Shown piece by piece: positions 1 through 64,000 of a stretch of DNA of 64,000 nucleotides. The position numbers and the translations under genes were made by a program. This DNA is from a virus, in the IMG/VR virus record IMGVR_UViG_3300036792_000176, positions 1 through 64,000 of that record; one strand, written 5' to 3'. Numbering within the stretch: the first letter of the stretch is position 1; each line of letters begins with the position of its first letter. Under the pieces are notes generated by a model. It saw nothing but the letters and a program-made list of their open reading frames with translations, had not been told where the DNA came from and searched no databases.

Positions 1-387
1 GCCGAATGATGAGCTGAGGTCCCTCCGTAGTTCAATCTCGGTGAAAGGAGGGCCCTCGTTCACGGGCTGCATGATGTAATTGCCGGTCGGGATCACCACA
101 GGGGAAGGGAGTAGTGATCCCGACACGACGAGGGTGGGCTGGGCGGCCATCTCCAGCTCGTCCAGGTAGAGCTTCCAGGGATATGTGTACTGGTAGTTAG
201 GCCAGTCCCATTTGTACGTGGCGTCCGTGGGGTAGAACTTGCGCTGTGCTATCGACTCTACTGAATCAGTGGCAGCTATGATCTGCCGATCAACCTGCTG
301 TGATGAGTAGGCTGCGACCTTGACGTCGAGGGCGCGCATGACCTCTTCGCGCGTGCAGTAGCACGGCTGCTGTACTGTGGACGCCAT
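1..387 (-). CDS. Putative head-tail adaptor/head completion protein (runs off window edge)
   Basis: Manually translated from ATG at 387: MASTVQQPCYCTREEVMRALDVK...IIAATDSVESIAQRKFYP. The Y-x-T..A...IE...R.F pattern and position after the capsid genes fit adaptor proteins. Confidence 0.6.
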   Translation of the reverse strand, partial: MASTVQQPCYCTREEVMRALDVKVAAYSSQQVDRQIIAATDSVESIAQRKFYPTDATYKWDWPNYQYTYPWKLYLDELEMAAQPTLVVSGSLLPSPVVIPTGNYIMQPVNEGPPFTEIELRRDLSSSFG

Positions 388-464
388 ACCTGTCCCTTGC
401 TTTCTTGGCGATTACCCCTTGCGGGGTGGGTCTGGCTAAGTATTCAGTTTTGTGACTAGCTACT

Positions 465-1160
465 TCAGGACTGTCCGCGCTTCTGTGCGATGTCGGCCCG
501 AGCAGCCTGTATCTGCTCGTCGAGCGAGCTGTCAGCCGACGCCTCCTTGAGGAGATCCTCGGCTGCGTCGTATTCGCCGTTGTCGAATGCCTCGCGAGCG
601 AGGTGTAGAGCGGCCTTGGCGTCGGCAGAGACCTGGTTTGCCCTGGCTATGTCAGCCTTGGACCGAGGAGGCCGCCTAGTAGTATCCGGTGTAGCTTGAG
701 TCGCTTTGGCTGATTCCTCCGAAGAGTCCGGCTGGGGGACTTGGTCTTGTCCAGTCTCGGGGGAACTGCCAGAAGTCGAAGGGGCAGTAGAGGACTGGGC
801 TGGCTTCGACTGTTGGTCCTGTGAGGAGAGGCTCTCCGCAGATTGGGCAGGCGATTGGGTCGACGGATCCGTTCCCTGGGGATTGGAGCCACTCGGTCCT
901 TGCTTCCTTTCGGATGTCGAGGAGCTGGTACCAGCTGATGGCGAATCGCCTCCATCCAGAATGTGTAGGTCGCCGTGATCCTGCGCCTCGAGCGCGTCCG
1001 GCTCGAACTCCTGATCCTTCTCGTCCTGCTCGACCGTGCTCTCATCAGCAGGGAGGCGCGGAGGAATCTGGGCATGATCCTTGTGACCCTGACGCCGGAA
1101 GAGAGGCGGCTCTCTGTTCGTGTCAGCGTTGGTTACACTATCGTTGGTTATGCGCGGCAT
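465..1160 (-). CDS. Hypothetical protein, disordered S/Q/P-rich with helical C-terminus
   Basis: 231-aa ORF in head operon, overlaps the upstream gene. Confidence 0.6.
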   Translation of the reverse strand: MPRITNDSVTNADTNREPPLFRRQGHKDHAQIPPRLPADESTVEQDEKDQEFEPDALEAQDHGDLHILDGGDSPSAGTSSSTSERKQGPSGSNPQGTDPSTQSPAQSAESLSSQDQQSKPAQSSTAPSTSGSSPETGQDQVPQPDSSEESAKATQATPDTTRRPPRSKADIARANQVSADAKAALHLAREAFDNGEYDAAEDLLKEASADSSLDEQIQAARADIAQKRGQS

Positions 1161-1462
1161 AACTGCCCCCAGCTTTCGTCGTTGCCGTCTTTGGCATTCT
1201 TGCTCTTCATCATGGCGGGAGACGGGGTAGCGGGCTTCCCCGTCGGGGGCGGGTCGGCCGGTACGTCGGGGGCGGGGTCGGAGCTCGGAGCCTCGGAGGT
1301 TTCGGCGTCCGCCGGTACTTCGGTACCCCCTTCCGCTTCCGAGGCGCTTATTTCGGAGCCTAGCGCCTCGGCCGTCTCTGATGGCTTGTCAGTGAAACAC
1401 TGCGGACAGAACAGCTCACTGCTTATGATGTTCTTGCACCCGCAAGATTCGCAATCCCACAT
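1148..1462 (-). CDS. Small protein with N-terminal Zn-ribbon (WxCxxC...CxxC) and disordered tail
   Basis: MWDCESCGCKN...CPQC; lies in head operon. Confidence 0.6.
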   Translation of the reverse strand: MWDCESCGCKNIISSELFCPQCFTDKPSETAEALGSEISASEAEGGTEVPADAETSEAPSSDPAPDVPADPPPTGKPATPSPAMMKSKNAKDGNDESWGQLCRA

Positions 1463-1470
1463 CTCTACCC

Positions 1471-1968
1471 CTACGCAGCCGTTATTGTCGCGCCACTGTC
1501 ATACGCGAAGTACGTGACAGAGTAGACGATCGCCCCGGTGTTGGTCGCGCTCGTCTGGACGATTATTGCTCCGGCGGGAACGAGCGCAATTCCACCACTC
1601 TGGATCGGTACCGAAATGGTATTCCCCAGAATGACACCAGAGGCTGAGCTGACGATCAGGGCACTAGTCTGCGCCACCGGAAGCGCCAGCGATGTGCCGA
1701 CCGTTATGCCGCTGATTGATGTAGCGGTGCAGAGTGACGTTGGAGCGGCGGACCCGCCGGTCGGCGTATTGCCGACCGACAGGGTACACGCCTGGCTCTG
1801 CACGACCGTCGTGACCACAGCTGTCAGGCTGGTGATCACAACTCGGCCACCGACCACATTGAATATGGTCTGTGGCGTATTCAGGGCCGGCAGGGTCTTG
1901 GCCCCGCCGGTCACCAGAGCTCCGTAGTTCGCCTCTCGAACCTGCAGAGGCAATGGGTTGGCGGACAT
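1471..1968 (-). CDS. Putative virion decoration protein, paralog 3
   Basis: Shares G.I.VTS..A.V.T / VPAG.I...T.ATNTG...Y..Y..YD.GA pattern with the two neighbouring ORFs. Confidence 0.6.
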   Translation of the reverse strand: MSANPLPLQVREANYGALVTGGAKTLPALNTPQTIFNVVGGRVVITSLTAVVTTVVQSQACTLSVGNTPTGGSAAPTSLCTATSISGITVGTSLALPVAQTSALIVSSASGVILGNTISVPIQSGGIALVPAGAIIVQTSATNTGAIVYSVTYFAYDSGATITAA

Positions 1969-2711
1969 CAGGACACCTGCGCCAGAACGCCCACGCCGGG
2001 GCTGTTGTCAAGCGGCACATAGGTCATGTACCACTTAACAGTTCCGGTGTTGGTCGCCGTGGTTGTCAGGGTTATGTTGCCCACAGGGACTATGAACCCG
2101 CAGTCCTTCGGCACGCTCATCCCGCCGCTGGCGGCTATCTCCAGAGCAGCGCTTCCGGTCCACGTCCATGTCGGCGCGGCGGACCCGGCCCATGCGATAT
2201 TGCCATGAGCCGGAACCGTGTACGTCGCAGGACTCCATGGGGTGGTACCCACAGGCACGCCGTTGACGGTGACGCCGGTCAGCACGCCACCAGCCATCGC
2301 GACGTCCACAGACCCATGGTACGTGTTGACGGCAGGAACACCTGTCGCAGGAACGGCCGGTGTGACCAGCGCACCACCAGCAGCACCCGCGGCTGCTGGC
2401 GCTGAGATCATCGTTCCTGCAGCCAGCGACGTGACCAGAGTCGGGCCGCCGATACCGGGAGTAGCTGCAGCCCCGACGGTAGGAGCCATGCCGATCGACA
2501 GGCTGGTGACCGTTGACGACATCGCTGACGCAACGATCCCAACTAGCGACGTGACGAGGATAGCCCCGCCGCTAACCTTGAACAGCGTGCTCGTTCCGGT
2601 TGCAGGAAGAGCGAGAGGACCCTTGACGACCTGGGCGCCAGCGACGATTGCCCTGAGCTGGTACCCAGGGATCTCGTTGACATCCTTGAGTGGATTTCCG
2701 GTAGTTGCCAC
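1968..2711 (-). CDS. Putative virion decoration protein, paralog 2 (with internal insertion)
   Basis: GYQLR...GAILVTS.VG.V...APTVGAAA..GI...WY.TYVPLDN shared with 2721-3200. Confidence 0.65.
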   Translation of the reverse strand: MATTGNPLKDVNEIPGYQLRAIVAGAQVVKGPLALPATGTSTLFKVSGGAILVTSLVGIVASAMSSTVTSLSIGMAPTVGAAATPGIGGPTLVTSLAAGTMISAPAAAGAAGGALVTPAVPATGVPAVNTYHGSVDVAMAGGVLTGVTVNGVPVGTTPWSPATYTVPAHGNIAWAGSAAPTWTWTGSAALEIAASGGMSVPKDCGFIVPVGNITLTTTATNTGTVKWYMTYVPLDNSPGVGVLAQVS

Positions 2712-2720
2712 GACGAGCTC

Positions 2721-3200
2721 CTAGCTGAGAGAAGCGCCGTTGTCGAGCGGAACGTACGTGAAGTACCACGAGATGGCTCCGGTCGGAGCAGCGCTGCTGC
2801 ACTGCAAGGTGATCGTTCCTGCCGGCACCACGAACGGCGTCGGAAGGAAGACGGCATTGCCGGGACTGGCACCGACGACCAGGAGGCCCCCGACGCCAGC
2901 AGAGACAAGCGGGACCATCCAGGTACCGACAGCCGCACTCGTGATAGCGGTAGCGCCCGCGATGCCCGCCGGAGCTGCCGCCCCGACGGTGGGTGCCGTG
3001 CCGATCTCGAGGGTCGTTGTGGTTCCGGTGATGACCGTGGACACCTTGCCGACCATGGACGTGACAAGAATCGCGCCATTGTTCACGGTGGCAAGCGTTG
3101 ACGATACGCCGCTCGACTGCGGCAGTGCCGTAGCCGCCTTGATGAGCTGAACCCCGAATGCGACAGTTCGGAGCTGGTAGCCCTGGATGATCACCGACAT
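2721..3200 (-). CDS. Putative virion decoration protein, paralog 1
   Basis: Small beta-rich A/G/T/V protein downstream of the capsid gene, paralogous to the next two ORFs. Confidence 0.65.
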   Translation of the reverse strand: MSVIIQGYQLRTVAFGVQLIKAATALPQSSGVSSTLATVNNGAILVTSMVGKVSTVITGTTTTLEIGTAPTVGAAAPAGIAGATAITSAAVGTWMVPLVSAGVGGLLVVGASPGNAVFLPTPFVVPAGTITLQCSSAAPTGAISWYFTYVPLDNGASLS

Positions 3201-3201
3201 G

Positions 3202-3717
3202 TCAGGACGCCAGGATCTCGAGGTTGGCCGGAGCCCTCTGCGGAGTCAGGTCCGAGAGGATCACGGTCACGAGGCCCGTGCTCGAACCGGTCACGGTGAT
3301 CTGGATGTAGCTGTTCGGGTCCGAGAGCTGCGACGTGAACACGTGGAACACGGCCAGCGTCGCGGTGACCGGAGCGTTCGTGCTGGCGGTCGCCAGCTGG
3401 ATTGCGCTCAGTGCTCCGGGGCCACCACCCGGACCACCGGTCAGGTACGGCGCGACGGCCGGGTTGTACGTCTGCTTCTGCCACGCCGTGGCACCGACCA
3501 GACCGGTAGACCAGTAGACGTTCTTGATGACGTTGACGGCCGTCAGGCCGCCAGTGAAGCTGGACGCCTCGTTCACCGTGAACGTGTTGCCGGTCGACGC
3601 GAGGCTCGACGTAGAGCACACGATCATCGCGGACGACGCGCCACGCATCTTGAAGGACTGGTTCGCGGCCACCGGGATGATGTTCGCGTTCCTGCCCAGT
3701 ACTTCCATACCTGCCAT
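3202..3717 (-). CDS. Putative virion structural protein (capsid-associated)
   Basis: Strong GC3 codon bias like the capsid gene; RBS AGAGAGG. Confidence 0.6.
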   Translation of the reverse strand: MAGMEVLGRNANIIPVAANQSFKMRGASSAMIVCSTSSLASTGNTFTVNEASSFTGGLTAVNVIKNVYWSTGLVGATAWQKQTYNPAVAPYLTGGPGGGPGALSAIQLATASTNAPVTATLAVFHVFTSQLSDPNSYIQITVTGSSTGLVTVILSDLTPQRAPANLEILAS

Positions 3718-3798
3718 GACTTACCTCTCTTGCCGGGGTTTCAATGCCGGCAGATTCGGCCTACAACCGCGGAATTGCGGGGACGGCCTGGGGTTACT

Positions 3799-4077
3799 TC
3801 AGACTCCGCCAGCAGATGCAGACGGATTGACGTACGGAGCGAACACCTGAATGTTCAGGCTCGGTGTGCCGGGATTGGGGCCCGTACCTCGGTGCCCGCT
3901 AGCAGACACCGAGTACGGGATCACCTTGCCGTTCACATCTGACGGTGCATCCTCGAGGAAACCGAGGATCAGCTGAAGAGCGTCCTGTCCATCTTCCGAC
4001 ATGTGCGCGTTCGTCTCGCTCTTCAGGGAGGCCACTGTCTCCTCGAGCGTGCCGGAGGCGCTAAACGAGAAACTCAC
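3799..4077 (-). CDS. Hypothetical protein
   Basis: GTG start at 4077 preceded by AGGAG; follows capsid stop. Confidence 0.55.
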   Translation of the reverse strand: MSFSFSASGTLEETVASLKSETNAHMSEDGQDALQLILGFLEDAPSDVNGKVIPYSVSASGHRGTGPNPGTPSLNIQVFAPYVNPSASAGGV

Positions 4078-4111
4078 CGCTGCTCCTGTATCTATTGTGG
4101 CGGGGTGGGGA

Positions 4112-5512
4112 CTAGCGCGAGGCCAGCTGGACGAACGGGGACAGGTTGGGGCCACCGTTGTGCGGCGTGATCGAGCTCTGGATCCAGGGTCGACCGTCGA
4201 GGCGCTCGATGACACGGAACGCCGTCTTGTCGTTCTGGAACCGGTACTGCTCGCTCGAGGCCGACTGCATCATCTGCCGGTCACCGATCAGGTAGTACGA
4301 GAAGTCCACGAAGCTGATGTCGCCGCTGGTGCCGAGCTGCGGGGTCTTCTCCGTGAAGTGGACCGGACGGCCCAGGATGGTGATCGGAGGGGTCGCCGCA
4401 CCAGGGTTGGTGTAGTTGCCCATCCAGACCGGGCCACCGCCGGTGCCCACCGAGAGCGCCATGGTGGCCAGCTCGGGGAAGGTATCGATGGAGGCGATCC
4501 ATACCGCGTTGCCGAGAGCGGTGGGGAGCATGCGGGCGAACATCCCGATGATGTTCTCCCAGACGATCGTCTTGGTCGCCTGGCCCGACTGGGCGTTGAC
4601 CGCGACCGACGCCGGGCAGTTGACGAAGCCGAGCGGCTCGCCGACGCCGGTGCCGTTCATGAACGCCACGTCCTCGTACCAGGCGATCGCCCGGGGGAAG
4701 ATGGTGTCGAAGAACGAGGAGAACGCGGGCGCATCCGCGAGGAGCTCGTTCGGGACCTCGGCGTAAGCGGTGAGCTTCTTGGCGTCGAGCACGACCCGTC
4801 CGAAGGTCGCCTGCGACTCGACGAGCTGCGCACCCTCTTCCGTCCAGTAGCAGACGACGCCACCGAACACGGACGACACGTTGCTCGTAGTGTCGATCAT
4901 GGGGATCGGCACGCGAAGCGAGTCCATCGGGATGACCTGCGCACGCGGCCGCACGATCGCGGTCTCGAGCGCAACCTCGAGGATGTCCGAGCGCAGACGC
5001 TCCGGGATCAGGAAGCCACCGTCGGCGGGGACCTCGGATCCGTAGCTGTTCTGGATCTTCAGCGCGGTGTCGCGCTTCCGGCGCAGGGTCTCGGAGTTCT
5101 TCAGCGTCTCGAACTTGGGCCAGATGGCCTGGAAGAACTCGGCGCTGGTCTCGAACTGGCTGTCGGCACCCTGCTCAGCCTCGAGGCGGGCACCGTAGCT
5201 CGCCTTGTTGTAGGCAGCACCCTTGCCGTGCGACACCCGCCGATTGTTCTCGGCGACCGACATGCTGGGGAGCGCGTTGCTGAAGTTCAGACGGCTGCCG
5301 CCCATGCCGTTGTCACGGGCGAACTCCGCCATCGTGATCTGGACCTGGTCCTTGACCTGGCGGGCAAGGTTGTTGTCCTTCTCCCACTGCTTCTTGGCGT
5401 AGACATTGATGAACTCCTTGAACTGACCAGGCTCAGCCATCATGTTGCGGACTCGGCCGGTGTCAGCGAGAAGCTCCTCGAGCCCCTCCATTGTGTCCGG
5501 GATCGTAGGCAT
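4112..5512 (-). CDS. Major capsid protein, HK97 fold
   Basis: DGGFLIPE, WTEEG, V.L.AKKL.....V.NELL.D, F.NGTG.GEP.G, ILGRPV, GD...Y.IGDR, F.ND.TAFR.IER.DG motifs; follows portal and protease. Confidence 0.95.
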   Translation of the reverse strand: MPTIPDTMEGLEELLADTGRVRNMMAEPGQFKEFINVYAKKQWEKDNNLARQVKDQVQITMAEFARDNGMGGSRLNFSNALPSMSVAENNRRVSHGKGAAYNKASYGARLEAEQGADSQFETSAEFFQAIWPKFETLKNSETLRRKRDTALKIQNSYGSEVPADGGFLIPERLRSDILEVALETAIVRPRAQVIPMDSLRVPIPMIDTTSNVSSVFGGVVCYWTEEGAQLVESQATFGRVVLDAKKLTAYAEVPNELLADAPAFSSFFDTIFPRAIAWYEDVAFMNGTGVGEPLGFVNCPASVAVNAQSGQATKTIVWENIIGMFARMLPTALGNAVWIASIDTFPELATMALSVGTGGGPVWMGNYTNPGAATPPITILGRPVHFTEKTPQLGTSGDISFVDFSYYLIGDRQMMQSASSEQYRFQNDKTAFRVIERLDGRPWIQSSITPHNGGPNLSPFVQLASR

Positions 5513-6996
5513 TAAAGAATTCCTCTCATAGTGCGGGCCCACATTTCAACTTCTTCGTCCGTCGGAACCCAGTCTGCCGAGTCCTCGGAACCACTCGCCC
5601 ATGCCTTCGCATGAGCCTTCAGGTGCGCTTCCGCAGCGCTCTTGTTGGTCAGACCTTGGGTCTGGTTGAGCCGCCCAAGGGCAGCGGTTACTCCAGCCTT
5701 GTTAGGCGGAGATCCTGGGTGCTTGTGGTGCGGGAGCGCGTGCGCCGCCTCGGTTGAGGCATCACCGCTCCTGCTACCAGCACAGATTGCCGACAGCGCC
5801 GAAGCCGGGTTGTCGCTGTTGGCCGCGGCTGACATAGCCGCGCTCCCGTCCCACGCCGTGTTGTCGAACGATGTGGCATGGAGATCGACGTGAGACCGCA
5901 GATACACCCGGTGCTCCTCGTCGGCCTCGTTCCTGGCTGGCGCAGCCCAGTAGTCGTGGTCTGTATCGCCAGCCGCCGTAGCATCGTTGTCGCCATCATG
6001 ATCCGGGTCGGCATGCCCGCTCATGTCATGGTGCACATGATCGTGAGTGTGAGGACCGTAGTCGTCCTCTCCCTCGTCGTGGGCGTGCCGATGCATGTCA
6101 TCGTGGCTGTGACCGTGGGAGTGTGTCACATGCGTGTGATCGTGAATGGCGTCGCCATCGTGATCGTGCGCGTGACCGTGGATGCCGTCGTCGTCGTCCG
6201 GATGCCCGAACGCCGCGTGATTGTGCATGTGCCGACCAGTCATCGGTTCATGCGTCACGCTCGTCGAGCTGTGGTACGGGTGCAGCGCAGCATCCGTCAC
6301 AACCGGCGCCATTGTCGCAGTACCCGTGGACGATGTGGTTATCGAGTTGGTCAGCGTGGCTTCCTGGCGGTCCTCGACAGACCCCTTGGAGTCCTGGCGC
6401 GTCTCGGCCACCTTGCCGTGAACGATGATCGAGTCCGCGAGGCCCGCGTCGATAGCCTCCTGCGCGGTGTACCACTTCTCGCCACGCATGATCTCACGCC
6501 AGGCCGCTACCGTCCCGCCGGTCTTCTCGGCGTAGATGGATGCGATGTTGTCGCTGGCATCGTCCAGCATCTCGGCCATCTCGCGCATCTCGGCCGCGTT
6601 GCCAACGGCCATCGACATGCCGTCGTGCACCATCAGCCTGGCATTCTTGGCGATGAGCACCCTGCGGCCAGCCATGGCGATGACGCTGGCTATCGACGCC
6701 GCGAGCCCGTCGATGTAGACGTCGACGTCTCCGCGTGCCTGCAGGCAGTTGTAGATCGTGATGCCGTCGTACACCTCGCCGCCAGGCGAGTTGATGTGGC
6801 AGTCAACGGGTCCGCTGATGTCGGCCAGCTCACGCGCCAGGTCGTTAGCGCTCAGCCCAAAGAAGCCAATCTCGTCGTAGATGTAAAGCTGTGTCGGTCC
6901 GGTGGCCAGGTTCTTGATGCGGTACCACTGAGGAGCCTTGCCCGTAGACAGGGCCATGATCTTCCTGGCCGTGAGCCAGGGTCTGTTACTGCTCAT
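5512..6996 (-). CDS. ClpP-type prohead protease/scaffold with His/Asp-rich insertion
   Basis: LYIYDEIG, HINSPGGEV.DG, DGLAASIASVIAMAG, LMVH, E.W.TA.EA...GLAD. Confidence 0.92.
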   Translation of the reverse strand: MSSNRPWLTARKIMALSTGKAPQWYRIKNLATGPTQLYIYDEIGFFGLSANDLARELADISGPVDCHINSPGGEVYDGITIYNCLQARGDVDVYIDGLAASIASVIAMAGRRVLIAKNARLMVHDGMSMAVGNAAEMREMAEMLDDASDNIASIYAEKTGGTVAAWREIMRGEKWYTAQEAIDAGLADSIIVHGKVAETRQDSKGSVEDRQEATLTNSITTSSTGTATMAPVVTDAALHPYHSSTSVTHEPMTGRHMHNHAAFGHPDDDDGIHGHAHDHDGDAIHDHTHVTHSHGHSHDDMHRHAHDEGEDDYGPHTHDHVHHDMSGHADPDHDGDNDATAAGDTDHDYWAAPARNEADEEHRVYLRSHVDLHATSFDNTAWDGSAAMSAAANSDNPASALSAICAGSRSGDASTEAAHALPHHKHPGSPPNKAGVTAALGRLNQTQGLTNKSAAEAHLKAHAKAWASGSEDSADWVPTDEEVEMWARTMRGIL

Positions 6997-8468
6997 ACCA
7001 TCTCCAGCTCTCGACCATCGGTCATCCTCTGAATTGTGAATGCATCCTTTATCACGCCCGCGTATTCCATCACGAGCATGTCACTCATCTCGGCGGACAG
7101 CTTGTCGCCCGAGCTATCCGGCGTCACCTCGGGCATGCCGCCTATGTCGCCTGCCTGCGGATCCAGCTTCGGGCTCTTACCGGCCTCGATAGCAGGAACT
7201 GTCTGAGATGGTCCGCCGGCAGCAATTGCAGGTGCAGGAGGTCCGACCCAGCGCATATCCGGAAGGCCGACGCACTGCAGTACGTCGTCCGGGTGCCAGC
7301 CGGCAGTTGCCAGGATAACGGCTGCCTTCGACTTGGCAGTCAGCTCGTCATTCGCGTCATTCGAGCTGGTCGGAGTAGGATCGTCGAAGTCCATCTCGCG
7401 ACCGACGCCTGTCGATCCGAACATCGGCAGGTACATGTAGTTCAGAACGGTACGCAGGCGCTTCAGGCGCGGGATCTCATGCCAGCTTGTGTGGACTTCC
7501 TCGGCCGTCTCCGCGTTAGCACGGTTGACATCCTGGCTGTTCCCAAGCATCGCCTGGTGAATGCGATAAGCTTCCCGGATGACATCCCGAGAAAGATTGC
7601 GCAGCTCAACAAACTGCATATCATGCATAGTGTAGGTGTTTGGATCCCATGTGGCACCCTGCTCAAGAACGCCAACACGATGGCCACGTGCAACCCCCTG
7701 GTGCTGCTCACGCCAGCGGTTCGTGAACTCTCGGAACTCAGTATCGCTCAGGCGCTTAGCAAACGTAACGATACCGCCGGGCGTCGCAGAGTTCAGGAAG
7801 AAGTTGCGGGACCACTCGGCCGTGTACTTGGCCGAGTCTATGTCCGCGAGGAGGGACTGGATGGCGGACAGACCACGGTACATATCGATCGGATTCGGGT
7901 ACCGTAGCTGGATCACCTCGCTGGGCAGAAGCGGAACCTGCTCACCGTTTGGCCCGGAGTAAACCCAGCCAGCCAGGAACTTCTCTCGGTCCGGTACAGG
8001 CTCCATCCTGTCAGGACGAACCGGCCACATCTCAAGAGGGACGCCAGTACCGCTCTCACCCCGGTTCAGAACCCAGTACCACTCTCCGACCAGCTCCATG
8101 AACTGCCAGCCGATTTCGCGGAACTGCTCGCCAGTCATGTAGGGGTTCGGACGGTTCCACAGTTCCAGCGCCCAGTGCCGTAGCACTTCAGGCCGCTGGT
8201 CGGATCCCATATCGTGCTTGGAGTACCGAACGCGACCGTCCGTGTTCTTCTGGTACATCTTCCAGCCGCCGGTCGCCTGAGCCCCGGTGCTCAGAAGCTG
8301 AATGATTGCGTACAGCGTCCCTGTACCGCTCATTGTGTTCAGCTGGGTGAAACGGTCCTGCAGGCCAGATCCGTACAGATTGCCGTTGCGCGTGTTCCAG
8401 CTTGAGTTGAACGGGATCGGGCTGGAGCCGGTCCTGGCTCCTAGCGCCCTTATCAGGGACTTTGTCAC
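6993..8468 (-). CDS. Portal protein (HK97 family)
   Basis: L..RPNPYMTG..F, GE.YW, WP.RPDRM, YRGLSAI, FF.N.A.PGG, VLEQG, DMQF.E.R motifs. Confidence 0.93.
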   Translation of the reverse strand: MTKSLIRALGARTGSSPIPFNSSWNTRNGNLYGSGLQDRFTQLNTMSGTGTLYAIIQLLSTGAQATGGWKMYQKNTDGRVRYSKHDMGSDQRPEVLRHWALELWNRPNPYMTGEQFREIGWQFMELVGEWYWVLNRGESGTGVPLEMWPVRPDRMEPVPDREKFLAGWVYSGPNGEQVPLLPSEVIQLRYPNPIDMYRGLSAIQSLLADIDSAKYTAEWSRNFFLNSATPGGIVTFAKRLSDTEFREFTNRWREQHQGVARGHRVGVLEQGATWDPNTYTMHDMQFVELRNLSRDVIREAYRIHQAMLGNSQDVNRANAETAEEVHTSWHEIPRLKRLRTVLNYMYLPMFGSTGVGREMDFDDPTPTSSNDANDELTAKSKAAVILATAGWHPDDVLQCVGLPDMRWVGPPAPAIAAGGPSQTVPAIEAGKSPKLDPQAGDIGGMPEVTPDSSGDKLSAEMSDMLVMEYAGVIKDAFTIQRMTDGRELEMV

Positions 8469-8469
8469 G

Positions 8470-8763
8470 TCAGCTACCGACCTTTAGCTCGAAGGCAATC
8501 AGGAGGATGGCAGCCGTTATCAGGCCAGCCTTGGCATTCCACATCCATGAGGCCCAGTCGGCACAAACGAACGCCGCTATCGTGTATGTGTGCTCTGCAG
8601 CATGCTTGAGCGAAGGGAGAACGGCAACCCTGAAGAAGCCACGGGTGCTGTCCCATGAATCCGATGCACGCTTCTTCGCGCGCACCTTCCAGTGAACCCG
8701 GCCGGACTTGAACCCGTTGACGGGCTGGTACACGTGGCGAGGAGGGGTCCTTGTGAATGTCAC
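8470..8763 (-). CDS. Small membrane protein
   Basis: Two hydrophobic segments at C-terminus; immediately upstream of portal. Confidence 0.55.
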   Translation of the reverse strand: MTFTRTPPRHVYQPVNGFKSGRVHWKVRAKKRASDSWDSTRGFFRVAVLPSLKHAAEHTYTIAAFVCADWASWMWNAKAGLITAAILLIAFELKVGS

Positions 8764-8960
8764 TCTTCCTCCCCCTTAACGTGCTTCCGCATGTAGTGCG
8801 ACTCGTAGAGCGGGATGATCCTGCGCACTCTCTTCCGGCCACCGGCTGTCCAGCTGACGCCACATTGCTCTGGGCAGTACACCTTAATCCTCCCTCGTAC
8901 CGGAGGAGGTATCTGAATGTCCCCTGGCAGCCGATTCACCTTGCGTGGCTGCTTCCCCAT
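8760..8960 (-). CDS. Small basic hypothetical protein
   Basis: ORF coupled to the next gene by GTGA overlap. Confidence 0.45.
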   Translation of the reverse strand: MGKQPRKVNRLPGDIQIPPPVRGRIKVYCPEQCGVSWTAGGRKRVRRIIPLYESHYMRKHVKGEEE

Positions 8961-9264
8961 CTACAATCGCCTGCCTTACAAGAGCGTCCTTCGCGTCGAC
9001 CAGCCTCTGCAGGCCGATCGTGAGCTGAGGGCCATCACAGAGAGTATTTAGCATCCCTATCGCTAGGATGCATACCCTAGCGCTAGTCTGCCTTATATTT
9101 CCAGCAGCAAGATGATCGTATGACATGAGCCAACGCATCTTCTCCTGGACTGCCGGATGCCTGGTGGCAACTAGTTCATGGTTGCACTCCATGCATATGC
9201 CGGGGCCGCCACACCGTGCCTTCGGGGCGTCTTCTGGCGCATTTACCCAGCCATGGCTAGTCAC
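8884..9264 (-). CDS. Hypothetical protein with helical-hairpin domain (Y.HL...GP.LT.GL.RL..AKD..VR)
   Basis: Motif recalled from a common phage small-protein family; function uncertain. Confidence 0.5.
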   Translation of the reverse strand: MTSHGWVNAPEDAPKARCGGPGICMECNHELVATRHPAVQEKMRWLMSYDHLAAGNIRQTSARVCILAIGMLNTLCDGPQLTIGLQRLVDAKDALVRQAIVDGEAATQGESAARGHSDTSSGTRED

Positions 9265-9557
9265 TCCTCGACACCTCCCCTAGCTTGAACTACCCGGAAT
9301 GGCTCGTCTTCATCTTCGTCCGTGGGGCGTAGAACGGTTATCTCGGCAACATCGTCAACGAAAGCGATATTGCTAGTGCCCTTGGTGATCTCCCGCCACA
9401 TATCCGACATATGCCTACCATCTGCCATGCTTATGCGACGGTTGAGCGTCACGACGAGGGTATCGCCTGGCTTGACGATGGCGGCCATTCTTGGCATGAT
9501 GTCATCGACGAAGCTCACCTTCAGCTTCACTTGTGTTTCGTACGGAATGTTGGCCAT
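9261..9557 (-). CDS. Hypothetical protein
   Basis: ORF between terminase and portal. Confidence 0.5.
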   Translation of the reverse strand: MANIPYETQVKLKVSFVDDIMPRMAAIVKPGDTLVVTLNRRISMADGRHMSDMWREITKGTSNIAFVDDVAEITVLRPTDEDEDEPFRVVQARGGVEE

Positions 9558-10972
9558 AAAGCCACGAAGCTCCTGTATAGCGCGCGGATGCCGAAGTCTC
9601 GGTCGGCAATTACGTACCTCATTGCGTCGCAGCCGTCGTCGTCAACCTTGGACGGCTCCTCCTTGCCCTTATCGGACCACACGTAGCCAGGGATCTCCTC
9701 CAGCGTGCACGTAGGCCGTGAGCCCTCGACAAGCTCAGGGTCGCGCTCCACCACAGCGTCGGCAAGGAGGTAGATCCGGGGCCGACCGTCACCCTCCGGC
9801 CGTAGCCGCCTCTGTATGGCCTCAATGCCCTCGGTCACCGCCTTATGCGCAGGCTGCACGGTCATCTCGATCTCGCGCTCGAGTACGGCACGACCCTCGG
9901 CATCGTGGTCCGCGACCACCGTAGTCGGCCTAGGCTCTAGCCACTCTCGCTCGCAGCCTTTGTCCCTGAGCAGAGTCTTGTCGTGATTGCATCCCGCCTT
10001 GCGGCAGGGGGCCACGATATCCATCATCTGCTGCGCATGCTGGTCGACAGTACGATGCGTGTGGTATATCTCTCGGTACAGGTACATCCGGCCATCCGGA
10101 TCCTCGCACCAGCTCTGGAGGACGAATGGGTGGACATATCCAAAGTCAACTGACCAGTAACGCGGCCAAGCGAATGGTATGCCGAATGCGTCTAGAGGTT
10201 CGTCAGGAGAATGGAGTGTTGCAAATGCATCGCGGGAGAGAACATGGAAGGCATTAGAAAACTCCTCGTAAATGACTCCCTCTGCAGCAACCCAATTGCC
10301 TCGTCGTAGTCTCTGATAACGAACACCGGTGAGATTGTCAAGCTTGGAGATGTAGTCTCTTCCTCGCTCTGTGATCTTCCCGGTGCCGTCGAAGAGGATG
10401 GGGTTGTCTTCATGCCTGCTCTCCAGCATAACCGTACGGCCGTCGTCACAGCGGCGCTTCAGCCAGTGTGTCGGGAAAGATGGGTTGCAGTCAGCCAGGA
10501 GCTGCTGGAAGCTAATCCTCCAGTTTCGGAGGCGAGTCGTGAGGCTCTCCCAGTCGTTCTCGCTTAGCTCCGTTGCCTCTTGCACATAGATAATGTCGTA
10601 CTCGGATGACATTATCTTGTCGATCTTGTCGAGACCGCCGATAGCGATCACGGACCCGTTTCGATACTTGTACTGAGGCGGCTCCTGAGCGGATCCCCCA
10701 TAGAACCATACCTCCCCAGAGTCGAGCGCTTCTCTCGCCACGAATCTCTGCCATGTAACAAGGGCGGTAGAGGACAGTGTAGTCGCAGTCTTGCGGCATA
10801 TCAGTCCGCGCATCCCAGGGTTTACCAAAGCCATCAAGTGGATCTTCTCGAGGCATGCTCGGCTCTTCCCGGTTCCGGCCGGTCCTGCTAGTAGCACCTC
10901 GGCATCGCGTGCCTTCATTGCAACGCGGCAGGCTTTACGCGGCCCGTACCTGTGCACAGCCTGGGTAGGCAT
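9527..10972 (-). CDS. terL: Terminase large subunit
   Basis: Walker A GPAGTGKS, Walker B-like IIYVQEATE, CNP...HWL, nuclease SVDFGY..P, and DD.CDA.RY. Confidence 0.93.
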   Translation of the reverse strand: MPTQAVHRYGPRKACRVAMKARDAEVLLAGPAGTGKSRACLEKIHLMALVNPGMRGLICRKTATTLSSTALVTWQRFVAREALDSGEVWFYGGSAQEPPQYKYRNGSVIAIGGLDKIDKIMSSEYDIIYVQEATELSENDWESLTTRLRNWRISFQQLLADCNPSFPTHWLKRRCDDGRTVMLESRHEDNPILFDGTGKITERGRDYISKLDNLTGVRYQRLRRGNWVAAEGVIYEEFSNAFHVLSRDAFATLHSPDEPLDAFGIPFAWPRYWSVDFGYVHPFVLQSWCEDPDGRMYLYREIYHTHRTVDQHAQQMMDIVAPCRKAGCNHDKTLLRDKGCEREWLEPRPTTVVADHDAEGRAVLEREIEMTVQPAHKAVTEGIEAIQRRLRPEGDGRPRIYLLADAVVERDPELVEGSRPTCTLEEIPGYVWSDKGKEEPSKVDDDGCDAMRYVIADRDFGIRALYRSFVALWPTFRTKHK

Positions 10973-11304
10973 TAGATCTGCCTCCAGACATTACCACGGT
11001 CCAGATATCCGTGCCAGTAATACCCCTCGGCCGCTACGCCACAGCCGATAGACGCGCGCACCTCAACAGACCCGTCCTCGAACTCCTCGAACGTCCATGG
11101 TGGCTCGTACACTGCATGGAGACCACTACCCTGGTCCTTGTGGTCGTACAGTGTTTCACCCCGGTGAATCGGAAGCAGGAACCATACAACCCGCCCCTCA
11201 TGTTCATCAGCCCCCAGCTGTATAGGGTGCGGACCGGAGTAATCGCCAGCCTGAGTTATATCGTCGAGCGTCGGTACGCGCCGAGCCGGAGTGAGGGTAA
11301 CCAT
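10972..11304 (-). CDS. Hypothetical protein (W.F...DGS....SI...WHGYL..G.W; DUF6527-like)
   Basis: C-terminal motif resemblance only. Confidence 0.45.
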   Translation of the reverse strand: MVTLTPARRVPTLDDITQAGDYSGPHPIQLGADEHEGRVVWFLLPIHRGETLYDHKDQGSGLHAVYEPPWTFEEFEDGSVEVRASIGCGVAAEGYYWHGYLDRGNVWRQI

Positions 11305-11621
11305 GTAACGGGCACCGAGATGGGTTTCAGGTGCTCGTTGATGTAGTCGCGTAGGGTCTCGTTACGGTAGTCGGCGGTCTGGACTTCCCTGCATCGATTT
11401 ATGCCATCAACGCTCGGATCGAACACATGACTGCCGCAGCACATTATGCAACGAACCTCGATGTGGCTCGCCACGAATGCCTGCATGCTATCCTTTACCT
11501 CGCCAGCAACGCCAAGATCGTCCATTGGGCCGTACGCCATGCACATGTCATGCATGGCACAGTCGTCTGCGACTACGCACTGCTGGAAGAAGTAGCAGTC
11601 ACCGTGCTCTTTTCCCATCAT
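11256..11621 (-). CDS. Cys-rich hypothetical protein
   Basis: ORF coupled to upstream gene. Confidence 0.45.
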   Translation of the reverse strand: MMGKEHGDCYFFQQCVVADDCAMHDMCMAYGPMDDLGVAGEVKDSMQAFVASHIEVRCIMCCGSHVFDPSVDGINRCREVQTADYRNETLRDYINEHLKPISVPVTWLPSLRLGAYRRSTI

Positions 11622-12013
11622 ACCGCCACCTCCGATGTGCTCCGGAAGATGGCTGAAACGTACGAGTCATCGCAGGCCGCGAGGCGCTGGAGTACGCGCT
11701 GCCGGGTATGCCCCAGAACGCCCTCGCGCATCATAGCGTCCTCGATGGCTAGCGCTAGCGGGCCGATGATCGGAGGCGGTAGCTGTACCACTGGCCGATT
11801 CAGGGCGTCACCGTTACCCTGCCGAGCAAGGTAGGCCGGCAGACACCGCGGGCACATGAGAGCCTGCTGGGTCCCTCTGGTCTTCAGAACCCAGTCCTTG
11901 TTGTGGCCCTCGCAGAATGCGAATTCAGACTGCTCAACAGAGCACTGATGGATCCTGACAGCCTTCTGCTTGCATTTCGGCGTATCGCACCAGACGCCAT
12001 CCTCGGTCCTCAC
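11618..12013 (-). CDS. Cys-rich (Zn-binding) hypothetical protein
   Basis: CxxxxC, FCxxH, CxxC motifs; GTGA/ATGA coupling. Confidence 0.5.
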   Translation of the reverse strand: MRTEDGVWCDTPKCKQKAVRIHQCSVEQSEFAFCEGHNKDWVLKTRGTQQALMCPRCLPAYLARQGNGDALNRPVVQLPPPIIGPLALAIEDAMMREGVLGHTRQRVLQRLAACDDSYVSAIFRSTSEVAV

Positions 12014-12300
12014 GCGACACCTCCGCTGGCACTGCCGGGCTTGGCCAGCTTCTTGCTGCTAGCCTGAGCCTTGCGCTTCTCATCAAGCCAGCGGCCGAAG
12101 TCTGCCTGTAGATCGGGCGGGATCTTGTATAGGTTCACGTGCGCCACGATGGACCCGACAACACCGGATATCACGCCGCCCAGCGATGCGCTCACGTACG
12201 CGGGCATGGCGCCATGGAACAGATATGTCTGAATGGCCCATACGGCTACGCTCGTACCGGCGATGACCAGCCCGGATGCGGCCTGCGTTCCCGCCGCCAT
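12010..12300 (-). CDS. Two-TM membrane protein (holin-like)
   Basis: Two hydrophobic helices followed by a charged tail. Confidence 0.5.
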   Translation of the reverse strand: MAAGTQAASGLVIAGTSVAVWAIQTYLFHGAMPAYVSASLGGVISGVVGSIVAHVNLYKIPPDLQADFGRWLDEKRKAQASSKKLAKPGSASGGVA

Positions 12301-12953
12301 CAGTCGTCCATCCAGTCATCGTCCGGGAAGTCGCGGCCGGAAAGCCACTCGTACACGACTTCCGATACAACCTGCCTGGCATTGCCGAGCCACGCCACAA
12401 CCCGATCCCATGCCCTGTCGAACAGAGTCGGCGGGATAACCGGCTTCGGCTTGAACGTGTCATGCGGCAGCTCGAATGCGTCGAGGACGCTTTTCTCGAA
12501 CTGAGCCTTCAGATCATCGAGCATGCCAGGAGGTACGAGGAATCCATCCTGAGCCGGGATTATGCCGCCAGGCTGTGGCCCCATCACATCGGAGTAGCGC
12601 GCGGCTATGTAGCTCTGTGCAGCGACATACGGGCCATCCTTGGACTCGTGCCATTTCCTACGCCACTCTTCGAGGGACTTGTCGCTGGCATCGTAGTCGA
12701 ATGGAAGGAAAGATGATGGCTGTGGCGGGGTGTACTGGATGGCACCGACACCATCAGGGAACCAGCTGTGTCCGAACAGAAGGCCAGGCTCGTCCTTCTG
12801 GCGGGCGTCCTCGCCCTGGATATTGGCCGCTACCTTGCCCCAGCCGCCCGATGCGTAGTAGTCGATGACAGACTGTACCCTCTCGGAGGGGGTCTGGTTT
12901 GGTAGCTTCAGGTCTAGCAGATTCTCTCTGCCCTGCTCGTGATCTCGGTTCAC
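12300..12953 (-). CDS. Hypothetical protein
   Basis: 217-aa ORF, translationally coupled on both sides. Confidence 0.55.
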   Translation of the reverse strand: MNRDHEQGRENLLDLKLPNQTPSERVQSVIDYYASGGWGKVAANIQGEDARQKDEPGLLFGHSWFPDGVGAIQYTPPQPSSFLPFDYDASDKSLEEWRRKWHESKDGPYVAAQSYIAARYSDVMGPQPGGIIPAQDGFLVPPGMLDDLKAQFEKSVLDAFELPHDTFKPKPVIPPTLFDRAWDRVVAWLGNARQVVSEVVYEWLSGRDFPDDDWMDD

Positions 12954-13870
12954 GTTAGCGCCTCGATGATGTCGTTGCCGTCGTCCTGCTCGATGACGTA
13001 TCGAACAGTGTTCTTGTCCATATCCTCGTCCTGCTTCGCCTTGCTCGGAGCGAGCTCGTCGCTAACAGCCTTGAGGATGGATAGCTTGGCCCGAAGGAGG
13101 GCCTGATGGCGTCGGGATCCGATCACCATGTTCTTGTCGTCCTCGTTCTGGGCGCGCCAGTTCTTGCGCATTTCCTCAACGACGAGGTCAATGTCCTCGT
13201 AATCGCCCTGCAGCTCGGCGATACGGTTGACGCGCTTGCTGATCCACAGACCGCCGGACTCAACGGCAACCTGCCCCTGAAGCGCCGAGCGGACCTCTGC
13301 GATATCCTCGGCATACGTCTCTGCGAAGTCTCTGATGAACTCGGGGTGTACGCCAACGGACTTCGCGATAGCATCGTGAGACCACTCACCCATGGCAAGA
13401 TCGCGCATGAGGGCCATCCTCGCCCGCCCGCGATATAGCTGGGTCGGGTCGAGTACGCGCCGCTGGATCTTGGGAGGCTCTTCGGCGCTGTCCTCGGCGT
13501 CTTCCACGTCGTCAGGGATGGCATCGGCAAGATCTGCCATGCTCTCCCCGGATGACTCTAGGTCATCGATGTCCACAAGGGGATTGGCTATCCTCGGCGG
13601 CCTCTGGGCCTTGTGGCCGTCCATCGTGTGGAGACCCATGTCGTCGTCATCGCGCGGCGCGCGGCGCTTACGACGGGAGGCTGGAGGGACAGGGGCGTCG
13701 GATTCGACAGGGGCCGAGAATCCCGAGTCGTCGTCCTGGCCGTCCGGCGAGGGAACGGAGGTCTTAGCTGGCCTTTTGGAACTGGTTCGGGTTGTCCGTC
13801 CTCCACGGGCTTCCGTACTGCGCGCTCCGGCTGGCTTTCTGACTCTCCGCTCCGATGCCTCCTCAGCCAT
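12950..13870 (-). CDS. Candidate terminase small subunit
   Basis: Disordered N-terminus, HTH-like SHDAIAKSVGVHPEFIRDF, coiled coil; first gene of the packaging operon. Confidence 0.5.
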   Translation of the reverse strand: MAEEASERRVRKPAGARSTEARGGRTTRTSSKRPAKTSVPSPDGQDDDSGFSAPVESDAPVPPASRRKRRAPRDDDDMGLHTMDGHKAQRPPRIANPLVDIDDLESSGESMADLADAIPDDVEDAEDSAEEPPKIQRRVLDPTQLYRGRARMALMRDLAMGEWSHDAIAKSVGVHPEFIRDFAETYAEDIAEVRSALQGQVAVESGGLWISKRVNRIAELQGDYEDIDLVVEEMRKNWRAQNEDDKNMVIGSRRHQALLRAKLSILKAVSDELAPSKAKQDEDMDKNTVRYVIEQDDGNDIIEALT

Positions 13871-13909
13871 TTTGCCACCTGTCCCTGAATCCAGCCATCC
13901 TCAGGCACA

Positions 13910-13938
13910 AGTATAGGGCCCAGACAACCCCCGGTAAA
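13910..13938 (-). promoter_or_regulatory. Putative promoter of packaging/head operon
   Basis: TTTACC-N17-TATACT on minus strand, ~40 nt upstream of ATG 13870. Confidence 0.5.
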
Positions 13939-14017
13939 GCGGTTCCGGATAAATCTGTCTTTCTCGGGGGTACCTAGGCGCTTTTCTGGCGGTATCTGCG
14001 CACTTCAGGGCGTTATT

Positions 14018-14072
14018 TAGCCCAGAAAAGCGTATTTCGCCCCGGTATTGGTGCATACGCTTTTCTGGGCTA
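14018..14072. repeat. 18-bp perfect inverted repeat
   Basis: TAGCCCAGAAAAGCGTAT ... ATACGCTTTTCTGGGCTA; partial third copy at 13978-13990. Confidence 0.85.
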
Positions 14073-14099
14073 TTTACTGCATATTGCTATATTCGGATA

Positions 14100-14672
14100 T
14101 TACCGGGTTCTGGCGAAATATCCCGGTCCTTTTAGGGTCGGGACAGAATTGCCGTTGCTCTGGGACAGGCCGAACAGCGTCTCGGCATTGTCGGCGGTGT
14201 ACGAAGGCTGGTACCACACCTGCATCTTGGTTCCGTCGTTCACGCTGTCGTTGACCCGGTCCATGAACATGCCGTTCAAGTCGGCTAGCCCGTAGCCCTG
14301 CGAAGACGGAAAGTTTTCAGCCTGGAACGAATTCCAGATCTGGCTGGCATCACCGTTGCACGTCCAGATCTGAAGCCGGAGTCCGTCCGAGGTCCCGGTC
14401 CCGTCGACGCACTTGCCGTTTTGCATGCGGATCTCGTATCCGCCGGTCACGGGTATCGCCACGAACTCCTGGTTGGCGTTATCCAGGCATGACCACTCCT
14501 GGAGCTGTGTACCGTCATCAGTGCTGTTGAATGGGTCGTCGATACAGTGATCGGTGTTCTGCGAGAAGTAGATGGAGGAGTAGTTAGTCGCATACGCCGG
14601 GCTAGCCAGGACGATCGGGGCAGCTAGAGCGGCCACGCCGATGAACGACATGCAGGCACTTATCTTCTTCAC
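14100..14672 (-). CDS. Secreted ricin B (beta-trefoil) lectin domain protein
   Basis: GTG start with AAGGAG RBS; signal peptide ending AYA; C.D...Q.W.C...NQ.F / QxW repeats. Confidence 0.85.
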   Translation of the reverse strand: MKKISACMSFIGVAALAAPIVLASPAYATNYSSIYFSQNTDHCIDDPFNSTDDGTQLQEWSCLDNANQEFVAIPVTGGYEIRMQNGKCVDGTGTSDGLRLQIWTCNGDASQIWNSFQAENFPSSQGYGLADLNGMFMDRVNDSVNDGTKMQVWYQPSYTADNAETLFGLSQSNGNSVPTLKGPGYFARTR

Positions 14673-14724
14673 TGGATCTCCTTTTCTATGCCGAGTATCG
14701 ATTTGTGCCATGGCCTCAGACGGC

Positions 14725-15192
14725 TCATGGCTCGAACTGCATGACACTAAGGTCGCCGACCGTGACCTTGTCTGTTCGCCTGTACATCTGCGATCCAGTA
14801 ACCTCGGAGTCGTCGTTATAGGTTGGCAGCATCATCGTCCCGCCAACCCAGTGCGACCTGGGGATAGCCATCTGGGTGCCATCCCAGTATCCGCCACTCA
14901 GGACGATATTGACACTCTCGCTCTTCGGATCGTCTATGCGGTGGTCTCGCTCTTCTATGCCCGCTAGTGCCCGCTCTTCCATCAGGTTTGGGCCAGCCCA
15001 CTGAGGAAAGTGCCCTTCTTCGAATACGAGCGTCAAGGTGCATGTTTTGCTGAGCCTTTTGGGCGCTGATGGATCAGGGTCTTCCATCACTCCCCGTGAT
15101 ACGCTTATGGTCGTGATCTTATCGTCGTCGAATACCAGTGACATACCGTCTGCTATCTTCGGGGTGATACGTATCTCGGTCATCAGTACCAC
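14725..15192 (-). CDS. Hypothetical protein
   Basis: ORF in minus-strand operon. Confidence 0.5.
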   Translation of the reverse strand: MVLMTEIRITPKIADGMSLVFDDDKITTISVSRGVMEDPDPSAPKRLSKTCTLTLVFEEGHFPQWAGPNLMEERALAGIEERDHRIDDPKSESVNIVLSGGYWDGTQMAIPRSHWVGGTMMLPTYNDDSEVTGSQMYRRTDKVTVGDLSVMQFEP

Positions 15193-15806
15193 GTCACCCC
15201 TCGGCCCTCGATGCGACCCTTCAGTATGCGATCTGGAGGAGGGGTGACTGGCAGATTCGACTCTGGCGCGTACTCGCCGCCTCCGCCAACATGCCCGTGA
15301 GATGATCGGAGAGGGCCAGCAACAGCAGCAGCAGCAGCACTTCCCTGGCCGCCCAGCCCCGGCTCCGGGCCAGCGAACCTGAAGCCGCCCCCCTGGCCTC
15401 CTGCGCCGTATGTGTCATTGTGGTCTGTGTAGATTGGGACAGGGTCGCCGATGGCGTTCAGGATCTGGTGCGCCAGCTCGCGGGCCTCCTTGTGCGATAT
15501 AGTAGTCTCCACGATAACCCTGCGATCGTCTGCCTCGTGGATAGACTCTGCGATCTCCTTTTCAGCCCACCAGCTGATTTGCAGCAGACCCGGAGTCCCG
15601 CTCTTGAGCGAGCCGTGAGAGTATGAACACTGGGCCTTCCACTCGGCGCTGGCCATCTCGATGGCGAGGCGCTCTGCAATCTCTGGGAACCTTGCGGTGC
15701 TCGGGAGATCGTTCTTGATCTTCTCCTGGACCTTATGGAACACCTGCTCGTACGAGAGGTATCCATGAGCCGTGTCGATCTCATTTGCCTTCTGGTTGTC
15801 TGACAT
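15183..15806 (-). CDS. Hypothetical protein, paralog of 15849-16394
   Basis: Shared Y.SY..V....KI...P....P.I.E..A.E.A.AEW..QC.Y.H..L and ISW. Confidence 0.6.
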   Translation of the reverse strand: MSDNQKANEIDTAHGYLSYEQVFHKVQEKIKNDLPSTARFPEIAERLAIEMASAEWKAQCSYSHGSLKSGTPGLLQISWWAEKEIAESIHEADDRRVIVETTISHKEARELAHQILNAIGDPVPIYTDHNDTYGAGGQGGGFRFAGPEPGLGGQGSAAAAAVAGPLRSSHGHVGGGGEYAPESNLPVTPPPDRILKGRIEGRGVTWY

Positions 15807-15848
15807 CTTCTTCTCTCGGTAGTCTGTGACTGGTGGGCGTCGTTGCCG

Positions 15849-16394
15849 CTAGTATAGCGGGTGATCTTGCTGCAGGTTGGGGGTTTCCGAATACCCGTTC
15901 TCTGCCGGCTCTGGGGATGTCAGCCCTACCTCGCGGATTCGTGCCTTTGCTGCCTTGTTGAGCACCTCGCGAGGGTCTTTGCGTTCTTGTCTTTCCGCGA
16001 GGAGGAAGCTCTCGTCCTTGCCGTTGGGGCCGTGAGCTAGGGCGTCGTTGAGCTGTATGATCAGCTCCTTTATCTCTTTCCTATCGATATCGGTCCAGAA
16101 GAGGTAGTCTTCTTTCATCCCGTTCTGGTCTCGTACCGGCTGGGCGTTGTTCCAGCTTATCTTGACGAAGGGGTGGTAGTGCAGTCTGGCCTCTTCATCG
16201 AGCTCCGAGTGGTTGTAAGCGCACTGCTCGGCCCACTCGGCCTCTGCCAGCTCCATGGCCACCTTCTCCAGGATGTCCGGGGAGCTCTGTGCTGCGGCGG
16301 GGAATGTCTCCCCTATCTTCTTGCGGGCGTCCTGGAGCACCTCGCCGTACGTACGGTAGGGTGTCTGCGGTTTGTCTTCCTTATTCTCGGGCAT
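15849..16394 (-). CDS. Hypothetical protein, paralog of 15183-15806; probably leaderless mRNA
   Basis: ATG 6 nt downstream of a TATACT box. Confidence 0.65.
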   Translation of the reverse strand: MPENKEDKPQTPYRTYGEVLQDARKKIGETFPAAAQSSPDILEKVAMELAEAEWAEQCAYNHSELDEEARLHYHPFVKISWNNAQPVRDQNGMKEDYLFWTDIDRKEIKELIIQLNDALAHGPNGKDESFLLAERQERKDPREVLNKAAKARIREVGLTSPEPAENGYSETPNLQQDHPLY

Positions 16395-16400
16395 GCGCGA

Positions 16401-16430
16401 AGTATAGCGCGCGGGAACGGGCTTCCGCTA
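16401..16430 (-). promoter_or_regulatory. TAGC-class promoter (leftward)
   Basis: TAGCGG-N18-TATACT-N6-ATG. Confidence 0.75.
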
Positions 16431-16582
16431 CCCTCTCGCGTATATGCAGTCTCCTGGATTCTGTTTCCAGGGTGTCCGCTATATACGGGATTCCGTGTGT
16501 ATCTGTTTGTATCCATCTTATATCTCCGAGGTATAATAAGAGGGTAAAGTCCGGGTCCATCAAACAAGGAGCAAGGGTCACA

Positions 16583-16846
16583 ATGGAAATTCCTGACAAG
16601 TTCTATCGGCAGTCCGATCCGACGCCGCCTAAGCAGCCGCTTCGCATCTTCGGGGACCACCCCAACTCGTTTGCGATAACGTGGCTGTTCTACGCATTCG
16701 TGATCTTCTGGCCATTCATCTTCTTCCACGGAGTTGCACTGGTTATAGTGCAGACTTCGTGGATCGTGTTCATCCTGGCTGTGCTCATCGTGCGCCACAT
16801 CGTGCTGACGATCAGGGACGGTGCGTGGACCAAGTTATCCATGTAG
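16583..16846 (+). CDS. Small two-TM membrane protein
   Basis: AAGGAG RBS, TATAAT upstream (~16533), hydrophobic helices. Confidence 0.65.
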   Translation: MEIPDKFYRQSDPTPPKQPLRIFGDHPNSFAITWLFYAFVIFWPFIFFHGVALVIVQTSWIVFILAVLIVRHIVLTIRDGAWTKLSM

Positions 16847-16874
16847 CCAATTTCGCCTCCCGCCGCTGGCGGTA

Positions 16875-16904
16875 AAAGCCCACTCGTGGAAACGGGTGGG
16901 CTTT
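16875..16904. terminator. Intrinsic terminator (possibly bidirectional)
   Basis: AAAGCCCACTCGT-GGAA-ACGGGTGGGCTTT. Confidence 0.75.
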
Positions 16905-17034
16905 GCCATTGGCTCGCATCGCCATTTTCGTCGCTGATGTTACTGGCGGCAGGAATGCAGTTTGCTGGAAAGTGATTTTTACATCTCCAGTAGAAATAAG
17001 TATCCAGGAGCGCTAGCGCTGTTCTTCCAGACAA

Positions 17035-17225
17035 TATGGTAACCATAATACTTGTATACCATGATGTTAACCACGGTTAACGACTGGTCAGGGTTAGGAC
17101 AGATCCCTTGGTAGCCATAATGTTAACCAACCTACCGAGTCTGTGTCAGCGATACCTTGGTAGCCATAATGGTAGCGAAACTACCGAGTCTCTGTCGGGC
17201 CGAACACTTGGTAGCCAAGGTAACC
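17035..17225. repeat. ~50-bp periodic direct repeats
   Basis: CTTGGTAGCCA at 17107, 17156 and 17207; first two units also share TAAT and CTACCGAGTCT.TGTC; degenerate TGGTAACCATAAT at ~17037. Confidence 0.85.
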
Positions 17226-17297
17226 AGGAGCAACTGGTGACTACGTAAAGTTACAGTGTAACGTTACCATTTCGTTACCCAAAAAGGCCGGTAAGGG

Positions 17298-17326
17298 TAG
17301 CGCCTAGGGGCCCTAGGCGCTATACT
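17298..17326 (+). promoter_or_regulatory. TAGC-class promoter, probable major early promoter
   Basis: TAGCGC-N17-TATACT; shares CCTAGGCGCTATACTTA with the promoter at 21157. Confidence 0.8.
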
Positions 17327-17498
17327 TAAGCTATAGCCCGCCGGTAAGGGGGCGGTAGGGCCCCCGGGCCCGGGGCCCCGCGCCTAGCGCGCGGGGGCCC
17401 GGTCCGGCCCGGGGGCCCGGGGGTAAAGGCCGGTAGGCGCGTACCCCTAGCTAAAAATGAAAGGCCCGGGTACTGCCGGGTAGGGCTTGGTTGCCTAC

Positions 17499-17516
17499 GC
17501 TACTTGAGAACTGAAT
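17499..17516 (+). promoter_or_regulatory. boxA-like antitermination element
   Basis: GCTACTTGAGAACTGAAT resembles the actinobacterial rrn boxA (TTGAGAACTCAA-type). Confidence 0.55.
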
Positions 17517-17519
17517 TTA

Positions 17520-17735
17520 TGACGCCCGTGCTGACGGGCCGGAGTACGGAACCGCGTAGGGAGAGGACTCTACGTAGGCCGTTAATGCCGGGGGACGCCT
17601 AGGTAAACGACTAGGACCCTACCTTTGTATAACCGTAAGTGGGAGTGTTGTGGCGCTCCCGCCCCTACGGTTACCGTGAGGCTAGGCCGATGAATATGGT
17701 AACGGGCTAGCCTACGCGGGTACCGTACGGTACGA
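17520..17735 (+). ncRNA. Highly structured 5' leader / candidate ncRNA
   Basis: Serial stems GCCCGT/ACGGGC, CGTAGGG/CTCTACG, CCTAG/CTAGG, TAACCGTA/TACGGTTA, AGGCTAG/CTAGCCT; no credible ORF. Confidence 0.45.
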
Positions 17736-17760
17736 AAAACCCTTCAAAAGGAGAATTACA

Positions 17761-18156
17761 ATGGGTACCACCGCTCCGAAGACCTCCCCCGCCCCTGCTG
17801 ACGCCCCGGCCCCCGACCTGACGGTCGTCCCGCCGCTGTCCGACGCTGAGGCTGCGCGCGCGGCGCTGAAGGCCGAGCTCGCCGCCGAGATTGAGGCGGA
17901 CCTGCGGGCGAAGCTGACCGCTGAGCTGACCCCGCGCTCCCCGGCCGTGAAGCGTGAGGCCAAAAAGGCGCTCGCCTCGGCGATGATCGCGGCGATGGGT
18001 GACGCCCTGAAGGCGCTGCCCGCCGACCACCCCGCTAACCTGGTCGGCTCGCCCGCTGAGCGCGACCAGATCGTCGCCCAGTGGGTTCACCACTTCCCGG
18101 CCGACCGTGAGACCTGGACCGACCACCTGCCCGCCCCGGTTCGCGCGGGCTGGTAA
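17761..18156 (+). CDS. First early protein; shares QW.HHFPA.R..W..HLP.P.R..W domain with 25940-26932
   Basis: AAGGAG RBS, strong codon bias, clear paralogy. Confidence 0.85.
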   Translation: MGTTAPKTSPAPADAPAPDLTVVPPLSDAEAARAALKAELAAEIEADLRAKLTAELTPRSPAVKREAKKALASAMIAAMGDALKALPADHPANLVGSPAERDQIVAQWVHHFPADRETWTDHLPAPVRAGW

Positions 18157-18234
18157 CTACCGGCGAGTCTGCCTGATCGCCGCCCCCGCCATATGGCGGA
18201 CGGGGGCGGCGGTCGGGTAGGTTACCACGGTAGG

Positions 18235-18263
18235 TAGCCTAAGTACAAAATGTAGGGTATGCT
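18235..18263 (+). promoter_or_regulatory. TAGC-class promoter
   Basis: TAGCCT-N17-TATGCT. Confidence 0.6.
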
Positions 18264-18300
18264 TGAACTGTAAGCTCGCCCCCGTCCGAAAGGTAAGAAA

Positions 18301-18507
18301 ATGTACTCCTCGCTTAACTCCGCCGCCGCTGACGCCGCTGAGATTGCGGTTGACGCCGTGATCGTGTCGGCTGACGCCGAGGGCCTGCTCTCCGACTCCG
18401 CTGTCGTCGGGTACCGCGCCTGGTACGCGGTGTACCTCGCTACCGGTAAGTTCGGCGTTGCTAACGCCGCTAGCTACTGGGCTCCCCGCTACTCCGCTGC
18501 TGAGTAG
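18301..18507 (+). CDS. Small early protein (no His/Gln; CA-free gene)
   Basis: GAAAGG RBS; ORF bounded by repeated intergenic elements. Confidence 0.75.
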   Translation: MYSSLNSAAADAAEIAVDAVIVSADAEGLLSDSAVVGYRAWYAVYLATGKFGVANAASYWAPRYSAAE

Positions 18508-18599
18508 CCTCCCGGCTAACCTGCCTGATCTCCCCGCCCCGTGCGGGGAGGTTGGGTAGGCTACCACGGTAGGTAGCTGTGAAATGAAAGGGGCCCACA

Positions 18600-18854
18600 A
18601 TGCCCAGTACCGAGATGAGCCCCATCGACGTAGCCGAGCAGGTTGGCGGCGACGTGATGACGGCGAGCTACAATGAGGGTCTCGACTGCCAGTCCGACCT
18701 GGTCGGGCTGCGGATCTACGCCGCCATCTACCTGGCCCTGTTCAAGTACGGCCAGTTCGTGGCGGAGTACTACGCCGAGCAGTACTCGGTGAACGACGAG
18801 CCCTACTTCACTGACGCCCATGAGGGTGACAGCGCGTTCGGCCCCCTGAGCTAG
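18600..18854 (+). CDS. Small acidic early protein
   Basis: GAAAGGGG RBS; between repeat elements. Confidence 0.7.
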   Translation: MPSTEMSPIDVAEQVGGDVMTASYNEGLDCQSDLVGLRIYAAIYLALFKYGQFVAEYYAEQYSVNDEPYFTDAHEGDSAFGPLS

Positions 18855-18930
18855 CGGCTAGCTTCCCCGGTGTCCGGGCTACCCGGACACTCGGGGTGGC
18901 TACCACGGTAGGTAGTCAGGAGAGGAAGAA

Positions 18931-19056
18931 ATGCCAAGTGACATGACTGAACTGACCCTCAGGCAGAAGGCCAGGGCGCTGGTCGCCTTCGGCCTGGCCG
19001 ACGACATCAACGAGGCATACGCCCAGCTGGAGGACATGGGCGAGGACGACGACTAG
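18931..19056 (+). CDS. 41-aa early peptide (MPSDMTELTLRQKARALVAFGLADDINEAYAQLEDMGEDDD)
   Basis: Not in ORF track; GGAGAGG RBS; between repeat elements. Confidence 0.7.
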   Translation: MPSDMTELTLRQKARALVAFGLADDINEAYAQLEDMGEDDD

Positions 19057-19138
19057 CGGCCTGCTTTCCCGGGGCTCGGAGCAATCCGAGCCCACGGGAT
19101 GGCTACCCCGATGGTAGTCAGGAGATGGAGAGTAAGAC

Positions 19139-19474
19139 ATGAAGTGCGGATACTGCTCTGATCAAGCGGTGGCCATCCTGACGGCAACGTACATCCGGCA
19201 CCCCAAGCCCACGCCCGTCTGCCAGACGGACCTGGACCGGCTCAACAAGCCCGACAACTTCGACAAGATGCCGACGGTCACGGGCATCGAGCGGGTCTGG
19301 TGCGAGAACCCCGCGCACTCCTCCGATCCGCACTACCCGACCATGACCGGTCGCTACACGGACGCGGACTCCGCTGCCAAGGACCCCAACGAGTGCCACT
19401 GGCCGCACCTGGTGCCGCCGGTCGCCGACCTCCCGGACAGGCCGGAGGGGTACTACCACAGCCCGCTTGGCTAG
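19139..19474 (+). CDS. Small Cys/His-rich early protein
   Basis: CxxC..., GGAG RBS. Confidence 0.7.
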   Translation: MKCGYCSDQAVAILTATYIRHPKPTPVCQTDLDRLNKPDNFDKMPTVTGIERVWCENPAHSSDPHYPTMTGRYTDADSAAKDPNECHWPHLVPPVADLPDRPEGYYHSPLG

Positions 19475-19547
19475 CGGTCCAGCTTCGGTCCCGCCCCTCT
19501 GGGGCGGTGGCCGTGGCTACCCCGATGGTAGTCAAGGAGAGGAAGAG

Positions 19548-19763
19548 ATGAACACCGAGAAGATCGAGCTCCGCATGACTGCCCTGGAGGCTGACTCGGT
19601 AGCTTACGTCATCATGAGTGCCCTCGGTCGAGTCACGATGCTCGACAGGGAGCGCGTCGACGCCACGGCGGCTGCGAACGAGCTGTTCAGGCAGCTGGGG
19701 TACGGGCACCACACCACACTTCACGGCGAGCGCGTCGAGGACAAGGTCAAGGTCAAGTCCTAG
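19548..19763 (+). CDS. Small early protein
   Basis: GGAGAGG RBS before ATG 19548. Confidence 0.7.
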   Translation: MNTEKIELRMTALEADSVAYVIMSALGRVTMLDRERVDATAAANELFRQLGYGHHTTLHGERVEDKVKVKS

Positions 19764-19848
19764 CGGCGAGCTGCCCTGGCCACCCGCCCCGTGCGGGTGA
19801 CCGGGGGAGCTACCACGGTAGGTAGCTGAGCAGGAAGGACAACCCCTT

Positions 19849-20360
19849 ATGCGAGTCCAGACCAAGACCGGCCTGCGTGGGACGGTCATCGACACGAGGG
19901 ATGGCGGGGACAAGAGCCTCGTCCAGTTCGACAACGGAACCACCTGGTGGTGGTTCACCGACTGCCTGGAGGCATTCCACGCCTTCGGCATGTGCTGCGT
20001 CTGCCGTGTGCGCACGGCCATGCGCGGCAGCGGGTACTGCCCTACATGTAGGAGGATCTGATGCAGGTCAAGTTCGAGAACCTCACCCCCACACAGGTCG
20101 CCATGCATATGGCGAACAACTGGAGCGACCCCATGGCAACCGACAGATTCTTCGTCATGGACAAGCTCCCGCTCTGGCCGGGCGATATGGCCCAGATCGG
20201 CCCGTTCACAGTCATCTGCGAGGACACCGAGCTCGACGATGCCAGGTTCACGGTGACCTGGGATGCCGAGCCGTGTATCCACCCCGGCGTGTTCGCCAAC
20301 TCCCAGCCCACAACTCACTGCTGGGCGTGCGACACCGACGTCCCCCGAGAGCTGCTGTAG
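19849..20360 (+). CDS. Two coupled small early genes (19849-20061, 20061-20360)
   Basis: TGATG coupling; Cys motifs. Confidence 0.65.
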
Positions 20361-20453
20361 GACAACCCTCCTGATACCCGAGCCGACCTTCCCTGCGGCT
20401 CGGGTAGCGGGAAGGCTGCCCATCAGGGTAGCTGTGTCGAGAGAGGACACACA

Positions 20454-21131
20454 ATGCTAGAAGAGCTCCTCAAGGAAGCCAGGACCTGGCTGCTCGACTG
20501 CGGCATGAAGCAGTTCGGGCAGTCCAAGAACGACAAGTTCGTGGCCCTGGCGATCCACACCTACTACGACGGCCGCTGGCCCGCGTTCGTCGCGGCCGAC
20601 CCCGCCATGGACGAGTACACGGCACGGCTGGAGATGGACGCGCGCTGGGGCTGCGCCACGGCCGAGAAGTTCCTGCCCGTTAAGGAGGACGAAGATGCAC
20701 TTCCCAGCACCTGAGTGGGGATGGGCCCTGACCGAGAAGGTCGCCATCAGCAGGGTCGGCGACAGCCAGTACCTGATCCTGAGGTTCCCCGAGAACGGCA
20801 GGGACGTCATGCTGGTGACGTTCACGCCCGAGGGCCGGATGTGGCTCAACGGCCAGGACGTCGACGTTGCCGATGACTTCATGGGGTTCATCGGCATGTT
20901 CGACGAGATGAACGCCGACGGCGAGCGCCCCCTGTGGGAGCAGTACATCAGCTACCCGTTCGTAAACGAGGACGAGGAGTAGCAGTGGCCAGATACGAGA
21001 TCCACTATAGCAACGATCACTCCGAGGTCGAGCACCTCTGGCGCGCGGAGGACAAGCTGCTGCCGGAGCTCACCCGCATCGTCGAGACCCCGGGTCTGGA
21101 CCTGCTGCTGGTTCGGGCGCACGAGGCGTAA
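20454..21131 (+). CDS. Three small early genes (20454-20714, 20695-20982, ~20985-21131)
   Basis: Purine-rich RBSs, GC3 bias. Confidence 0.6.
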
Positions 21132-21156
21132 GCGCCTAACGGCCAGCGGATAGGGG

Positions 21157-21185
21157 TAGCGGTGCGCCTACCTAGGCGCTATACT
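21157..21185 (+). promoter_or_regulatory. TAGC-class promoter
   Basis: TAGCGG-N17-TATACT. Confidence 0.8.
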
Positions 21186-21223
21186 TAGGGTAGGCGTACC
21201 GCCCCCGGGAAAGGACAGCAAGA

Positions 21224-23207
21224 ATGGCTAAGGACAGCAATAACCTCCGTGACGTCAGAGGCGTCGAGCACAAGATCCTACCGGACCGCAACAGCAAGTG
21301 GTGCCACCACTGCGCGGTATGGATGGGGATCAACGAGGACCATGAGTGCGACGTTCATCTCGCAATGGACATCTTCAACTACAACTCAACGGTCGCCGCC
21401 AAGATGGCGCTAGGCGAGGGCATTGACCGGGAGACGGTTGCCGCCTGCCTACGCAGCCTGGCCGACGCAATCGAGACCCAGGACTGCGCCGAGGACATGT
21501 CCCCGATCTACGACAGGACACTCTCCCAGCTTCACGGCTGACGGGTTCTATCCTGACGGTTGCTGAGTACCGTCAGGGTGGTGTCCGACAGGACAAGAAG
21601 GAGGAAGAAATGCCTTACGACCACACCCCTGGTTGCGAATGCTACATATGCAAGCCGGATCCGGGACAGGACCCCTTCAAGAACAGCCAGGTCAGCCCGC
21701 CCAGGAGGATCGTGTTCAGGGCAGAGGCGACGAATCACGACTACGTCACCCCAGCCATGGCTGCCAGGCGTGACAAGGCCGCCGCCGAGTTCACGGACCG
21801 CACTCGTCCGCAGGCGGATGTGATCGCCCAGTCCATCCTGGACAGCGACCTGTTCGAAGACATTGACTGCACCGCCCCTCAGGGCAGCGAGGTCGTCTCA
21901 TCGTTCTTCTTCGACGACGAAGAGTACGAGTACGAAGTGACAGTCACCGCAAGGAACAAGACCGAGTACCACATGAACAGGAGCAAGTGATGTCAACCCC
22001 CGTCCCGTCCTGGCTGCTTAACGAGCCGGTCATCGTCACGCTGGTGGCCATGAACCCCGATGCCGCCTGCACCGCAGTCCTGATCAACAGGGAGATCGTG
22101 CCGGCCTCGTACAACAGGCCTCACGTGCCAAACTCCACGGCCGTCGTCATCATCTACGGCGAGGGCTTCGTGTCAGTCAACGGTGAGGACATCATGGCCG
22201 ACGAGAGCGACGAGACCATCCAGCGCCTCTGCAGCCTGGCCGACGTCGTGACCATGGCCCCCAACCCCCAGTGCGGCACCTGGGTCCGCACGCAGGACAC
22301 CTACATCCAGGACCACTTCAACGCCGAGGCAGACAGGAACAGGTAACATGACGAACCCCATCGCAAGGAACATCGCGGTCGCCATCGCTGACGAGTGCAG
22401 CATGTCGTACCACCCCGTGACCGAGGACACCGTCCTCGGTGACATGACCGTCGGTGACGTCGAGCCGGGCGGTGCCAACCGCCCGAACGAGCTGTCAAGG
22501 TTCACCCTACAGGATGACGACTGGCTGTACACGGTGGTTGTCCGGCGCGATCGGCCAGTCCGATGACCGTCATGCGGCAGGTCCTGCCGATCCTGAACTC
22601 CAAGCTGTTCACATGGAGCAGGGAGAGCAAGTCGTACGTGGCCGAGGCATCTGACCTCGGCCTCCGGGCTGGATTCCAGTTCGGTCGGGTGTATGATGAC
22701 TCGATCGACGAGGGATTCACAATGCAGTCCCAGTTCGACCCCAGCGACCACGTGGTCTGCGTGGTCACGGACATCGATACCAAGGAGGGGGACGTCAGGT
22801 TCTGGGTCCTCAAGCCGGTCAGGAACACCGATCGGCTCGACTGGAAAGTAATCATCTTCAACGATTAGGAGCAAGCAGTGAAGGACGCAGACGCAACACA
22901 GATCAAGCACGGACGCTCCAGGATCTACCTGTACCCAAACGGTGAGATCGTGGTGGTCCAGTCCAACAACCTGAGCAAGCCGCCCATGAACGTGACAACG
23001 GACTGCGACGGCGAGCGTACCAGCTTTACCATCCCGGCTCATTACCCGGACAAGATCGACCCTGAGAACCCGGACACCTGGCGCTACTACTGCCCGGCTC
23101 ACCCGGAGGCCACGGTCGCCGATGCTGTACAGGACGGGGCCGAGATGACATGCGGCCACGCGGTGACGGTGCGCCGCCTATACACCCCAGAGCCCGAAAA
23201 CGACTGA
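21224..23207 (+). CDS. Run of six small hypothetical genes (21224-21541, 21610-21990, 21987-22346, 22348-22566, 22563-22868, 22878-23207)
   Basis: Contiguous or coupled ORFs with RBSs. Confidence 0.65.
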
Positions 23208-23308
23208 AACGTGGAGGCGGGCGGACGACGCGAGCGCTTATTCGGTGTCGGACGCCCGTCCTTACGTTCCCAGCTACGTAACGATCATGCACAGAAATGA
23301 GGTGTATC

Positions 23309-23569
23309 ATGGGCAAGCACGGATTCCAGCCATTCAAGCAGCTGGCCATCATAGATGCCCTGGACGATATGTTCGGGAGCACGAAGACCTGGTCCGTGTC
23401 GGACGCAATGTCCGAGCTCGGGAGACGTGGGCTGACAGCCAGTCCCATGACGATGCGCAAGGCAAGGCGCAGTCTGGGCATCCGCTCGGAGCGCGCGCAT
23501 GTAGTCGGAGTCAACGGCATCAGCCACTGGGTGTGGACGATAGAGCCACCCGCTAGCCGTAGCGAGTAG
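23309..23569 (+). CDS. Stand-alone winged-helix-like protein, paralog of prim-pol/helicase C-terminal domain
   Basis: MF....W...DA..EL...G..A...T..K.R..LGIRS......G..G...W.W. Confidence 0.7.
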   Translation: MGKHGFQPFKQLAIIDALDDMFGSTKTWSVSDAMSELGRRGLTASPMTMRKARRSLGIRSERAHVVGVNGISHWVWTIEPPASRSE

Positions 23570-23662
23570 CCGCAGGTCAGGCAGTGTGCATGCCATGGTT
23601 GCAGGGTCGTTAGCGCCGGTAATTACCTAAGCTAATTAGCGGTGGAAATATACCCTAGGGGG

Positions 23663-23691
23663 TACCCTAACGGCCCTGCAGCCGGTATACT
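23663..23691 (+). promoter_or_regulatory. Promoter (variant -35)
   Basis: TACCCT-N17-TATACT in a CA/TG-poor island. Confidence 0.6.
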
Positions 23692-24270
23692 AGAGCGTAG
23701 GAGCCCGAGAGGAAGCGGACTGATGAGCGCGCTAGCCGAGTATGAGATTCACGGCCTGACCAGCAGAGGTCGGCCGGTCGCGGTCGGGATGAGGGCAATC
23801 GCAACCCCGACAACTGAGGTGGCTACATACATCCTCAACGAGCGCTACCCGAGTGCAACGTTCGTATCCCTCAAGCGGGTCATTCTGAAGGACAACAAGA
23901 TCGAGAATGTTGACGCCCGCAAGCTGGACGTCAGGCCGATCAGAAGGGCAAGGGTCCGGTGAAGAGCAGGCTGAAGATGTACGACAGGAGCTTCCTGAAC
24001 GGGACGGTGTTCCTGACGATCTGCAACACCAAGCCGATCACCATTTTCGGCATCAACTACCCCGGCAGAGCAATCTACAGCCTGCCCTGCGCTCCGATCA
24101 GGAGGAAGCGGTGAAGTACCGCACGATGGGCGTGGACGGCATCTACGGCAGTGATGTCGAGGCCGACACGGACGAGGAGGCCATCAGCAAGGCGACCGCC
24201 ATGGGCTACGATGTGCTGGACGTCACGGACAGCATGCAGGGCCCGCTACTGATAATCGAGGGAGACTAGC

Positions 24271-24705
24271 ATGAACTACACCCAGGACCTGATCAACATG
24301 ATGCAGGGCAAGGTGACGCGAGGAGAGATGTCCAAGGAGGAGGTCGTAAAAATCCTCCAGTTCGCGCTCACCAACCTGCCGCATGAGGACGTCATCGACG
24401 CCATCAACGCCGAGTGGTACCTGCCCGAGCGGCAGGCGATCGCGGCCGGAATCACAGCCGAGAATGTCGAGACGCACCCCGTGATGCGCAAGGCGATCAA
24501 GGCGGCCGAGGAGGCTTTCCAGGACGATATGACGCCTGCGAGTGCGTACATGGCGATGTTCAAGGCTGCGTTCATCGTCGCCAAACAGCACGATCTCTCG
24601 GACGAAGATGCGACCGTGATAGCAACCTCGGCTGCCACTGACGGGCAGTCTGACTCCGGTGAGGGCTACAAGAACTTCATCGCGCCCCGCAAGAAGCGGT
24701 CATAA
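24271..24705 (+). CDS. Hypothetical protein (preceded by small ORFs ~23723-23962 and ~24112-24269)
   Basis: GGGAG RBS, GC3 bias. Confidence 0.65.
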   Translation: MNYTQDLINMMQGKVTRGEMSKEEVVKILQFALTNLPHEDVIDAINAEWYLPERQAIAAGITAENVETHPVMRKAIKAAEEAFQDDMTPASAYMAMFKAAFIVAKQHDLSDEDATVIATSAATDGQSDSGEGYKNFIAPRKKRS

Positions 24706-24989
24706 GCGGATCGTATAACCGCAGGTCAGAGGCACACTGCAGGGATCGTCGGCACTCCGTCGGCGGTCCCTGCAGCACGTGTGCACCCGCGGAATCCTTT
24801 AGCGCCGCTAATTACCTAGGCTAACGATCTCGACGACTGCTGACTCCGATGCATCTGGCTCTGAGATCAGCCCGTCCTCTGCTCCACTCGGGACTCCAGT
24901 GCACGGAATCGTTAGCCGAGGTAATTATCCGCCCTAACGAATGCCTGGGCCAGGTTTGTACCTCCCACGAGGTAAGGTATACTAGTTTC

Positions 24990-25310
24990 ATGGACAACGA
25001 ACTCATGTCATTCGAGCAGAGCACCGATCTCAACACCGGCTATGTCGAGCAGACAGAAGAGCCGCGCGCTGCCGGTACGAGGGGCCCGCTCGCTGTCAGA
25101 CAGGCCGAGATACGTGGAGCACTCAAGGCTATGTTCTACATGAAGAGCGTCTGGAGGGCAAATGAGGCCCATGAAACGCTCCAGAACATCGGAATAGTCG
25201 CAAGTCCGAGGGTGATAAACATGGTAAAACGGGAGCTTGGCGTGAAAAGCGTAGCCGTTCACGTCCTTGGAGAACCAGGTGCAAAGCACTGGAATTGGGT
25301 AATGGACTAG
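24990..25310 (+). CDS. Stand-alone winged-helix-like protein, paralog of prim-pol/helicase C-terminal domain; leaderless
   Basis: Ends G.PG...WNWVMD as near the end of 36279-38420; TATACT-N6-ATG. Confidence 0.75.
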   Translation: MDNELMSFEQSTDLNTGYVEQTEEPRAAGTRGPLAVRQAEIRGALKAMFYMKSVWRANEAHETLQNIGIVASPRVINMVKRELGVKSVAVHVLGEPGAKHWNWVMD

Positions 25311-25342
25311 TGAGAATTTCTTCTGCGTGAGTTAGAAGGTAA

Positions 25343-25700
25343 AGTTTCCGGACTGTGTCCTTATATACCTACTACTCCCACTACTATAGTTACTGTATAT
25401 CCTTACTTATGATACGCGGGAGGGCCTGCGGCGATACCACTTCACCCAGCCCCCGAAATCATATATGACACCCCAAACATGAGATTTCAGTAGTGGTAGT
25501 AGTGGCGGTAGTAGAGATATAAGGACATCACCCCGAAACTCGTACTCCTTACCCCGCCATACGCCCCCCAACCGGAAGCAATCACGCCCAACCGGAACCA
25601 ACCCGTATCAACCGGAACGAGCACAAATCCACCAGCGATCAACCCTCAGCCATCCGCGCCGACCCGAACAGCCGTACCCGAACTGAACAGCCGTACCCCG
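25343..25700. other. Putative replication origin
   Basis: 53-bp imperfect inverted arms (25343-25395, 25488-25540), AT-rich; CAACCGGAA x3 at 20-bp period; GAACAGCCGTACCC x2. Confidence 0.5.
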
Positions 25701-25768
25701 CTACTGCACGTAGGCACCCGCCCCCGAATGCTAACTCAAAGTAGTCGACGGAAAGGCTCCTATACGGG

Positions 25769-25798
25769 TAGCCATACCGGGTAGCACTACGGTATACT
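25769..25798 (+). promoter_or_regulatory. TAGC-class promoter
   Basis: TAGCCA-N18-TATACT. Confidence 0.7.
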
Positions 25799-25939
25799 GT
25801 TCATATCGGCCTCCCCCGCCGGTAAGCGGTACGGCGGGGGAAGCTGAGCCAACGGGAAACCGACAGGACACCCCGGCCCCGACAGACCAAACCGCAACAC
25901 CCCAGCCCCACAATGGGCACCAAGAGGAAGAAGAACAAA

Positions 25940-26932
25940 ATGTCCACTGTCATCGAGTGCGAGGGCGCAGGCCAGGCCTGGTCCTACCTCCTCCAGGACT
26001 CCAACGGCAACTCCGTCGACCCCCGGACCGACAACGACACCAAGACCAAGACCACCACCCAGCTCCCCGGCTGCCCGGTCTGCCTGCTCACGGCCAAGGA
26101 CCTCAAGATCAAGGTCAGCCGCAAGAACGGCAAGCTCTCCCCCATCCACATCCCCGAGCACATGGTCGAGGTCCCAGGCGACGAGCTGCTGTTCATGCTC
26201 ATCAACGGCGAGTTCGATGTCCACGTCAAGGGCTGCAACCGGATCAAGGCCCAGCTCAAGAAGAGCGACTACGAGCGCCCCGGCACCGTCCTGGCCACCG
26301 ACCCCCACGACCTGGTCACGCAGCTGTGGGATGACATCATCCCCGAGGCCTGGGTTCAGGAAGAGGACCCGGAGGGCACCCCCGAGGTGCGCGACCCCGA
26401 GACCGACGAGCTGCTCAGCCCGATCAACCCCACCGACGAGTGGCTCGAGAAGCACAACTACTACAGCGCCACCGGCATCCACACCTGCGTCGCCAAGCTC
26501 GGCGGCGAGTGGGCCAACGGCACCGGCGCCAAGGGCAAGGCCAAGTCCAACGGCGGCGCGTCCCGTCAGGCCAAGCGGGACCTGGCGCTGGTCCTCGTCG
26601 AGGCCATGGCGCAGGCGATCAAGGAGCTCCAGGACGACCCGGCCAACGACCCGAACAAGATCATCCCCACCCTGGGATACGAGGAGGCTCGCCAGGTCGT
26701 CGCTCAGTGGATCCACCACTTCCCCGCCAACCGCGACGAGTGGATCAACCACCTCCCCCGCCCCAACCGCTCCGACTGGATCACCGAGTCGGAGGCTGCC
26801 GGCACCCAGACCAGCGACGAGACGGACGACGACACGAACAGCGACGCCGACGCCACCGACGAGGACGAGCTGGACGAGAACCAGAACGACGAGGACACGG
26901 ACCAGGAGGACGAGGACGACGCCGAGGAGTGA
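25940..26932 (+). CDS. Probably highly expressed protein with HHFPA domain and acidic tail
   Basis: Extreme GC3 bias; paralogous C-terminal domain to 17761-18156. Confidence 0.85.
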   Translation: MSTVIECEGAGQAWSYLLQDSNGNSVDPRTDNDTKTKTTTQLPGCPVCLLTAKDLKIKVSRKNGKLSPIHIPEHMVEVPGDELLFMLINGEFDVHVKGCNRIKAQLKKSDYERPGTVLATDPHDLVTQLWDDIIPEAWVQEEDPEGTPEVRDPETDELLSPINPTDEWLEKHNYYSATGIHTCVAKLGGEWANGTGAKGKAKSNGGASRQAKRDLALVLVEAMAQAIKELQDDPANDPNKIIPTLGYEEARQVVAQWIHHFPANRDEWINHLPRPNRSDWITESEAAGTQTSDETDDDTNSDADATDEDELDENQNDEDTDQEDEDDAEE

Positions 26933-26967
26933 CCGGCCAGCTCCACAGCCCATCACCCGCAAGGCAC

Positions 26968-27007
26968 GAGAGCCCGGTACGGCCAGAACACTGGCCGCCG
27001 GGCTCTC
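26968..27007 (+). terminator. Hairpin terminator
   Basis: GAGAGCCCGG..CGGCCAG-AACA-CTGGCCG.CCGGGCTCTC after stop codon. Confidence 0.6.
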
Positions 27008-27272
27008 CGGCGTTCAGACGGACGCCAAAACCCGATATCTCACAGACTGCTGAATGGTGGAGCTCCGAAATAAGGCCGATTAGCCGTCCGCCCCTACCGG
27101 TACCCGGTAGGCTAGCCGCGCGGTCCGTACGGCGGAGCTCCCAAAGGATTCAGGGGTATCCACGGGGACCGCCCCGGTAAGCTACCCTACCCGGTACCCT
27201 AGCTTTACCACTCCGGCTGTAGTACCCTACCCCTTAGACCCCCGCCCCTACCCGAGAATAGGGCAGCAGGTT

Positions 27273-29712
27273 ATGAAACTGACAATCAGCATACCGATTA
27301 CTGAGGACATGCCGGCCCTCACAGAAACAGACCGCATCACCTACCCATCCCTCACCGCAACAATGATCCCCACCCAGTCTAACGCTGGCGGCCACCCGCT
27401 GTACGAGTTCACCGGCGAGGAGGCAGAACTCCGCGCATGGCTGGTGAACGAGTACGGCCTGACGAACGCAGAGGCCACAGCGGTCATGTGGCACACTGAG
27501 ACTGACAGGAACTGAACGATCATGAACGTAACCAGCGACGTCAGCTATGACGACCCGGTATTCACCAGTACAACGTACGTCAACCCGAGCAGCGACATCT
27601 TTGGCCGCAGGGTGAGGGCCGACCTGATCGCAGCCACCGTCGTCAAAGACGGGACCATTAAACCCCGATACAACCGATACATCTGGGGAGTCACGTCCAG
27701 CGGCCTCCTGCGGTGCTACCTTGACTGGGACGGGTCCCGGAGCTGGTGTAGCATTGCGCCACAGTCACTCGATGATCACCACATCCCCCTCCCCATCACC
27801 TATCGCAATGCCGCCCAGCGCATCGTTCAGGTGCTCCACCCCCGTACCATGCGCATCCGCGCAATCGACCCCGCCATGATCATCGAGACGCTGTGATGAA
27901 CACCCATACACACACTAACAAGAGGACACAGTGCCCGAGATAGAGTATGACCGAATCTACGGCTATCACGTCGGCGGCATCAGCATCACATTCGGGAGGG
28001 CCAGGCAGGATGAGAAGCACGGCCCGAGATTCTACGGTGCTGCCCTCAGCGAGGAGCAGCTCAAGCGAGGGCTCGAGACAGGGTTCGGCGCTACCGAGTC
28101 TGAGGCGGTCGCCGACATGTTCAGGCACATCCGCCCGATACACTTCTGACACACAACACACGCAGCACAAGAAAGAAAAGGAGCATCATGGAAAGAGACC
28201 AGATCCCCCACACCGCTGATCGTATCATCCTCACGAACGGGCGGGAGATCGTTCACACCCACCACGCTACAAAGAGCACATGGCACATCGTGCTCGAGCG
28301 GGTAGAGCGCCTGGGCAGGGCACTCACCGACACCGAGATATCCGAGTTCATGCAGAGCGCCCCGGTCGCCCGCATCGAGCACACGGACAGCACATCCCCC
28401 ACCGAGTACTGGCGCGAGCTGGACGAGGACGCCAATACGCCGGACGTCATGGCTCTGCCCACAGACGCAATCAACGACGTCGACGAGGAGCTGGGCCTGA
28501 ACATCAGGAAGCTCACGCCGGAGGAGCTGGAGGCAGACCGCCTAACCTTCGAAGAGTGGCTAGGGCGCACTGGCCGAGGGTCTATGCAGGAGTTCATTGA
28601 CCGGGCCGTGAAGAAGGCCAATGACCGCTGGCGCAGGACCTGGTACCTAGAGACCGGCGGCTGCCCGTGCGAGCAGGGCCCCGAGTGCGGCTGCAGGCTA
28701 TGCCCCCAGTGCGGCCCCAACGGTACCATCGCGCGCAAAGACGCGGGTGAGATCGACAACGAGGCCGAGACGCTAGGAGCCCAGGCAGCCCACGAGGAAG
28801 CAATCCAGACAGGCCACCCCAGCGGCGATGTGTATCTGGAGGACATGCTGGATGACATGGCCCCGACCGCACAGAAGACGACCTACCCCGACTGGGTGGG
28901 CCAGATAGAGGAGGGAATGGCCCGCCCCGGGCCAGGACAGGCCGAGGACAACTACGTCTACCCCATGGAGTGCGGGCACGAGACGGACAGCCCGAAGCCA
29001 CTTGTAACTGGCGCCATCGTACACTGCTCAGTTCACGGACAGACGTACATAGCAAAGGGCGAGGGTGATGGCGACGTGTAGGCACTGGCCGTACTGCGTG
29101 GGCAACGGCCGTTACTGCTGGAAAGAATGCCCGCCCAATCCAATGCTGGACTCAGACAGGTATCCGGATGAAGTGCAGAGCAGAACAACGGAAGGGTTCG
29201 TGATGGCAGACAACGCATTCATCCTCCTCAGGATGATCCAGTCCTACGCCAAGACGCCAGACCAGAAGGCAAAGGCGAACGACTACTACGGCTACGTCCA
29301 GAGACAGGGGTACAACGCAGACAGACAGGTCGCGGAGCTGGCCAAGGTCCTGCTGACCGGCCTCGTGGACAGCAACTGGCCCTGGTCCCCGACCACAGAC
29401 CGCACAGCCAGGTACGGCGGCCCGCAGGGCGTCAACAGCCCCATCTCCCGTATCGACTGGGGTGCTAAGCCAGAGGAAGAGCAAGACAATGAGACGGTTC
29501 AGCCCGCGCACGACATTCCTGAGCTACGCCGGCAGTACCTGGAGATCATCTCGAGGAACATCACAAACGAGCAGATGTCCCAGGCCAACAAGTACTGGGA
29601 CAATACCATGCCGATACTCATGTCTGAGCTGTACAACATGACAAGGAACGTGTCAAGAAGAGCGGACCTACGTCAGCAGACGACTACCGAGAATACCGAG
29701 ACTACCGGGTAA
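27273..29712 (+). CDS. Hypothetical genes (27273-27515, 27522-27896, 27931-28149, 28188-29081, 29065-29712)
   Basis: Tandem ORFs with RBSs; no recognised domains. Confidence 0.6.
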
Positions 29713-29748
29713 GCGGGTACCTAGCCGCGCCTAGCCCTAGCCGTACCC

Positions 29749-29777
29749 TAGCCCTAGGGCCGTGCATACGGTAGGAT
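29749..29777 (+). promoter_or_regulatory. TAGC-class promoter, leaderless
   Basis: TAGCCC-N17-TAGGAT-N6-ATG(29784). Confidence 0.8.
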
Positions 29778-29783
29778 ATACCT

Positions 29784-30336
29784 ATGAACACCCCTAACGG
29801 GCCGAGCCCCGATAACAGCAGGATCGCCCCGACCACTCCAAAGGTACACCTGACGGTGGTCGGGGCGTACGGACGCCACTACGACGACAAGAACGCAGCC
29901 CTCGATGACTGGCAGAACGGGAAGGACTTCCGCATCGCGAGCGTCGGCCCTGACATGGGCCGGTACATGTCTAAGCGAGACACCGAGACCCGCCCCGAGC
30001 TGCACGTCTCGATCCGCTACAAGAGCATGGTGTACATCGTCGACACGGTCACCGGCCAGAGCACCGAAGACGACCACGAGTTCTAGGAAGGACAGCATGG
30101 CGGGAACGCAGGATGGCGACGAGAGCATCTGGGAAGAGGCGACTCTGAACCAGATGCTCTCTGACCCTGACTTTGAGGCCGAGTTCGGACGCGAGCGAAC
30201 CGAGGAAGAGCAGATCGAGCACGAGATGTTCAAGGCTGCCACTATCCTCTCCGAGCCGAGCACACAGATGAGCGTGGGCCGCGATGAGCCCACGGACCCC
30301 GACGACCCAGACCCCGATATCTGCGAAGAGATTTAG
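29784..30336 (+). CDS. Two small genes (29784-30086; acidic 30097-30336)
   Basis: Leaderless start, then GAAGGA RBS. Confidence 0.6.
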
Positions 30337-30373
30337 CACACAAAATCCCGAGGGGATAAGCAAGGAGAGCCCG

Positions 30374-31522
30374 ATGGGCAAGCAGGTGATAGCCTGTCCG
30401 CTAGACAGGATTGCGGAGCTAGCGGACAGGACGGTGTATGCGACCGAGGAAGCCAAGACGGTCGCCATTCTGGCAAGCGCATCCAGCCACGCGCTGGACG
30501 CTAGCCAGACACAGCCGCGCGTGCTGGTTACCGGGAAGACCGGCCAGTGCGGCAAGAGCACACTGCTGTACTTCGCAGAAAACATATGCCTCAACGGATG
30601 GTCATCAAACCCCACATCCTTTGCCCTCAGGGCAAAGTTCATCGAGGGGCCTGTGACAATTTTCATCCATGAGCTGAGCAAGATATTCGGCGAGAACGGA
30701 CTGCGTGGCGCGACGCACCCGGTGTACCAGATAGCCTGCGACGGCTACTCGGTGAAGGGCAAGCTGAGCCTGTCAAATGGCACAGCTCAGGACATCAGCT
30801 GCTACGGCGTCGCCTTCTTCGCGGGCATCAAGAAGGCCGCTCCAGACGACCTGCGTTCCCGCTGTATCATAATCGAGATGGCCCCGAAGCCGGAGAGCAT
30901 GTATCTCGAGGACATACTGGACGAGGACGTTGAGGCCGAGGCGCTGGAGCTACAAGATGTGCTGCACGCCTGGGTACGCTCCGAGATCAAGAACCTGAAG
31001 GCGTACAACAAGGCGCTGAGGGGAGTTCACCCCCGGCTTACAAGCCGCAAGGCCCAGATATGGGGTCCGCTGTACGCCATAGCTAAGGCCGCCGGTCCCG
31101 TGTGGGTAGCACGCTGGCGGCGCGCGTTCGAGATGCTGGCTCTGGACGACGCGAGCCGCGCGCCGCTTATGCCGGAGCAGAAGATAGTCCGGGACGCCGG
31201 AGCGCTCATCCGCAGTAGGCCGGAGGATTCCGTCGAGCCGTACCTGACTAGCCGCGAGCTGCTGGAGTTCTGCCGCAACGTGGACGAGCGACTCTATCCC
31301 CGGCTCAGCGACTACAAGATGGCCGTGCTGATGGCCCGGGGCCTCGGCAAGACCAACACGCTCACATTCCCCGACCGGCACACGCAGAAGGGCTGGTATG
31401 TCTGCGAGGTCATGGAGATCGTTAAGGAGCAGGAAGCCGCACTCGAGCCCGACGAGGAGGAGATCCCCGAGCCAGACGAGTACGACACATTCTTCGACGA
31501 TGTGGACGAGGAGGTGGCGTGA
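30374..31522 (+). CDS. P-loop ATPase with C-terminal DUF3631-like domain
   Basis: G.CGKSTLL, DLRSRCIIIEM, R.AQIW.PL.AIA.AAG..W, C-terminal KGWY. Confidence 0.7.
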   Translation: MGKQVIACPLDRIAELADRTVYATEEAKTVAILASASSHALDASQTQPRVLVTGKTGQCGKSTLLYFAENICLNGWSSNPTSFALRAKFIEGPVTIFIHELSKIFGENGLRGATHPVYQIACDGYSVKGKLSLSNGTAQDISCYGVAFFAGIKKAAPDDLRSRCIIIEMAPKPESMYLEDILDEDVEAEALELQDVLHAWVRSEIKNLKAYNKALRGVHPRLTSRKAQIWGPLYAIAKAAGPVWVARWRRAFEMLALDDASRAPLMPEQKIVRDAGALIRSRPEDSVEPYLTSRELLEFCRNVDERLYPRLSDYKMAVLMARGLGKTNTLTFPDRHTQKGWYVCEVMEIVKEQEAALEPDEEEIPEPDEYDTFFDDVDEEVA

Positions 31523-31628
31523 TGCCGGATGATGGAGACAATAACACAGTCGGAGAACTGATAAGGGCTCTGCGCAAGATCGACAGGAGTAAGATCGTAG
31601 TCTTGCAGGGGTGCGACTGCCTTAATGA

Positions 31629-32693
31629 GTGGGACGGTCGGGTAACAGAGAACGACAAGCCGAACGAGATAGTGCTGAGGATCGACGGATAGGAGAAGCT
31701 GTGCCAACACCGACTGGCCTGCCAAAGGTGGGCGAGGTCTGGGAGAGCACCAGGAAACTCCCAGGTCAGAAGACAAACGTCCAGCGGTTCGTCGTGCTAG
31801 AGCGCGGGCGTGGCGACTACTGGTCTATGCGCGTGTACATTCCTGGGAAGGGCGTTAGCCTATGGGTCGATCCGGCTTACCAGATGAAGATGGGCGAGCT
31901 GAAGTACATCGGCCCGGCGAATGCTGAGATCAAGAAGAAGCTGGGTCTGAAATGAGAGTGATCCTCGACTTCTACTTCGACGACCTGGAGCAGCGCTGCC
32001 TGAATCCGAAGTGCGACTTCAGAGTCGGGCCGTACAGCGAGGAGTGGCGCGGTGGCTGCCCCAACTACCTGGCCGAGGAGCGGAGGACATGCAACAGTGC
32101 GCTCGGATTCTTCCGGGCGTTCGGGAACGAGGCACAGCGCAGCGTTCAGGTGAGGCGGGAAGACGCCCGCCTCCCTGGATCGAACTGCAGGCCAGACGTT
32201 ATCTACGGGGAGAGGTTATGGGGTACAACAACGAGGCGATGCACACTGCGATGTCCATTCTCGAGGCCATCGCCATTCCGGAGCTGCCGGCCATGCTCAA
32301 GAAGATGGTGCTGGATGGCACAGCCGAGGTCATCTGGGACCCGCATGTTAGCGGTGTCGTCGGCTTCATCTACCCAGGCACCAACAGGGCCATGTGCGTG
32401 GTGTACGTTAACCGCAATGACTTCGAGCTTGAGGACGAGTTCGAGAACAAGGTAATGCGGTCCGGTACCGACGTCACAATCAAGGAGGATGGCTCGTGAA
32501 TGAAGGATGCAATCACAGCAAGATAGGGTCGATCGCGTCCATCGAGGAGGGCAGGCACTGTGCATTCATGACGTGCCCGAACTACCGCGAGAAGTGCCCG
32601 TTGCACGCTATCGCGAAGACAGGGGAGGAATGCAACCTGACGATGCGGACCGACGTTACCCTAGCCGACCCGCCGGTACCGCCGGTACCCTAG
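31629..32693 (+). CDS. Small hypothetical genes (incl. 31629-31955, 32218-32499, 32496-32693)
   Basis: Coupled ORFs; starts uncertain. Confidence 0.45.
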
Positions 32694-32718
32694 CCGTACC
32701 GCGTACGCCCCGGTACCC

Positions 32719-32748
32719 TAGCCCTAGCGGTATGCATACGGGTACGAT
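32719..32748 (+). promoter_or_regulatory. TAGC-class promoter
   Basis: TAGCCC-N18-TACGAT; near-copy of the 29749 promoter (GTACCCTAGCCCTAG..TGCATACGG..GATATACCTA). Confidence 0.8.
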
Positions 32749-32804
32749 ATACCTACCGGGCCCCGGGCGATAGGCCAGAGGCCGTCAGGCAAACAGGAGG
32801 AATC

Positions 32805-33487
32805 ATGAGCTACGGAAGATCAAGGCACGTCTTTGGATTCGGCAACAATGCCGACGAGATCGATGACAGCGCGCTAGCTGAGGCAGCGAAGGCATTCAGG
32901 CCTGGCACTAAGCTGCGTGTCCATCCCACGTACACCATCACGGATGTAGGAGGTGCGGCATCTCCTACTCGCTCAATGATGGAAGAGATGGGCGTTGACC
33001 CTACTAAGGTGGCATTCGCGGCGTCCGTCACGGTAAATGAGGTTCTACCCGAGGACGGCCGGTACGTCACGATGTTCATCGGCAGGAAAGAAGAGCCGAC
33101 ACGCCTGATCGGGATCACTGACACAGAGCAGGAGGGCAGGGAGCTGGCGCGCGAGGACTACGTATGGCCCGAGCAGCCTGCGATCAAGTGGGTCAGGCAG
33201 AGGGGGCAGGAGCCGACCCTGGTCACTACAGGAGAGACCGGCGACAGCACCGGTGAGTACCAGATCCACAGGGAGTTTGGGTGAAGGTACTGATCACGAT
33301 AAAAGACACCATCGAGGACGCACGTGAGGTGCGGATGATGGTGAACACAACGAGCGAAGTGTTCATGCACACATTCGCCGATGATGGCGTGATCATCCAG
33401 GACATGGAGATCATCGAGGACGGTCCGCCTGAACCTCCAAAGCCAAAGCGCAGTAAGCGCAAGATCTGTAAGGAGCCGTGGCAGTAG
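32805..33487 (+). CDS. Two hypothetical genes (32805-33284, 33281-33487)
   Basis: AGGAGG RBS; GTGA coupling. Confidence 0.6.
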
Positions 33488-33488
33488 C

Positions 33489-33917
33489 ATGAGCATCCAC
33501 ATAGGCTTCACCGGCACGCGCAAGGGCATGACAAGCGAGCAGAATGAGAAGATTCGCTTCACGCTGCAGAGCTTCAGAGACTACCACTTCGGGATGGACC
33601 TGGTATTCCATCACGGAGACGAGCCGCACTCTGACCGCGAGGCCGCCGAGATAGCGCAGAAGATCGGGTATCGGATAAAGCCGCATCCGCCAGCGGCCAT
33701 GACATCAGAGGACCTGCTAAAGAGGAATCGCGAGATCGTGGCCGCTGTCGAGAATCTATTCGCAGCGCCAGGCGGATTTAAAGAGGAGCTGCGGTCTGGT
33801 ACCTGGGCCACTGTTCGCTACGGTAGGCAGGCTGGCCTGGAAGGGCTGATCATTTGGCCAGATGGCTGCCGCTGCCCTCTGTCGGCCAAGGAGCACGTCC
33901 ACGGCGTACGATTCTAG
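33489..33917 (+). CDS. SLOG-superfamily (DprA/YspA-like) nucleotide-binding protein
   Basis: IGFTGTR, HHGD...D..A, RNREIV, RSGTWATVRY. Confidence 0.75.
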   Translation: MSIHIGFTGTRKGMTSEQNEKIRFTLQSFRDYHFGMDLVFHHGDEPHSDREAAEIAQKIGYRIKPHPPAAMTSEDLLKRNREIVAAVENLFAAPGGFKEELRSGTWATVRYGRQAGLEGLIIWPDGCRCPLSAKEHVHGVRF

Positions 33918-34077
33918 GAGTAAGCATGCAAAAGGAAGCTTCTGATACACCCCGGTATGTCATATACGATATGCCCGAAGACATTCCGCTGGGAGCATTC
34001 GTGACCCTCCGAAGGATGTCGAAGCAGGAGATCGACGGCGAGGACACCGTCGTCTACGAGTATCTGGGGCACGAATA

Positions 34078-34761
34078 GTGAAAGACACCTATTACGAGAG
34101 AGAGACATGGGCGACTGTCGACATGATCAACCCGCCGTTGCCCGGCATATCATTCTCCGTAGTGTCAAGAGTGCGAGTCCGTCGCCGTGGGCGAGGCGCG
34201 GCTAAACGACTAATGGCGCAGGTACTCGAAGACGCCGACAGAGAGGGAGTGCCGCTCATCCTCGCGGTCGATCCGGATTACCAAGCCAACCCGGATATGG
34301 ATATCGACCGGCTACGCGCGTGGTACGAGAGGCTTGGCTTCCGCAGAATTATCAGCAACGAGCCTGACTTCCTCCTGCGCAACCCCAAGGTGTACGAGGG
34401 AACCGGCTGGCCACAGAAGCTGGAGTCAAAGCGGGCATACTGCACCAATCCGGCGCATGGCTACGGTGAGCACGACAGGATGTGCGTGCCCCCGGCAGAT
34501 CCTACCAATCCCAACATACGCATGATCCGTGTCCTGTGGGGCCTGTGCGGATACTGCAACGACACGGACGATCACACACACAGTCTTGCCGATTTTGCCA
34601 GGTGGCATCATCAGCGGATGAGGGTCGGCTACTCAGAGAGGAACAAGTGGGCCAACCCGGATGAGGATGGATCCATAGTTATCCACGGAGACATGGAGAT
34701 AATGCTGCTGTCCGATGGCTACCGGAAGGAGCGGAAGGATGGACGCCGAGAGGGAGCGTAG
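34078..34761 (+). CDS. GNAT-fold acetyltransferase with Cys/His-rich C-terminal extension
   Basis: RGRG.A..LM...L..AD, L.L.V, L.AWYERLGF. Confidence 0.75.
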   Translation: MKDTYYERETWATVDMINPPLPGISFSVVSRVRVRRRGRGAAKRLMAQVLEDADREGVPLILAVDPDYQANPDMDIDRLRAWYERLGFRRIISNEPDFLLRNPKVYEGTGWPQKLESKRAYCTNPAHGYGEHDRMCVPPADPTNPNIRMIRVLWGLCGYCNDTDDHTHSLADFARWHHQRMRVGYSERNKWANPDEDGSIVIHGDMEIMLLSDGYRKERKDGRREGA

Positions 34762-35035
34762 GTACGCCGATAGGCTCAGGAAGCATAACGATATGCTAAT
34801 CATCCTGTCTGGAATGGGCAAAGCCGAGCGCGCCGTAAGATGGATCGTATTCATAACAGCGGCTGTATCGACAACCGTCGGTATATACCTTGCGTTTGAC
34901 CACACCCCGAACATTGGCTACGGCTGGCCTATGATCGTGACCGGCGTAATCATGCTCATCCTGTTCGGGCCGCTCTACGACCAGTTCATGTATCTGTGCA
35001 TAAGAGTGAACGACTGCTGGCCACCGAGAGGCTGA
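34715..35035 (+). CDS. Two-TM membrane protein
   Basis: Hydrophobic helices. Confidence 0.5.
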   Translation: MATGRSGRMDAERERRYADRLRKHNDMLIILSGMGKAERAVRWIVFITAAVSTTVGIYLAFDHTPNIGYGWPMIVTGVIMLILFGPLYDQFMYLCIRVNDCWPPRG

Positions 35036-35064
35036 GCCCTGGAGCTCCGAGATACGGACGTAAG

Positions 35065-35096
35065 AGGGCCCGGTAGCCGTACGGCTACCGGGCCCT
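35065..35096. terminator. Perfect 32-bp palindrome between convergent genes (terminator or binding site)
   Basis: AGGGCCCGGTAGCCGTACGGCTACCGGGCCCT. Confidence 0.7.
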
Positions 35097-35138
35097 AGGC
35101 GCGCGGCGTAGGGGCGAGCTCCGCCCCGTTTACGCGAG

Positions 35139-35669
35139 CTAGAGGATCATAGGGTTCCATAGGCGGTCGCGTAGGCGGGCTGACTTACGGGCACGACGTA
35201 GCATGGTGATGAGGTGACGGGCAGCATCACGCTTATGCATACTGCCTACAGTATCCTGGTACAGACCCCAGGCCCTGAGACGATCGTCCGTAGCGGTGCT
35301 CTTCGCCATACCGCGCGTCTGCTGCACGATACGCGCGTCATTCAGGAATCTACGATGCCTGGCATACTCGAGCATGGCATTTATGCGAACCGGAGAGAAC
35401 ACGTCATCGTCTGTGAAGGGGTTGTCATTATCGAACTTCTCGGTGACGACGGCCGGTCCTATTCCGTAGTCCAGGCTCTGTACCTCACGGACGGTTCGGG
35501 CGATAATGTCAACCTGGGCACATTCATCGCCGGTAACCTCTCGGCACTCGAAGCGCAGCCATCTTCCGGGGGCATCGCCGTAGATCGACATCCGAGGTAC
35601 CTGTGCTATGCATATCCCAGTAGTTCCGCCAGGATCAAGTGCGACCATGTTCAGATGCGGGGGTGTCAC
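35139..35669 (-). CDS. RuvC-like Holliday junction resolvase
   Basis: VALDPGGTTG, VVTE, H.RDAARH. Confidence 0.75.
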   Translation of the reverse strand: MTPPHLNMVALDPGGTTGICIAQVPRMSIYGDAPGRWLRFECREVTGDECAQVDIIARTVREVQSLDYGIGPAVVTEKFDNDNPFTDDDVFSPVRINAMLEYARHRRFLNDARIVQQTRGMAKSTATDDRLRAWGLYQDTVGSMHKRDAARHLITMLRRARKSARLRDRLWNPMIL

Positions 35670-36278
35670 ACAGTCACCACGATTACTGCTATCACTGCCG
35701 CTAGTGCGACGACCATGCATGTCATGACGATGCCTAGCATGAAGCCAGCTACAGCAGGAGGGAAGTCCACTCCTGTAGCCATGAATGTAATTGTACGAAT
35801 TCTCTCGTCCAGATCTGCGAGCCGTGTCATCACCGGATCACTTCCTTCCATTCTTCCCATTTCATATTGGGGTGGTCTTGCTCCCAGCGTCTTCGCTTCT
35901 CGAGCTTGCGGTACCGTTTGGCCGTGTAGAGCATGAAGCCACATATTGCAACTAGTAGGTACGGAATCATTTCCGTTATCATATCCGAATACCTCCGGCT
36001 AGTGTCTGTGATGAGAGGGTAAGGTAGCCAATTGCATGAGAAGCCATCGCCAGAATCTCGGGTAGTGGCAATGCCCTGCACGAGATATCTACCGGGCAGT
36101 GAAGGTCACCGGAGTACTCGTCATACTGCATATAAACACCGTGAATTCCGCAGAACGGCGATGAAGAGGAGTCGGGCAAAGTTTCCCTTTCTGCGTATTA
36201 AGGTTTCTCGGGCGGACCCCCGATCGGTACGGTAAGGTAACCGCTAGCTAAGCCCGAGCCCGGAGGTCCTGCCCGATA

Positions 36279-38420
36279 ATGAGTATAGCCGATCGTACCC
36301 GAAACCGCGCGGTTTCGGGCGATTCGGAGGAGCGCCGTGACGCTGCGCTTCTCACTGCAAGGAGGCTAGTTCGCTATGGAATGCCCGTATTTCCAGCAAG
36401 GGTTGATGAAGATGGAAATCCCGACAGAGACGATAGACGATGGGCACGGTGGCAGAGGTACCCTGCAGATATGGATGTACTTGCAGGATACCGCCCCGGC
36501 GACGCACTGGCGGCAGTATGCGGCATCACATTCGATGTCATTGACATCGACCCGAGGAACGGCGGCAAGTTCTCATTCAACAGGATGTCGGATGAGCTCG
36601 GCGACTCGGCTCCAAAAGTGTACGGAATGTCTAAGACGCCGAGTGGCGGAACTCACCTCTACATCGCAGCTCTGGGCATAGGTAGCCATAACGGCTTTAT
36701 GCCGGGAATTGACCTAAAGGGTGGATTCCCAGACGGTAGTGGACGTGGCTTTGTATTCATCCCTCCAACCATCCGTCCGGTCAAAGGACACGATGGCGAA
36801 AACGGTGTCATAACAGGCGGATACGCCGAACAGGGCGTACGCATGGGTACGTACAAATGGCTCGAGCAGATGTCGCCCCCAGGAGGAGACTCATCCTCAG
36901 AGGAGATCTCATCCTACATACTGGCAGCCGTAGAAGGATCGCGAACACAGAGACCTACTGGTCAGCATGGTGCGAGGATAACCGCTAATCGGCTACGGTC
37001 TGACTGTATCAAGGCCGAGGCCGGGGGACAGCGCGCAGCCATGCTCCGTTATGTTCACGAGCTAGAGCGCAAGGGCTACGACAAGAATGACATCCTGGTT
37101 CTACTTCGCAGTCTATGCGCAGATATGCCCGTTTACGATGAGCGTCGCCCTTGGTGGCCTGTAAAAGGTCGCAACCCGGACCGAGAGCTGCTGACGCTGT
37201 TCCATCGTAGCGGGACAGTGATACCGGACGCCACCGATGAAGAGCTAAGCATTCTTGAGGGTCCCAGCGTGGCACAGGTTGTGCCGATGGGACTGACGCC
37301 ATTCTCTGAGATAGACCGCGGTCTCAGCAGCTGGCTCTGGAAAAGATACATCGCTGTCGGTGACATAACCATACTGGACGGAGACGCTGGTAATGGTAAG
37401 TCACTGATAACGCTAGACATCGGCGCTCGCGCAACTCGAGGGCGTGAGATGCCGGATGACTCGGACGGGCCTGATTGCTGCTCTGTCCTGCTGCTAGCGC
37501 CAGAGGACAGCGACAAGGTGACGGCTGGACGTCTAGAGGCCGCGAGCGCGGATATGACGCGGATCTTCAGGCCAGCGCTCACCCTGAGGAAGAAGAAGGG
37601 CAACGATGATCCGAAGGCGTACTCTGGGGATGAGCTAGTAACATTCCCAAAGAGCGTCAATAGGCTCAGAAGATGGATCGTAGCCTACGGCATCAAGCTG
37701 ATCATAGTTGACCCCATCTCTGCGTTTCTGGGCGAGAAGGTCAACAGCAACAACGACGCGAGCGTCCGCCAGGCCCTGGCCCCTCTGAGCGCAATGCTAT
37801 CAGAGGTAGGGTGTAGCGCCATATTCATCCGGCACTACAACAAGGACTCTACCCTCAAGGCGGCGCACCGTGGCGGTGGCTCGGTAGCGTTCGGTGCGGT
37901 ATCCCGCGTACAGCTGATCAGTGGCGAGGTACCGGCCGATAAGGCCGAGAAGTTCCAGTGTGAGGGCAAGGTCTTCGGTATAACGCAGGTGAAGAACAAC
38001 CACCTGAACCGTAGGCCAGGATACACGCTAGCGTATACCATTCAGGACAGTGACGTTGTCGCTGACACCGATGGCAACATGGCCCCTATGGTGCGCTGGC
38101 TCGGAGAGCTCACGCTGAGTGCGGACGAGCTAGCTGGCTCCGAGGTTAAGCCGAGACGCGGGCCAGAGCCGATGGTTCAGGATGAGATATCTGAAGTCAT
38201 CCAGTCCATGTTCGAGCATCAGGAGGTATGGGACGCCAAGGATGCCGTGAACGAGATAAAGGCGGCGGGTATCTCTGCCAACATGAGTACGGTGAACAAG
38301 GTGAAGAAGAAGATGGGTATCCGCAGCGTTCCGAGGCGCACGCGGGGTAAGCCTGGAACAACAGGCTGGAACTGGGTAATGGACGTAAAAATGAAGGTAT
38401 CTGAAGAGGAAGAAGAATAG
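36279..38420 (+). CDS. Bifunctional primase/polymerase (Prim-Pol) fused to AAA_25/RepA-like helicase
   Basis: G.PVFP, DVIDID.RNGG, TPSGG.HLY, PGIDLKG...FV..PPT; GDAGNGKS, LIIVDP, IRH.NK, GGS. Confidence 0.9.
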   Translation: MSIADRTRNRAVSGDSEERRDAALLTARRLVRYGMPVFPARVDEDGNPDRDDRRWARWQRYPADMDVLAGYRPGDALAAVCGITFDVIDIDPRNGGKFSFNRMSDELGDSAPKVYGMSKTPSGGTHLYIAALGIGSHNGFMPGIDLKGGFPDGSGRGFVFIPPTIRPVKGHDGENGVITGGYAEQGVRMGTYKWLEQMSPPGGDSSSEEISSYILAAVEGSRTQRPTGQHGARITANRLRSDCIKAEAGGQRAAMLRYVHELERKGYDKNDILVLLRSLCADMPVYDERRPWWPVKGRNPDRELLTLFHRSGTVIPDATDEELSILEGPSVAQVVPMGLTPFSEIDRGLSSWLWKRYIAVGDITILDGDAGNGKSLITLDIGARATRGREMPDDSDGPDCCSVLLLAPEDSDKVTAGRLEAASADMTRIFRPALTLRKKKGNDDPKAYSGDELVTFPKSVNRLRRWIVAYGIKLIIVDPISAFLGEKVNSNNDASVRQALAPLSAMLSEVGCSAIFIRHYNKDSTLKAAHRGGGSVAFGAVSRVQLISGEVPADKAEKFQCEGKVFGITQVKNNHLNRRPGYTLAYTIQDSDVVADTDGNMAPMVRWLGELTLSADELAGSEVKPRRGPEPMVQDEISEVIQSMFEHQEVWDAKDAVNEIKAAGISANMSTVNKVKKKMGIRSVPRRTRGKPGTTGWNWVMDVKMKVSEEEEE

Positions 38421-38428
38421 GTAAACCC

Positions 38429-38458
38429 TAGCCTGCAGTCGCCGAGATAGGGTAGGAT
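38429..38458 (+). promoter_or_regulatory. TAGC-class promoter, leaderless
   Basis: TAGCCT-N18-TAGGAT-N6-ATG(38465). Confidence 0.75.
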
Positions 38459-38662
38459 AGGGGTATGACGTACCGTACCGGGGCGACCCCCGAATACTGG
38501 TGCGACCCCGGTAGGCCGAGAACAGAGGAATACCCATGAACTGGCCGTATGAGGAGTGCGAGGTTTGCGGAGGCGCTCTGATGTTCAACGGCGATGACTG
38601 GATGCACATCAACTCCGGGAAAGACGACACCCTTCACATCCCTTCACCAGACAGGAAGACGA

Positions 38663-39805
38663 ATGCCTAAGATCGAAATCAAGACGCAGATGACTGCCCA
38701 GCAGCTGATCGATCTCATAATGGCGAGCGGGGCTGACCTGAGCAAGCCTGCACAGATCTTCATCGACCTGGGGAACGACGGTGCCGAGTACTATGGCATC
38801 GGAAAGGTCGAGACCTGCTTCCATCCGGCCAGCAAGGACGACGAGCCCAATCCGTACACGAGCCTCGTTATCGGGCTCGGCGAATTCCACTGCGGGTGAT
38901 GACATGCCTCGATCAAGCGAGTTCGCCAGGAAAGACCGGCAGCTCACGGGTGCCATCAAGAAGGTGCGCTCCGAGCTGCGCAACATCGTTCTGGACTGGA
39001 ATTCTGGTAGCTATCACGACAAGACTGCCAAGGACAGGAACAACACCCTAGCCACAATGTACGCCGCTGCCGAGCGAGCCCAGTTTGAGGCGTTCGAGGT
39101 TAAGCAGCTGATCGCTAGTTGGAAGGACCTGGAATCCGGCATGCCGGTTACCGCTCCTACGCAGCCCCAGCGAGTCATCCCTCACGCTCCGGAGTGCGAG
39201 GAGTTCGCGCTTACTACCAGGATCGGCAAGCAGCTGGACGAAGAGTTCAATAGCGGAAAGCTCGACGAGGGCACCTACTACCACAGCCTAAACGCTCTCG
39301 TCGCAACGCTACACGAGGCCGAAGAGTGCCCTGGCCGTCACGAGAAGCCTAGGGGCTAATTATGCCCGATACACTCAAGAGCCGGAAGGCTGAAATCAGC
39401 CGCGATCTCCGCGCCCGAATAAATCGAGGTGAGGAGATTGCCGGCAGTATCCTCCCTAAGAATCCATTCACCATACAAGTCGTCGGCAAGTCTTTCAGCA
39501 ATCTGCAGGCGAGGATCATCTACTCTGATCAGGCACCGTACTACATAACGGTTACCGAGGGTGATACATTCGCGGTCGATGGATCCGGAAGGACCGAGCC
39601 TGCTGTCAAGACCGAGCCTGCTGTCAGGCCCGACTTCTCGGTCGACATAAGCGAGGCTAAGTTCAGCAACCGTAACGGACTGGACCTAACGTTCTACCCG
39701 CATGGCCCTAGCCATGGCTTTACGATATCAGATATGACGACGGCCGAGCTGGCCGTAGTTCACCGCTACATCGGTGAGTTTCTAGAGGGGCAAAAGAATG
39801 GTTAG
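38663..39805 (+). CDS. Hypothetical genes (38663-38899, 38904-39359, 39362-39805)
   Basis: Contiguous ORFs. Confidence 0.55.
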
Positions 39806-40805
39806 TCTGGACAGCCGCAATTTCCATGCGGATGAGATGGACCTGGACGCGGCACTCAACAAGGTGCGCAAGCTCATCGAGCGGTCGAGCTACCATCAGG
39901 ATCACGGCGAGCAGGATAGGGCTAACGACCTGCTCACACAGGCCGATGCCCTCATGTTCAAGTACTCCATCGACAAGGCGATGGCAGAAGCGGCGAAGCC
40001 CTCTGCCGAGCAGGCAAAGCCCAAGAGGATCAAGGTCGAGATGTGCGGCCCTGGCGACCCGCTGGCATTCGAGATCTCATGCCTGGTCAACGTGGTAGCC
40101 AGGCACTGCCGTTGCATGGCCATCTGGCTCCCCTCAGACTACAGGCCACATGTCTCGGAGATCTTCGGGTACGAGTCAGACGTACGCTACGCCGAGATGC
40201 TTTACACCCAGCTCCTCATGCACATGACTTCGGTCCTCTTCCCCAAGATGGACCCAAGCAAGACGCTCGGCGAGAACTGTTACACCCTTCACAACCAGGG
40301 ACTCAACTGGCTGGACATGGCCGAGCTTGATGGCTGGAAGAAGCTTCCGGCTGCTGACTATCCGGGCGTCAAGGTTCCGTTCACCAAGGACTTTGATTTC
40401 AGCGTATCGCCGTCCACGAAGGTGGGCGGCATCTACAAGCGCGCGTACTACGCTGAGTGCAAGCGCCTTGGCGAGCAGCCTAAGATCGTGCCCGCCTCGG
40501 CAAGCAGGCAGGCGCGTACCGACGCATTCCGAAAGAGTGTGGCCAAGGGGTACGTCAATCGTATCGCAGAGCGTCTCTTCAGGGTCGAGAAGGCCCAGAA
40601 CAAGGTCGGCACAGCACTGGTCCTGGCAGGCCAGAAGGACACGATCGAGGCTATGTTCGCTGAGGCATATCCGCACAGCAAGTCTTCGGTGGACGAGTTC
40701 AAGGCCAAGAGCAACCCCGAGGCGATGCTCAGGGGTATGAGGCGCGCGGACGAGGCCGACCTGAGCGTCGGCGTCGGTGGCGGCAGGGCGAGGGCCATCG
40801 GGTGA
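39798..40805 (+). CDS. DUF2786-domain protein
   Basis: L.KVRKL......A..L...A..LM.KY.ID, .FGYESD, FR.S...GY...I..RL. Confidence 0.75.
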   Translation: MVSLDSRNFHADEMDLDAALNKVRKLIERSSYHQDHGEQDRANDLLTQADALMFKYSIDKAMAEAAKPSAEQAKPKRIKVEMCGPGDPLAFEISCLVNVVARHCRCMAIWLPSDYRPHVSEIFGYESDVRYAEMLYTQLLMHMTSVLFPKMDPSKTLGENCYTLHNQGLNWLDMAELDGWKKLPAADYPGVKVPFTKDFDFSVSPSTKVGGIYKRAYYAECKRLGEQPKIVPASASRQARTDAFRKSVAKGYVNRIAERLFRVEKAQNKVGTALVLAGQKDTIEAMFAEAYPHSKSSVDEFKAKSNPEAMLRGMRRADEADLSVGVGGGRARAIG

Positions 40806-41692
40806 CAGTAGAAGAGGTGAGGCGTGTCCAGAAGGTACTCGGCCTCCTAGACACGCACTTGGTATACGTGGATGCGGAAGAGGGATTCTGGATGGCGCAC
40901 ACTCAGCAGGAGCGCGAGAGTGTGCCAGATCTGCATGAGTGCCGCATCCACAGATACCTATGCCGCGAGCCTATCGTGGTTACCGGCTGGTACATAATCG
41001 AGGAAGACGGATCGATCGGAAGGATTGACATGAGAATGGAATCGCCGTGATACGCGAGGGATTCGAGCGCCTGTACGCCACATGGGTGTATAACTTCGAC
41101 AGATGGGCGTGGAAGCGGCGCTGGCGCATGATCAAGATGCGCCACAGGGAGTTCACCGATAGGTTCGAGCACTGGTACGAGACTGGCAACTGGTGGTACG
41201 ACCGTGGGTGAATTCATAGTGGCCATGGCGAAGGAGATTGCATTCATCGTCATGGCCACGACGGTGATCCTTGCCGTCCAGTACCTGATAGTACGATACA
41301 TCCTGAACGGGATCATGGACGTGGTAGACCACACGCACCCCCTGGCTCTATGGCGTCTGCGTCTTCTGTTCTTCCGGCTCAGCGGTCGATGCCGTGAGTG
41401 TCATCTCAGGAACGGCATCCACAGGTTCGGGTGCACCAGAAGACAAGGCGAGGAGTGACTATGTATTTCTGGCCATGGCTTGCAGCACTTCTGTCATCGC
41501 TAGTTGCATGCTTCGTTTTCCTGGCGGCTGCGATGCTGTCGAACCCTGGGTCTAAGAGGGAGAAGTTCATGGCTTACATGTGCGTGAGCTCTTTCCTTGT
41601 ATTCCTGCTGCTGGTGTACATGTCCGCATCTATACACGGGGTAACCTCCAAGTAGACTGCGCGGCCGGTAGGAGGGTTTCTAGCCGAAACGG

Positions 41693-41721
41693 TAGCGGGC
41701 TCCGGCCCGGTACGGTACGCT
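41693..41721 (+). promoter_or_regulatory. TAGC-class promoter
   Basis: TAGCGG-N17-TACGCT. Confidence 0.75.
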
Positions 41722-41754
41722 TTACCTAGCGCCCGAATAGAGTAGGAGAGCCGA

Positions 41755-42528
41755 GTGTTTACCTGCGGCAACTGTCACGAACAGCACGAAACCGCCGACG
41801 AAGGCAGGCGTTGTTACGCATCGGCCCCAGCGCGCGAGATGACGCCCGAGCAGCTGGAATTCATCAACACCCTCCTCGTGGAACGTGACATGACTCCGCT
41901 TCCGCTGGTTCCGAGGCCGAACCTGACGCTGTCGGAGGCTACGGCAGAGATCAAACGCCTGCTGCTGATCAAGGTGCGTGTTGCCGATACCGGCATACCA
42001 GAAGGCTACTACGCAGTCGCATCCATCACCGGGAACAATGACTTTGACTTCTTCCGGATCGATCGCCCAGACAAGGGCAAGTGGGCTGGCTACACATTCG
42101 TCAAGCGCGTCATCGGAGGCCACCCCGACGTAAATGTTAGCAAGGTAGAGGCTCGCAAGGCGATCGCGGCAATACGGCAGGCCGGGATTGATGAGTCCGG
42201 CGAGCTGTACGGCGAGAAGATGAAAGCCTGCTACAAGTGCAACACATCCCTAACCAAACACGCGAGCACCGTGCTTAAGGTCGGCCGCACCTGCGCCGGC
42301 AGAGTCGGCAAGGGCGCGCTCTGGGATTCCATCCAGGCAGAGTTCGAGAAGGAGGGTAAGAATGGCGACGAAGATAGTGCTGCTAGCGGTAGAGGTAGAA
42401 GACCCGACCCCCGCGGAGCAGATCCAGAGCGCAAACCCCGGGCTGTCGGAAGAGACGATCCAGATGTACCAAAGAGTCGCCGACCTTCTCGGCCCCGTGG
42501 GCGAGCCCGCGCTGCGAGAGCTGTGTAA
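41755..42528 (+). CDS. Zn-finger (DUF6011-like) protein
   Basis: PEGYYAV, F.R.DRP..G.W.G, YG.....C..C...LT...S....G..CA. Confidence 0.65.
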   Translation: MFTCGNCHEQHETADEGRRCYASAPAREMTPEQLEFINTLLVERDMTPLPLVPRPNLTLSEATAEIKRLLLIKVRVADTGIPEGYYAVASITGNNDFDFFRIDRPDKGKWAGYTFVKRVIGGHPDVNVSKVEARKAIAAIRQAGIDESGELYGEKMKACYKCNTSLTKHASTVLKVGRTCAGRVGKGALWDSIQAEFEKEGKNGDEDSAASGRGRRPDPRGADPERKPRAVGRDDPDVPKSRRPSRPRGRARAARAV

Positions 42529-42996
42529 CAGTATGTGCAGCGAAAGCAGGAACGAAGGGTACTACAACGGGTAGCATCCGTCGATAACGAGGAGAACGGC
42601 ATGAACGACAAAAGCCAGTACGTCGGCAACACGATGGGGGCGTCCAACTCTCAGGGTCCCTCGACGCCGAAGTGGTCGAAGGACTGGCAGTTTCAGCTGG
42701 CCAAGCAGTTTGAAGGAACCCGCTGGGACATCTAGCGTCCCCTGAATGTCCTGCTCGTGCGAAAGCCAACGAGTCCCGATGTAGTGGGTACTGCCAAGGC
42801 GAGCAGGGCCTTGAGGGGATGATCCCTCTGGGAGGAGGTGAATGTAATGGAAACTAGCGTCGTCGAGAAGAACAACGTCACGATGCAGCAAACGGTGCAC
42901 GGCACGTTCCAGCCCAAGGGCTGGGAGCTGGCCCTGGGCTGGGAGCTGATCCGCAACATGCAGCCGTAGTACCCGATCCCGAGTAGTCCTGTTGTG

Positions 42997-43027
42997 GACC
43001 GGCCGGAGCTTCCCCCTCCGGCCGGTC
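42997..43027 (+). terminator. Hairpin terminator
   Basis: GACCGGCCGGAG-N7-CTCCGGCCGGTC. Confidence 0.7.
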
Positions 43028-43956
43028 AGTTAATGGAGGAATAATAATGCTGCTTGAGCAGCGTATCGCTTACTACAACAAGCAGACCGGCCGAGATGAT
43101 TGCAGGCCAGGTCCGCAGGCAAGGAGGGCAAGGCACAAGAGGAAAGGAGGCAGGGCTCACAGCCATGATGGCAACCGCTGCCCGATCTGCCAGCCTCTTC
43201 CGCAGGTCAAGGTGCAGATGCAGAACCAAGAGACGGGAGATCCCAGGAATTGGGTTCAGAACTTGCTGTTGTCGCAGCGGCCGCGATAGTATTTGGCGGC
43301 GGCAGCATCTGGATCGGATGTCTATGGTTCAGGAACCATCTTCACGAGAGGTGGCTACGGAAAGAGCAGAACTCTTACGAGAGACAGAGAGTAACGGGAG
43401 ACAGGAAACAGGAATGGCTACAATAACCAATCGAGAGGACGTCGACAAGCTTATCGACAATGCCGGGGTGTACCCTGGCGACGAGGACAGTTTCACCGGT
43501 CCTGTCGTAAGGATCGTCGAGTACAAGAACCAAGCCGGAGAGACCATATTCGGAGTGGTGTACGAGATCGAGGCTGCCAAGAACATGCTGGACCGGTACG
43601 ATCACCCTTCGCAGTACATTCGTAACCCGAAGGTGATCTGGCGACACGCGGAATGGATCTCATGAGTCGCACATTCGTAATCTCTCTCGACGTGAGCGAG
43701 GGGACGGCTCTGGGGTTTCTACGGGCAACCCAGAAAAGGAAATCCCTCCGGGCCAAGACGGACGACGGCACGGCATTCGACGTGCCGGTCCTGTTCATCT
43801 ACCCGACCGACGATACCGGTCACTGCAGTCAGCATACGGAACAAGAGAAATAACCCCTCAATCCTACCGTAACAGTAGGGTTTCCGGCAAAACACCCCGC
43901 CCCCGTTTTCAGGGAATGGGCACCCCCAGAAAAATCTCCGAGGGAGATAGATTCAC

Positions 43957-44808
43957 ATGACAGCTAGTACCCAGCGAATGATCCTGGTCTCGAACATCCA
44001 CCCCAACCCGAACAACCCTCGTAAAGAGGCCGGGAACGTCACCGAGCTCGCCCGCCAGATCAAGGACCGGGTCGACCAGGGTCTGCCCGCTCTCGTCCAG
44101 CCCATCATGGTGATCCCGGCACCACAGTACGGCGGAGACCACGTCATGATCGAGGACGGGTATCGCCGCTGGGTGGCCGGTAAGAGTGTGGTGCGCGCTC
44201 TTGAGTGCACAGTCAACTACCCGCGTCCGGACGAGGACCTTACCCGGAGGGCTCTGTCAATCGGCCTGGTCACGGCCCTCCACAAGATGGATCTCACCCC
44301 GCTCGAGAAGGCGGATGCGTTCGGTCGTCTGCACAAAGAATTCGGCATGACGCAGGATGCCATCGGGAAACAGTTCGGTATCACCGGTAGCTCTGTCGGC
44401 TACTACATGGCTCTCCTCGATCTGTCCGATAAGTCCAGGGGTGACGTCGCATCCGGGAAGCTGTCGGCGGATCGAGCGATCTCTGCCGTCAGAGAGCACA
44501 GGTCCAAGAATCGCAAGAAGAGCGGCAAGAAGCCTATCGATGTCGGCTGGGAGCCGGATCACTTCAGCGATAGCCATTACCTGGCGAAGAACGCCAAGGT
44601 AATGTGCGACGCTCGCGGGCACGGTAGCCGTCGGCGCTTCGCGGGTGCCTGTCACGCCTGCTGGGAGACGGTCATCCGTCGTGACGAGAATCAGGTCACT
44701 AAGGTGGACTTCCTTACCGCCGGATCGAAGGAGCTCCAGTTCATGCCACCCGCCCCTCTCGAGAACGGCGTCGCTGGCGTGAACGGAACTACGGGCAATC
44801 ACAAGTGA
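43957..44808 (+). CDS. ParB/RepB/Spo0J-like protein
   Basis: I.PNP.NPR, L.QPI.V, IEDG.RRW.A, DL.PLE.A.AF..L, HTH MTQDAIGKQFG.T.S.V. Confidence 0.85.
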   Translation: MTASTQRMILVSNIHPNPNNPRKEAGNVTELARQIKDRVDQGLPALVQPIMVIPAPQYGGDHVMIEDGYRRWVAGKSVVRALECTVNYPRPDEDLTRRALSIGLVTALHKMDLTPLEKADAFGRLHKEFGMTQDAIGKQFGITGSSVGYYMALLDLSDKSRGDVASGKLSADRAISAVREHRSKNRKKSGKKPIDVGWEPDHFSDSHYLAKNAKVMCDARGHGSRRRFAGACHACWETVIRRDENQVTKVDFLTAGSKELQFMPPAPLENGVAGVNGTTGNHK

Positions 44809-44980
44809 AGCGACTTCGGTACAAGTACTCCCCTGTATACCGCCGGATATACCTATTGTACGGCGAGAAGAATGGGCATGCCGTACTCAAGGGGAAGCGA
44901 GCATGGCGCAAGGTTAACGGCGTTGGATTTAACACCAGGAAGTTCGGTAATCGCATCATCCTATTCCGGCGCTACTAGGC

Positions 44981-45009
44981 TAGCGCGCTAGGCCGGTATG
45001 GAGTAGAAT
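44981..45009 (+). promoter_or_regulatory. TAGC-class promoter, leaderless
   Basis: TAGCGC-N17-TAGAAT-N7-ATG(45017). Confidence 0.8.
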
Positions 45010-45016
45010 AAGGGGT

Positions 45017-46480
45017 ATGGACGTTAATGGCACGCCGCCGGTAATCATCCGGCACGGGATGGGGTCCTGCAGCAGGTGTGGGGCCCCATTCAAGGCTGGC
45101 GACAGGCGCGAGTCTGACCCCTGCTGCTCCGCTCCTGACTGCGAGGCGATCAATGACGTCTCGCACTACGGGTGCCTCCCTCCGGCGCTCAAGAAAATTG
45201 CCGACGAAGAAGCCATGTACACAAACTGGGGCGATCATGCCTAGGTATCACTGGGCCAACGTTATAGACGAAGAGTCCAAGAAGGTACGCATCCTCTCCG
45301 AGCAGTGCAAGACATGCATATTCCTGCCCGGCGACAAGATGCTACTCGGGTCACGCCGCATGCACGAAGTGGTCCAGAAAAACCTGGAATCCAACTCCCT
45401 CCTGACATGTCACGCAACCCTTCCGGGCATGCCGGATGACGAGAATTACCAGCCAGCAGTTTGCAGAGGATTCTGGAATCTGCACGGGCTCAAGACAGCT
45501 GCCGGCGCTCTCGCGAAGTCAGTTATCGGAATCATATTCGTAAACCCTCCAGAGAACGGTAAGAAAGATGACGATGCTGGCGCTGCCAATTCCGAGGTAC
45601 GGCGTCCTGCTGTCGAGCGGCAATCTGATGAAGGATCTACGGGGCAAGGTAGCCTGGGGCACTGACTTCAAGGGCATATCGTCTGCCAGGATAGTTCTCG
45701 GAGGCAATGTGGTGCTGCTTCGCTACTGCCTATGGTGCGACGACTACCACCAGGACAGCCAGGATGGCTGCGTTAAGTTCCCGGCGCTGATCGGAGACGA
45801 CATATGAGCAACAGCCCAGACTTCCCGGTCATAAAGGGCCAGGTATGGCGCTGGAAGGGTATGAAGTGCCTGGTACAGAGGGTGGCCATTGACGGCTCCT
45901 GGGCCGACCTCCGGGTGTTCCCGCTGGACTATCCAAGGTCAAAGTACTGGCCGAAGAGGATGGACATTCCATTCCCGGACGAGTTTGTATTCGAACGAGA
46001 GAGCAAGGGGGCCATGCACACATTCCTGGTTACAGTAAAGACGCCAAAAGTACACAGTCACGATCCGTCCAACAAGAAGGTTGGTAAGTGCCCATTCTCC
46101 GATGAGTGCACCGATAGCACAGGCCAGCATCACACCGGCGTTCTCCGGGCCACTGACGACGATATATCTCTCATAAAGAATGGCTCAGGATCCATCAACG
46201 GTGTCGAGTACAGCCACATCACGCGCATAGAGAAGATGCGCCCGTGAAGGCGTCGCTAGACCCGAATGCCCAGAAGCTGATGGATGCCGCCAATGAGGCG
46301 AGGAACATCTCTGATCTACTCAGGATAGCTTCCAGGACGATGGAATTCGACTCTGGCATGAGTCCCACCAAGGAGCATATAGACGCCGCGTACGCATCAC
46401 TGTACAGCATCAGGAAGAGGCTGAGCAAGCTGGTTGCAAATATGGGCGTAGGGATCCCGGGGAGAACGAGTGCGAGCTGA
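45017..46480 (+). CDS. Small hypothetical genes (45017-45244, 45237-45665, 45568-45807, 45804-46247, 46244-46480)
   Basis: Coupled ORFs, several Cys-rich. Confidence 0.55.
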
Positions 46481-48449
46481 CATCACCACGGACGGTAGGC
46501 ATGTCATCGCGCATATCCCGTACGCTCGCGGAGAGGGGACAGAGTGGGCCAAGAAGGTACCCGGCGCTAAACCGGTGTACGAGAAGGTAGATGGTCTGGA
46601 CAAGGATAAATTCAAGCACTGGTCTTATCCTCTCACCATGGAGACGTGCCGCACCTTCCGGCGCATATTCGGATCAGAGCTTACCGTTCGTAATGCCCTG
46701 TCAGATTGGGCTCGTGCCGCCATAGCTGCAGGCGAGCAGCTTGAGCAGCTACGCGACGGAGCTAGCGCCGCGCTCCCTCGTGTTGAGTCCGAGTCGCCAT
46801 TCCTTCATGCCGCAATGATGGACAGGCCGTACCAGCCTGCCGGCACGGCGTTCATGGTTCTGGCCGGACAGTGCATCCTCGGTGATGAGCCGGGTCTTGG
46901 CAAGACGCTACAGACACTCGGCGCTCTGATCGAGTCTGACAGCAAGGACATCCTCGTCGGCTGCCCGCGCACAGCTACCCGTAACGTATGGGAGCGAGAG
47001 ACGCGGCGCTGGGCACCTAACATCCAGGTGTTCGTTGCCCAGGGTACCCGGGCAGAGCGCGAGGCGGCTATGGACGGCTACGCCGCGTTCCGCAAGAACT
47101 GGCCTGACATACAGTGCATGCTCGTTATCAACAACGAGATGATCAGGGCAAAGCGTTACCAGCAGTGCAAGCTCACCAAGGACTGGAAGAAAGATGGCAA
47201 CCCCTACGCCGCCTGGTCAAAGATAAAGAGGCCATACGGATCCTGCAAGAAAGACCATCCGCACCGCACTGTTGCTGAATATGAGTGGCCGTTCCTATTC
47301 AAGCGTAAATGGGACGCTATCGTCATCGACGAGTCTCACAATCTTCTTGCGTCTACATATAATGTTGGCAGTAAGAGCATCACCCAGGGACGTTACGGTG
47401 CAATGAAGTTGCGCAGACGTCTACGGCCGGAAGGGCTGGCTCTAGCCCTGAGCGGCACGCCATTCCGATCGAAGCTGACGAAGGGCTGGGGTACACTAAA
47501 CTGGTGCCGCCCAGATGTATTCAGATCATACTGGAACTTTGCCGGACATCACTTCGGCGTAGAGCAGGGCAAATACGGACAGGTCGTAGCCGGAGGAGCC
47601 AAGGTACCCAAGCCGGTAGATCAGGAAGCATTCGATGCAATGCTACGACCATACTACCTAGCCCGGACAAAGGAGCTAGCAGCTCCTGACCTGCCACCAG
47701 TGCTGTTCGTCGGCAATCCTCCTGAAAGTGATCCAGAGGGAATGCACGGCATATGGCTTGACATGGACCCGAAGCAGAAGAAGTCGTACCAGAGCATGGC
47801 CGCTCTTGCCGAGGCTAGGCTGAGAGGTGGGCTACTCACGGCTAACGGCACCCTCGCGGAGATAACGCGCCTTAGGCAGTTCGCTACGGCGCACGGCAGG
47901 ATGGAAGGGAACACATTCGTCCCAGACCTGCCCTCCAATAAGGTTGACTGGATTCTTGAGTTCCTGATGGAGCGGGAGGGACACGAGGAGAAAGTCCTTA
48001 TCGCATCCAGCTTCACTCAGATCGTTCACCTTGTGTCTGAATGCATAGAGAAGGAATTCAAGGGAGAGGTGCTACGCCTTACCGGAGCGACAACAGACCG
48101 CGGTCGTGTGGAGATCAAGGATAGGTTCAATGATCCAGATGATGATGCGCGGGTGCTTGTAGTTCAGTCCAAGACGGGCGGAGAAGCCATCACCCTGGAC
48201 GGATGCTGCAGCGACCTTGTGATCATAGACCTACCCTGGACTTCTGACGAGGAGAATCAGCTTGTCGCTCGTATCCATAGGGTGAGCAGAGTACACCAGG
48301 TGATGGTGCATAGACTGTTCAGCCTTGGCTCTGTCGACGGCTGGATGGCAGCATACTCTGACGAGCAGAGGGCTGTCATCGAGTCGAACAAGCCAAAGGC
48401 AAGAAAGAGGACAGCCCTGGAAGCCATAACATGGCACAAAAATTCGTAA
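46470..48449 (+). CDS. SNF2-family (SF2) helicase
   Basis: GDEPGLGKT, IVIDESH, LSGTP, GGEAITL, Q..ARIHR. Confidence 0.92.
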   Translation: MRADITTDGRHVIAHIPYARGEGTEWAKKVPGAKPVYEKVDGLDKDKFKHWSYPLTMETCRTFRRIFGSELTVRNALSDWARAAIAAGEQLEQLRDGASAALPRVESESPFLHAAMMDRPYQPAGTAFMVLAGQCILGDEPGLGKTLQTLGALIESDSKDILVGCPRTATRNVWERETRRWAPNIQVFVAQGTRAEREAAMDGYAAFRKNWPDIQCMLVINNEMIRAKRYQQCKLTKDWKKDGNPYAAWSKIKRPYGSCKKDHPHRTVAEYEWPFLFKRKWDAIVIDESHNLLASTYNVGSKSITQGRYGAMKLRRRLRPEGLALALSGTPFRSKLTKGWGTLNWCRPDVFRSYWNFAGHHFGVEQGKYGQVVAGGAKVPKPVDQEAFDAMLRPYYLARTKELAAPDLPPVLFVGNPPESDPEGMHGIWLDMDPKQKKSYQSMAALAEARLRGGLLTANGTLAEITRLRQFATAHGRMEGNTFVPDLPSNKVDWILEFLMEREGHEEKVLIASSFTQIVHLVSECIEKEFKGEVLRLTGATTDRGRVEIKDRFNDPDDDARVLVVQSKTGGEAITLDGCCSDLVIIDLPWTSDEENQLVARIHRVSRVHQVMVHRLFSLGSVDGWMAAYSDEQRAVIESNKPKARKRTALEAITWHKNS

Positions 48450-48839
48450 GGCAGGTAAGGTACCTTGGGCCTAGTCTGACATTCGTCTCTAGCTCGTATA
48501 ATTTCAGTTCATGGTACTGCGACGCATTGAGGGTGGACGGCTTGCATATAAAAACAGAGTTGATGACAGGCGAGGACACCCTGACCTACCTCGCCAAGAA
48601 TTATGGCGAGCCAGAGCTAGCGGGGCTGGGCACAGGCGATCCGGCCGCGACCGCGCGGCGTAATCTGGAGATTGCATGCCAGTACGGCATATCTGGACAG
48701 CCTGTTGCTGGCGGCCATTACCACGTTCTTTGCTACCGTCCTAAGCGCGGAAAGAACAAAGTTATGTACCGGGTAGAGGATCACACCTCGAGATCAGATA
48801 GAATCGGAAAAGAAAATCTAGCTGATCCCGTGATTAAGG

Positions 48840-48868
48840 TAGCGCCCCCGACTAAGAGCCGGTATAGT
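48840..48868 (+). promoter_or_regulatory. TAGC-class promoter inside an open frame
   Basis: TAGCGC-N17-TATAGT. Confidence 0.75.
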
Positions 48869-48919
48869 AGGGGTCTCGAGGTAAATGTACGAGAGACCCG
48901 TTCGAATAAGGAGCAGTTT

Positions 48920-49660
48920 ATGCCTACCCGTGGAGCTACCAAGGCCAAGCCCGCAAAGGCCAAGGTCGTCGAGCCGGAGCCGGAGGAGCTTGAGGAGGAG
49001 CTCGACGAGGACGAGGAGCTGGAAGACGAGCTGGACGAGGACGAGGACGAGGACGAGTCCGAAGAGGACGAGGACGAGTCTGAGGACGACGAGGACGACG
49101 AGGACCTGGACGACGAGGCGGACGAGGGCGACGAGGAGGAGGAAGAGGAGGAGGAAGAGGACGACGAGGACGAGGACGAGTCTGCCGTCGACTACACCCC
49201 CTACGCCACCAAGCCGATCACGGACACGATGGCGGACTTCGCCACCTGGATCAACCAGGAGATCTTCGTGCCCGTCGGTTCCTCGATCGAGGAAGTCGGC
49301 GCTGAGGACCCGGTTCGCCTGATCGCCATCGCCGGCACGGCCCGCATGGAGTTCCAGCGCTCGCCGTTCAACATCTCGCAGCGCGAGGCTCGCAAGCAGG
49401 CCAAGCTGGACGCGGCGGCTGCCAAGGCCAAGCCGGTCAAGGAGACCCCGGCCAAGGGCAAGCCCGCAGCCAAGACCGCTCCGCCTGCGAAGGGCAAGCC
49501 GGTCGCCAAGGCCGCTCCCGCCAAGGCTGCCCCGGCCAAGGCCGCTCCCGCCAAGGCGACGGCTGCGAAGCCAGCCGCCAAGGCGACGGCTGCGAAGCCA
49601 GCCGCCAAGACCGGCGGCCGTGCCGTCACCCGCAAGAAGGGCGCTGCGGCTCCCTACTAG
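48920..49660 (+). CDS. Protein with long D/E tract and histone-H1-like AKP tail (in frame with upstream ORF from 48431)
   Basis: AAGGAG RBS before ATG 48920; long E/D run; (AKAAP)n repeats. Confidence 0.8.
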   Translation: MPTRGATKAKPAKAKVVEPEPEELEEELDEDEELEDELDEDEDEDESEEDEDESEDDEDDEDLDDEADEGDEEEEEEEEEDDEDEDESAVDYTPYATKPITDTMADFATWINQEIFVPVGSSIEEVGAEDPVRLIAIAGTARMEFQRSPFNISQREARKQAKLDAAAAKAKPVKETPAKGKPAAKTAPPAKGKPVAKAAPAKAAPAKAAPAKATAAKPAAKATAAKPAAKTGGRAVTRKKGAAAPY

Positions 49661-49665
49661 AAGAT

Positions 49666-49870
49666 GTATCGGCAAGTATCGCCTCCCCGTCTTGCCGATG
49701 CGGCTCCGGAAGGATGTAGCCAACCGGAGCGATAGATCCTGTCCCAACCCCCACCCGGGACAGGAGACCCCCAGCCCGTATGCAACGCCACCGCCACTGG
49801 ACAGTCCGGGGATCCCTCTTCCTCTGGAGAGCCGGACAGTGCGAGCGGGGCCCGGTGCATACGGGCTGGG
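49666..49870 (+). ncRNA. Candidate structured RNA (four tandem stems)
   Basis: ATCGGCAAG/CTTGCCGAT, GCTCCGG/CCGGAGC, TCCTGTCCC/GGGACAGGA, CCCAGCCCGTATGCA/TGCATACGGGCTGGG. Confidence 0.5.
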
Positions 49871-50154
49871 CCTGGTCCGCCAAACCCCTCAGCCCAAAAG
49901 GACATACCTTGCACGCTCCATCACAGCGTCAGACGGAAGAGCTACCGTCCGCAGTAAGCGTACCGCGCTACTACATACCTAAGCATGCCAATCAGCTTGT
50001 CACATTGGAATTGGAACGTCGAGCAGAAATCAGACGCCGGTCTCCCGGCAGGGTGCAGCGCTTCCTCCAATACTTCGCTGCATTCCGCCGGAGGACCAGT
50101 CCTCCTCCTACCGCCACCAGGCGCTAGGGTCTCAACCGAGAAGGACAAGCAAGT

Positions 50155-51093
50155 ATGCGTACGACAATCCGCCGAGCACTGCTCGGCATCAGCGCTGCGG
50201 CGCTGTGCGCGGTTGGCCTGGCTATCCCGGCCGTCGCGAATGCTTCTGCGAGTGTTGCGGCTACGCCGCTCAGTGTCGCTCTGTACCACAACGGTGACAG
50301 CAAGGCGACATGGGACGCCAGCGGCAACCCGGTTCTTACTGCCGGGACGGACGCCGGAACGTCCGCCCAGGTGCAGATCAAGAATGTGCACGGAACGCAG
50401 CTGCCCACCACCGAGCCGTCGTTCACCGCGTCGGCGTCCGGCGGTGGTGACCCGCGCTGGGTGATCGAGCTGCACAACGGCCAGTACCTGTTCGGCTACC
50501 CGTACCAGCCTGCGGCCACGCGCTGGTCGGTCAACCCGGGTGGCAACCAGAACACTGACTACGCAACAGCTGTCGCGGCTGCCGAGGCTGGCGGGTCTGA
50601 TAACTACATCACCGCCGCGTTCATCGTGGACGATCAGGGCGGCAACAGCCTGGGAGCGGTCACCCTGACCGGCGTCCAGTACAACGGGGAGACCCTGGCT
50701 GCTCCTGTCGTGTTCAGCGGCGGGATCGTGAACAAGAACAGCGGCAAGTGCCTGGACGTGACCGGGGCGTTCGGGACGTTTGCGGCCGGACAGGGCCTGC
50801 AGCAGTGGACGTGCGGCGCGGCGGGCGGCGAGGACCAGCACTTCACGCTGACCACTGAGCCGGACAACTCGTCGTACCTAACCATTGGCGGCCTGTACGT
50901 CACCACGAGCACCCAAGGTGCGCAGATGACCCTGGTGACGGCCCCGACCACAATGGTCAAGTCGGGCCCGTACTACAAGTGGACCTCACTGGTCATGGAT
51001 GTGCGGGCGCGCTCGCTCTCCAACGGCGCGGTCGTTCAGGGCTACGCCCAGCAGGCGACTAACAACAACAACCAGCAGTGGTCGCTCCCGTAA
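50155..51093 (+). CDS. Secreted protein with C-terminal ricin B lectin domain
   Basis: Signal peptide; NKNSGKCLDV, QQW.C, NQQW. Confidence 0.85.
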   Translation: MRTTIRRALLGISAAALCAVGLAIPAVANASASVAATPLSVALYHNGDSKATWDASGNPVLTAGTDAGTSAQVQIKNVHGTQLPTTEPSFTASASGGGDPRWVIELHNGQYLFGYPYQPAATRWSVNPGGNQNTDYATAVAAAEAGGSDNYITAAFIVDDQGGNSLGAVTLTGVQYNGETLAAPVVFSGGIVNKNSGKCLDVTGAFGTFAAGQGLQQWTCGAAGGEDQHFTLTTEPDNSSYLTIGGLYVTTSTQGAQMTLVTAPTTMVKSGPYYKWTSLVMDVRARSLSNGAVVQGYAQQATNNNNQQWSLP

Positions 51094-51177
51094 CACCTGA
51101 AGAACCCGCCCCGGTCCCTGGCGCTCGAGAGTCAGGGGCCGGGGCAGCCCCGAAAGATTTTGATTGACAATTGAATA

Positions 51178-51303
51178 GTGGTGGTCGAGTCGCAGGGTAA
51201 CACCTGGATCCTTGGAGGCGCTCTCTGGGCGAGCGGCGCATGACCGACAGTCCTTTCTGAGGGGTGGGGACTGGCTAGAGCGACTACGGACCAGGGCCAT
51301 CAC
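51178..51303 (+). ncRNA. Candidate multibranch structured RNA
   Basis: Closing stem GTGGTGGTC/GGCCATCAC; inner AGTCGC/GCGACT, CAGG/CCTG, CAGTCC/GGACTG. Confidence 0.45.
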
Positions 51304-51336
51304 ACTAAATCTTGGGTAGCGATCGAAAGGATTGAA

Positions 51337-51882
51337 GTGACAGAAGTTCTGATGACGGAGGGTGTTCAGCCAGGAGACGTCCTGGCCGTTCACACAGCTA
51401 GTTTCACATCCGGGGCAATCAGGCTCGGGGCAGCCCTCATCGATGAGGAGACGGCTGCTAACCATATCGCTGTCCTTGACCACCAGGACGCGAAGGGCAC
51501 ATGGTGGTGCATCGAGGGCAGGCCGGGCGGCGTCGGGTGGCGGGACGCGACGGGGTATCTGGGCAGCGTGTTCACGATAACCAACCGCAATCAGCCGAAG
51601 ACTCCTGTGCAGCGCACGGCCATAACGTTGGCCATGCGCTCCCTGCTAGGTGTGGGGTATGACTGGGAGGCCATCTTTCAGGATGGCGTGCGTGACCTGC
51701 ACATCCCGGACCCGTGGGCCGAGAAGTGGAAGGGCGAGGTGGCCGGACACGTCGTATGTTCAAGTGCCGCGACAATCGGCTACTACCGGGCAGCGCCCCT
51801 CGAGTACCCCAAGAATGTTGCCCAGCCCCTCGTGCAGCCTGCCGACTGGGTGCAGTTCATCGTTGAGAATCAGTTCCAGTAA
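51337..51882 (+). CDS. Permuted papain-like (NlpC/P60, YiiX/YebB-type) enzyme
   Basis: QPGD, NH.A, IEG...GV, G..YD, VCS. Confidence 0.75.
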   Translation: MTEVLMTEGVQPGDVLAVHTASFTSGAIRLGAALIDEETAANHIAVLDHQDAKGTWWCIEGRPGGVGWRDATGYLGSVFTITNRNQPKTPVQRTAITLAMRSLLGVGYDWEAIFQDGVRDLHIPDPWAEKWKGEVAGHVVCSSAATIGYYRAAPLEYPKNVAQPLVQPADWVQFIVENQFQ

Positions 51883-51890
51883 GGGGAGTA

Positions 51891-52316
51891 ATGAGCTATA
51901 CCGTAGGATTCAAGGTCACTAACGGACAGGTCCACGAGGTGACCGTGTCTGGCGGCCTTCCTGATGGAGAGTACCTCATCGGAGGGCACGAGGACCAGCT
52001 CGGTAACAGCATCAACGTCACCCGGAAGCTCCCGACCGGTATGCACGTCGTCGAGGCCCAGCACTACCAGTCCTACCACAACTACGACCCCGACAAGTTC
52101 CAGGTTCCGGTCGAGCCTGTTCGCAGGCCGTACGTAGAGGATGTCAGTCTTCCGGATGCTCCCGTCGTGAGTCCAGCCCGGCGAAAGACGGCCGAGCAGC
52201 CGGTCACTCCGCAGGACCCGAGTGAGGCCGAGCTGTACAACCCTGTGGCCAGCGTCAAGGCTCTGATGGACGATGACGATGACGAGCACGACGGTCCGGA
52301 CAACGCCTGGCGGTAA
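51891..52316 (+). CDS. Hypothetical protein
   Basis: GGGGAG RBS. Confidence 0.6.
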   Translation: MSYTVGFKVTNGQVHEVTVSGGLPDGEYLIGGHEDQLGNSINVTRKLPTGMHVVEAQHYQSYHNYDPDKFQVPVEPVRRPYVEDVSLPDAPVVSPARRKTAEQPVTPQDPSEAELYNPVASVKALMDDDDDEHDGPDNAWR

Positions 52317-52376
52317 ACAAGCTCCTCGGCTGGCCGTAAGTACAACGCGGACGTAAGTATGGCCAGCCGGGGTCAT

Positions 52377-52450
52377 GGCGGGGTGGAGCAGTTTGGTAGC
52401 TCGCCGGACTCATAATCCGTAGGTCGTCAGTTCGAATCTGGCCCCCGCTA
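52377..52450 (+). tRNA. tRNA-Met(CAT), initiator-like scaffold
   Basis: GGCGGGG/CCCCGCT acceptor, GAGC/GCTC D stem, CTCATAA loop, TTCGAAT T loop. Confidence 0.9.
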
Positions 52451-52487
52451 CGTGCATCCGCACAATTCCACCCGAGATTGGAATAGA

Positions 52488-53270
52488 ATGGAAGCTACAC
52501 TCAAGGAAGTCATCGAGAAGCCGGTTACCGGCCTCGCTGGCCGTACGCCCAGGGCGCAGTTCGAGATGCCGAGGACCAGCAAGAACAAGAAGGGCAAGGA
52601 GGTGCGCCTGTTCCTGGACGTCTCCGGCTCTGAGCAGGAGCTGGCCTCGCCCGACCTGGACCTCACCAAGGCGCAGGTGATCGAGAACAGCCTGCCCATC
52701 ATCGTCGGCAGGATCGCCAAGTACGACTCCAAGATGGTCGACGAGCAGTCCGGCGGATCTCCCGCCAAGGGAGGCGTGCTCACCTTCGCGTTCAGCTACG
52801 AGGGCGCGTACGAGGGATTCAACAAGGACGAGGCCAAGTTCGAGGACGAGCGCTTCCTGGGTGACATCAGCGAGGCGAACAGCCCCGAGAAGATGGCGCG
52901 CATCCACGCACTCATCGAGATGGGATGCACCACCAACATCGTCCCGGCCCTGGACGCCGCCAAGCTGGCGTACGAAACCGAGTTCCCCAATGGCGATGAG
53001 GACACCGCCATCGTCGACCTGGTGATCACCGACGGCAAGGTCAGTGACCACAAGAAGTTCGAGAACTGGCTCGATGACAACGCCGGTCCGTCGCACGTCA
53101 TCGTCGTGGTCATCATCGGCTATGGCCCCGGGGCGCAGGACGCCAAGAAGCACTACGACCAGATCGCCGACGACAACCGGTACCTCACGGTCGTGTGGCT
53201 CCCGGGCGTCGTCAACCCCGATGAGATCGCCACGGACGTCGAGCTCGCCTGCGGCCTTATCGCCGCCTAG
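52488..53270 (+). CDS. von Willebrand factor A domain protein
   Basis: MIDAS DVSGS, T, VITDG; VIIGYG. Confidence 0.85.
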   Translation: MEATLKEVIEKPVTGLAGRTPRAQFEMPRTSKNKKGKEVRLFLDVSGSEQELASPDLDLTKAQVIENSLPIIVGRIAKYDSKMVDEQSGGSPAKGGVLTFAFSYEGAYEGFNKDEAKFEDERFLGDISEANSPEKMARIHALIEMGCTTNIVPALDAAKLAYETEFPNGDEDTAIVDLVITDGKVSDHKKFENWLDDNAGPSHVIVVVIIGYGPGAQDAKKHYDQIADDNRYLTVVWLPGVVNPDEIATDVELACGLIAA

Positions 53271-53381
53271 TACTCCTGCCGCGCTAACGACACCGTGAGA
53301 TCGACGGGGCAGGACACAACTGAATAAACAACTGAACGTCCTGCCCGCACCGTGTGGATCACAAGGCCGAGCAGGACACGG

Positions 53382-53450
53382 GGAGAGCTACCTCAGTGGA
53401 AAGAGGACCGGGTTGCCGGGAAGTGACGGGTTCGAGTCCCGTGCTCTCCA
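53382..53450 (+). ncRNA. tRNA-like RNA lacking a canonical anticodon loop
   Basis: Perfect acceptor GGAGAGC/GCTCTCC, D arm CCTC/GAGG, T arm ACGGG-TTCGAGT-CCCGT; anticodon arm only CCGG-GTTG-CCGG. Confidence 0.8.
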
Positions 53451-53566
53451 CGGCAGGCCAGGGCCTGAAAATCCCTGAATCCTGCAACCGGATGCTAGTC
53501 TGGGGCCGGGTGCGCCGTCGCTCGCTAGCACGATCGGCGGGCACCCGGTTGACTAAGGAGGAATTG

Positions 53567-53917
53567 ATGAGTGACGTACGCGACTCCGCTACCGATCAGC
53601 CCCTGCCTAAGCCTGGCAAGAAGCTTGTCCAGGAGAGGCTTATTGGATTCATACGTGGAGAGCATTTTAGCAACGATGTCTCGTTTGAGATAACAAGCGG
53701 CATAGAGCAGCGCCGAGAGCTGGGGATCAAGAAGTACGGCACTCCCGTTCAGACGTTCAATGGCAGGGATGCGCTTCTTGATGCATGGCAGGAATCTCTT
53801 GACCTGTTGACGTACATTTATCAGCTAGACCTTGAAGAAGGAGGATGGGAGGAAACCCTTCACAGAGTTATAGTGGTAGTAGAGGATCTTGCATATGCAA
53901 GGATACGCAGATCCTGA
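53567..53917 (+). CDS. MazG-like all-alpha NTP pyrophosphatase family protein
   Basis: R..LG..KYG......GRD.L.DA.QE.LD...Y. Confidence 0.6.
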   Translation: MSDVRDSATDQPLPKPGKKLVQERLIGFIRGEHFSNDVSFEITSGIEQRRELGIKKYGTPVQTFNGRDALLDAWQESLDLLTYIYQLDLEEGGWEETLHRVIVVVEDLAYARIRRS

Positions 53918-54123
53918 TGCCAGTTCCAGAGCGCGTGACGGCATCCGTCCGCCCAGAGATATTCGAGGACCTCCGCAAGAGTGTAGAGAGGAATGGGGTC
54001 TCGCAGACGTATATCATAAACCAGGCTATTAAATTGTACGAGTTTGTTGACTCCGAGATCGCTGCTGGTGCAGACATGATACTGCGCCGAGATGGTGTAG
54101 AGAAGCTTATAGAACTGTTCTAG
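53917..54123 (+). CDS. Ribbon-helix-helix DNA-binding protein
   Basis: RVTASV.PE....L......GVSQT.IIN.AI..Y. Confidence 0.7.
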   Translation: MPVPERVTASVRPEIFEDLRKSVERNGVSQTYIINQAIKLYEFVDSEIAAGADMILRRDGVEKLIELF

Positions 54124-54196
54124 GGGTGTTAGCTCAGCCGGTCAGAGCAGCGGACTCATAATCCGCCGGTCGTGGGTTCGAGCCCCACACACCCCA
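54123..54196 (+). tRNA. tRNA with CAT anticodon (Ile2/lysidine-type or elongator Met)
   Basis: Full cloverleaf GGGGTGT/ACACCCC, GCGGA-CTCATAA-TCCGC, GTGGG-TTCGAGC-CCCAC. Confidence 0.92.
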
Positions 54197-54312
54197 CAGG
54201 GAAGGAGGAAGCCGTATGTGAGCACCTAGATCACACGCCGTGCCTTGCGTGTCGTGCACCACAGCGACGGCAGCGGCATCCTTCTTCCCGCAAGGTTGCC
54301 ACGGGATCCCAC

Positions 54313-54366
54313 GGGGTAGGCGAGAGTGGCAGGGCATGTCGGTTCGAATCCGGCCCGCCTACCCCA
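54313..54366 (+). ncRNA. Minimal tRNA-like element (long acceptor-like stem + T arm)
   Basis: GGGGTAGGCG/CGCCTACCCC plus GTCGG-TTCGAAT-CCGGC. Confidence 0.65.
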
Positions 54367-54386
54367 CCTAAGTAAGGAGAGGTTAA

Positions 54387-54764
54387 TTGACTGATCAGGT
54401 CCCAGAGAAGATCCCCGCTCCGGAATACGACCCCACAGCCGGTCGGCCTAATCCAGTGCCGGAAACGGTAACCCCTGAGTCGAGGGCGGACGAGGCGGGC
54501 CAGGAGACAATCGCTCCCGAAGTCAAGCACGTCAGCATTCAGGGTGTGGGCGCTACGGCCGGAACCGCTGTGCCAGCAGTCACCCCGGAGAAGCTACAGG
54601 CTGACGTGCAGGACGTCGAGGCGAAGGCAAAGCCGGTCGTAATCAAGCTGGAGCACGCCATCGCGGCCATCGACAAGTTCCAGGTCGAGAACCCCGGCAT
54701 CAGGTCCTGGGTTGTCGAGGGACTCAAGGACGCGCTGACCGCCATCGAGCATCACGAGAGCTAG
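54387..54764 (+). CDS. Hypothetical protein
   Basis: AAGGAGAGG RBS, TTG start, followed by a hairpin. Confidence 0.65.
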   Translation: MTDQVPEKIPAPEYDPTAGRPNPVPETVTPESRADEAGQETIAPEVKHVSIQGVGATAGTAVPAVTPEKLQADVQDVEAKAKPVVIKLEHAIAAIDKFQVENPGIRSWVVEGLKDALTAIEHHES

Positions 54765-54997
54765 CCGATCGCCCCGCCTGGGATATCCTGGGCGGGGCAG
54801 CACTCGTTAAGGAGCGGATATGTATTCAAGTCACGAGCTAGCCAGGCGCTTGCTAGAGCTGCCCGACATCGATGTCGTCCTGACGGAAGACGGAGAAGCC
54901 ATAACCGGAGCACACGAGAGCACATACGACGATGGCCAGGCAATAGACGTCGAGTGCATCACTCTCGAGACAGGATCCGAAGAAGAGTCTGAGTAAC

Positions 54998-55996
54998 ATG
55001 GCACCGATCATCCTCCCTATCGTAACCACTAGCGAGCGAACGTGCTTCCGTCGCTGCCCACAGAAGTGGTACTGGCGCTACGTTGATGGCATGGTGCCCA
55101 AGGGAGACGTACCGGATGCTCTCTGGTTCGGCATAGGAGTTCACGAGGCGCTCGCTGCATGGTATCTGAAGGGGAAGAAGCGTGGCCCGCATCCCGCTGA
55201 CACCTTCCTGGAGTGGATCGGTGACGAGCAGCGCCACATTCTCGTGTCCCCGGCCGACCACGAGCGCGCCGACGACGAGCGTGCCAAGTTCGACGATGCC
55301 AGGGAACTCGGTGTGTCCATGCTAGAGGGGTATGTCGAGGAGTGGGGCGAGGATAGCCACTGGCAGGTGCTAGCGATCGAGCGCCCATTCAAGGTGCTGG
55401 TCAAGCACAATGGCGTATCTATCGCTCGCTTCTGGAGTACATGGGACGGCGTGTACCGCGATCTGCGTGACGGCCGCATATACCTCATGGAGCACAAGAC
55501 CGCCTCTCAGATACAGACGTCCTACCTCGAGCTCGATGACCAAGCGGGTATCTACTGGGCGCTAGCCGGTGCTATCCTCCGTAAGGAGGGTGTGCTGAAG
55601 GATCGCGAGGAGATCGCTGGCATACAGTACAACTTCCTGCGCAAGAGCAAGCCTGATGAGCGCCCACGGGACGCGAGCGGCGCGTACCTGAATCAGAATG
55701 GCTCTGTGAGCAAGCGTCAGCCGCCTGAGCGCTACGTCCGGCCGGATCCTATCGAGCGCAGCCCCAGAGAGCGCAAGACTCAGCTCGAGCGTCTCGAGGG
55801 TGAGGTGGTCTGGATGAATGCTATGCGTTGGGGCGATATGCCTGTCATCAAGAGCACCCAGAAGGACTGCACATTCTGCGAGTTCTTCATCATGTGCAAG
55901 GCCCACGAGCGCGGTGGTGAGAACTGGAAGCAGATAGCCAATTCTCAGTTCGCCATTGGCGAAGACCCCTACGACCGATACCGAAAGGCCGCCTGA
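54998..55996 (+). CDS. PD-(D/E)XK (RecB/Cas4-like) exonuclease
   Basis: S....F.RCP..W, FG..VH.AL, E..F, D......EHKT, Q...Y, C.FC.F...C. Confidence 0.88.
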   Translation: MAPIILPIVTTSERTCFRRCPQKWYWRYVDGMVPKGDVPDALWFGIGVHEALAAWYLKGKKRGPHPADTFLEWIGDEQRHILVSPADHERADDERAKFDDARELGVSMLEGYVEEWGEDSHWQVLAIERPFKVLVKHNGVSIARFWSTWDGVYRDLRDGRIYLMEHKTASQIQTSYLELDDQAGIYWALAGAILRKEGVLKDREEIAGIQYNFLRKSKPDERPRDASGAYLNQNGSVSKRQPPERYVRPDPIERSPRERKTQLERLEGEVVWMNAMRWGDMPVIKSTQKDCTFCEFFIMCKAHERGGENWKQIANSQFAIGEDPYDRYRKAA

Positions 55997-56044
55997 CAAT
56001 TTTGCATTACGCTCCGGATACGGTATAATAGTAGTGATGAAAGG

Positions 56045-56953
56045 ATGCAGATGGCACCAGTCAAGCGGGGCGCTCGTCGTGGCCGGCCAACCGCTAAGTC
56101 ACAGCGTGAAGAGCCAGAGAGCATGGAGGTTGATGAGGTCGAGGTCGATATTGAGGATCTCGGCTCATTCGCTGAGAGCATCAACATACTGCTCTATGGC
56201 CCTAGTGGTGTGGGGAAGACCGTACTTGCCGGTGGTGCCCCGAACGCTACTTTCTTCTCGACAGAAAAGGGTGTCATTGCGGCTCGCCGAGCAGGCCACA
56301 AGGCTGGGCTGATCCGTGTGCCTACCTGGGAGCACGTCGTGGCAGGCCTCAAGGTGGCAGACGCCAGACTGGGCCCTGAAGACTGGCTTATCGTCGACAG
56401 CATCACGAAGATGCAGATGCTGTACATTCGATGGATCCTCAAGGTCAACAATCAGCGCAACGGCTCTCGTGACCTTGACATCCCTGCCATCCAGGATCAC
56501 CAGAAGTGGCAGAACGGGTACATGCGCTTCATCGACCATATCGTCGATGCGCAGTACAACTCCATACTGATCGCCACGCAGATGATGAAGGAGGACGAGG
56601 AGGGGGAGGACATGATCCTCCCGGCTATCACCGGCAAGGGATACGCGATAGCCGAGTATGTCTGCGCCCAGACAGACGTGAATCTGTACTACAACGTCTC
56701 GGCCACTGCCAGCACCGACGATATGACCATCCGGAGAGCCCTCGCACAACCATATCCCCCTTACCACGCCAAGGACCGGTACAACTGCCTCGGGAAGTTC
56801 GTGGACGTGGAAGAGAACGATTTCGGAGCGATGAATGGAATCATCGGCAGTATCCAGTCAAGCCTCGACGAGCCCGCAAACGACGAGGTACATCAAGTGC
56901 AGCCAGCACAACTCAATCGTCGCACGCGGAAGCGGAATAAGGCTAGTGCATAA
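56045..56953 (+). CDS. AAA_24/Sak4-like ATPase (recombinase)
   Basis: ILLYGPSGVGKT, LIVDSIT, AKDR; lies between nuclease and SSB. Confidence 0.85.
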   Translation: MQMAPVKRGARRGRPTAKSQREEPESMEVDEVEVDIEDLGSFAESINILLYGPSGVGKTVLAGGAPNATFFSTEKGVIAARRAGHKAGLIRVPTWEHVVAGLKVADARLGPEDWLIVDSITKMQMLYIRWILKVNNQRNGSRDLDIPAIQDHQKWQNGYMRFIDHIVDAQYNSILIATQMMKEDEEGEDMILPAITGKGYAIAEYVCAQTDVNLYYNVSATASTDDMTIRRALAQPYPPYHAKDRYNCLGKFVDVEENDFGAMNGIIGSIQSSLDEPANDEVHQVQPAQLNRRTRKRNKASA

Positions 56954-57048
56954 GAAGTCTGGCGTGATTTGCACCAGCCAAATGTTCCAGGTCGTCGAGG
57001 TTCCCAAGGTGAACCGAGAGACGGCATTCGCTGAATTTATGGGATGGG

Positions 57049-57355
57049 ATGGCGATGGGCCCGAGCAGCGATCGTCCTCTGCACCCTGATGAGAAGCTCG
57101 GGATCACCGAGCATAAGCCCGAGACATTCTTCATCGTGACAAATGGAGGTCCGCATCCAGGAACCAGGGTGACGGATGAGGGCCAGATGCCATGGCCACT
57201 ACCCGGCATCCTAGGCGACTCGGGCGGACGGTACATCAAGATCTCCGAGAGCAATCTCGGTCCGCAGGGCGCTGGCAGCCGTATCGTGCGAAGCGCTCTG
57301 TACAAATGGGAGTCGGATACCCCATCCGGCGTCGTAGAAGGAGAGGCAGGCCAAG

Positions 57356-57363
<8 letters not shown>
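57049..57363 (+). CDS. Hypothetical protein
   Basis: ORF overlapping the SSB start. Confidence 0.5.
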
Positions 57364-58225
<862 letters not shown>

Positions 58226-58244
58226 CAATCCCCCTCAAATAGAC

Positions 58245-58279
58245 GTCCGGCCTGGGCTCTCGCGGGGTCCAGGCCGGAC
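58245..58279 (+). terminator. Hairpin
   Basis: GTCCGGCCTGG...CCAGGCCGGAC. Confidence 0.6.
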
Positions 58280-58291
58280 CCAGGAGCAGTT

Positions 58292-58615
58292 GTGAATGAT
58301 CTAGTCTTCAGGGAAATACAGCTCAACGGCAAGATTACGGTAGAGCTTCCGGCGCATGTATGGATCGGATTCCTCTACGAGTACTCCTCCTGTGAATGGA
58401 ACGGCATATGCGCCAATAGCATAGTTGGCGCTATCCAGGACGGCATGCTTAGCCCTCTGTACGTCAAGGAGAGGGAGGCGGCCATACAAGAGCATTCGGC
58501 CAAGCACAATTCGATCTTCGCGTCATTCCTTGGCATGCCCCCTGGCGTTCCGCCGAACATCTCCGGGATAACCGACGTCGAGCCGAACGAGGAAAACGGA
58601 GAATCGACAAGTTGA
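58292..58615 (+). CDS. Hypothetical protein
   Basis: AGGAG RBS, GTG start. Confidence 0.55.
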   Translation: MNDLVFREIQLNGKITVELPAHVWIGFLYEYSSCEWNGICANSIVGAIQDGMLSPLYVKEREAAIQEHSAKHNSIFASFLGMPPGVPPNISGITDVEPNEENGESTS

Positions 58616-59442
58616 TAGTCGAGGTGATTGGGTGCGGACCGGCCGGTCTGGCAGCAGCTCACGCCGCTAAGGGTCTGGGCGCAGACGTCGTCATATACGC
58701 CCCAAAGGCGATGACACCCCAGCGCGGGCCGCTCCTTATGCAGCGTCCAATACCGGGCATCAACACAGGACACCCCGATGGCACGATACACCAGGTCGTT
58801 ATCAACGGAAGCATCCTTGACTACCGATACAAGCTATACGGTGACATCAACATCGGTATCAACGGGGACATCCTGAAGCCGCACTACCATGCCTGGAAGC
58901 ATAACGAGACGTACGAGACACTATGGGGGATGTACGAGCATCTTGTGGTAGACCGTCGAATCAGGGCTACCGAGCTTGCGTCCATGCATCGCCAATCTGA
59001 TCTCGTTGTGAGCACAGCGAATGCGGAGAGCATGTGTATGCGTGGACATACATTCGTCAGCAAGAGTGTTGCGGTAACGACTAGGGCATCGTTTCTCGAT
59101 CAACCTGATAACACGATCATATTCAATGCCGGGGACAGCCCAGACTGGGTTCGTAGCTCACTTGTCTTCGGCGTAGGATCAACAGAGTGGCCGACAGACA
59201 GAGCGCCATCCGGGTCGCACATCATCCGGAAGCCGGTCAGTACGGACTGCGACTGCTATCCTCATGTTCTCCGTACCGGCCGCTTCGGGAAGTGGCAGAA
59301 CGAGACCTGGGTAGATACCGCTTACTGGGACGCGTACAATGCCGTGTACAGCATAAAGCACAAAGAAGAAAGGTACCTTATCGATGGCATCTCAGGCGGG
59401 TTCACAGGAGCAGGACTGCTCGATCTGTCTACTGATAGCTAA
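58612..59442 (+). CDS. FAD/NAD-dependent oxidoreductase (UDP-galactopyranose mutase-like fold)
   Basis: N-terminal VIGCGPAGLAAA; DLVVST; C-terminal GRFG.W. Confidence 0.75.
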   Translation: MIVEVIGCGPAGLAAAHAAKGLGADVVIYAPKAMTPQRGPLLMQRPIPGINTGHPDGTIHQVVINGSILDYRYKLYGDINIGINGDILKPHYHAWKHNETYETLWGMYEHLVVDRRIRATELASMHRQSDLVVSTANAESMCMRGHTFVSKSVAVTTRASFLDQPDNTIIFNAGDSPDWVRSSLVFGVGSTEWPTDRAPSGSHIIRKPVSTDCDCYPHVLRTGRFGKWQNETWVDTAYWDAYNAVYSIKHKEERYLIDGISGGFTGAGLLDLSTDS

Positions 59443-59752
59443 CAGGAGGTACATCGAGCTCCACGAACACGGCGTACTCTTCATACCGAACAATGCGGTC
59501 AAGGAAGGGCATATATGTATCGCCCCTCGCATACATGTCCGTAACGTAATCACCAACCCGGTGATAACCGCCCAGGTGTTCCGGCTCGCTGCCATGCGAG
59601 CGGCGGTACTAGCTCCGGTATGTACCATGAGCACAACGGCCGGTAGTGAGTCGGCAAAGATAATCCCCCATTTCTACATTCACGTGATCCCCTCGACGGA
59701 CGAGGAGATAGCCGAGCAGCTTAAGAAGAGGATCAATGAGTCAGGATCGTAA
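59384..59752 (+). CDS. HIT-family protein with variant triad (HFYIH)
   Basis: CxxC, GH..IAP..H, G......PH.Y.HVIP. Confidence 0.7.
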   Translation: MASQAGSQEQDCSICLLIANRRYIELHEHGVLFIPNNAVKEGHICIAPRIHVRNVITNPVITAQVFRLAAMRAAVLAPVCTMSTTAGSESAKIIPHFYIHVIPSTDEEIAEQLKKRINESGS

Positions 59753-60653
59753 CACAGGCAAAGAAGTCGCCCGCTTCGCTGATGTGGCGATGTACCGCGC
59801 GCAGCACAACGAGATGGCAGACCGTGGAGAGGAGGTCGTGCCCAGGGTATACCTCGTTGCCATGACGCCCAACCCCCTTCGCGTAATGGCGGCCGCTGCG
59901 GAGCTGTACGCTGGACGAGTGGTGACCGACCCGGAGGACATCAGCCGAGAGACAGCGCTCAAATGGTTCGGCGACATGACGCGAACCGCTCTGCAGGCCC
60001 CTCTGGAATTCATCGATCTCCACTTCATGTTCGAGGGCGTGACCCGCGCCTTTACCCACCAGCTCGTGCGGCAGCGTACCGCTGTGTACGTTCAGGAGAG
60101 CCAGCGCTTCGCTGTCAAGGACAACGCTATGCTCGAGGTGTCATACCCTCCGTCCATAGCTAAGCTGAACGATGACCACCCAATGCGCGTCGTCTGGGAC
60201 AAGGCCGTAAGCGAAAACTCCTGGGCGTACAACGCCATGGTCGAGGGCGGAATACCGGCTGAGGATGCCCGCGGTCTTCTGCCCACGAACATCACGACAA
60301 GGGTCCACTACAAGACCAACCTGCGCAACCTCGCTGAGCACGCTGGCATGCGCCTATGCTCGCAGGCCCAGTACGAGTGGAAGCAGGTCTGGTTCGGGAT
60401 TCTCGAGGCCATCAACGAGTACGGTCCAGACGATCAGCGGTGGCAGCAGAAGCGTATCGCAAGCCTGTTCCGTCCAATCTGCTATCGCACCGGTAACTGC
60501 GAGTTCCGGGCAGAGACGGACCGGTTCTGCGCAATCCGCGAGCGCGTTATGGCGCATCACGCCCGTGGCGAGGGGCCACAGACGTGGGTCGACATCGACT
60601 CCAGGGAAGCTCTGCGAGAGGGCGCGGCGCGGCTAGCGCCCGACATGACGTGA
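59736..60653 (+). CDS. thyX: Flavin-dependent thymidylate synthase-like protein
   Basis: PLEF, GV.RA..HQLVRQR....QESQR, G.P.EDAR.LLP, NLR.L, R.C..AQ.E. Confidence 0.9.
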   Translation: MSQDRNTGKEVARFADVAMYRAQHNEMADRGEEVVPRVYLVAMTPNPLRVMAAAAELYAGRVVTDPEDISRETALKWFGDMTRTALQAPLEFIDLHFMFEGVTRAFTHQLVRQRTAVYVQESQRFAVKDNAMLEVSYPPSIAKLNDDHPMRVVWDKAVSENSWAYNAMVEGGIPAEDARGLLPTNITTRVHYKTNLRNLAEHAGMRLCSQAQYEWKQVWFGILEAINEYGPDDQRWQQKRIASLFRPICYRTGNCEFRAETDRFCAIRERVMAHHARGEGPQTWVDIDSREALREGAARLAPDMT

Positions 60654-61652
60654 GCAGCAACTACCGACTCATATGCATGTCGCATCACCCCGCAATAACT
60701 GTAGGCGACGACATGGTTATAGATACAGCCATCAGGTCGTGGGAGAAAGGTGACGACCGGATAGTCGGCCACGAGAATTGCGATCTCATGGTGGGACAGT
60801 TCTCGTACCCTCTCGTGAGCGTAGGCTGCTTCGGTATGAGCATGCCGAACTCAGGTTGCAAGGGGCATCATCCGAACATAGCATGGATGGACACGGAGTG
60901 GCTGCGAGTCCTCTCTTATGTGATGGTTATCGATGACGAGACCGAGGGTATGCTACGCCCATTCGTGAATGGCTGCTGGACGCCAAGAAGAATGGATAGG
61001 CTTCAAAATCTCCTCAAGAGGCAGTGATGGCAAAGCTTACCAGGTGGGGATTTGCAGATGCACTGGTAAGGGCTGGCGTGTTCTCGAAAGATCAGATTAA
61101 TGACATAAGAAGGGTGGTGATAGACTGCCCTTTTAATGACAACCCGGTCATGTACGTAGAGATGTCCACATCCCCGAAGGTTATGGACGTATTCCTGTCC
61201 CTAGATGGCATCAAGATAGTCGGTATCCCAACGGAGGACATTCCGGGTGAGCCAGAAGGAATCGACATACGAGCCGCACGGCCTGAGCAGGGTGCTGAGG
61301 CACCTTCTGAATAAGCACGGGTATGAGGGCATAATCAGTTGTCTGAATAACCTGATGGACAATCCGACGGAACGTTACCTATCGCTATGGCCAGAGGAGG
61401 CGAAAACATATGCCGCAGCTAGAACCAGAAGAGAAGGCTTCAAAGCAATCAATGCCAGCTGGCGGAAAGATCGAACACTTCGCTCTTGAGGCCCGTCTGT
61501 ATGTCGAGCTAGATGGTCCGGGCTCACACTCTGATGCAGTCAGGCAAGTAGAGGACAGGCTGTCTCTGGTCATGTATAAGGACGACCCCTCGGTAAGCGG
61601 CCCAAAGATACGTGTCATAAAAATCGAAGAGGTAAGGACCAGAAGGACTTGA
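60650..61652 (+). CDS. Small hypothetical genes (~60650-61027, 61024-61314, 61247-61489, ~61452-61652)
   Basis: Coupled ORFs; starts uncertain. Confidence 0.45.
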
Positions 61653-62314
61653 GCAAGATGGACGAGAAAGAACTGTTCATATCGATTGACATCGAGACTG
61701 ATGGCCCCTCCCCCGGGCTGAACAGCATGCTATCCCTCGGGGCAGTAGCATTCACGATGGACACCATCGTGGTGGACAGGTTGTATTCATTCTCGAGGAA
61801 CATCCTACCGATAGATGGAGCATTCGAGGACGCCGATACCATGGACTGGTGGGACACCCAGGGAGATGCCTGGGAAATGTGCCACAAGGACCAGGTAGAT
61901 GCCGTCGACGCAATCGGAGAATTCGCTGGGTGGCTCGAGGACCTATCCGCGTACGGTAAGCTAGTAGCGGTAGCGTGGCCAGCTGGCTTCGACTTCACAT
62001 TCGTTAACTGGTACATGCACCAGTTCTACGGAAAGAACCCCCTCGGATTCGCATGCATGGACATCCGCAGCTACGCGAACGGCCTGTTCGCTGTATCCGG
62101 GTACTACGAGAAGATACCGGAAGGTGATCTGTACAAGATATTCAGCGTCAAGCTGGATGACATAAAGCCACACGTAGCAGTAGACGATGCTCTGCGACAG
62201 GGTCGCCTCCTCCACTCTCTCCTCCAGTACGCCGAGGACCTCAGGCGTAACCCGACAGAGGCTAGGGCCTGGCTGAACACAATGGCACGGGCTAACGGAA
62301 CAGGCTTGGAGTAA
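61649..62314 (+). CDS. DEDD 3'-5' exonuclease
   Basis: ISIDIETDG, FDF.F, DI.S, H.A.DDA..Q. Confidence 0.85.
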   Translation: MSKMDEKELFISIDIETDGPSPGLNSMLSLGAVAFTMDTIVVDRLYSFSRNILPIDGAFEDADTMDWWDTQGDAWEMCHKDQVDAVDAIGEFAGWLEDLSAYGKLVAVAWPAGFDFTFVNWYMHQFYGKNPLGFACMDIRSYANGLFAVSGYYEKIPEGDLYKIFSVKLDDIKPHVAVDDALRQGRLLHSLLQYAEDLRRNPTEARAWLNTMARANGTGLE

Positions 62315-63033
62315 TGGCCGAGCCATGCTGTGCCGAGGGTGCATGCTGTTGCATGTCCAACAATAGCGAAAAGGCATGCTTCTGCGTACACAGGAGGATA
62401 GTTACCTCGCAGAGGATCTTCGGCCTGCAGGATATATCAGTAGACATCCCGCTAACCCTGTACCCGGGCGCATTCACGAGATTGTCAGCAATGGGAGAAC
62501 GAGTGACCGAGCACAGCCACCCCCAAACCCTGGAAGCGCATTTCCAGATTGCAATGCTAAAGAACATGGAGTTCGGGAACACCGCTCCGGTTCGTGACGG
62601 CCGATATGTTCAGCTGGGTGCTGGCAAGAAGTTCATCAGGAACTGGGTGAACCTGGACTACCCCGAGTGGGACGCCGAGAAGATGCCGCTGCCGTTCGCT
62701 GACGAGGAAGTAGACGGCATCGCTAGCTACCACACCCTCGACCATATCAAGGCGGTCATCCCTCTCCTCGCGGAGATCCAGCGGGTGCTAGTGCCGGGCG
62801 GATGGTTCGTAAACATCGTGCCGCACTACGACTCGGAGCTATGGCACTCCGACCTTACCCACGTCAGCCAGTTTGGCACCGAGACGTGGCGCAGTATCTT
62901 CAGCACGAGGCACTACAACCACGATGCCGTCGAGGGCCACACAGACTGGCACATGAAGATCAAGTTCAACATGGTGATGGCGGTGACCGAGCGGAACGCC
63001 GTTCTGGTTACAAAGCTAGTCAAGGAGGATTAG
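62314..63033 (+). CDS. Class I SAM-dependent methyltransferase domain protein
   Basis: LGAG....NW.NLD, LPF.D..VD.I...H.L.H, EI.RVL.PGG. Confidence 0.8.
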   Translation: MAEPCCAEGACCCMSNNSEKACFCVHRRIVTSQRIFGLQDISVDIPLTLYPGAFTRLSAMGERVTEHSHPQTLEAHFQIAMLKNMEFGNTAPVRDGRYVQLGAGKKFIRNWVNLDYPEWDAEKMPLPFADEEVDGIASYHTLDHIKAVIPLLAEIQRVLVPGGWFVNIVPHYDSELWHSDLTHVSQFGTETWRSIFSTRHYNHDAVEGHTDWHMKIKFNMVMAVTERNAVLVTKLVKED

Positions 63034-63034
63034 A

Positions 63035-63541
63035 GTGACTGAGATGGATGACCGAACGATGCAACCAGGACAGCACGAAAGAGGAGGTATCCTGGCAAAC
63101 TTCCATAACGAGGGAAGAAGGAGAGAGGCGGAAAGAGTCGCTCACGACCCGCTATCGGGCGGCAATGTAGGTGTTCCTGCTTTCGAGGACAGCATTGCCA
63201 TTCGCGCCGCCAAACAGTTCATGGATGAGTGCGGCCTAGTGCCAACACCGGATGCCACGGGACAACTGGTGGAGGTGTTCCTCCCGTGCCTTGCGATCAT
63301 GTGCCAGCGTGGCTACGACCCTAACGGAGGCACCTGGCGAAAGTCTGGCCGTCTCGGCGCGCTATCAGACGTCAGGAAGAAGTTCGAGCGTCTGTGGGAG
63401 CGTATGTGGATCAATGGAAAGCGTCACGATGACTCGGCGTTCGATCTCATCAACTTCACCGGCTTTCTTCTGCGCTCTGAAAGGGAAGGGTTCGGGGAAT
63501 GGGGAACCCCTAACCTGGACGGCCTTATGCTCGAGGAGTAA
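63035..63541 (+). CDS. Nmad1/DUF1599-like (MazG-related) nucleotide-modification-associated protein
   Basis: W...G..G...D..KK..RL.......DD...DLIN(F/Y). Confidence 0.55.
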   Translation: MTEMDDRTMQPGQHERGGILANFHNEGRRREAERVAHDPLSGGNVGVPAFEDSIAIRAAKQFMDECGLVPTPDATGQLVEVFLPCLAIMCQRGYDPNGGTWRKSGRLGALSDVRKKFERLWERMWINGKRHDDSAFDLINFTGFLLRSEREGFGEWGTPNLDGLMLEE

Positions 63542-63543
63542 CT

Positions 63544-63810
63544 ATGTCTCATATCATTCTGGCGGCAGCGATACTCGTTGTCCTGGGGGTATTCTTGTTC
63601 GCTACCCTCACGCGAGCGATGTCGCGCTCTGGTCTAACTGTCATTACGAGCGGGGACCCGGACTACAAGATGGTCCTGTGTACCGCAAAGGGGTGCAAGG
63701 ACGGGTACATAGTCCTCCGCGGAAGCCATGACATGGTCAGCGCCAATCTGTTCCCGTGCGCGATATGCCATGGAACAGGCCATGTCATGAGGAAGGTGAC
63801 GAATGCCTAG
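63544..63810 (+). CDS. Small membrane-anchored protein with DnaJ-like Cys motif
   Basis: N-terminal TM; C...C.DG, C..C.GTG. Confidence 0.55.
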   Translation: MSHIILAAAILVVLGVFLFATLTRAMSRSGLTVITSGDPDYKMVLCTAKGCKDGYIVLRGSHDMVSANLFPCAICHGTGHVMRKVTNA

Positions 63811-64000
63811 TAGTCCTGAGGACGAGCTGAGGGAAGCTACGATCGGACTCGCCAACTCGTACAACTACGTGTGCTCGTTCGGCAATGCGGACGATTACGT
63901 GAATGAGGAGAACATAACAACCAACACATTCAAGTTCACTCACGATGGCAAGATGTTCAGGGCTACCGTAGTGAAGGAGGGGGATGGTAAAGAAGAAGAA
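63803..64000 (+). CDS. Hypothetical protein (runs off window edge)
   Basis: MPSSPEDELREATIG... open to end of window. Confidence 0.5.
   Translation, partial: MPSSPEDELREATIGLANSYNYVCSFGNADDYVNEENITTNTFKFTHDGKMFRATVVKEGDGKEEE

What the first reader, a model, noticed from the sequence alone, without database searches (positions are those of the whole stretch)
16401..48868. Promoter family with TAGC(S)N -35 box, a TG-free version of the canonical TTG -35
Seen: TAGCSN-N17/18-TANNNT at 16430(-), 17298, 18235, 21157, 25769, 29749, 32719, 38429, 41693, 44981 and 48840 (11 copies), plus variants at 23663 and 27200. Four place an ATG 6-7 nt after the -10 box (16394, 29784, 38465, 45017), i.e. leaderless mRNAs. 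Known: primary-sigma -35 boxes begin TTG and actinobacterial -10 boxes are TANNNT. Inference: the consistent TTG-to-TAG change removes the TG step from the -35 box, as the modification hypothesis predicts; alternatively a phage activator or sigma reads TAGC.
Basis: partly seen in the sequence, partly recalled or inferred. Interest (0 to 1): 0.8.

Follow-up and report, generated by a model that had tools for sequence, protein, structure and literature searches.

The report
Phage promoters with TAGC -35 box
An uncultured soil phage, probably of actinobacteria, and its closest relatives start many early genes from ordinary-looking bacterial promoters in which the usual TTG-type upstream box is replaced by TAGC, and what reads that box is not yet known.

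Summary
All 11 sites and both variants are at the stated coordinates. The pattern occurs 17 times in the window against 3.3 expected and is about 12-fold denser in intergenic than in coding DNA. Across five related phage genomes, TAGCSN boxes sit 17 or 18 bp before a TANNNT far more often than at other spacings; TTGNNN shows no such peak. Features that were not imposed are also conserved: GG before the -10, T at its sixth position, an AGGGGT stretch, and an A seven bases on that is often a start codon. Orthologous promoters keep GGTAGCG and GGTA...T while their spacers differ.

I read these as host sigma-A-type promoters of one phage clade with a non-canonical -35 box. No phage sigma, WhiB or RNA polymerase was detected, and 411 sampled bacterial genomes (406 actinobacterial, five of other phyla) show no excess of the motif.

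The TG-avoidance/modification idea is not supported. TA is enriched, and TC, GA and TT fall as well as TG and CA. TTG-type boxes and TG-containing conserved words also exist. Earlier notes of this scan (unchecked) describe similar promoter arrays with lineage-specific -35 words in other uncultured actinophages.

The parts
16401..16430 (-). Promoter TAGCGG-N18-TATACT. The ATG of gene 15849-16394 follows 6 nt after the -10 (leaderless). It heads the leftward gene block.
   Evidence: (PWM 22.3)
17298..17326 (+). Promoter TAGCGC-N17-TATACT inside an 18/18-nt inverted repeat. It heads the rightward block and has a 434-nt GC-rich leader before gene 17761.
   Evidence: (PWM 23.4)
18235..18263 (+). 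Promoter TAGCCT-N17-TATGCT, 37 nt before gene 18301.
   Evidence: PWM 18.8
21157..21185 (+). Promoter TAGCGG-N17-TATACT, 38 nt before gene 21224.
   Evidence: PWM 24.0
23663..23691 (+). Variant TACCCT-N17-TATACT. Weaker candidate.
   Evidence: PWM 14.1
25769..25798 (+). Promoter TAGCCA-N18-TATACT, 114 nt before gene 25913.
   Evidence: PWM 20.2
27200..27228 (+). Variant TAGCTT-N17-TACCCT. The weakest candidate, at the PWM threshold.
   Evidence: PWM 12.0
29749..29777 (+). Promoter TAGCCC-N17-TAGGAT with ATG 29784 6 nt on (leaderless). Three more CTAGCC boxes lie just upstream (T at 29722, 29732, 29738). Ortholog in G001 at 49192(-).
   Evidence: (PWM 25.5)
32662..32748 (+). Three tandem boxes, 29 and 28 bp apart (T at 32662, 32691, 32719). 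Only the last has a good -10 (TACGAT), 56 nt before gene 32805.
38429..38458 (+). Promoter TAGCCT-N18-TAGGAT followed by AGGGGT and ATG. The ATG at 38465 opens a 24-codon ORF coupled (ATGA) to gene 38536. Orthologs lie after the primase gene in G001 and G003.
   Evidence: (PWM 33.1, best in genome)
41693..41721 (+). Promoter TAGCGG-N17-TACGCT before gene 41839 (or GTG 41755). Orthologs in G001, G003 and G005.
   Evidence: (PWM 26.7)
44981..45009 (+). Promoter TAGCGC-N17-TAGAAT with ATG 45017 7 nt on (leaderless). The box lies in the 12-bp palindrome CTAGCGCGCTAG.
   Evidence: (PWM 26.0)
48840..48868 (+). Promoter TAGCGC-N17-TATAGT, followed by a hairpin, an SD (AAGGAG) and ATG 48920. Orthologs in G001, G003, G005 and G002.
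   Evidence: (PWM 23.2)
58162..58191 (+). Candidate TAGCGG-N18-TAAGGT in the 3' end of gene 57356-58225, 100 nt before gene 58292. G001 has a similar site at 20616(-).
   Evidence: PWM 18.4; G001 21.7
56002..56029 (+). Comparison promoter of the canonical type, TTGCAT-N16-TATAAT, before the AAA_24 gene. G001 has the same box. G003 and G002 have TAGCGC at this place.
24956..24983 (+). Comparison promoter of the canonical type, TTGTAC-N16-TATACT, with ATG 24990 6 nt on.

Best explanation
These sites are transcription promoters of one clade of uncultured phages, probably used by the host's primary-sigma (sigma-A type) RNA polymerase.

Anatomy:
- a box (G/C)(G/C)(G/C)TAGC(G/C) where the -35 hexamer would be;
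- a spacer of 17 or 18 bp with free sequence;
- an sGG-TAnnnT -10 region;
- a G-rich stretch, consensus AGGGGT;
- a start at an A seven bases after the -10. In three or four window sites that A belongs to the start codon, so the mRNA would be leaderless.

Shown: the motif, its spacing, its intergenic and co-oriented placement, and its conservation between phages.

Inferred:
- The -10 does most of the recognition, as in actinobacteria.
- The TAGC box is read inside the initiation complex, because its distance to the -10 is fixed while the spacer sequence is free.

Who reads the box is open. My estimate is about 0.4 for sigma region 4 itself (TAGCsn is one letter away from a TTGCsn-type -35), about 0.3 for an unrecognised phage or host adaptor that replaces that contact, and about 0.1 for a repressor operator. 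The confidence given below is for 'real sigma-70-type promoter family with a functional box at the -35 position'.
For: - Excess over chance and over coding DNA.
- Spacing. Of 359 intergenic TAGCSN boxes in five phage genomes, 26 have a TANNNT at spacer 17 and 15 at spacer 18. Other spacers from 8 to 30 give 1-13. The 13 at spacer 13 come from a second TA five bases upstream of the -10. TTGNNN gives 11 and 11, with no peak.
- Features not imposed by the search. G at -2 and -1 of the -10 in 34 and 35 of 46 sites. A at the first base after the -10 in 26 of 46. T then A at bases 6-7 after it in 22 and 23 of 46. No T in the three bases before TAGC in 41 or more of 46. T at hexamer position 6 in 29 of 39 intergenic sites when not required, against 16 of 51 in coding DNA.
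- A test that ignores the -35. Of 20 called gene starts with TAnnnT 6-7 nt upstream, 8 have TAGC at spacer 17/18, 2 have TAnC, 1 has TTG and 9 have none.
- Leave-one-genome-out matrix, hits at 12 bits or more against the reversed-sequence control: G000 22 v 5, G001 23 v 8, G003 12 v 4, G005 17 v 0, G002 14 v 7. All 14 (G000) and 12 (G001) hits at 18 bits or more run with the local genes.
- Orthologous promoters in phages with about 50-60% protein identity keep GGTAGCG and GGTA...T while the spacers differ.
- TTGCAT and TAGCGC occupy the same columns at one orthologous promoter.
- The -10 type and its G-rich 5' extension match published actinobacterial sigma-A promoters: TANNNT at 73% of M. tuberculosis primary starts, often preceded by S-R-N, with no -35 consensus (PMC3898074, passages read); TAnnnT and a weak ttgnca in C. 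glutamicum (PMC3890552, passages read).
Against: - There are no transcript data. The only run listed for this DNA is its likely source metagenome, so no start site is shown.
- The host is unknown. The nearest cultured phages infect Thermobifida and Streptomyces, at only 47-57% identity in terminase and capsid.
- TAGC breaks the best-conserved part (TTG) of the sigma-70 -35.
- Variants keep T, A and C but change the G (TACC, TATC). That is not the conservation pattern expected for sigma region 4.
- By the loose pattern, G001 (16 v 12 control) and G002 (10 v 13) are not enriched. G002 is also weak by the strict pattern (2 v 1).
- The training sites for the matrix were chosen by the pattern itself, and my gene map is crude.
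Confidence: 0.72

Rival explanations
1. Redirection of the host polymerase, as in T4 sigma appropriation. An unrecognised phage protein, made very early or carried in the virion, binds the TAGC box and substitutes for the sigma region 4 / -35 contact. That would make these promoters phage-specific.
For: - The box is specific to the clade. It is present in G000, G001, G003, G005 and G010. It is absent (0 matches) from four more distant relatives: three proviruses and a 125-kb phage.
- The composite motif is at or below its reversed control in 5 + 401 actinobacterial genomes and in 5 genomes of other phyla. The maximum is 11 per genome, against 10 in the 88-kb phage.
- Actinobacterial promoters need no conserved -35 (PMC3898074), so a conserved box calls for a reader.
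- Some promoters carry extra upstream boxes (29722-29749; 32662-32719).
- T4 middle promoters have the same logic: a host -10 plus a phage box at a fixed distance (PMC2988021, passages read).
- Earlier notes of this scan report lineage-specific -35 words in other actinophages (unchecked).
Against: - No gene was found for such a factor. There is no Sigma70_r2, Sigma70_r4 or WhiB match.
- The only Sigma70_r4_2 signal is 12 bits, below the family cut-off, inside the ParB-like gene.
- 98 early-region and hub proteins gave no activator family in Pfam.
- The first promoters of both divergent blocks are themselves TAGC-type (16430, 17298), so the factor would have to arrive with the DNA.
- The one gene with its own non-TAGC promoter in the hub (16583-16846) encodes a hydrophobic 87-aa protein with no homolog in the relatives.
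- The informative part of the box is short, about 5 bp.
Confidence: 0.3
2. The TAGC box is an operator. The promoters are '-10 only', and a phage repressor binds the box, which overlaps the -35 position, to shut off early transcription. This resembles the stoperators of cluster A mycobacteriophages (recalled, not read here).
For: - Some boxes lie in palindromes: CTAGCGCGCTAG at 44981 and an 18-nt inverted repeat at 17292-17328. TAGCGCTA(CC) occurs in relatives.
- A ParB-type HTH gene lies next to the 44981 palindrome.
- Boxes are enriched in intergenic DNA in both orientations: 3.7 and 2.8 per kb, against 1.1 and 1.9 in coding DNA.
Against: - Most boxes are not palindromic. The right half is weakly conserved (T 17 and A 16 of 46).
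- The distance to the -10 is held at 17-18 bp although the spacers are unrelated. An operator does not need that.
- The ParB-like gene is missing from the syntenic interval of G005 and was not found in G010, yet both have strong TAGC promoters. Both records are incomplete.
- No repressor-type gene was seen.
Confidence: 0.1
3. Phage DNA carries a modification at TG/CA steps, and promoters have replaced TTG by TAG so that the polymerase meets unmodified DNA.
For: - TG and CA are at 0.35 and 0.20 of expectation in G000 promoter windows.
- Three CA/TG-free stretches of 166-190 bp exist, against a maximum of 89 in 50 shuffles. Two of them hold motif sites: 17298 and 58162.
- A thymidylate-synthase (ThyX) family gene and a methyltransferase are present.
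Against: - TG is 1.07 of expectation genome-wide.
- The depletion is not specific. TC is at 0.28 and TT at 0.47 in G000, and TA is at 3.4. In spacers T is followed by A in 58 of 111 cases.
- In G005, CA is only mildly depleted in whole promoter windows (0.74) and is not depleted in spacers (11 v 7.0).
- TG occurs in conserved promoter parts (TTGCAT, TTGTAC, GTGCATACGG, TATGCT).
- No modification enzyme with a known TG/CA context was identified.
Confidence: 0.06
4. Compositional artefact. Intergenic DNA rich in isolated TA steps produces the pattern by chance.
For: GGTA, CTAG and TANNNT are each about 2-fold enriched in intergenic DNA, and TA is enriched in these regions.
Against: - There is a sharp peak at spacers 17 and 18 only.
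- Strict co-orientation with genes.
- The link to start codons 6-7 nt after the -10.
- Conservation at orthologous places with diverged spacers.
- Reversed-sequence controls of 0 for the strict pattern in four genomes.
Confidence: 0.03

Closest known systems
Sigma-A (primary sigma) promoters of Actinobacteria, including leaderless ones (M. tuberculosis, PMC3898074; C. glutamicum, PMC3890552; passages read in both)
   Same: - TANNNT -10, with a G-rich S-R-N-like extension before it.
- A purine start about 7 nt after the -10.
- Start codon at +1 in some cases.
- A spacer of 16-19 bp to whatever lies at -35.
   Different: The hosts have no -35 consensus, or only a weak ttgnca. Here a TAGC box is strongly conserved at that place. 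The composite motif is not enriched in any of 406 sampled actinobacterial genomes.
T4 middle promoters read by MotA/AsiA (sigma appropriation; Hinton 2010, PMC2988021, passages read)
   Same: A host-type -10 is kept, a phage-specific box replaces the -35 at a fixed distance, and there are many copies in front of replication and nucleotide-metabolism genes.
   Different: - The MotA box is 9-10 bp, centred at -30 and 12 +/- 1 bp from the -10. The TAGC box sits exactly where a -35 hexamer would, 17-18 bp away, and differs from a TTGC-type hexamer by one letter.
- No MotA- or AsiA-like gene was found.
- The first promoters of the genome are already of this type.
Stoperators / repressor operators of cluster A mycobacteriophages (recalled from general knowledge; no paper read here)
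   Same: A short asymmetric word repeated in intergenic DNA across the genome, in one orientation relative to transcription.
   Different: Here each word is tied to a -10 at a fixed spacing, often with a start codon at +1, so each is a promoter. No repressor gene was identified.
KorB (ParB-family) operators of IncP plasmids (recalled: a 13-bp palindrome whose core contains TAGC; no paper read here)
   Same: The core letters are the same, the sites lie at or just upstream of -35 regions, and a ParB-HTH gene is present in this phage.
   Different: Most boxes here are half-sites without the palindrome. The full palindromic core occurs only 3 times in the genome, and none of the 3 is at a promoter. 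The ParB-like gene is missing from two motif-bearing relatives.
Leaderless promoter arrays with lineage-specific -35 words in other uncultured actinophages
   Same: A host-type -10, leaderless starts, and a non-canonical word at -35 that points to an unidentified reader.
   Different: Those arrays are described as near-identical cassettes, with a different long word in each lineage. Here only a 5-bp core is shared, the spacers are unrelated, and the same core holds across a clade down to about 50% protein identity.

Membership tests
Sigma-70-family (primary sigma) -35/-10 promoter | -10 hexamer TANNNT (T-A at positions 1-2, T at 6) | tested here: met
   T at position 6 in 29 of 39 intergenic sites when only TAGCS-N-SGTA was required, against 16 of 51 in coding DNA.
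Sigma-70-family (primary sigma) -35/-10 promoter | Spacer of 17 +/- 1 bp between the two hexamers | tested here: met
   Spacer 17: 26 sites; 18: 15; 16: 3; 19: 7, among 359 intergenic boxes in five genomes.
Sigma-70-family (primary sigma) -35/-10 promoter | -35 hexamer of TTGACA / ttgnca type | tested here: not met
   The box is TAGC(G/C)N. TTGNNN shows no spacing peak. Only two TTG-type promoters (56002, 24956) and one TTTACC-type (13910, minus strand) were seen in G000.
Sigma-70-family (primary sigma) -35/-10 promoter | Transcription starts 6-8 nt after the -10 | not testable with these tools
   No RNA run is listed for this DNA. Indirect support only: A at the seventh base in 23 of 46 sites, and start codons 6-7 nt after the -10.
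Sigma-70-family (primary sigma) -35/-10 promoter | Read by the host primary-sigma holoenzyme | not testable with these tools
   The host is unknown. No phage sigma was detected.
T4-type middle promoter (sigma appropriation) | Host -10 kept, with a phage-specific box in place of the -35 at a fixed distance | tested here: met
   The distance (17-18 bp) differs from that of the MotA box (12 +/- 1; PMC2988021).
T4-type middle promoter (sigma appropriation) | Phage-encoded activator and co-activator (MotA/AsiA-like) | tested here: not met
   No such family among 98 early-region and hub proteins scanned against Pfam. A diverged, unmodelled protein cannot be excluded.
T4-type middle promoter (sigma appropriation) | The factor is made from earlier, host-type promoters | tested here: inconclusive
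   The heads of both gene blocks are TAGC-type (16430, 17298). The one non-TAGC hub promoter drives a membrane-like 87-aa protein that is not conserved in the relatives.
Repressor operator / stoperator | Site independent of promoter geometry, bound by a phage repressor | tested here: not met
   The spacing to the -10 is fixed. No repressor gene was found. The ParB-like candidate is absent from G005 and G010.

The most novel reading that the evidence does not exclude
This phage clade carries an unrecognised protein, possibly delivered with the DNA, that binds the TAGC box and takes over the -35 contact of the host polymerase. That would be a sigma-appropriation-type system in phages of high-GC Gram-positive bacteria, with no sequence relation to MotA/AsiA. 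The unusual 'isolated TA step' composition of the promoter regions would be part of its recognition.
Probability: 0.3. Interest if true: 0.75.

Novelty: new variant of a known kind. Interest (0 to 1): 0.5.

Why it matters
Promoters of uncultured phages are almost never defined. Here a simple rule, (G/C)TAGC(G/C)-N15/16-GGTANNNT, marks transcription units in a whole clade of 60-95-kb soil phages. It corrects gene starts: for example, the gene after the helicase probably begins at 48920, not 48563.

The rule also poses a clear question. Actinobacterial polymerases are thought to need little from the -35 region, yet these phages conserve a non-canonical box there at exact spacing. Either the primary sigma accepts, or in the unknown host prefers, A at the second position, or there is an undiscovered adaptor. 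Both can be tested with a few templates and purified polymerase. The promoters may also be useful as orthogonal parts in actinobacteria.

Tried and rejected
- Megablast of 20 kb against named phages: no match.
- A single-protein search for relatives with the helicase found nothing. An alignment of capsid homologs worked instead.
- Spaced-dyad counting in intergenic DNA was dominated by hairpins and did not isolate the motif.
- Anchoring on every intergenic TAGCS (359 sites, both strands) was too dilute to show the -10.
- The 21-kb loci around capsid genes (80 viral, 44 genomic) are structural modules and were uninformative: 25 hits v 21 control, and 1 v 15.
- G009 is 93% coding with few such promoters, and said nothing about what distant relatives use.
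- Phage sigma, WhiB and T7-type polymerase. Sigma70_r2, Sigma70_r4 and WhiB gave no match. Sigma70_r4_2 gave only a 12-bit sub-threshold match in the ParB-like gene. The RNA_pol search is uninformative because its control rang nowhere.
Both records are incomplete.
- The 229-aa conserved protein (41839) and the 176-aa minus-strand protein (35139) do not look like regulators to me. By eye, one looks like a zinc-ribbon protein and the other like a RuvC-type resolvase. These readings were not tested.
- Host promoters. The composite motif is not enriched in 5 + 401 Actinomycetota genomes or in 5 MAGs of other phyla. The highest density was 9 v 3 control in a 1.5-Mb genome, which is within what 401 trials give by chance. 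Ten of the 401 genomes (G016, G406, G063, G254, G033, G097, G283, G333, G358, G103) and G418 are flagged unpublished. The conclusion does not depend on them, and nothing specific from them is reported.
- No RNA holder listed for window 36001-46000.
- Rfam: only two tRNAs.
- Literature. Searches found no paper on a TAGC -35 box in phages. PMC13722658 (passages read) describes a canonical Streptomyces-phage promoter and has no 'TAGC' in its text. They could hold a prior description.

Full report
WHAT THE WINDOW IS. The window is bases 1-64000 of an 87,997-bp IMG/VR virus record, rated 93% complete, with 58% G+C. Head protease, portal and large terminase lie on the minus strand at 5.5-11 kb. A primase-helicase, a helicase and many small genes lie on the plus strand from about 17.7 kb. 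The nearest named phages by protein are Thermobifida phage P1312 (terminase 57%) and Streptomyces phage Dagobah (terminase 50%, capsid 47%). More distant capsid relatives (60% or less) sit as prophages in Streptomyces, Kitasatospora and other actinomycetes. The host is therefore probably an actinobacterium, but it is not known. A large family of closer relatives (capsid 72-93%) exists only as metagenome contigs. I fetched five of them whole or nearly whole: G001 (94.6 kb), G002 (95.5 kb), G003 (70 kb), G005 (68 kb) and G010 (60 kb). I also fetched two distant relatives, G009 and G007. G000 shares 92 of its 145 crudely called proteins with G001 at a mean of 60% identity, and 38-59 proteins with the others at 49-52%.

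THE OBSERVATION. TAGCSN-N17/18-TANNNT occurs 17 times in the window against 3.29 expected, and 0 of 100 shuffles reach 17. Genome-wide, 14 of 23 matches fall in the 11.6% of the genome that my crude gene map leaves intergenic, an 11.8-fold difference in density. Of the six extra window matches, two are mirror images of palindromic sites (16405+, 17322-). Two are tandem upstream boxes (32662, 32691). One is antisense in the helicase gene (47070-). One lies in a gene's 3' end but resembles a site in G001 (58162). The four ATG claims hold by position. Three are starts of called genes. The fourth opens a 24-codon ORF that ends in ATGA on the next start codon.

IS IT A PROMOTER MOTIF RATHER THAN A COMPOSITIONAL ACCIDENT? 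Five tests say yes.

(1) Spacing. Over five genomes, intergenic TAGCSN boxes are followed by TANNNT at spacer 17 in 26 cases and at spacer 18 in 15. Other spacers give 1-13. The 13 at spacer 13 come from a second TA five bases before the -10. TTGNNN shows 11 and 11, with no peak.

(2) Letters that the search did not require are conserved. GG directly precedes the -10 in 34-35 of 46 sites. The -10 is followed by A-G-G-G-G-T-A, and the last A, at the seventh base, is the expected start. The three bases before TAGC are G or C and almost never T. When T at hexamer position 6 is not required, it is still there in 29 of 39 intergenic sites.

(3) A test blind to the -35. Of 20 called starts with TAnnnT 6-7 nt upstream, 8 have TAGC at exactly spacer 17 or 18, where about 0.1 would be expected. 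Two have TAnC, one has TTG and nine have nothing.

(4) A two-block matrix trained on the other four genomes finds 22, 23, 12, 17 and 14 hits in G000, G001, G003, G005 and G002, against 5, 8, 4, 0 and 7 in reversed sequence. All 14 and 12 strong hits in G000 and G001 run with the local genes.

(5) Orthologous promoters keep GGTAGCG and GGTA...T while their spacers differ. This holds after the helicase, before the 41839 family and after the primase gene.

Results that point the other way: by the loose pattern alone, G001 (16 v 12 in the reversed control) and G002 (10 v 13) are not enriched. G002 stays weak with the strict pattern (2 v 1), while G000, G001, G003 and G005 give 10, 7, 7 and 7 against 0.

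HOW FAR THE MOTIF REACHES. An unbiased count of 4-mers at the -35 position of every TANNNT puts TAGC first in G001, G005 and G010. In G000 it ties at the top (2.5-fold) with TACC and TTTG. In G003 it is sixth of the eight listed. It is not among the top words in G002, G009 or G007. Three proviruses and the 125-kb phage G009, whose capsids are about 60% identical, have no match at all. The motif therefore belongs to one clade.

WHO READS THE BOX? The -10 region is of the actinobacterial sigma-A kind. In M. tuberculosis, TANNNT precedes 73% of primary starts, often behind S-R-N, and no -35 consensus exists (PMC3898074, passages). C. glutamicum has TAnnnT and a weak ttgnca at 16-19 bp (PMC3890552, passages). 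TAGCsn is one letter away from TTGCsn. At the AAA_24 gene, G000 and G001 have TTGCAT-N16-TATAAT where G003 and G002 have TAGCGC-N17. The fixed spacing with free spacer sequence argues that the box is read inside the initiation complex.

I found no phage reader:
- No Sigma70_r2, Sigma70_r4 or WhiB match.
- Only a sub-threshold region-4-like signal, inside a ParB-type HTH gene.
- Nothing relevant among 98 early-region and hub proteins in Pfam.
- The ParB-like gene is missing from two motif-bearing relatives.
- The only hub gene with its own non-TAGC promoter encodes a hydrophobic 87-aa protein that is not conserved.

On the other side, the composite motif is at or below its reversed control in all 406 sampled actinobacterial genomes and in five MAGs of other phyla. 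The 88-kb phage holds 10 copies. So it is not a copy of a common host promoter in the genomes searched. Variants keep T, A and C but change the G, which is unlike sigma region 4's usual preference. I therefore keep two readings close together: direct reading by sigma region 4 (about 0.4) and an unidentified adaptor (about 0.3). An operator function is a minor third (about 0.1).

THE TG IDEA. TG is not rare in the genome (1.07 of expectation). In promoter windows TG and CA are low (0.35 and 0.20 in G000). So are TC (0.28), TT (0.47) and GA (0.53), because TA is 3.4-fold enriched: A and T occur mostly as isolated TA steps between G/C runs. In G005, CA is only mildly depleted in whole promoter windows (0.74) and is not depleted in the spacers (11 seen against 7.0 expected). 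TG also sits in conserved promoter parts. Three CA/TG-free stretches of 166-190 bp are real oddities. They belong to another finding on this genome and do not explain the box.

COMPARISON AND VERDICT. In form these are sigma-70-family promoters that fail one defining feature, the TTG-type -35. In logic they resemble T4 middle promoters (PMC2988021), but they lack any MotA/AsiA-like gene and have the box at true -35 geometry. Earlier unchecked notes of this scan describe similar leaderless promoter arrays with lineage-specific -35 words in other uncultured actinophages. The present case differs in sharing only a 5-bp core across a broad clade. I rate it a new variant of a known kind. The motif is solidly established and its mechanism is unresolved. 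The interest is moderate.

Noticed in passing
window 17280-17458, 58036-58226, 1213-1379; promoter windows in general: A and T in promoter regions occur mostly as isolated TA steps between G/C runs. TA is 2.2- to 3.4-fold enriched in five phages, and TG, CA, TC, GA and TT are all lowered. Three stretches of 166-190 bp have no CA or TG, against a maximum of 89 bp in 50 shuffles.
   Followed up: partly
window 17097-17217: Three direct repeats at 49-51-bp spacing with a CTTGGTAGCCA core lie between the divergent promoters 16430(-) and 17298(+). They could be iterons or a regulator's sites.
   Followed up: no
window 56002-56029, 24956-24983, 13910-13938(-): Three promoters have TTG/TTT-type -35 boxes: TTGCAT-N16-TATAAT, TTGTAC-N16-TATACT (leaderless) and TTTACC-N17-TATACT. 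The first and third are kept in G001. The third precedes the block that leads to the terminase gene, so it may be a separate, possibly late, class.
   Followed up: partly
window 43957-44808: This gene has a ParB-type HTH domain (E 8e-13). It lies directly before the 12-bp palindrome CTAGCGCGCTAG that contains the -35 box of the 44981 promoter. It is present in G001, G002 and G003. It was not found in G005 or G010.
   Followed up: partly
window 48450-48919: The long ORF 48431-49660 probably starts at ATG 48920, behind AAGGAG. The roughly 470 bp before it are then non-coding and hold promoter 48840 and a hairpin. The same layout occurs in G001 and G003.
   Followed up: partly
window 18157-20453: Seven short intergenic spacers in a small-gene array each hold a GC-rich hairpin followed by GCTACC-(ACGGTA or CCGAT)-GGTAGY before the next ribosome-binding site. 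Only the first spacer (18235) has a TAGC-type promoter.
   Followed up: no
window 17327-17760: A 434-nt, very GC-rich, repeat-laden leader lies between promoter 17298 and the first rightward gene. It has no Rfam match.
   Followed up: no
G416 contig C741 (a MAG labelled Planctomycetota, reached through L148): Three forward hits of the strict motif lie within 11 kb of one contig. It is probably a phage contig of this clade binned into the MAG, not evidence about the host.
   Followed up: no
window 52377-52451, 54123-54197: Two tRNA-Met (CAT) genes.
   Followed up: no

Follow-up and report, generated by a model that had tools for sequence, protein, structure and literature searches.

Which factor in an infected cell could read the dinucleotide CA strand-specifically, so that it is missing from one strand of a short stretch of a phage genome? 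The question is raised by a zone at 17281-18565 in the 88-kb (87,997-bp) genome of an uncultured soil phage, termed G000 where it has to be told from its relatives. The window, i.e. the whole stretch of DNA that was analysed, comprises 64,000 nt of that genome.

Strand-specific loss of CA from a 1.3-kb zone

A sequence-only reading had pointed to two CA-free runs in this zone, and every count that it gave was reproduced. The first run, 17281-17745 (465 bp), has no CA and 18 TG, all 18 beyond 17458, and the second, 18247-18565 (319 bp), has no CA and 24 TG. No other CA-free run in the 87,997 bp of the genome exceeds 246 bp, and the numbers of such runs expected at the genome CA rate are 7.7e-11 and 1.8e-6, respectively. 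The zone as a whole contains 13 CA, compared with 72.7 expected (Poisson 8e-18), and a normal 72 TG, compared with 71.3 expected; the asymmetry between the two on the + strand has a binomial p of 4.6e-11. Among 20,000 mononucleotide shuffles, the minimum CA count for the zone was 48. Synonymous resampling of 119 crude gene models placed the two genes of the zone lowest in CA (z -3.9 and -3.5), followed by a third model at z -2.2. One 22,366-nt contig of an independent Logan assembly spans 16900-19100 with 0 differences. The assembly is of the single public run listed with this stretch, a DNA run of a soil metagenome that is probably its source; no RNA run was listed with it. The zone and its flanks are made up of the following elements:

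17247..17279, + strand: conserved boundary block, with two CGTTAC-type repeats about one helical turn apart and a GTTAC..GTAAC palindrome
17281..17458, no strand assigned: GC-rich, largely palindromic segment without CA, TG and GA
17459..17745, + strand: untranslated leader, CA-free and TG-containing, predicted to be structured as + strand RNA; core at about 17505-17700 kept in the relative G005
17761..18156, + strand: gene 1, encoding a helical 131-aa protein of no known family; 8 CA
18157..18245, + strand: hairpins after gene 1, a long one and a short repeated one (GYTACC-ACGGTA-GGTAGC)
18301..18507, + strand: gene 2, encoding a 68-aa protein rich in Ala, Asp and Tyr, without His or Gln; paralog of gene 3
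18508..18585, + strand: hairpins after gene 2, one hairpin and the short repeated hairpin; the CA-free run stops at 18565 within the repeat
18600..18854, + strand: gene 3, paralog of gene 2 just outside the zone, which serves as an internal control and has normal CA usage

The zone lies at the head of a rightward, presumably early arm of small orphan genes, where the first transcript would be expected, and is made up of a structured 480-nt leader followed by two small genes with hairpins; this argument for an early position is one of gene order only. The purge starts directly 3' of the boundary block, which is single-copy in the window and may be an early promoter or operator, or a DNA end. 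A consensus promoter scan returned three weak sites upstream of the zone, none of which fixed the transcription start. Rfam models over 16500-19500 gave nothing near any gathering score, and there was no tRNA in the zone. A near-identity search of 16000-22000 against GenBank phages yielded no match, and the primase protein found only distant relatives among them (about 25% identity).

CA is largely missing from the sense strand of the putative transcript, and the antisense strand is not purged. TG is missing from 17258-17458 and common afterwards, being normal or raised from 17459 on (27 compared with 16.7 expected in gene 1). The first 178 bp also lack GA; the base after T in this segment (17281..17458) is A in 17 cases and T and C in one case each. 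The leader is further poor in TC (4 compared with 21.7 expected) and rich in TA (45 compared with 17.0), and TA is doubled over the zone (75 compared with 37.0). Only two ACA were seen by eye (at about 17758 and 18245); every NCA is depleted, beyond ACA alone. The avoided word is neither palindromic nor equally avoided on both strands, and the CA:TG duplex step remains 85 times in the zone, which excludes a strand-blind reader. General restriction avoidance is excluded as well, since the zone is full of ordinary palindromic sites of the restriction type: GGCC, CCGG, GCGC and CTAG, enriched 5.6-8.7 fold in 17281-17458, together with GTAC and GGGCCC.

Of the 8 CA in gene 1, 6 are forced by His and Gln codons, as had been noted, and the other 2 fall on codon junctions. 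The C-terminal W..HHFPADR..W domain of its product (gp1) is paralogous to the end of the gene at 25913-26932, with H110 and H111 invariant. This large paralog is CA-rich, as claimed, with 93 CA compared with 74.0 expected (synonymous resampling, z +3.5). A homolog search with gp1 returned itself and one further protein; in PADLOC its single, weak match was to a model of Type I specificity subunits (E 0.00094), and the gp1 structure model is of low confidence (pLDDT 64, pTM 0.28). The best match of the large paralog in the protein Atlas scored 0.79, below the level reached by shuffled proteins, and Pfam and PHROGs contained no match for the products of genes 1, 2 and 3. Gene 2 was confirmed to hold 0 CA (8.4 expected under synonymous resampling) and to encode neither His nor Gln; its product has 6 Tyr. 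It is 37% identical to gene 3, has no homolog in the relatives G005 or G001 and is unique to this genome. C|A codon junctions occur at 0/7 places in gene 2 and at 7/16 in gene 3, which holds 12 CA compared with 14.3 expected.

Codon usage shows that natural selection, rather than amino-acid content or composition, removed CA from the zone: C|A codon junctions number 2/28 there, compared with 2485/5512 elsewhere (Fisher 2.4e-5). Codons that end in C occur freely ahead of C, G and T; only before A are they shunned. Before A, G-ending codons rise most (18/28), and T-ending codons account for 7/28, compared with 12% elsewhere; A-ending codons make up 0.5% of genes 1 and 2, compared with 11.6% elsewhere. 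The 13 strongest CA-avoiding codon windows of 1559 all lie in gene 1, gene 2 and the tail of an SSB-like gene. Depletion of the step at the codon level is present in small orphan genes at the head of the arm. At 20 aligned sites where G005 has CA, this phage has CA 8 times, CG 3, TA 2, GA 2, and AA, CC, CT, TG and GT once each, a pattern that suggests many mutational routes leading away from CA. The strand-specific, selection-driven depletion of sense-strand CA, equivalent to template-strand TG, was thus borne out.

The zone is also predicted to fold better as + strand RNA. For the segment 17281-17765 the folding energies are -258.2 (+ strand, z -5.7) and -222.3 kcal/mol (- strand); for the hairpin after gene 1 (18157..18245), -58.4 and -46.2 kcal/mol; and for that after gene 2 (18508..18585), -44.2 and -36.8 kcal/mol. 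Between the leaders of this phage and G005, 11 of 44 predicted pairs differ at both positions and 0 are broken. G·U pairs make up 5 of 31 in the gene 1 hairpin, with stacked UG steps opposite UA or CG, and 5 of 30 in the gene 2 hairpin, where no stacked UG step is opposite CA. Over the predicted zone stems, 11 of 12 stacked UG steps are opposite UA, CG or UG. By comparison, 6 of 10 are opposite CA in five folded hairpins downstream of the zone, and the hairpin after gene 3 has canonical UG/CA pairs. In the predicted stems of the zone, G·U wobbles are therefore placed where the Watson-Crick partner would create CA.

The same slot in relatives and CA/TG elsewhere

The purge is tied to the position after the boundary block, not to the resident genes, and it varies among relatives. 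Some purge was found at the slot in two of three relatives examined, strong in L014, in the leader only in G005 and unclear in G001. In L014, a variant of the boundary block (..CCGTTTCGTTAC) stands upstream of a slot with 16 CA compared with 56.1 expected and 18 TG compared with 43.6. The first gene of that slot has C|A at 1/31 junctions and no CTG or GTG codon; its genes A and B together have 2/41, compared with 17/36 in the two genes that follow (Fisher 1.5e-5). Neither A nor B has a homolog in this phage, so the purge is a property of the slot. It had been proposed that the two genes of the zone let transcription proceed; this idea is weakened by the unrelated genes of L014 and by the restriction of gene 2 to one genome. 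In G005 the boundary block is identical over about 40 bp and the leader is purged (13 CA compared with 33.7 expected), and the gene 1 homolog, 57% identical, has normal CA (25 compared with 32.1). At the slot of G001 there is no clear purge. A second phage contig from the same sample has the boundary block in common and then diverges. As DNA probes, the leader and the boundary blocks found only G005 in IMG/VR and nothing in metagenome contigs.

Across the genome CA shows no deficit (observed/expected 1.05), and outside the zone the + strand arm is CA-normal, replication genes included. Ten islands, 1,071 bp in total, are nonetheless free of the step on both strands, with 0 CA and 0 TG compared with about 62 and 56 expected. 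CA/TG-free runs of at least 72 bp number 11 in G005 and 7 in G001, compared with about 0.4 expected. The tail of the SSB-like gene avoids TG too. In spacers, as defined by a crude gene caller and thus including missed genes, the observed/expected ratio of sense-strand CA is 0.95-1.08 in all three genomes, which rules out a general CA avoidance in untranslated RNA. Some hexamer palindromes are strongly avoided in this genome (ACGCGT, 2 compared with 14.2 expected; GGCGCC, 7 compared with 34.2). For hexamer palindromes with and without the CA:TG step, the median observed/expected ratio is 0.94 and 0.90 in G000 (p 0.23) and 0.99 and 0.92 in G005 and G001 (not significant).

A proposed chemical mark on DNA and its alternatives

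We prefer a DNA-level reading, to which we give a probability of about 0.35: the virions of this phage group would contain DNA with a chemical mark linked to the CA:TG step, in the simplest case T in 5'-TG-3' modified after replication, and the template strand of the zone would have been cleared of it. On that strand such marks would hinder the unaided host RNA polymerase, and the first, time-critical transcription unit would hence be kept without template-strand TG; marks on its non-template strand would be harmless. Short intergenic windows, in which proteins have to recognise the duplex, would be kept clean on either strand. Three points in this scheme we infer: that the zone is the first transcript, that the mark exists and that it affects RNA polymerase. 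A DNA-level cause is favoured by the CA/TG-free islands and by the both-strand purge at the L014 slot; an RNA reader of the sense strand leaves TG avoidance unexplained, whereas one DNA-level factor can explain both patterns. The proposal that the modified base sits in 5'-TG-3' has an enzymatic precedent, because one phage T-dioxygenase, 5mYOX176, is described as preferring NTG and another, 5mYOX97, as preferring NTC (PMC13229309); no modification gene was detected here to match it. [quoted passage not shown]

Against a mark stand the 13 CA left in the zone and the CA-normal replication genes, which need the parental DNA as template. A protected step should let palindromes that contain it escape avoidance; this contrast is seen in the unrelated phage ECML-117 and is not significant in this phage group. 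A family-wide mark that impedes RNA polymerase should make all relatives need the purge, and gene 1 of G005 and the slot of G001 lack it. Six-frame searches of the genome for known pathway enzymes detected no TGT/DpdA, ThyA-type synthase, PurZ or TET/JBP family and no N6/N4, C5 or Dam-type methyltransferase (0 matches to PF12851, PF00303, PF01702, PF01555, PF00145, PF02086 and PF00709). Of about 70 proteins compared with Pfam, just three are of interest here: a class I methyltransferase of generic type, ThyX and a ParB-like protein. The last (43957-44808) has a clear ParB HTH domain and, in the protein scan, a weak ParB_N match (E 0.0022, below the cut-off); the same kind of six-frame search missed this match, so its blanks are not proof of absence, and divergent or new modification enzymes may have been missed. 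A nucleotide-metabolism cluster at 58.6-63.5 kb, a candidate 'modification' cluster, also occurs in G005 and G001, and a tie between it and the purge is unsupported, since relatives without a gene-level purge have the cluster too. No RNase, toxin or modifier is recognisable among the genes found in G000 only, two of which carry ricin-type lectin domains. The nearest cellular relatives of its DnaE lie on Chloroflexota MAG contigs (30-34% identity).

That the purge acts on RNA is on the whole unlikely, yet it is a live rival. A host factor, which could be an endoribonuclease with sequence specificity (MazF/HEPN kind) or a toxin that modifies RNA (CmdT kind), would read CA in single-stranded RNA, and the first messages, probably for counter-defence proteins, would lack its target and could be made before it is neutralised. 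The CA-cleaving ribonuclease offered as an alternative in the sequence-only reading likewise stays in play. In favour of an RNA-level cause, the sense-strand-only purge spans a long untranslated leader that works as + strand RNA, as shown by its more stable + strand fold and its compensatory, unbroken predicted pairs, and G·U in the stems would keep pairing without CA. In G005 the naked leader is purged and the translated gene is not. The variation between no purge, leader only, both strands and sense strand only resembles a host-specific arms race, and the sole fully CA-free gene, gene 2, is a lineage-specific acquisition. Two-letter RNA specificities exist: CmdT is reported to ADP-ribosylate GA (bioRxiv 10.1101/2024.02.24.581662), MazF motifs are given as 2-5 nt, including U|GN (PMC13107127), and under-representation of MazF sites in particular genes is treated as a recognised idea (PMC5408214). 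On the other hand, the L014 slot genes, the islands and the SSB-like tail avoid TG, for which a second factor would be needed; the untranslated spacers are not CA-poor genome-wide; and the residual non-coding CA lie in predicted hairpin loops and beside the ribosome-binding site, where a single-strand reader would have access. The toxin literature examined names no CA-specific enzyme.

Another strand-aware host factor could act on whichever DNA enters or is opened first: a nicking enzyme, a toxin that modifies single-stranded DNA, or a sensor of CA on the non-template strand displaced when the first transcription bubble forms, possibly at a genome end located at the boundary block. The purge right behind a conserved block in three phages would suit it, and both-strand purges, as in L014 and the E. 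coli phage ECML-117, would suit a duplex or two-strand target. We consider it improbable: the IMG/VR record is classed as linear without end repeats and holds no exact terminal repeat, the zone is full of palindromic restriction-type sites, and we found no precedent for such a CA-reading enzyme. It is very improbable that no dinucleotide reader exists and that the pattern is a by-product of codon bias, RNA structure or a repeated TA-centred motif. The scarcity of A-ending codons, the very structured leader and the 3-7 fold enrichment of CTAG, GGTA and GTAC words in the islands fit such an origin; the avoidance of C-ending codons only before A, and the purging of non-coding leader and hairpins as well, do not. 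Structure is compatible with CA, as hairpins outside the zone show, and the L014 slot is purged over unrelated genes. No single motif dominates the islands, so a repeated motif was rejected as the cause; TA-centred words rise because A and T lose their other neighbours. Least credible of all is a footprint of strand-specific hypermutation or editing, such as C-to-T at CpA on the exposed non-template strand. The doubled TA, the T-ending codons before A and the 6 Tyr without His in gene 2 would agree with it. The varied replacements at the G005 CA sites and the preponderance of G-ending codons before A led us to reject it, and the normal genome-wide CA, the sharp boundaries and the retained, functionally constrained His and Gln codons also speak against it.

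Whatever its identity, a factor that reads a dinucleotide strand-specifically must be at work in the infected cell at the start of infection, given a near-total purge of one strand that selection maintains. If that reader depends on a DNA mark, the clean windows would show its site (T in TG) and its cost (transcription); if it is a defence aimed at RNA, we know of no earlier natural case in which a phage escaped a dinucleotide-specific agent by recoding. Either answer would be new. Full-text searches on dinucleotide avoidance or depletion listed, as far as titles and abstract openings tell, no description of such purges in phage early regions. The different purge states within the group and the internal control of gene 3 make the question directly testable.

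Comparison with known systems

Restriction-site avoidance in phages is symmetric and genome-wide and concerns palindromes of 4-8 bp. The purge resembles it in that short words read by the host are removed by selection, and differs in that a dinucleotide is lost from one strand of 1.3 kb rich in palindromes. Vertebrate RNA viruses show a genome-wide, partial CpG depletion that evades the CpG-binding protein ZAP. There, too, a two-letter reader in the host drives a dinucleotide purge of viral RNA; the present case is a phage, and its purge is local and nearly complete.

A close parallel is ECML-117 (JX128258), a cultured Wifcevirus of E. coli that is otherwise unrelated to this phage and also has DnaE (36% identical over 563 aa), ThyX and a PHP domain. 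Its block of small orphan genes, about 1-2 kb, shows the CA:TG step down about three-fold and TA up: at 6.9-8.4 kb, each 300 bp holds 5-8 CA and 4-9 TG, compared with about 17-20 expected. The depletion there is partial and on both strands, whereas in this phage CA loss is near-complete and, once past the initial 178 bp, limited to the sense strand. Of the two, only ECML-117 shows raised CG. In ECML-117 the median observed/expected ratio of hexamer palindromes is 0.78 without CA/TG and 0.97 with it (p 0.0054), and the 12 most avoided all lack the step; its 14 GAATTC and 9 GATATC sites would be unprotected by any TG-linked mark. Wifcevirus phages are described as resisting restriction-modification systems, with no protection mechanism known according to that source (PMC11990801). 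A DNA mark, if true, may help to explain this resistance. A broader version, in which a widespread phage mark at CA:TG, such as a new kind of modified T beside G made by novel enzymes, forces clean windows, is tentative and somewhat unlikely. A link to the shared ThyX/oxidoreductase/DnaE module is then conceivable; marked DNA would be unusable for host RNA polymerase and for DNA-binding proteins, and phages of E. coli and of soil-bacterial hosts alike would keep windows clean, on both strands for duplex reading and here on the template strand of the first transcription unit only. In that case the window would be the clearest evidence that the template strand matters.

The 5mYOX dioxygenases target T plus one base, and the contexts depleted here, template TG and leader TC, are of that form. 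Unlike those systems, this genome has no detected TET/JBP-type gene, and its ParB-like protein has an HTH domain, which the dioxygenase activators, as described in PMC13229309, lack. CmdT and MazF, which block phage gene expression, recognise two or three letters of single-stranded mRNA, and no CA specificity is reported for them in the literature examined. By the logic of ACA-less mRNA, transcripts without the motif are immune. The authors of CmdT are reported to regard mutational escape as implausible for so short a motif (bioRxiv 10.1101/2024.02.24.581662). If the purge acts at the RNA level, it would be exactly such an escape, achieved in nature and confined to the first transcript.

The CA-depleted zone at the head of the rightward arm

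The phage is represented by a single virus record of 87,997 bp with 58% G+C, the first 64 kb of which form the window. Its layout is as follows.

Layout of the phage genome around the CA-depleted zone
left of 17 kb, minus strand: terminase, portal and ClpP-type protease
17761 to ~70.9 kb, plus strand: rightward arm
within the arm, plus strand: replication and recombination genes (prim-pol/helicase, SNF2 helicase, PD-(D/E)XK nuclease, AAA_24 ATPase, SSB-like, ThyX, exonuclease, PHP and DnaE)
17281-18565, plus strand: the zone, made up of a leader, genes 1 and 2 and hairpins
17761-18156, plus strand: gene 1
18301-18507, plus strand: gene 2
18600-18854, plus strand: gene 3, a control outside the zone

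The rightward arm opens with an array of small orphan genes, followed by the replication and recombination genes, and the zone lies at its head, adjoining the divergent intergenic region. It may be the first early transcript, a designation based on gene order only. The sequence-only reading had reported that CA is missing from long plus-strand stretches of the zone, and a recount found every number in it right. No CA-free run elsewhere in the genome matches the two in the zone (465 and 319 bp), the next longest being 246 bp. Across the zone the sense strand holds 13 CA vs 72.7 expected and 72 TG vs 71.3 expected; the minimum CA count among 20,000 shuffles of the zone was 48. At 17501-18000 there are 4 CA vs 30.9 expected, and no 500-bp window elsewhere comes near. 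An independent assembly matched the stretch with 0 differences. In the leader, TC is depleted (4 vs 21.7 expected) and TA is in excess (45 vs 17.0), and the first 178 bp of the zone are without TG and GA as well. The duplex CA:TG step still occurs 85 times in the zone, so the reader of the word must tell the strands apart here. By eye, ACA was seen at only two places in the zone (17757-17763 and 18244-18252), each directly upstream of an AUG; one of these sites, UUACAAUG, abuts the gene 1 start codon.

Several other features of the genome were recorded. A ParB/Noc-like protein with an HTH domain (43957-44808; HTH_ParB 6e-11, TIGR00180 1.9e-14) is kept in all three full-length phages, and no dioxygenase-like gene lies beside it. 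Ricin-type beta-trefoil lectin domains are found in two proteins, at 14100-14747 (minus strand) and 50155-51093 (plus strand), both missing from the full-length relatives G005 and G001, and may serve in host range or glycan binding. Two tRNA-Met (CAT) genes, at 52377-52451 and 54123-54197, stand 1.7 kb apart. The nearest cellular-MAG relatives of DnaE (5598-7976 of L033, a later stretch of the same genome; 30–34% identity) are all on Chloroflexota contigs, a weak hint of the host.

Selection on codons, hairpins and the leader RNA

Selection, not composition, is behind the CA loss. When synonymous codons were resampled at the phage's own usage, genes 1 and 2 ranked lowest in CA among 119 crude gene models (8 CA observed vs 21.4 expected, and 0 vs 8.4, respectively). 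Before a codon starting with A, 2 of 28 codons in genes 1 and 2 end in C, compared with 2485 of 5512 for the remaining genes (Fisher 2.4e-5). When C, G or T follows, C-ending codons are as frequent in the two genes as elsewhere, or more so. Gene 3, a paralog of gene 2 immediately downstream (37% identity, both present only in this genome), contains 12 CA and has C|A junctions at 7 of 16 sites. A scan that slid along 1559 codon windows placed all 13 of its strongest losses of avoidable CA in genes 1 and 2 and in the SSB-like gene's tail. At 20 well-aligned sites with CA in G005, our phage has CA at 8, CG at 3, TA at 2, GA at 2 and one instance each of five further words. These many substitution routes away from CA make a single editing chemistry unlikely, and we consider it very improbable that editing or a by-product, taken together, accounts for the purge.

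The C-terminal tail of the SSB-like protein (57791-58226) is acidic and rich in Ala/Lys/Pro, and ends in EEPPF. At the codon level it has 0 CA vs 9.8 and 0 TG vs 5.2 avoidable events, with GCT, GCG, CCT or GGT chosen ahead of A, and Val encoded by GTA. In the G005 homolog, too, the coding strand is CA-poor.

The hairpins after genes 1 and 2 fold much better as plus-strand RNA (-58.4 and -44.2 kcal/mol) than as the opposite strand (-46.2 and -36.8 kcal/mol), with G·U wobbles at sites where a Watson-Crick partner would give rise to CA. Stacked UG steps in the predicted stems of the zone are partnered by UA, CG or UG in 11 of 12 cases; in the five hairpins folded from sequence further downstream, the partner is CA in 6 of 10. 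The whole leader also folds far better as plus strand than as opposite strand, and in its conserved part (17505-17700) 11 of the 44 predicted pairs are compensatory between our phage and G005, with 0 broken. The leader acts as RNA in the sense direction. The conserved element matched no Rfam family.

The slot in relatives and CA/TG-free islands elsewhere

Relatives were taken from IMG/VR and comprised two full-length genomes (G005 and G001) and several fragments. Immediately before the zone stands a block of ~40 bp that G005 shares without change, and a variant of this boundary block precedes the equivalent slot in the fragment L014. In G005 (portal 85% identical), the gene 1 homolog is 57% identical and normal in CA (25 vs 32.1 expected), and the leader is CA-poor (CA 13 vs 33.7, TG 21 vs 25.3, TA 35 vs 20.4, TC 10 vs 22.0 expected). 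In L014 (portal 74% identical), the 900 nt past the block are poor in both words (CA 16 vs 56.1, TG 18 vs 43.6 expected); the first slot gene has C|A junctions at 1 of 31 sites and lacks CTG and GTG codons, and the next two genes are normal (8/21 and 9/15). G001 (portal 73%) has no clear purge at the slot. This comparison indicates that the purge is a property of position, and its strength and strandedness vary among close relatives. Neither of the two L014 slot genes has a homolog in our phage, which weakens the earlier proposal that the products of genes 1 and 2 let transcription proceed.

Further copies and neighbors of the boundary block were observed. A second, 8.5-kb contig of lower depth from the same soil sample (run X1) has only the boundary block (17259-17284) in common with our phage and then diverges; probably it represents one more relative, whose slot carries a different cassette. 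The boundary-block word (TATCGTTTCGTTAC) recurs on the minus strand at ~9910-9925 of L033 (~69.9 kb of the genome), and at ~6.5 kb in G005. This second copy lies where the plus-strand arm ends, in a CA/TG-free island and adjoining a TATAAT-like hexamer, and may be a shared operator. Upstream of the block, 17097-17250 consists of three tandem units of ~50 bp (CTTGGTAGCCATAATG) that resemble operators or promoters; G005 also has a related word, which in our phage stands at 17037-17060.

Short, mostly intergenic islands lacking both CA and TG were found in all three full genomes. Ten lie outside the zone in our phage (1,071 bp, 0 CA+TG vs ~118 expected), and CA/TG-free runs of at least 72 bp number 11 in G005 and 7 in G001, vs ~0.4 expected.

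CA/TG-free islands, 78–166 bp and mostly intergenic
1214-1379
27059-27142
29678-29763
32645-32733
35041-35148
36193-36270
41659-41756
L033 9736-9927

The islands are enriched in CTAG, GGTA and GTAC; TA-centred words rise in them because A and T lose other neighbours. Sense-strand CA in spacers is normal genome-wide. By eye, several islands carry a GCTCCGAAATAAG-like word and GAGCTCC, and no single motif explains the islands. Certain hexamer palindromes are strongly avoided in our phage (ACGCGT 2 vs 14.2, GGCGCC 7 vs 34.2, AGGCCT 6 vs 21.4 expected) and in G001 (CTCGAG 0 vs 24.7), and the most avoided ones in the three genomes are all without CA/TG. The test of hexamers with vs without CA/TG was not significant in this phage group.

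Candidate mechanisms and comparison with ECML-117

We tentatively favor, at a probability of roughly 0.35, a putative DNA mark on the T of TG that would be harmful on the template strand. Such a single factor would also account for islands clean on both strands and for purges that affect both strands in L014 and in the E. coli phage ECML-117 (JX128258). Precedents are phage T-dioxygenases preferring NTG and NTC (PMC13229309) and phage-type uracil modifications with strand-dependent effects on T7 RNA polymerase (PMC11550810). Against the mark stand a six-frame search for seven modification-enzyme families, in which 0 were found, a metabolism cluster common to relatives without gene-level purge, and the palindrome result in this phage group.

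A CA-reading host factor that acts on RNA would fit the sense-strand restriction of the purge, the leader's behavior as RNA, the G005 case in which the leader is purged and the gene beside it is not, the variability among lineages and the known two-letter RNA specificities. It would need a second factor for the TG avoidance elsewhere in the same genome, and we rate it as somewhat less likely than the mark. Another DNA-level host factor, acting in a strand-aware manner, appears improbable. Whether a mark on TG or an RNA reader is at work, a simpler rationale than a role for the two gene products would be that timing is critical for the first messages.

Evasion through motif avoidance is an established type of signature. 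Our searches of the literature on dinucleotide avoidance or depletion turned up no report of a local, near-complete, strand-specific dinucleotide purge heading a phage early arm, and the window offers a very clean sense-strand-only case, bracketed by relatives.

Wifcevirus phages, which include ECML-117 and the BASEL isolates Bas98-101, are described in PMC11990801 as resistant to restriction-modification without a known protection mechanism and as sensitive to EcoP1I. ECML-117 has DnaE (36% identity), ThyX and PHP in common with our phage, and its block at ~6.9-8.4 kb has 5–8 CA and 4–9 TG per 300 bp vs ~17–20 expected. Its GATC count is 111 vs 271.5 expected, and eight hexamer palindromes lacking CA/TG are wholly missing (e.g., AGCGCT 0 vs 24.9 and TCCGGA 0 vs 18.5 expected). 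Over bases 1-63000 of ECML-117, avoidance falls on hexamer palindromes lacking CA/TG (median observed/expected 0.78), to which the 12 most avoided all belong, and those with CA/TG are not avoided (median 0.97; p 0.0054).

Follow-up and report, generated by a model that had tools for sequence, protein, structure and literature searches.

Layout of the array

What are the seven spacers that punctuate a run of small genes on the + strand of an uncultured soil phage, and what do they do for the genes on either side? The phage is integrase-less and actinophage-like, its host presumably being actinobacterial. It is represented by an IMG/VR record (IMGVR_UViG_3300036792_000176; G000) of 87,997 nt, and the window analyzed here is the first 64,000 nt of that record. 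The initial annotation had viewed the spacers either as sites acting in mRNA processing, stability or translation control, or as attC-like recombination sites; taken as a whole, its interpretation is partly supported. We propose, with moderate confidence, that the elements (W1–W7) are post-transcriptional punctuation and insulation modules of a presumed early operon, and that they double as recombination joints.

All seven spacers lie within 18154–20456. In each of them a stop codon is followed by a long hairpin, GC-rich and variable in sequence, and then by a short hairpin, an AGGAG-like Shine–Dalgarno sequence and an ATG (7/7), as had been claimed. All seven keep one orientation and a fixed register with respect to stop codon and Shine–Dalgarno site. 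The stop is TAA at 18154 and TAG at 18505, 18852, 19054, 19472, 19761, and 20358; those at 18852, 19054, 19472, and 19761 were confirmed to lie within CTAGCGG. When the CTAGC[GT]G copies of G000 and of a related phage, G001, were taken together, the TAG of the element was the in-frame stop in six of seven, against one third expected. The long stems (~12–20 pairs, GC-rich) come directly after the stop codons. Between the end of the short hairpin and the start codon there are 13–21 nt in six of the seven spacers, and a role in translation control is conceivable. Since the long and short hairpins abut with a gap of 0–2 nt, a single-strand-specific cut between them is unlikely.

The short-hairpin consensus put forward earlier, GCTACC-(ACGGTA or CCGAT)-GGTAGY, holds for five spacers and does not quite cover W1 and W7. 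The variants are GCTACC-ACGGTA-GGTAG (three elements), GTTACC-ACGGTA-GGTAG (W1), GCTACC-CCGAT-GGTAG (two elements), and GCTGCC-CATCAG-GGTAG (W7). The loop is 6 nt in W1–W3 and W6, 5 nt in W4 and W5, 4 nt in W7 and the G001 element C, and 7 nt in the G001 element D, the stem being kept throughout. The pattern GCTACC-N6-GGTAG with at most one mismatch gave 17 matches on both strands compared with 1.06 expected, 10 of the 17 being five array sites counted on each strand; none of 100 shuffles reached 17. For the N5 pattern, four matches were obtained against 0.96 expected (3/100 shuffles reached four). No further good copies were found outside 18.2–20.4 kb in the whole 87,997-nt genome. W1 is also entered as inverted repeat I4 in the repeat listing.

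Table 1. Positions of the spacer elements, the genes around them and the presumed promoter region
Feature	Position	Strand	Description
Presumed promoter region of rightward operon	17043..17217	+	CCATAAT −10-like boxes at 17043, 17115, 17164
g1	17761..18156	+	ORF, 131 aa; first operon gene
W1	18154..18240	+	stop TAA, CTACCG, long hairpin ~18169–18220, short hairpin 18220–18239 (GGTTACC-ACGGTA-GGTAGCC); z −6.21
gA	18301..18507	+	ORF, 68 aa; paralogue of gB
W2	18505..18578	+	stop TAG, long hairpin ~18517–18558, short hairpin 18559–18578; z −5.49
gB	18600..18854	+	ORF, 84 aa
W3	18851..18917	+	stop in CTAGCGG, long hairpin, short hairpin 18898–18917; z −4.43
gC	18931..19056	+	41 aa; homologue in G001
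W4	19053..19119	+	stop in CTAGCGG, long hairpin, short hairpin 19101–19119, loop CCGAT; z −4.19
gD	19139..19474	+	ORF, 111 aa; Cys-rich, no family
W5	19471..19533	+	stop in CTAGCGG, long hairpin, short hairpin 19515–19533, loop CCGAT; z −2.53
gE	19548..19763	+	ORF, 71 aa
W6	19760..19827	+	stop in CTAGCGG, long hairpin, short hairpin 19808–19827; z −2.46
gF and gG	19849..20360	+	70 aa and 99 aa; overlap TGATG, no element between
W7	20358..20433	+	stop TAG, long hairpin, short hairpin 20414–20433 (GGCTGCCC-ATCA-GGGTAGCT); z −5.68
gH and gI	20454..20982	+	ORFs, 86 aa and 95 aa; overlapping

Genes and the presumed promoter region

Upstream of g1 lies a putative promoter region of the rightward operon, its activity presumed from sequence features. 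CCATAAT occurs three times in the 87,997-nt genome, always in this region, and each of the three boxes is preceded by TGGTA[AG]CC. The region also contains 49-bp tandem repeats (17097–17217; direct-repeat families D6 and D11) and one sigma-70-like match (17143–17170). A consensus scan of 16500–22500 gave five promoter-like sites, none of them on the + strand within 18157–20460. The hexamer after the short hairpin, read by eye, fits TAnnnT in 2 of 11 elements. The elements were also considered as decayed promoter repeats, on account of shared GGTAGCC and CTACCG..AGTCT; the likeness is short and at about chance level.

No Pfam or PHROG match was obtained for g1, which has homologues in G001 (78% over 82 aa) and in another relative, G003 (40%). 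None of the 14 array-region ORFs carries a Pfam family, and two gave weak PHROG matches with no function assigned. The paralogues gA and gB (blastp 37% over 62 aa, E 3e-7) each have the same element subtype upstream. The G001 homologue of gC lies at a different place (L038 5521–5622), and no element motifs were seen on reading its flanks. The N- and C-terminal parts of gG match two separate G001 genes; gH is missing from this place in G001, and gI is 71% identical to its G001 orthologue. Gene-boundary junctions are common in phage mosaics even without any special element.

Protein families were scanned on a crudely picked set of ORFs of at least 50 aa. No phage RNA polymerase, sigma factor, RNase III, or known RNA-binding protein was found in 70 ORFs with Pfam or in 43 with PHROGs. 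Two proteins encoded by the phage, a Sak4-like annealing protein and an exonuclease, could carry out recombination of short repeats.

Extent of the family and its relatives

A covariance model (R1) was built on six copies and used to search 427,577 nt from 22 sources. It recovered three non-seed copies, namely W1 (37.5 bits, E 1.3e-6), W2 (37.2 bits, E 1.5e-6) and the G001 element C (21.3 bits), and nothing else at E < 0.01. The seed copies W3, W4, W5, and W6 scored 81.9, 71, 51.6, and 78.3 bits, respectively. W7 (+ strand) and the G001 element A were missed by the model. W7 is 78% identical to G001 element C, which occupies the orthologous place, and W6 is 84% identical to two G001 elements. 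The seven spacers are paralogous copies of one family. Whole-record searches of G000 and four other records (G001–G004) confined this family to the G000 array and the syntenic array of G001.

Elements of G000 and G001 are 76–85% identical and orthologous genes 71–80%, while most of the intervening genes are unrelated. Gene content differs at places bounded by elements. This turnover fits homologous exchange between repeat copies, of the sort described for T4-type PeSLs, and not site-specific cassette capture.

Outside these arrays, no near-identical DNA was found among named phages. The exact short-hairpin motifs gave 0 matches in IMG/VR, where g1 led to G001 as the only relative. Neither gI relatives nor the 22-nt element pattern was found in metagenome contigs. 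The short-hairpin 17-mer had eight single matches in 185,579 species genomes, scattered over unrelated taxa, a distribution that rules out a host repeat. Among sequencing runs, one of soil DNA contains the stretch and may be where it came from, and no RNA run was found to contain it. Rfam returned no family match, the sole hit (23.7 bits against a gathering score of 90; E 0.51) being to a plant microRNA model.

The more distant G002 and G004 have repeated families, of their own sequence, of long and strongly covarying intercistronic hairpins. In the G002/G004 family, 9 of 13 long-stem pairs were changed on both sides, and none of 500 shuffles reached any of five measures. The stop codon lies in the basal helix in both phages, and a small alternative hairpin, GGGC-loop-GCCC, is permitted; in G002 the 3′ strand of that helix falls within the loop of this hairpin. 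Structured spacers, four in number and unrelated in sequence, occur in G003 as well.

Folding, covariation and strand bias

Folding of the sense strand gave z-scores from −2.46 to −6.21 for the seven elements. Five of these were beaten by none of 200 shuffles, and the other two by 4/200 and 5/200. When the genome was folded in sliding 80-nt segments, 10 of the 36 strongest + strand peaks (MFE ≤ −40) fell in 17.29–21.21 kb. The sense MFE was equal to or below the antisense MFE in all seven elements. The G–T pairing described in the initial annotation was borne out, with 29 G·U pairs among 286 in the sense folds of 11 elements, along with two A·C mismatches. Because of these G·U pairs the sense strand is the more stable.

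Conservation of pairing was assessed in nine sequences. For the long stem and short hairpin together, 92.6% of cells were paired, compared with 22.6–53.6% when the partners were slid. Thirteen cells were changed on both sides, and none of 500 shuffles matched this count or the covariation score. For the long stem alone, 4 of 10 pairs were changed on both sides and the covariation score was again matched by 0/500 shuffles, controls that overstate independence since the family occurs in two genomes only and its copies are paralogous. The long-stem covariation and the stability that G·U pairs lend to the sense strand led us to read the module as an RNA element, which supports the RNA level of the processing or stabilizing sites suggested earlier. 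In the short hairpin, where pairing holds in 96.7% of cells, three of the seven pairs show no variation, so that the stem sequence is kept beyond what pairing alone would account for. Consistent anti-Shine–Dalgarno pairing inside the W-type elements was not seen by eye.

A second fold, mutually exclusive with the first, is kept equally well. Here the stop codon lies within CUAGCG, whose partner is the YGGUAG of the short-hairpin loop, and the spacer becomes one extended hairpin in which an internal loop separates a lower from an upper stem. This fold is the MFE structure for W1, W3, and W6. The two folds are approximately isoenergetic (within ~1.5 kcal/mol) in five of the eight elements computed. 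In the other three (W4, W5, and G001 element C) the extended fold is disfavored by 4–6.6 kcal/mol; thus an RNase III-type substrate is not uniform among the copies.

Proposed role of the elements

What the sequences show directly is a family of repeats restricted to the array, conserved and covarying pairing, a sense-strand bias, and gene turnover beside the elements, and our proposal builds on this. We picture one cis-acting RNA module of 65–85 nt, which would act from the sense strand of a presumed early operon, the first to run rightward, read presumably as a single mRNA. The module starts at or beside the upstream stop codon and ends with the short hairpin, a few bases before the next Shine–Dalgarno site. 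The apex of the long hairpin is free to vary provided that pairing holds. This hairpin would protect the 3′ side of the upstream cistron, with a possible effect on stability, and in its extended form it may be a signal for double-strand-specific (RNase III-type) cleavage. The short hairpin would provide an identical insulated leader for the translation of each downstream gene, placed before its RBS, whichever gene precedes. As there is no recognizable promoter or terminator, such an adaptor would act after transcription. Because the copies are 76–85% alike, they could also serve as joints at which single-gene units are duplicated and exchanged by recombination.

Phage early regions are rich in small orphan genes with quick turnover, and how a newly acquired gene comes to be expressed at once is poorly understood beyond T4, with its PeSLs, and T7, with its RNase III sites. 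Besides a structured spacer, an adaptor of the kind proposed would supply a context for the stop and an insulated leader of standard form. The own-sequence families of comparable layout in related soil phages suggest that this class of gene punctuation is under-described and widespread. The modules may help to account for the ESAS and CR repeats of mycobacteriophages, and could serve as natural insulators in polycistronic designs for high-GC bacteria.

Alternative explanations

The short hairpin (GGCTACC-N5-6-GGTAGY) could instead be an operator bound by a protein of phage or host, the long hairpin being a separate signal; we consider this possible but unlikely. It might work as an RNA hairpin by the RBS, where a translational repressor would switch off the array genes all at once in the manner of T4 RegA or the coat-protein operators. 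Alternatively, it might work as a double-stranded DNA palindrome forming a roadblock, a comparison being the cluster A mycobacteriophage stoperators or the inverted repeats that are conserved in phiC31. The invariant stem sequence would also fit protein recognition, and the single orientation and fixed position before the Shine–Dalgarno site at all sites agree with an operator. So does the occurrence of a related motif, TGGTAGCC, which reads as GGCTACCA on the opposite strand, immediately ahead of two of the three CCATAAT boxes and in a third copy of the repeat. One inverted match amounts to 13/14 (I16), but a match of this quality is estimated to occur about once by chance in 4.5 kb. The length of the loop varies between 4 and 7 nt while the stem is kept, and the stem departures in W1 and W3–W7, read by eye, are G·U on the sense strand; a hairpin is therefore favored over a DNA site of fixed spacing. 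No DNA- or RNA-binding family was detected in the 14 array-region ORFs and 70 others, although orphan proteins could still bind. Moreover, the motif is not common to the more distant G002 and G004.

That the hairpins are terminators or attenuators without U-tails, grading expression along the array or requiring a phage antiterminator, is rather improbable. Their GC-rich stems stand right after stop codons, with hairpins in tandem, and terminators without U-tails have been reported for the early region of phiC31. However, a run of at least four T is present in none of the seven spacers, and a scan found no + strand terminator-like site within the array. In vitro, mycobacterial RNA polymerase failed to terminate at hairpins lacking a U-tract, even with NusA and NusG (PMC3993855). 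Seven efficient terminators in series would also silence the distal genes.

We are similarly doubtful of a two-state RNA switch that would sense translation by means of the two exclusive folds. With no ribosome present, the stop codon in CUAGCG would pair with YGGUAG of the short-hairpin loop, and the whole spacer would form one long helix with the stop codon and the next RBS at the same end. A ribosome arriving at the stop codon would melt the lower stem, and the short hairpin would then close beside the Shine–Dalgarno site. The fold before each gene would thereby report whether the preceding gene had just been translated. If true, this would amount to ribosome coupling or handover across a structured gap of 70–90 nt, a bacterial counterpart of the ribosome shunt.

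Selfish or neutral repeats, that is, miniature palindromic elements spreading in the array with no role in expression, would also be repeated, palindromic, restricted to a plastic region and different in different relatives. This reading is very unlikely in view of the fixed orientation and register, the in-frame use of the element's TAG as stop, an identity between phages as high as that of coding sequence, and compensatory changes that preserve pairing.

Single-gene capture and swapping at attC-like or other site-specific recombination sites folded in single-stranded DNA, suggested by conserved ends around a variable center, by units of single genes, and by the gene content differing beside elements in G000 and G001, is largely refuted and exceedingly improbable: tyrosine (PF00589) and serine (PF00239) recombinases were absent from all three records searched (G000, G001, and G002), with 14/14 control genomes positive for the former, the core sites GTTRRRY and RYYYAAC were present in 1/7 and 0/7 spacers, and an RBS at one end with a stop codon at the other ties the element to expression.

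Comparison with known systems

The early transcript of T7 carries the RNase III sites R0.3, R0.5, R1, R1.1, and R1.3. Like these, the elements are related, irregular hairpins repeated in the gaps of small early genes (early being presumed here), and both sets stand downstream of tandem promoter-like repeats. The extended fold, with its lower and upper stems on either side of an internal loop, may compare with the irregular hairpin of about two helical turns expected of such a site. Unlike the T7 sites, to which they bear no sequence relation, the elements belong to a phage of a presumably actinobacterial host and their cleavage is putative. They also carry a second, short hairpin that is conserved and cannot form together with the lower stem, and three of the eight elements computed disfavor the extended fold.

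Integron attC sites, too, are palindromic though imperfect, are conserved at their ends and variable at the center, and follow single promoterless genes. In contrast to attC, no integrase or core sites were found here, and the sense-strand bias together with the tie to stop codon and RBS points to RNA.

The PeSLs of T4-type phages, as described in PMC2839356 and PMC4122927, are repeated units of ~50–80 nt that reach from an upstream stop to the Shine–Dalgarno sequence and start of the next small orphan gene. They resemble the elements also in their G–T-paired stem-loops, their plastic region, and the gene content that differs alongside them between close relatives. A PeSL includes a consensus sigma-70 promoter whose upstream region is AT-rich, and its stem-loops act as terminators (PMC2839356; PMC4122927), whereas the array here has no + strand sigma-70-like site, no T runs, and GC-rich spacers.

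Within the actinophages, the SAS/ESAS of cluster K, in the descriptions available, are associated with non-structural genes only and have one orientation. A start-site motif follows an imperfect inverted repeat with a variable spacer, as in 7/7 spacers here, the sequences being unrelated. Those descriptions, as of 2025, report no experimental verification of SAS/ESAS function. The 13-bp SAS (GGGATAGGAGCCC) with up to two mismatches gave four matches against 2.55 expected, none of them in the array. ESAS arms are described as 17 bp long, separated by 4–13 bp and conserved in sequence; here, by contrast, the long stem is variable and conservation resides in the second, short hairpin. A link to an upstream stop codon, as seen here, is not mentioned in the ESAS descriptions available.

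The CR1–CR4 repeats of cluster M mycobacteriophages, likened here by general description only, are likewise conserved; they separate many genes of the non-structural arm and have stem-loops on their upstream side. Genes inserted there are stated to bring their own copy of the repeat (PMC7953290). On our reading, the array is a known kind of phage gene punctuation, to which the T7 RNase III sites, the T4 PeSLs, and the ESAS and CR repeats of mycobacteriophages also belong, in a sequence form that is new.

Layout and kinship of the elements

Reading and folding of the seven gaps of the array (elements W1–W7) confirmed the order given in the initial annotation: a stop codon, a long GC-rich hairpin, a short hairpin, an AGGAG-like site, and ATG, with the stop codon lying within CTAGCGG in four of the gaps. 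The consensus proposed there for the short hairpin, GCTACC-(ACGGTA or CCGAT)-GGTAGY, held in five of the seven gaps (GCTACC-ACGGTA-GGTAG in three, GCTACC-CCGAT-GGTAG in two) and was slightly too narrow for W1 (GTTACC-ACGGTA-GGTAG) and W7 (GCTGCC-CATCAG-GGTAG). With the N6 short-hairpin pattern, 17 matches were found where 1.06 were expected, ten of the 17 being the five array sites counted on each strand; 17 was reached in none of 100 shuffles. A less stringent genome-wide scan gave no more good copies beyond 18.2–20.4 kb. Neighbouring array genes either have an element between them or overlap (gF/gG, gH/gI), and no plain spacer occurs between genes within the array. The W1 short hairpin and the start of gA are separated by an unusually long stretch of 60 nt, where a minimal start-stop ORF (ATG TAG) may be due to chance.

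The element copies could be aligned, and fall into the subtypes W1/W2, W3/W4/W5, W6, and W7. The window supplied four copies and the related phage G001 two for the building of a covariance model. Searches with the model recovered three copies outside the seed, namely W1 (37.5 bits), W2 (37.2 bits), and G001-C (21.3 bits), with no other match at E<0.01 in 427,577 nt from 22 sources; the next match was the antisense of W3. W7 and G001-A were missed by the model. W7 was joined to the family because it is 78% identical to G001-C at the orthologous place, while G001-A, which shares the element layout, is only a putative member. Whole-record searches of the phage of the window (G000) and of its relatives G001–G004 confined the family to the arrays of two genomes, G000 and G001.

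Folding of the elements

The sense-strand folds of the elements had z-scores of −2.46 to −6.21, and 10 of the 36 most stable 80-nt plus-strand windows of the genome lie at 17.29–21.21 kb. In a nine-copy alignment, which was made by the model and hence is biased toward the modelled fold, 92.6% of the cells of the long stem and short hairpin were paired, compared with 22.6–53.6% when the partners were slid. Both sides had changed in 13 cells; this count and the covariation score were each reached by none of 500 shuffles, a generous control since the copies are paralogues. The sense fold was at least as stable as the antisense fold in all seven elements, with a tie for W6. The G-T pairs noted earlier in the stems were found again as 29 G·U pairs in the sense folds, along with two A·C single mismatches. 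By reading, the short-stem departures in W1 and W3–W7 are G·U on the sense strand, and the short stem of G001-A has a U-A to A-U swap beside one broken pair. We conclude that it is as a fold of the sense strand that the element is under selection. The simplest reading of such a fold is RNA; top-strand single-stranded DNA is formally possible too.

When six copies were submitted to RNAalifold, one long hairpin was returned and not the two of the initial annotation. In this second fold the partner of CUAGCG, which contains the stop codon, is YGGUAG, and beneath the long stem two AGCU sequences pair with each other. Because YGGUAG falls within the short hairpin, in its loop and 3′ arm, the two folds are mutually exclusive. 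The lower stem, whose pairs are absent from the covariance model, was paired in 93.3% of cells of the nine-copy alignment; one of its positions is G-C in seven copies and U-A in one, and CUACCG of W1 converts its sole internal mismatch to a pair. The energy gap between the folds was about 1.5 kcal/mol or less for W1, W3, W6, G001-B, and G001-D, and the short hairpin was favoured by 4–6.6 kcal/mol for W4, W5, and G001-C. Therefore, the two-hairpin layout is dominant or co-dominant in all elements; the extended helix is predicted to be a real alternative in the ACGGUA-loop subtype only.

Comparison with related phages

Thirty related IMG/VR contigs were gathered via terminase. G001, whose terminase is 91% identical, carries four elements in a syntenic array; between G000 and G001 the elements are 76–85% identical and orthologous genes 71–80%. 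Gene content between the elements differs: the G001 array lacks counterparts of the five single-gene units from W1 to W6 (gC alone among them has a G001 homologue, placed elsewhere), and gH, directly after W7, is found in the window only. Moreover, the element after gI in G001 is missing in the window, and two downstream genes differ in order. The gG gene is a mosaic of parts of two G001 genes, its residues 4–71 matching one (45%) and its Cys-rich tail, residues 72–99, the end of the other (54%, with an 18-nt identical stretch). Duplication of an element-plus-gene unit is indicated by the paralogy of gA and gB, both of which follow a W1/W2-type element.

The W-type family was not found in G002 (terminase 77%) or G004 (65%). 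Between their cistrons these two phages have repeated elements of their own; the ends are conserved, the apex varies, and a small GGGC-loop-GCCC hairpin is invariant. Comparison of six copies showed changes on both sides of 9 of the 13 long-stem pairs, and none of 500 shuffles reached any of five measures. The upstream stop codon lies within the basal helix of the minimum-energy structure in seven of the nine spacers folded. The four structured spacers of G003 (75%) are unrelated in sequence. Across the phage group it is layout that is held in common, not sequence.

In the minimum-energy fold of one G003 spacer, the Shine-Dalgarno sequence GAGGAGG pairs with CCUCGCC, a part of the 3′ arm of the hairpin before it; the predicted fold looks like a classical coupling switch, unlike the W-type elements. 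The early region of G002, GC-rich elsewhere, is interrupted by an AT-rich non-coding stretch with many copies of ACTACCGTTTCT; this stretch is a possible origin or iteron block.

Control region and genomic setting

The G000 record has 87,997 nt (CheckV completeness 93%, GC about 60%), the window being its first 64,000 nt, and the sequence was present in one soil DNA run. The nearest named phage for the portal protein is Streptomyces phage Dagobah (39.7% amino-acid identity); besides this match, an actinobacterial host is suggested by an Rpf-like transglycosylase with LysM. The array stands at the start of the rightward gene block, directly downstream of a divergent control region, and its genes would be early ones, judging from this position. 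Gene calls were made in this analysis.

Upstream of g1, the promoter-like box CCATAAT has its sole three copies in the 88-kb genome, each preceded by TGGTA[AG]CC. Two of them lie within 49-bp tandem repeats, followed by a third, degenerate repeat copy. Present in each 49-bp repeat is CTACCGAG..CTTGGTAG, whose pairing could form an 8-bp stem at the transcript 5′ end; G001 has a single copy (CCTTGGTTACCATAAT). The arrangement is reminiscent of the T7 tandem early promoters. Within the long leader of g1 lies a GC-rich palindromic block of extreme stability, unmatched in the rest of the genome. A further segment of the leader shares 84% identity with G001 and is better conserved than the adjacent coding sequence, which makes it a candidate for a regulatory RNA or leader structure. 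Direct repeats (GGGTAGCG..CCTAGGCGCTATACTTA, 17 nt identical), about 3.86 kb apart, flank g1 and the entire array; the pair was seen in G000 only, among all loci compared.

Positions of the features described (window coordinates unless a locus is named)
Feature	Position	Strand	Remark
Terminase, portal, protease, capsid genes	4.1–11 kb	−	
Protein with ricin-type beta-trefoil lectin domain	14100–14747	−	structural arm
CCATAAT boxes and 49-bp tandem repeats	17043–17217		three boxes
Direct repeat, left copy	17280–17345		
GC-rich palindromic block	17290–17450		80-nt MFE −67.5 (+ strand), −63.9 (− strand)
Conserved leader segment	17521–17619		G001 locus L038, 10447–10544
Rightward genes	from 17761		primase-helicase, SNF2 helicase, ParB-like, exonuclease, Sak4-like annealase, ThyX-like
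Elements W1–W7	18154–20456	+	
Minimal ORF before gA	18252–18257		
gG	20061–20360		parts of L038 8684–8905 and 9312–9674
Direct repeat, right copy	21140–21215		long hairpin ahead of gene at 21224
Protein with ricin-type beta-trefoil lectin domain	50155–51093	+	among replication genes
tRNA-Met (CAT), two genes	52377–52451; 54123–54197		1.7 kb apart, replication region
G003 spacer	L040 8573–8671		
G002 AT-rich stretch	L020 about 700–1320	−	

Discussion

Our favoured reading, to which we give roughly an even chance, is that the elements act as post-transcriptional punctuation; we infer every step of this mechanism beyond structure and the comparative pattern. The long hairpin would shield the 3′ side of the upstream cistron, and its extended form would possibly be a double-strand-specific processing signal. 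The short hairpin would provide a constant, insulated leader ahead of each ribosome-binding site, and the repeats may be joints for homologous exchange, aided by the phage-encoded exonuclease and annealase. A scan of ORFs turned up neither a phage RNA polymerase, sigma factor, or RNase III nor any known RNA-binding domain; presumably, host enzymes are employed.

The main rival, that the short hairpin is a protein operator, draws on the conserved sequence of its stem and on a related motif that adjoins the promoter-like boxes; we consider it unlikely. Less probable again is tail-less transcription termination, which is weakened by an in vitro result with mycobacterial polymerase (PMC3993855). 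The plus strand of the array yielded neither T-tailed terminators nor sigma-70-like sites, and no spacer has a run of four T. The attC-like recombination sites of the initial annotation are very unlikely, as no tyrosine or serine recombinases were found in G000–G002 and no attC core sites in the spacers. The elements matched no Rfam family, the cluster K SAS consensus was not enriched, and a host repeat was rejected as the identity of the short-hairpin motif.

Keyword searches of the open-access literature found no description of the element sequence family or of the stop-codon/loop pairing, which does not prove their absence. In their proposed working, the elements are nearest to the RNase III sites of T7. 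Among actinophage repeats, the cluster K SAS/ESAS have inverted repeats upstream, and their function is still without experimental verification (PMC3203893, PMC12699233). The cluster M CR repeats have stem-loops upstream, and inserted genes bring a repeat copy (PMC7953290). In genome behaviour the elements most closely resemble the PeSLs of T4-type phages (PMC2839356, PMC4122927). A sigma-70 promoter defines the PeSLs, and no such promoter was found in the elements.
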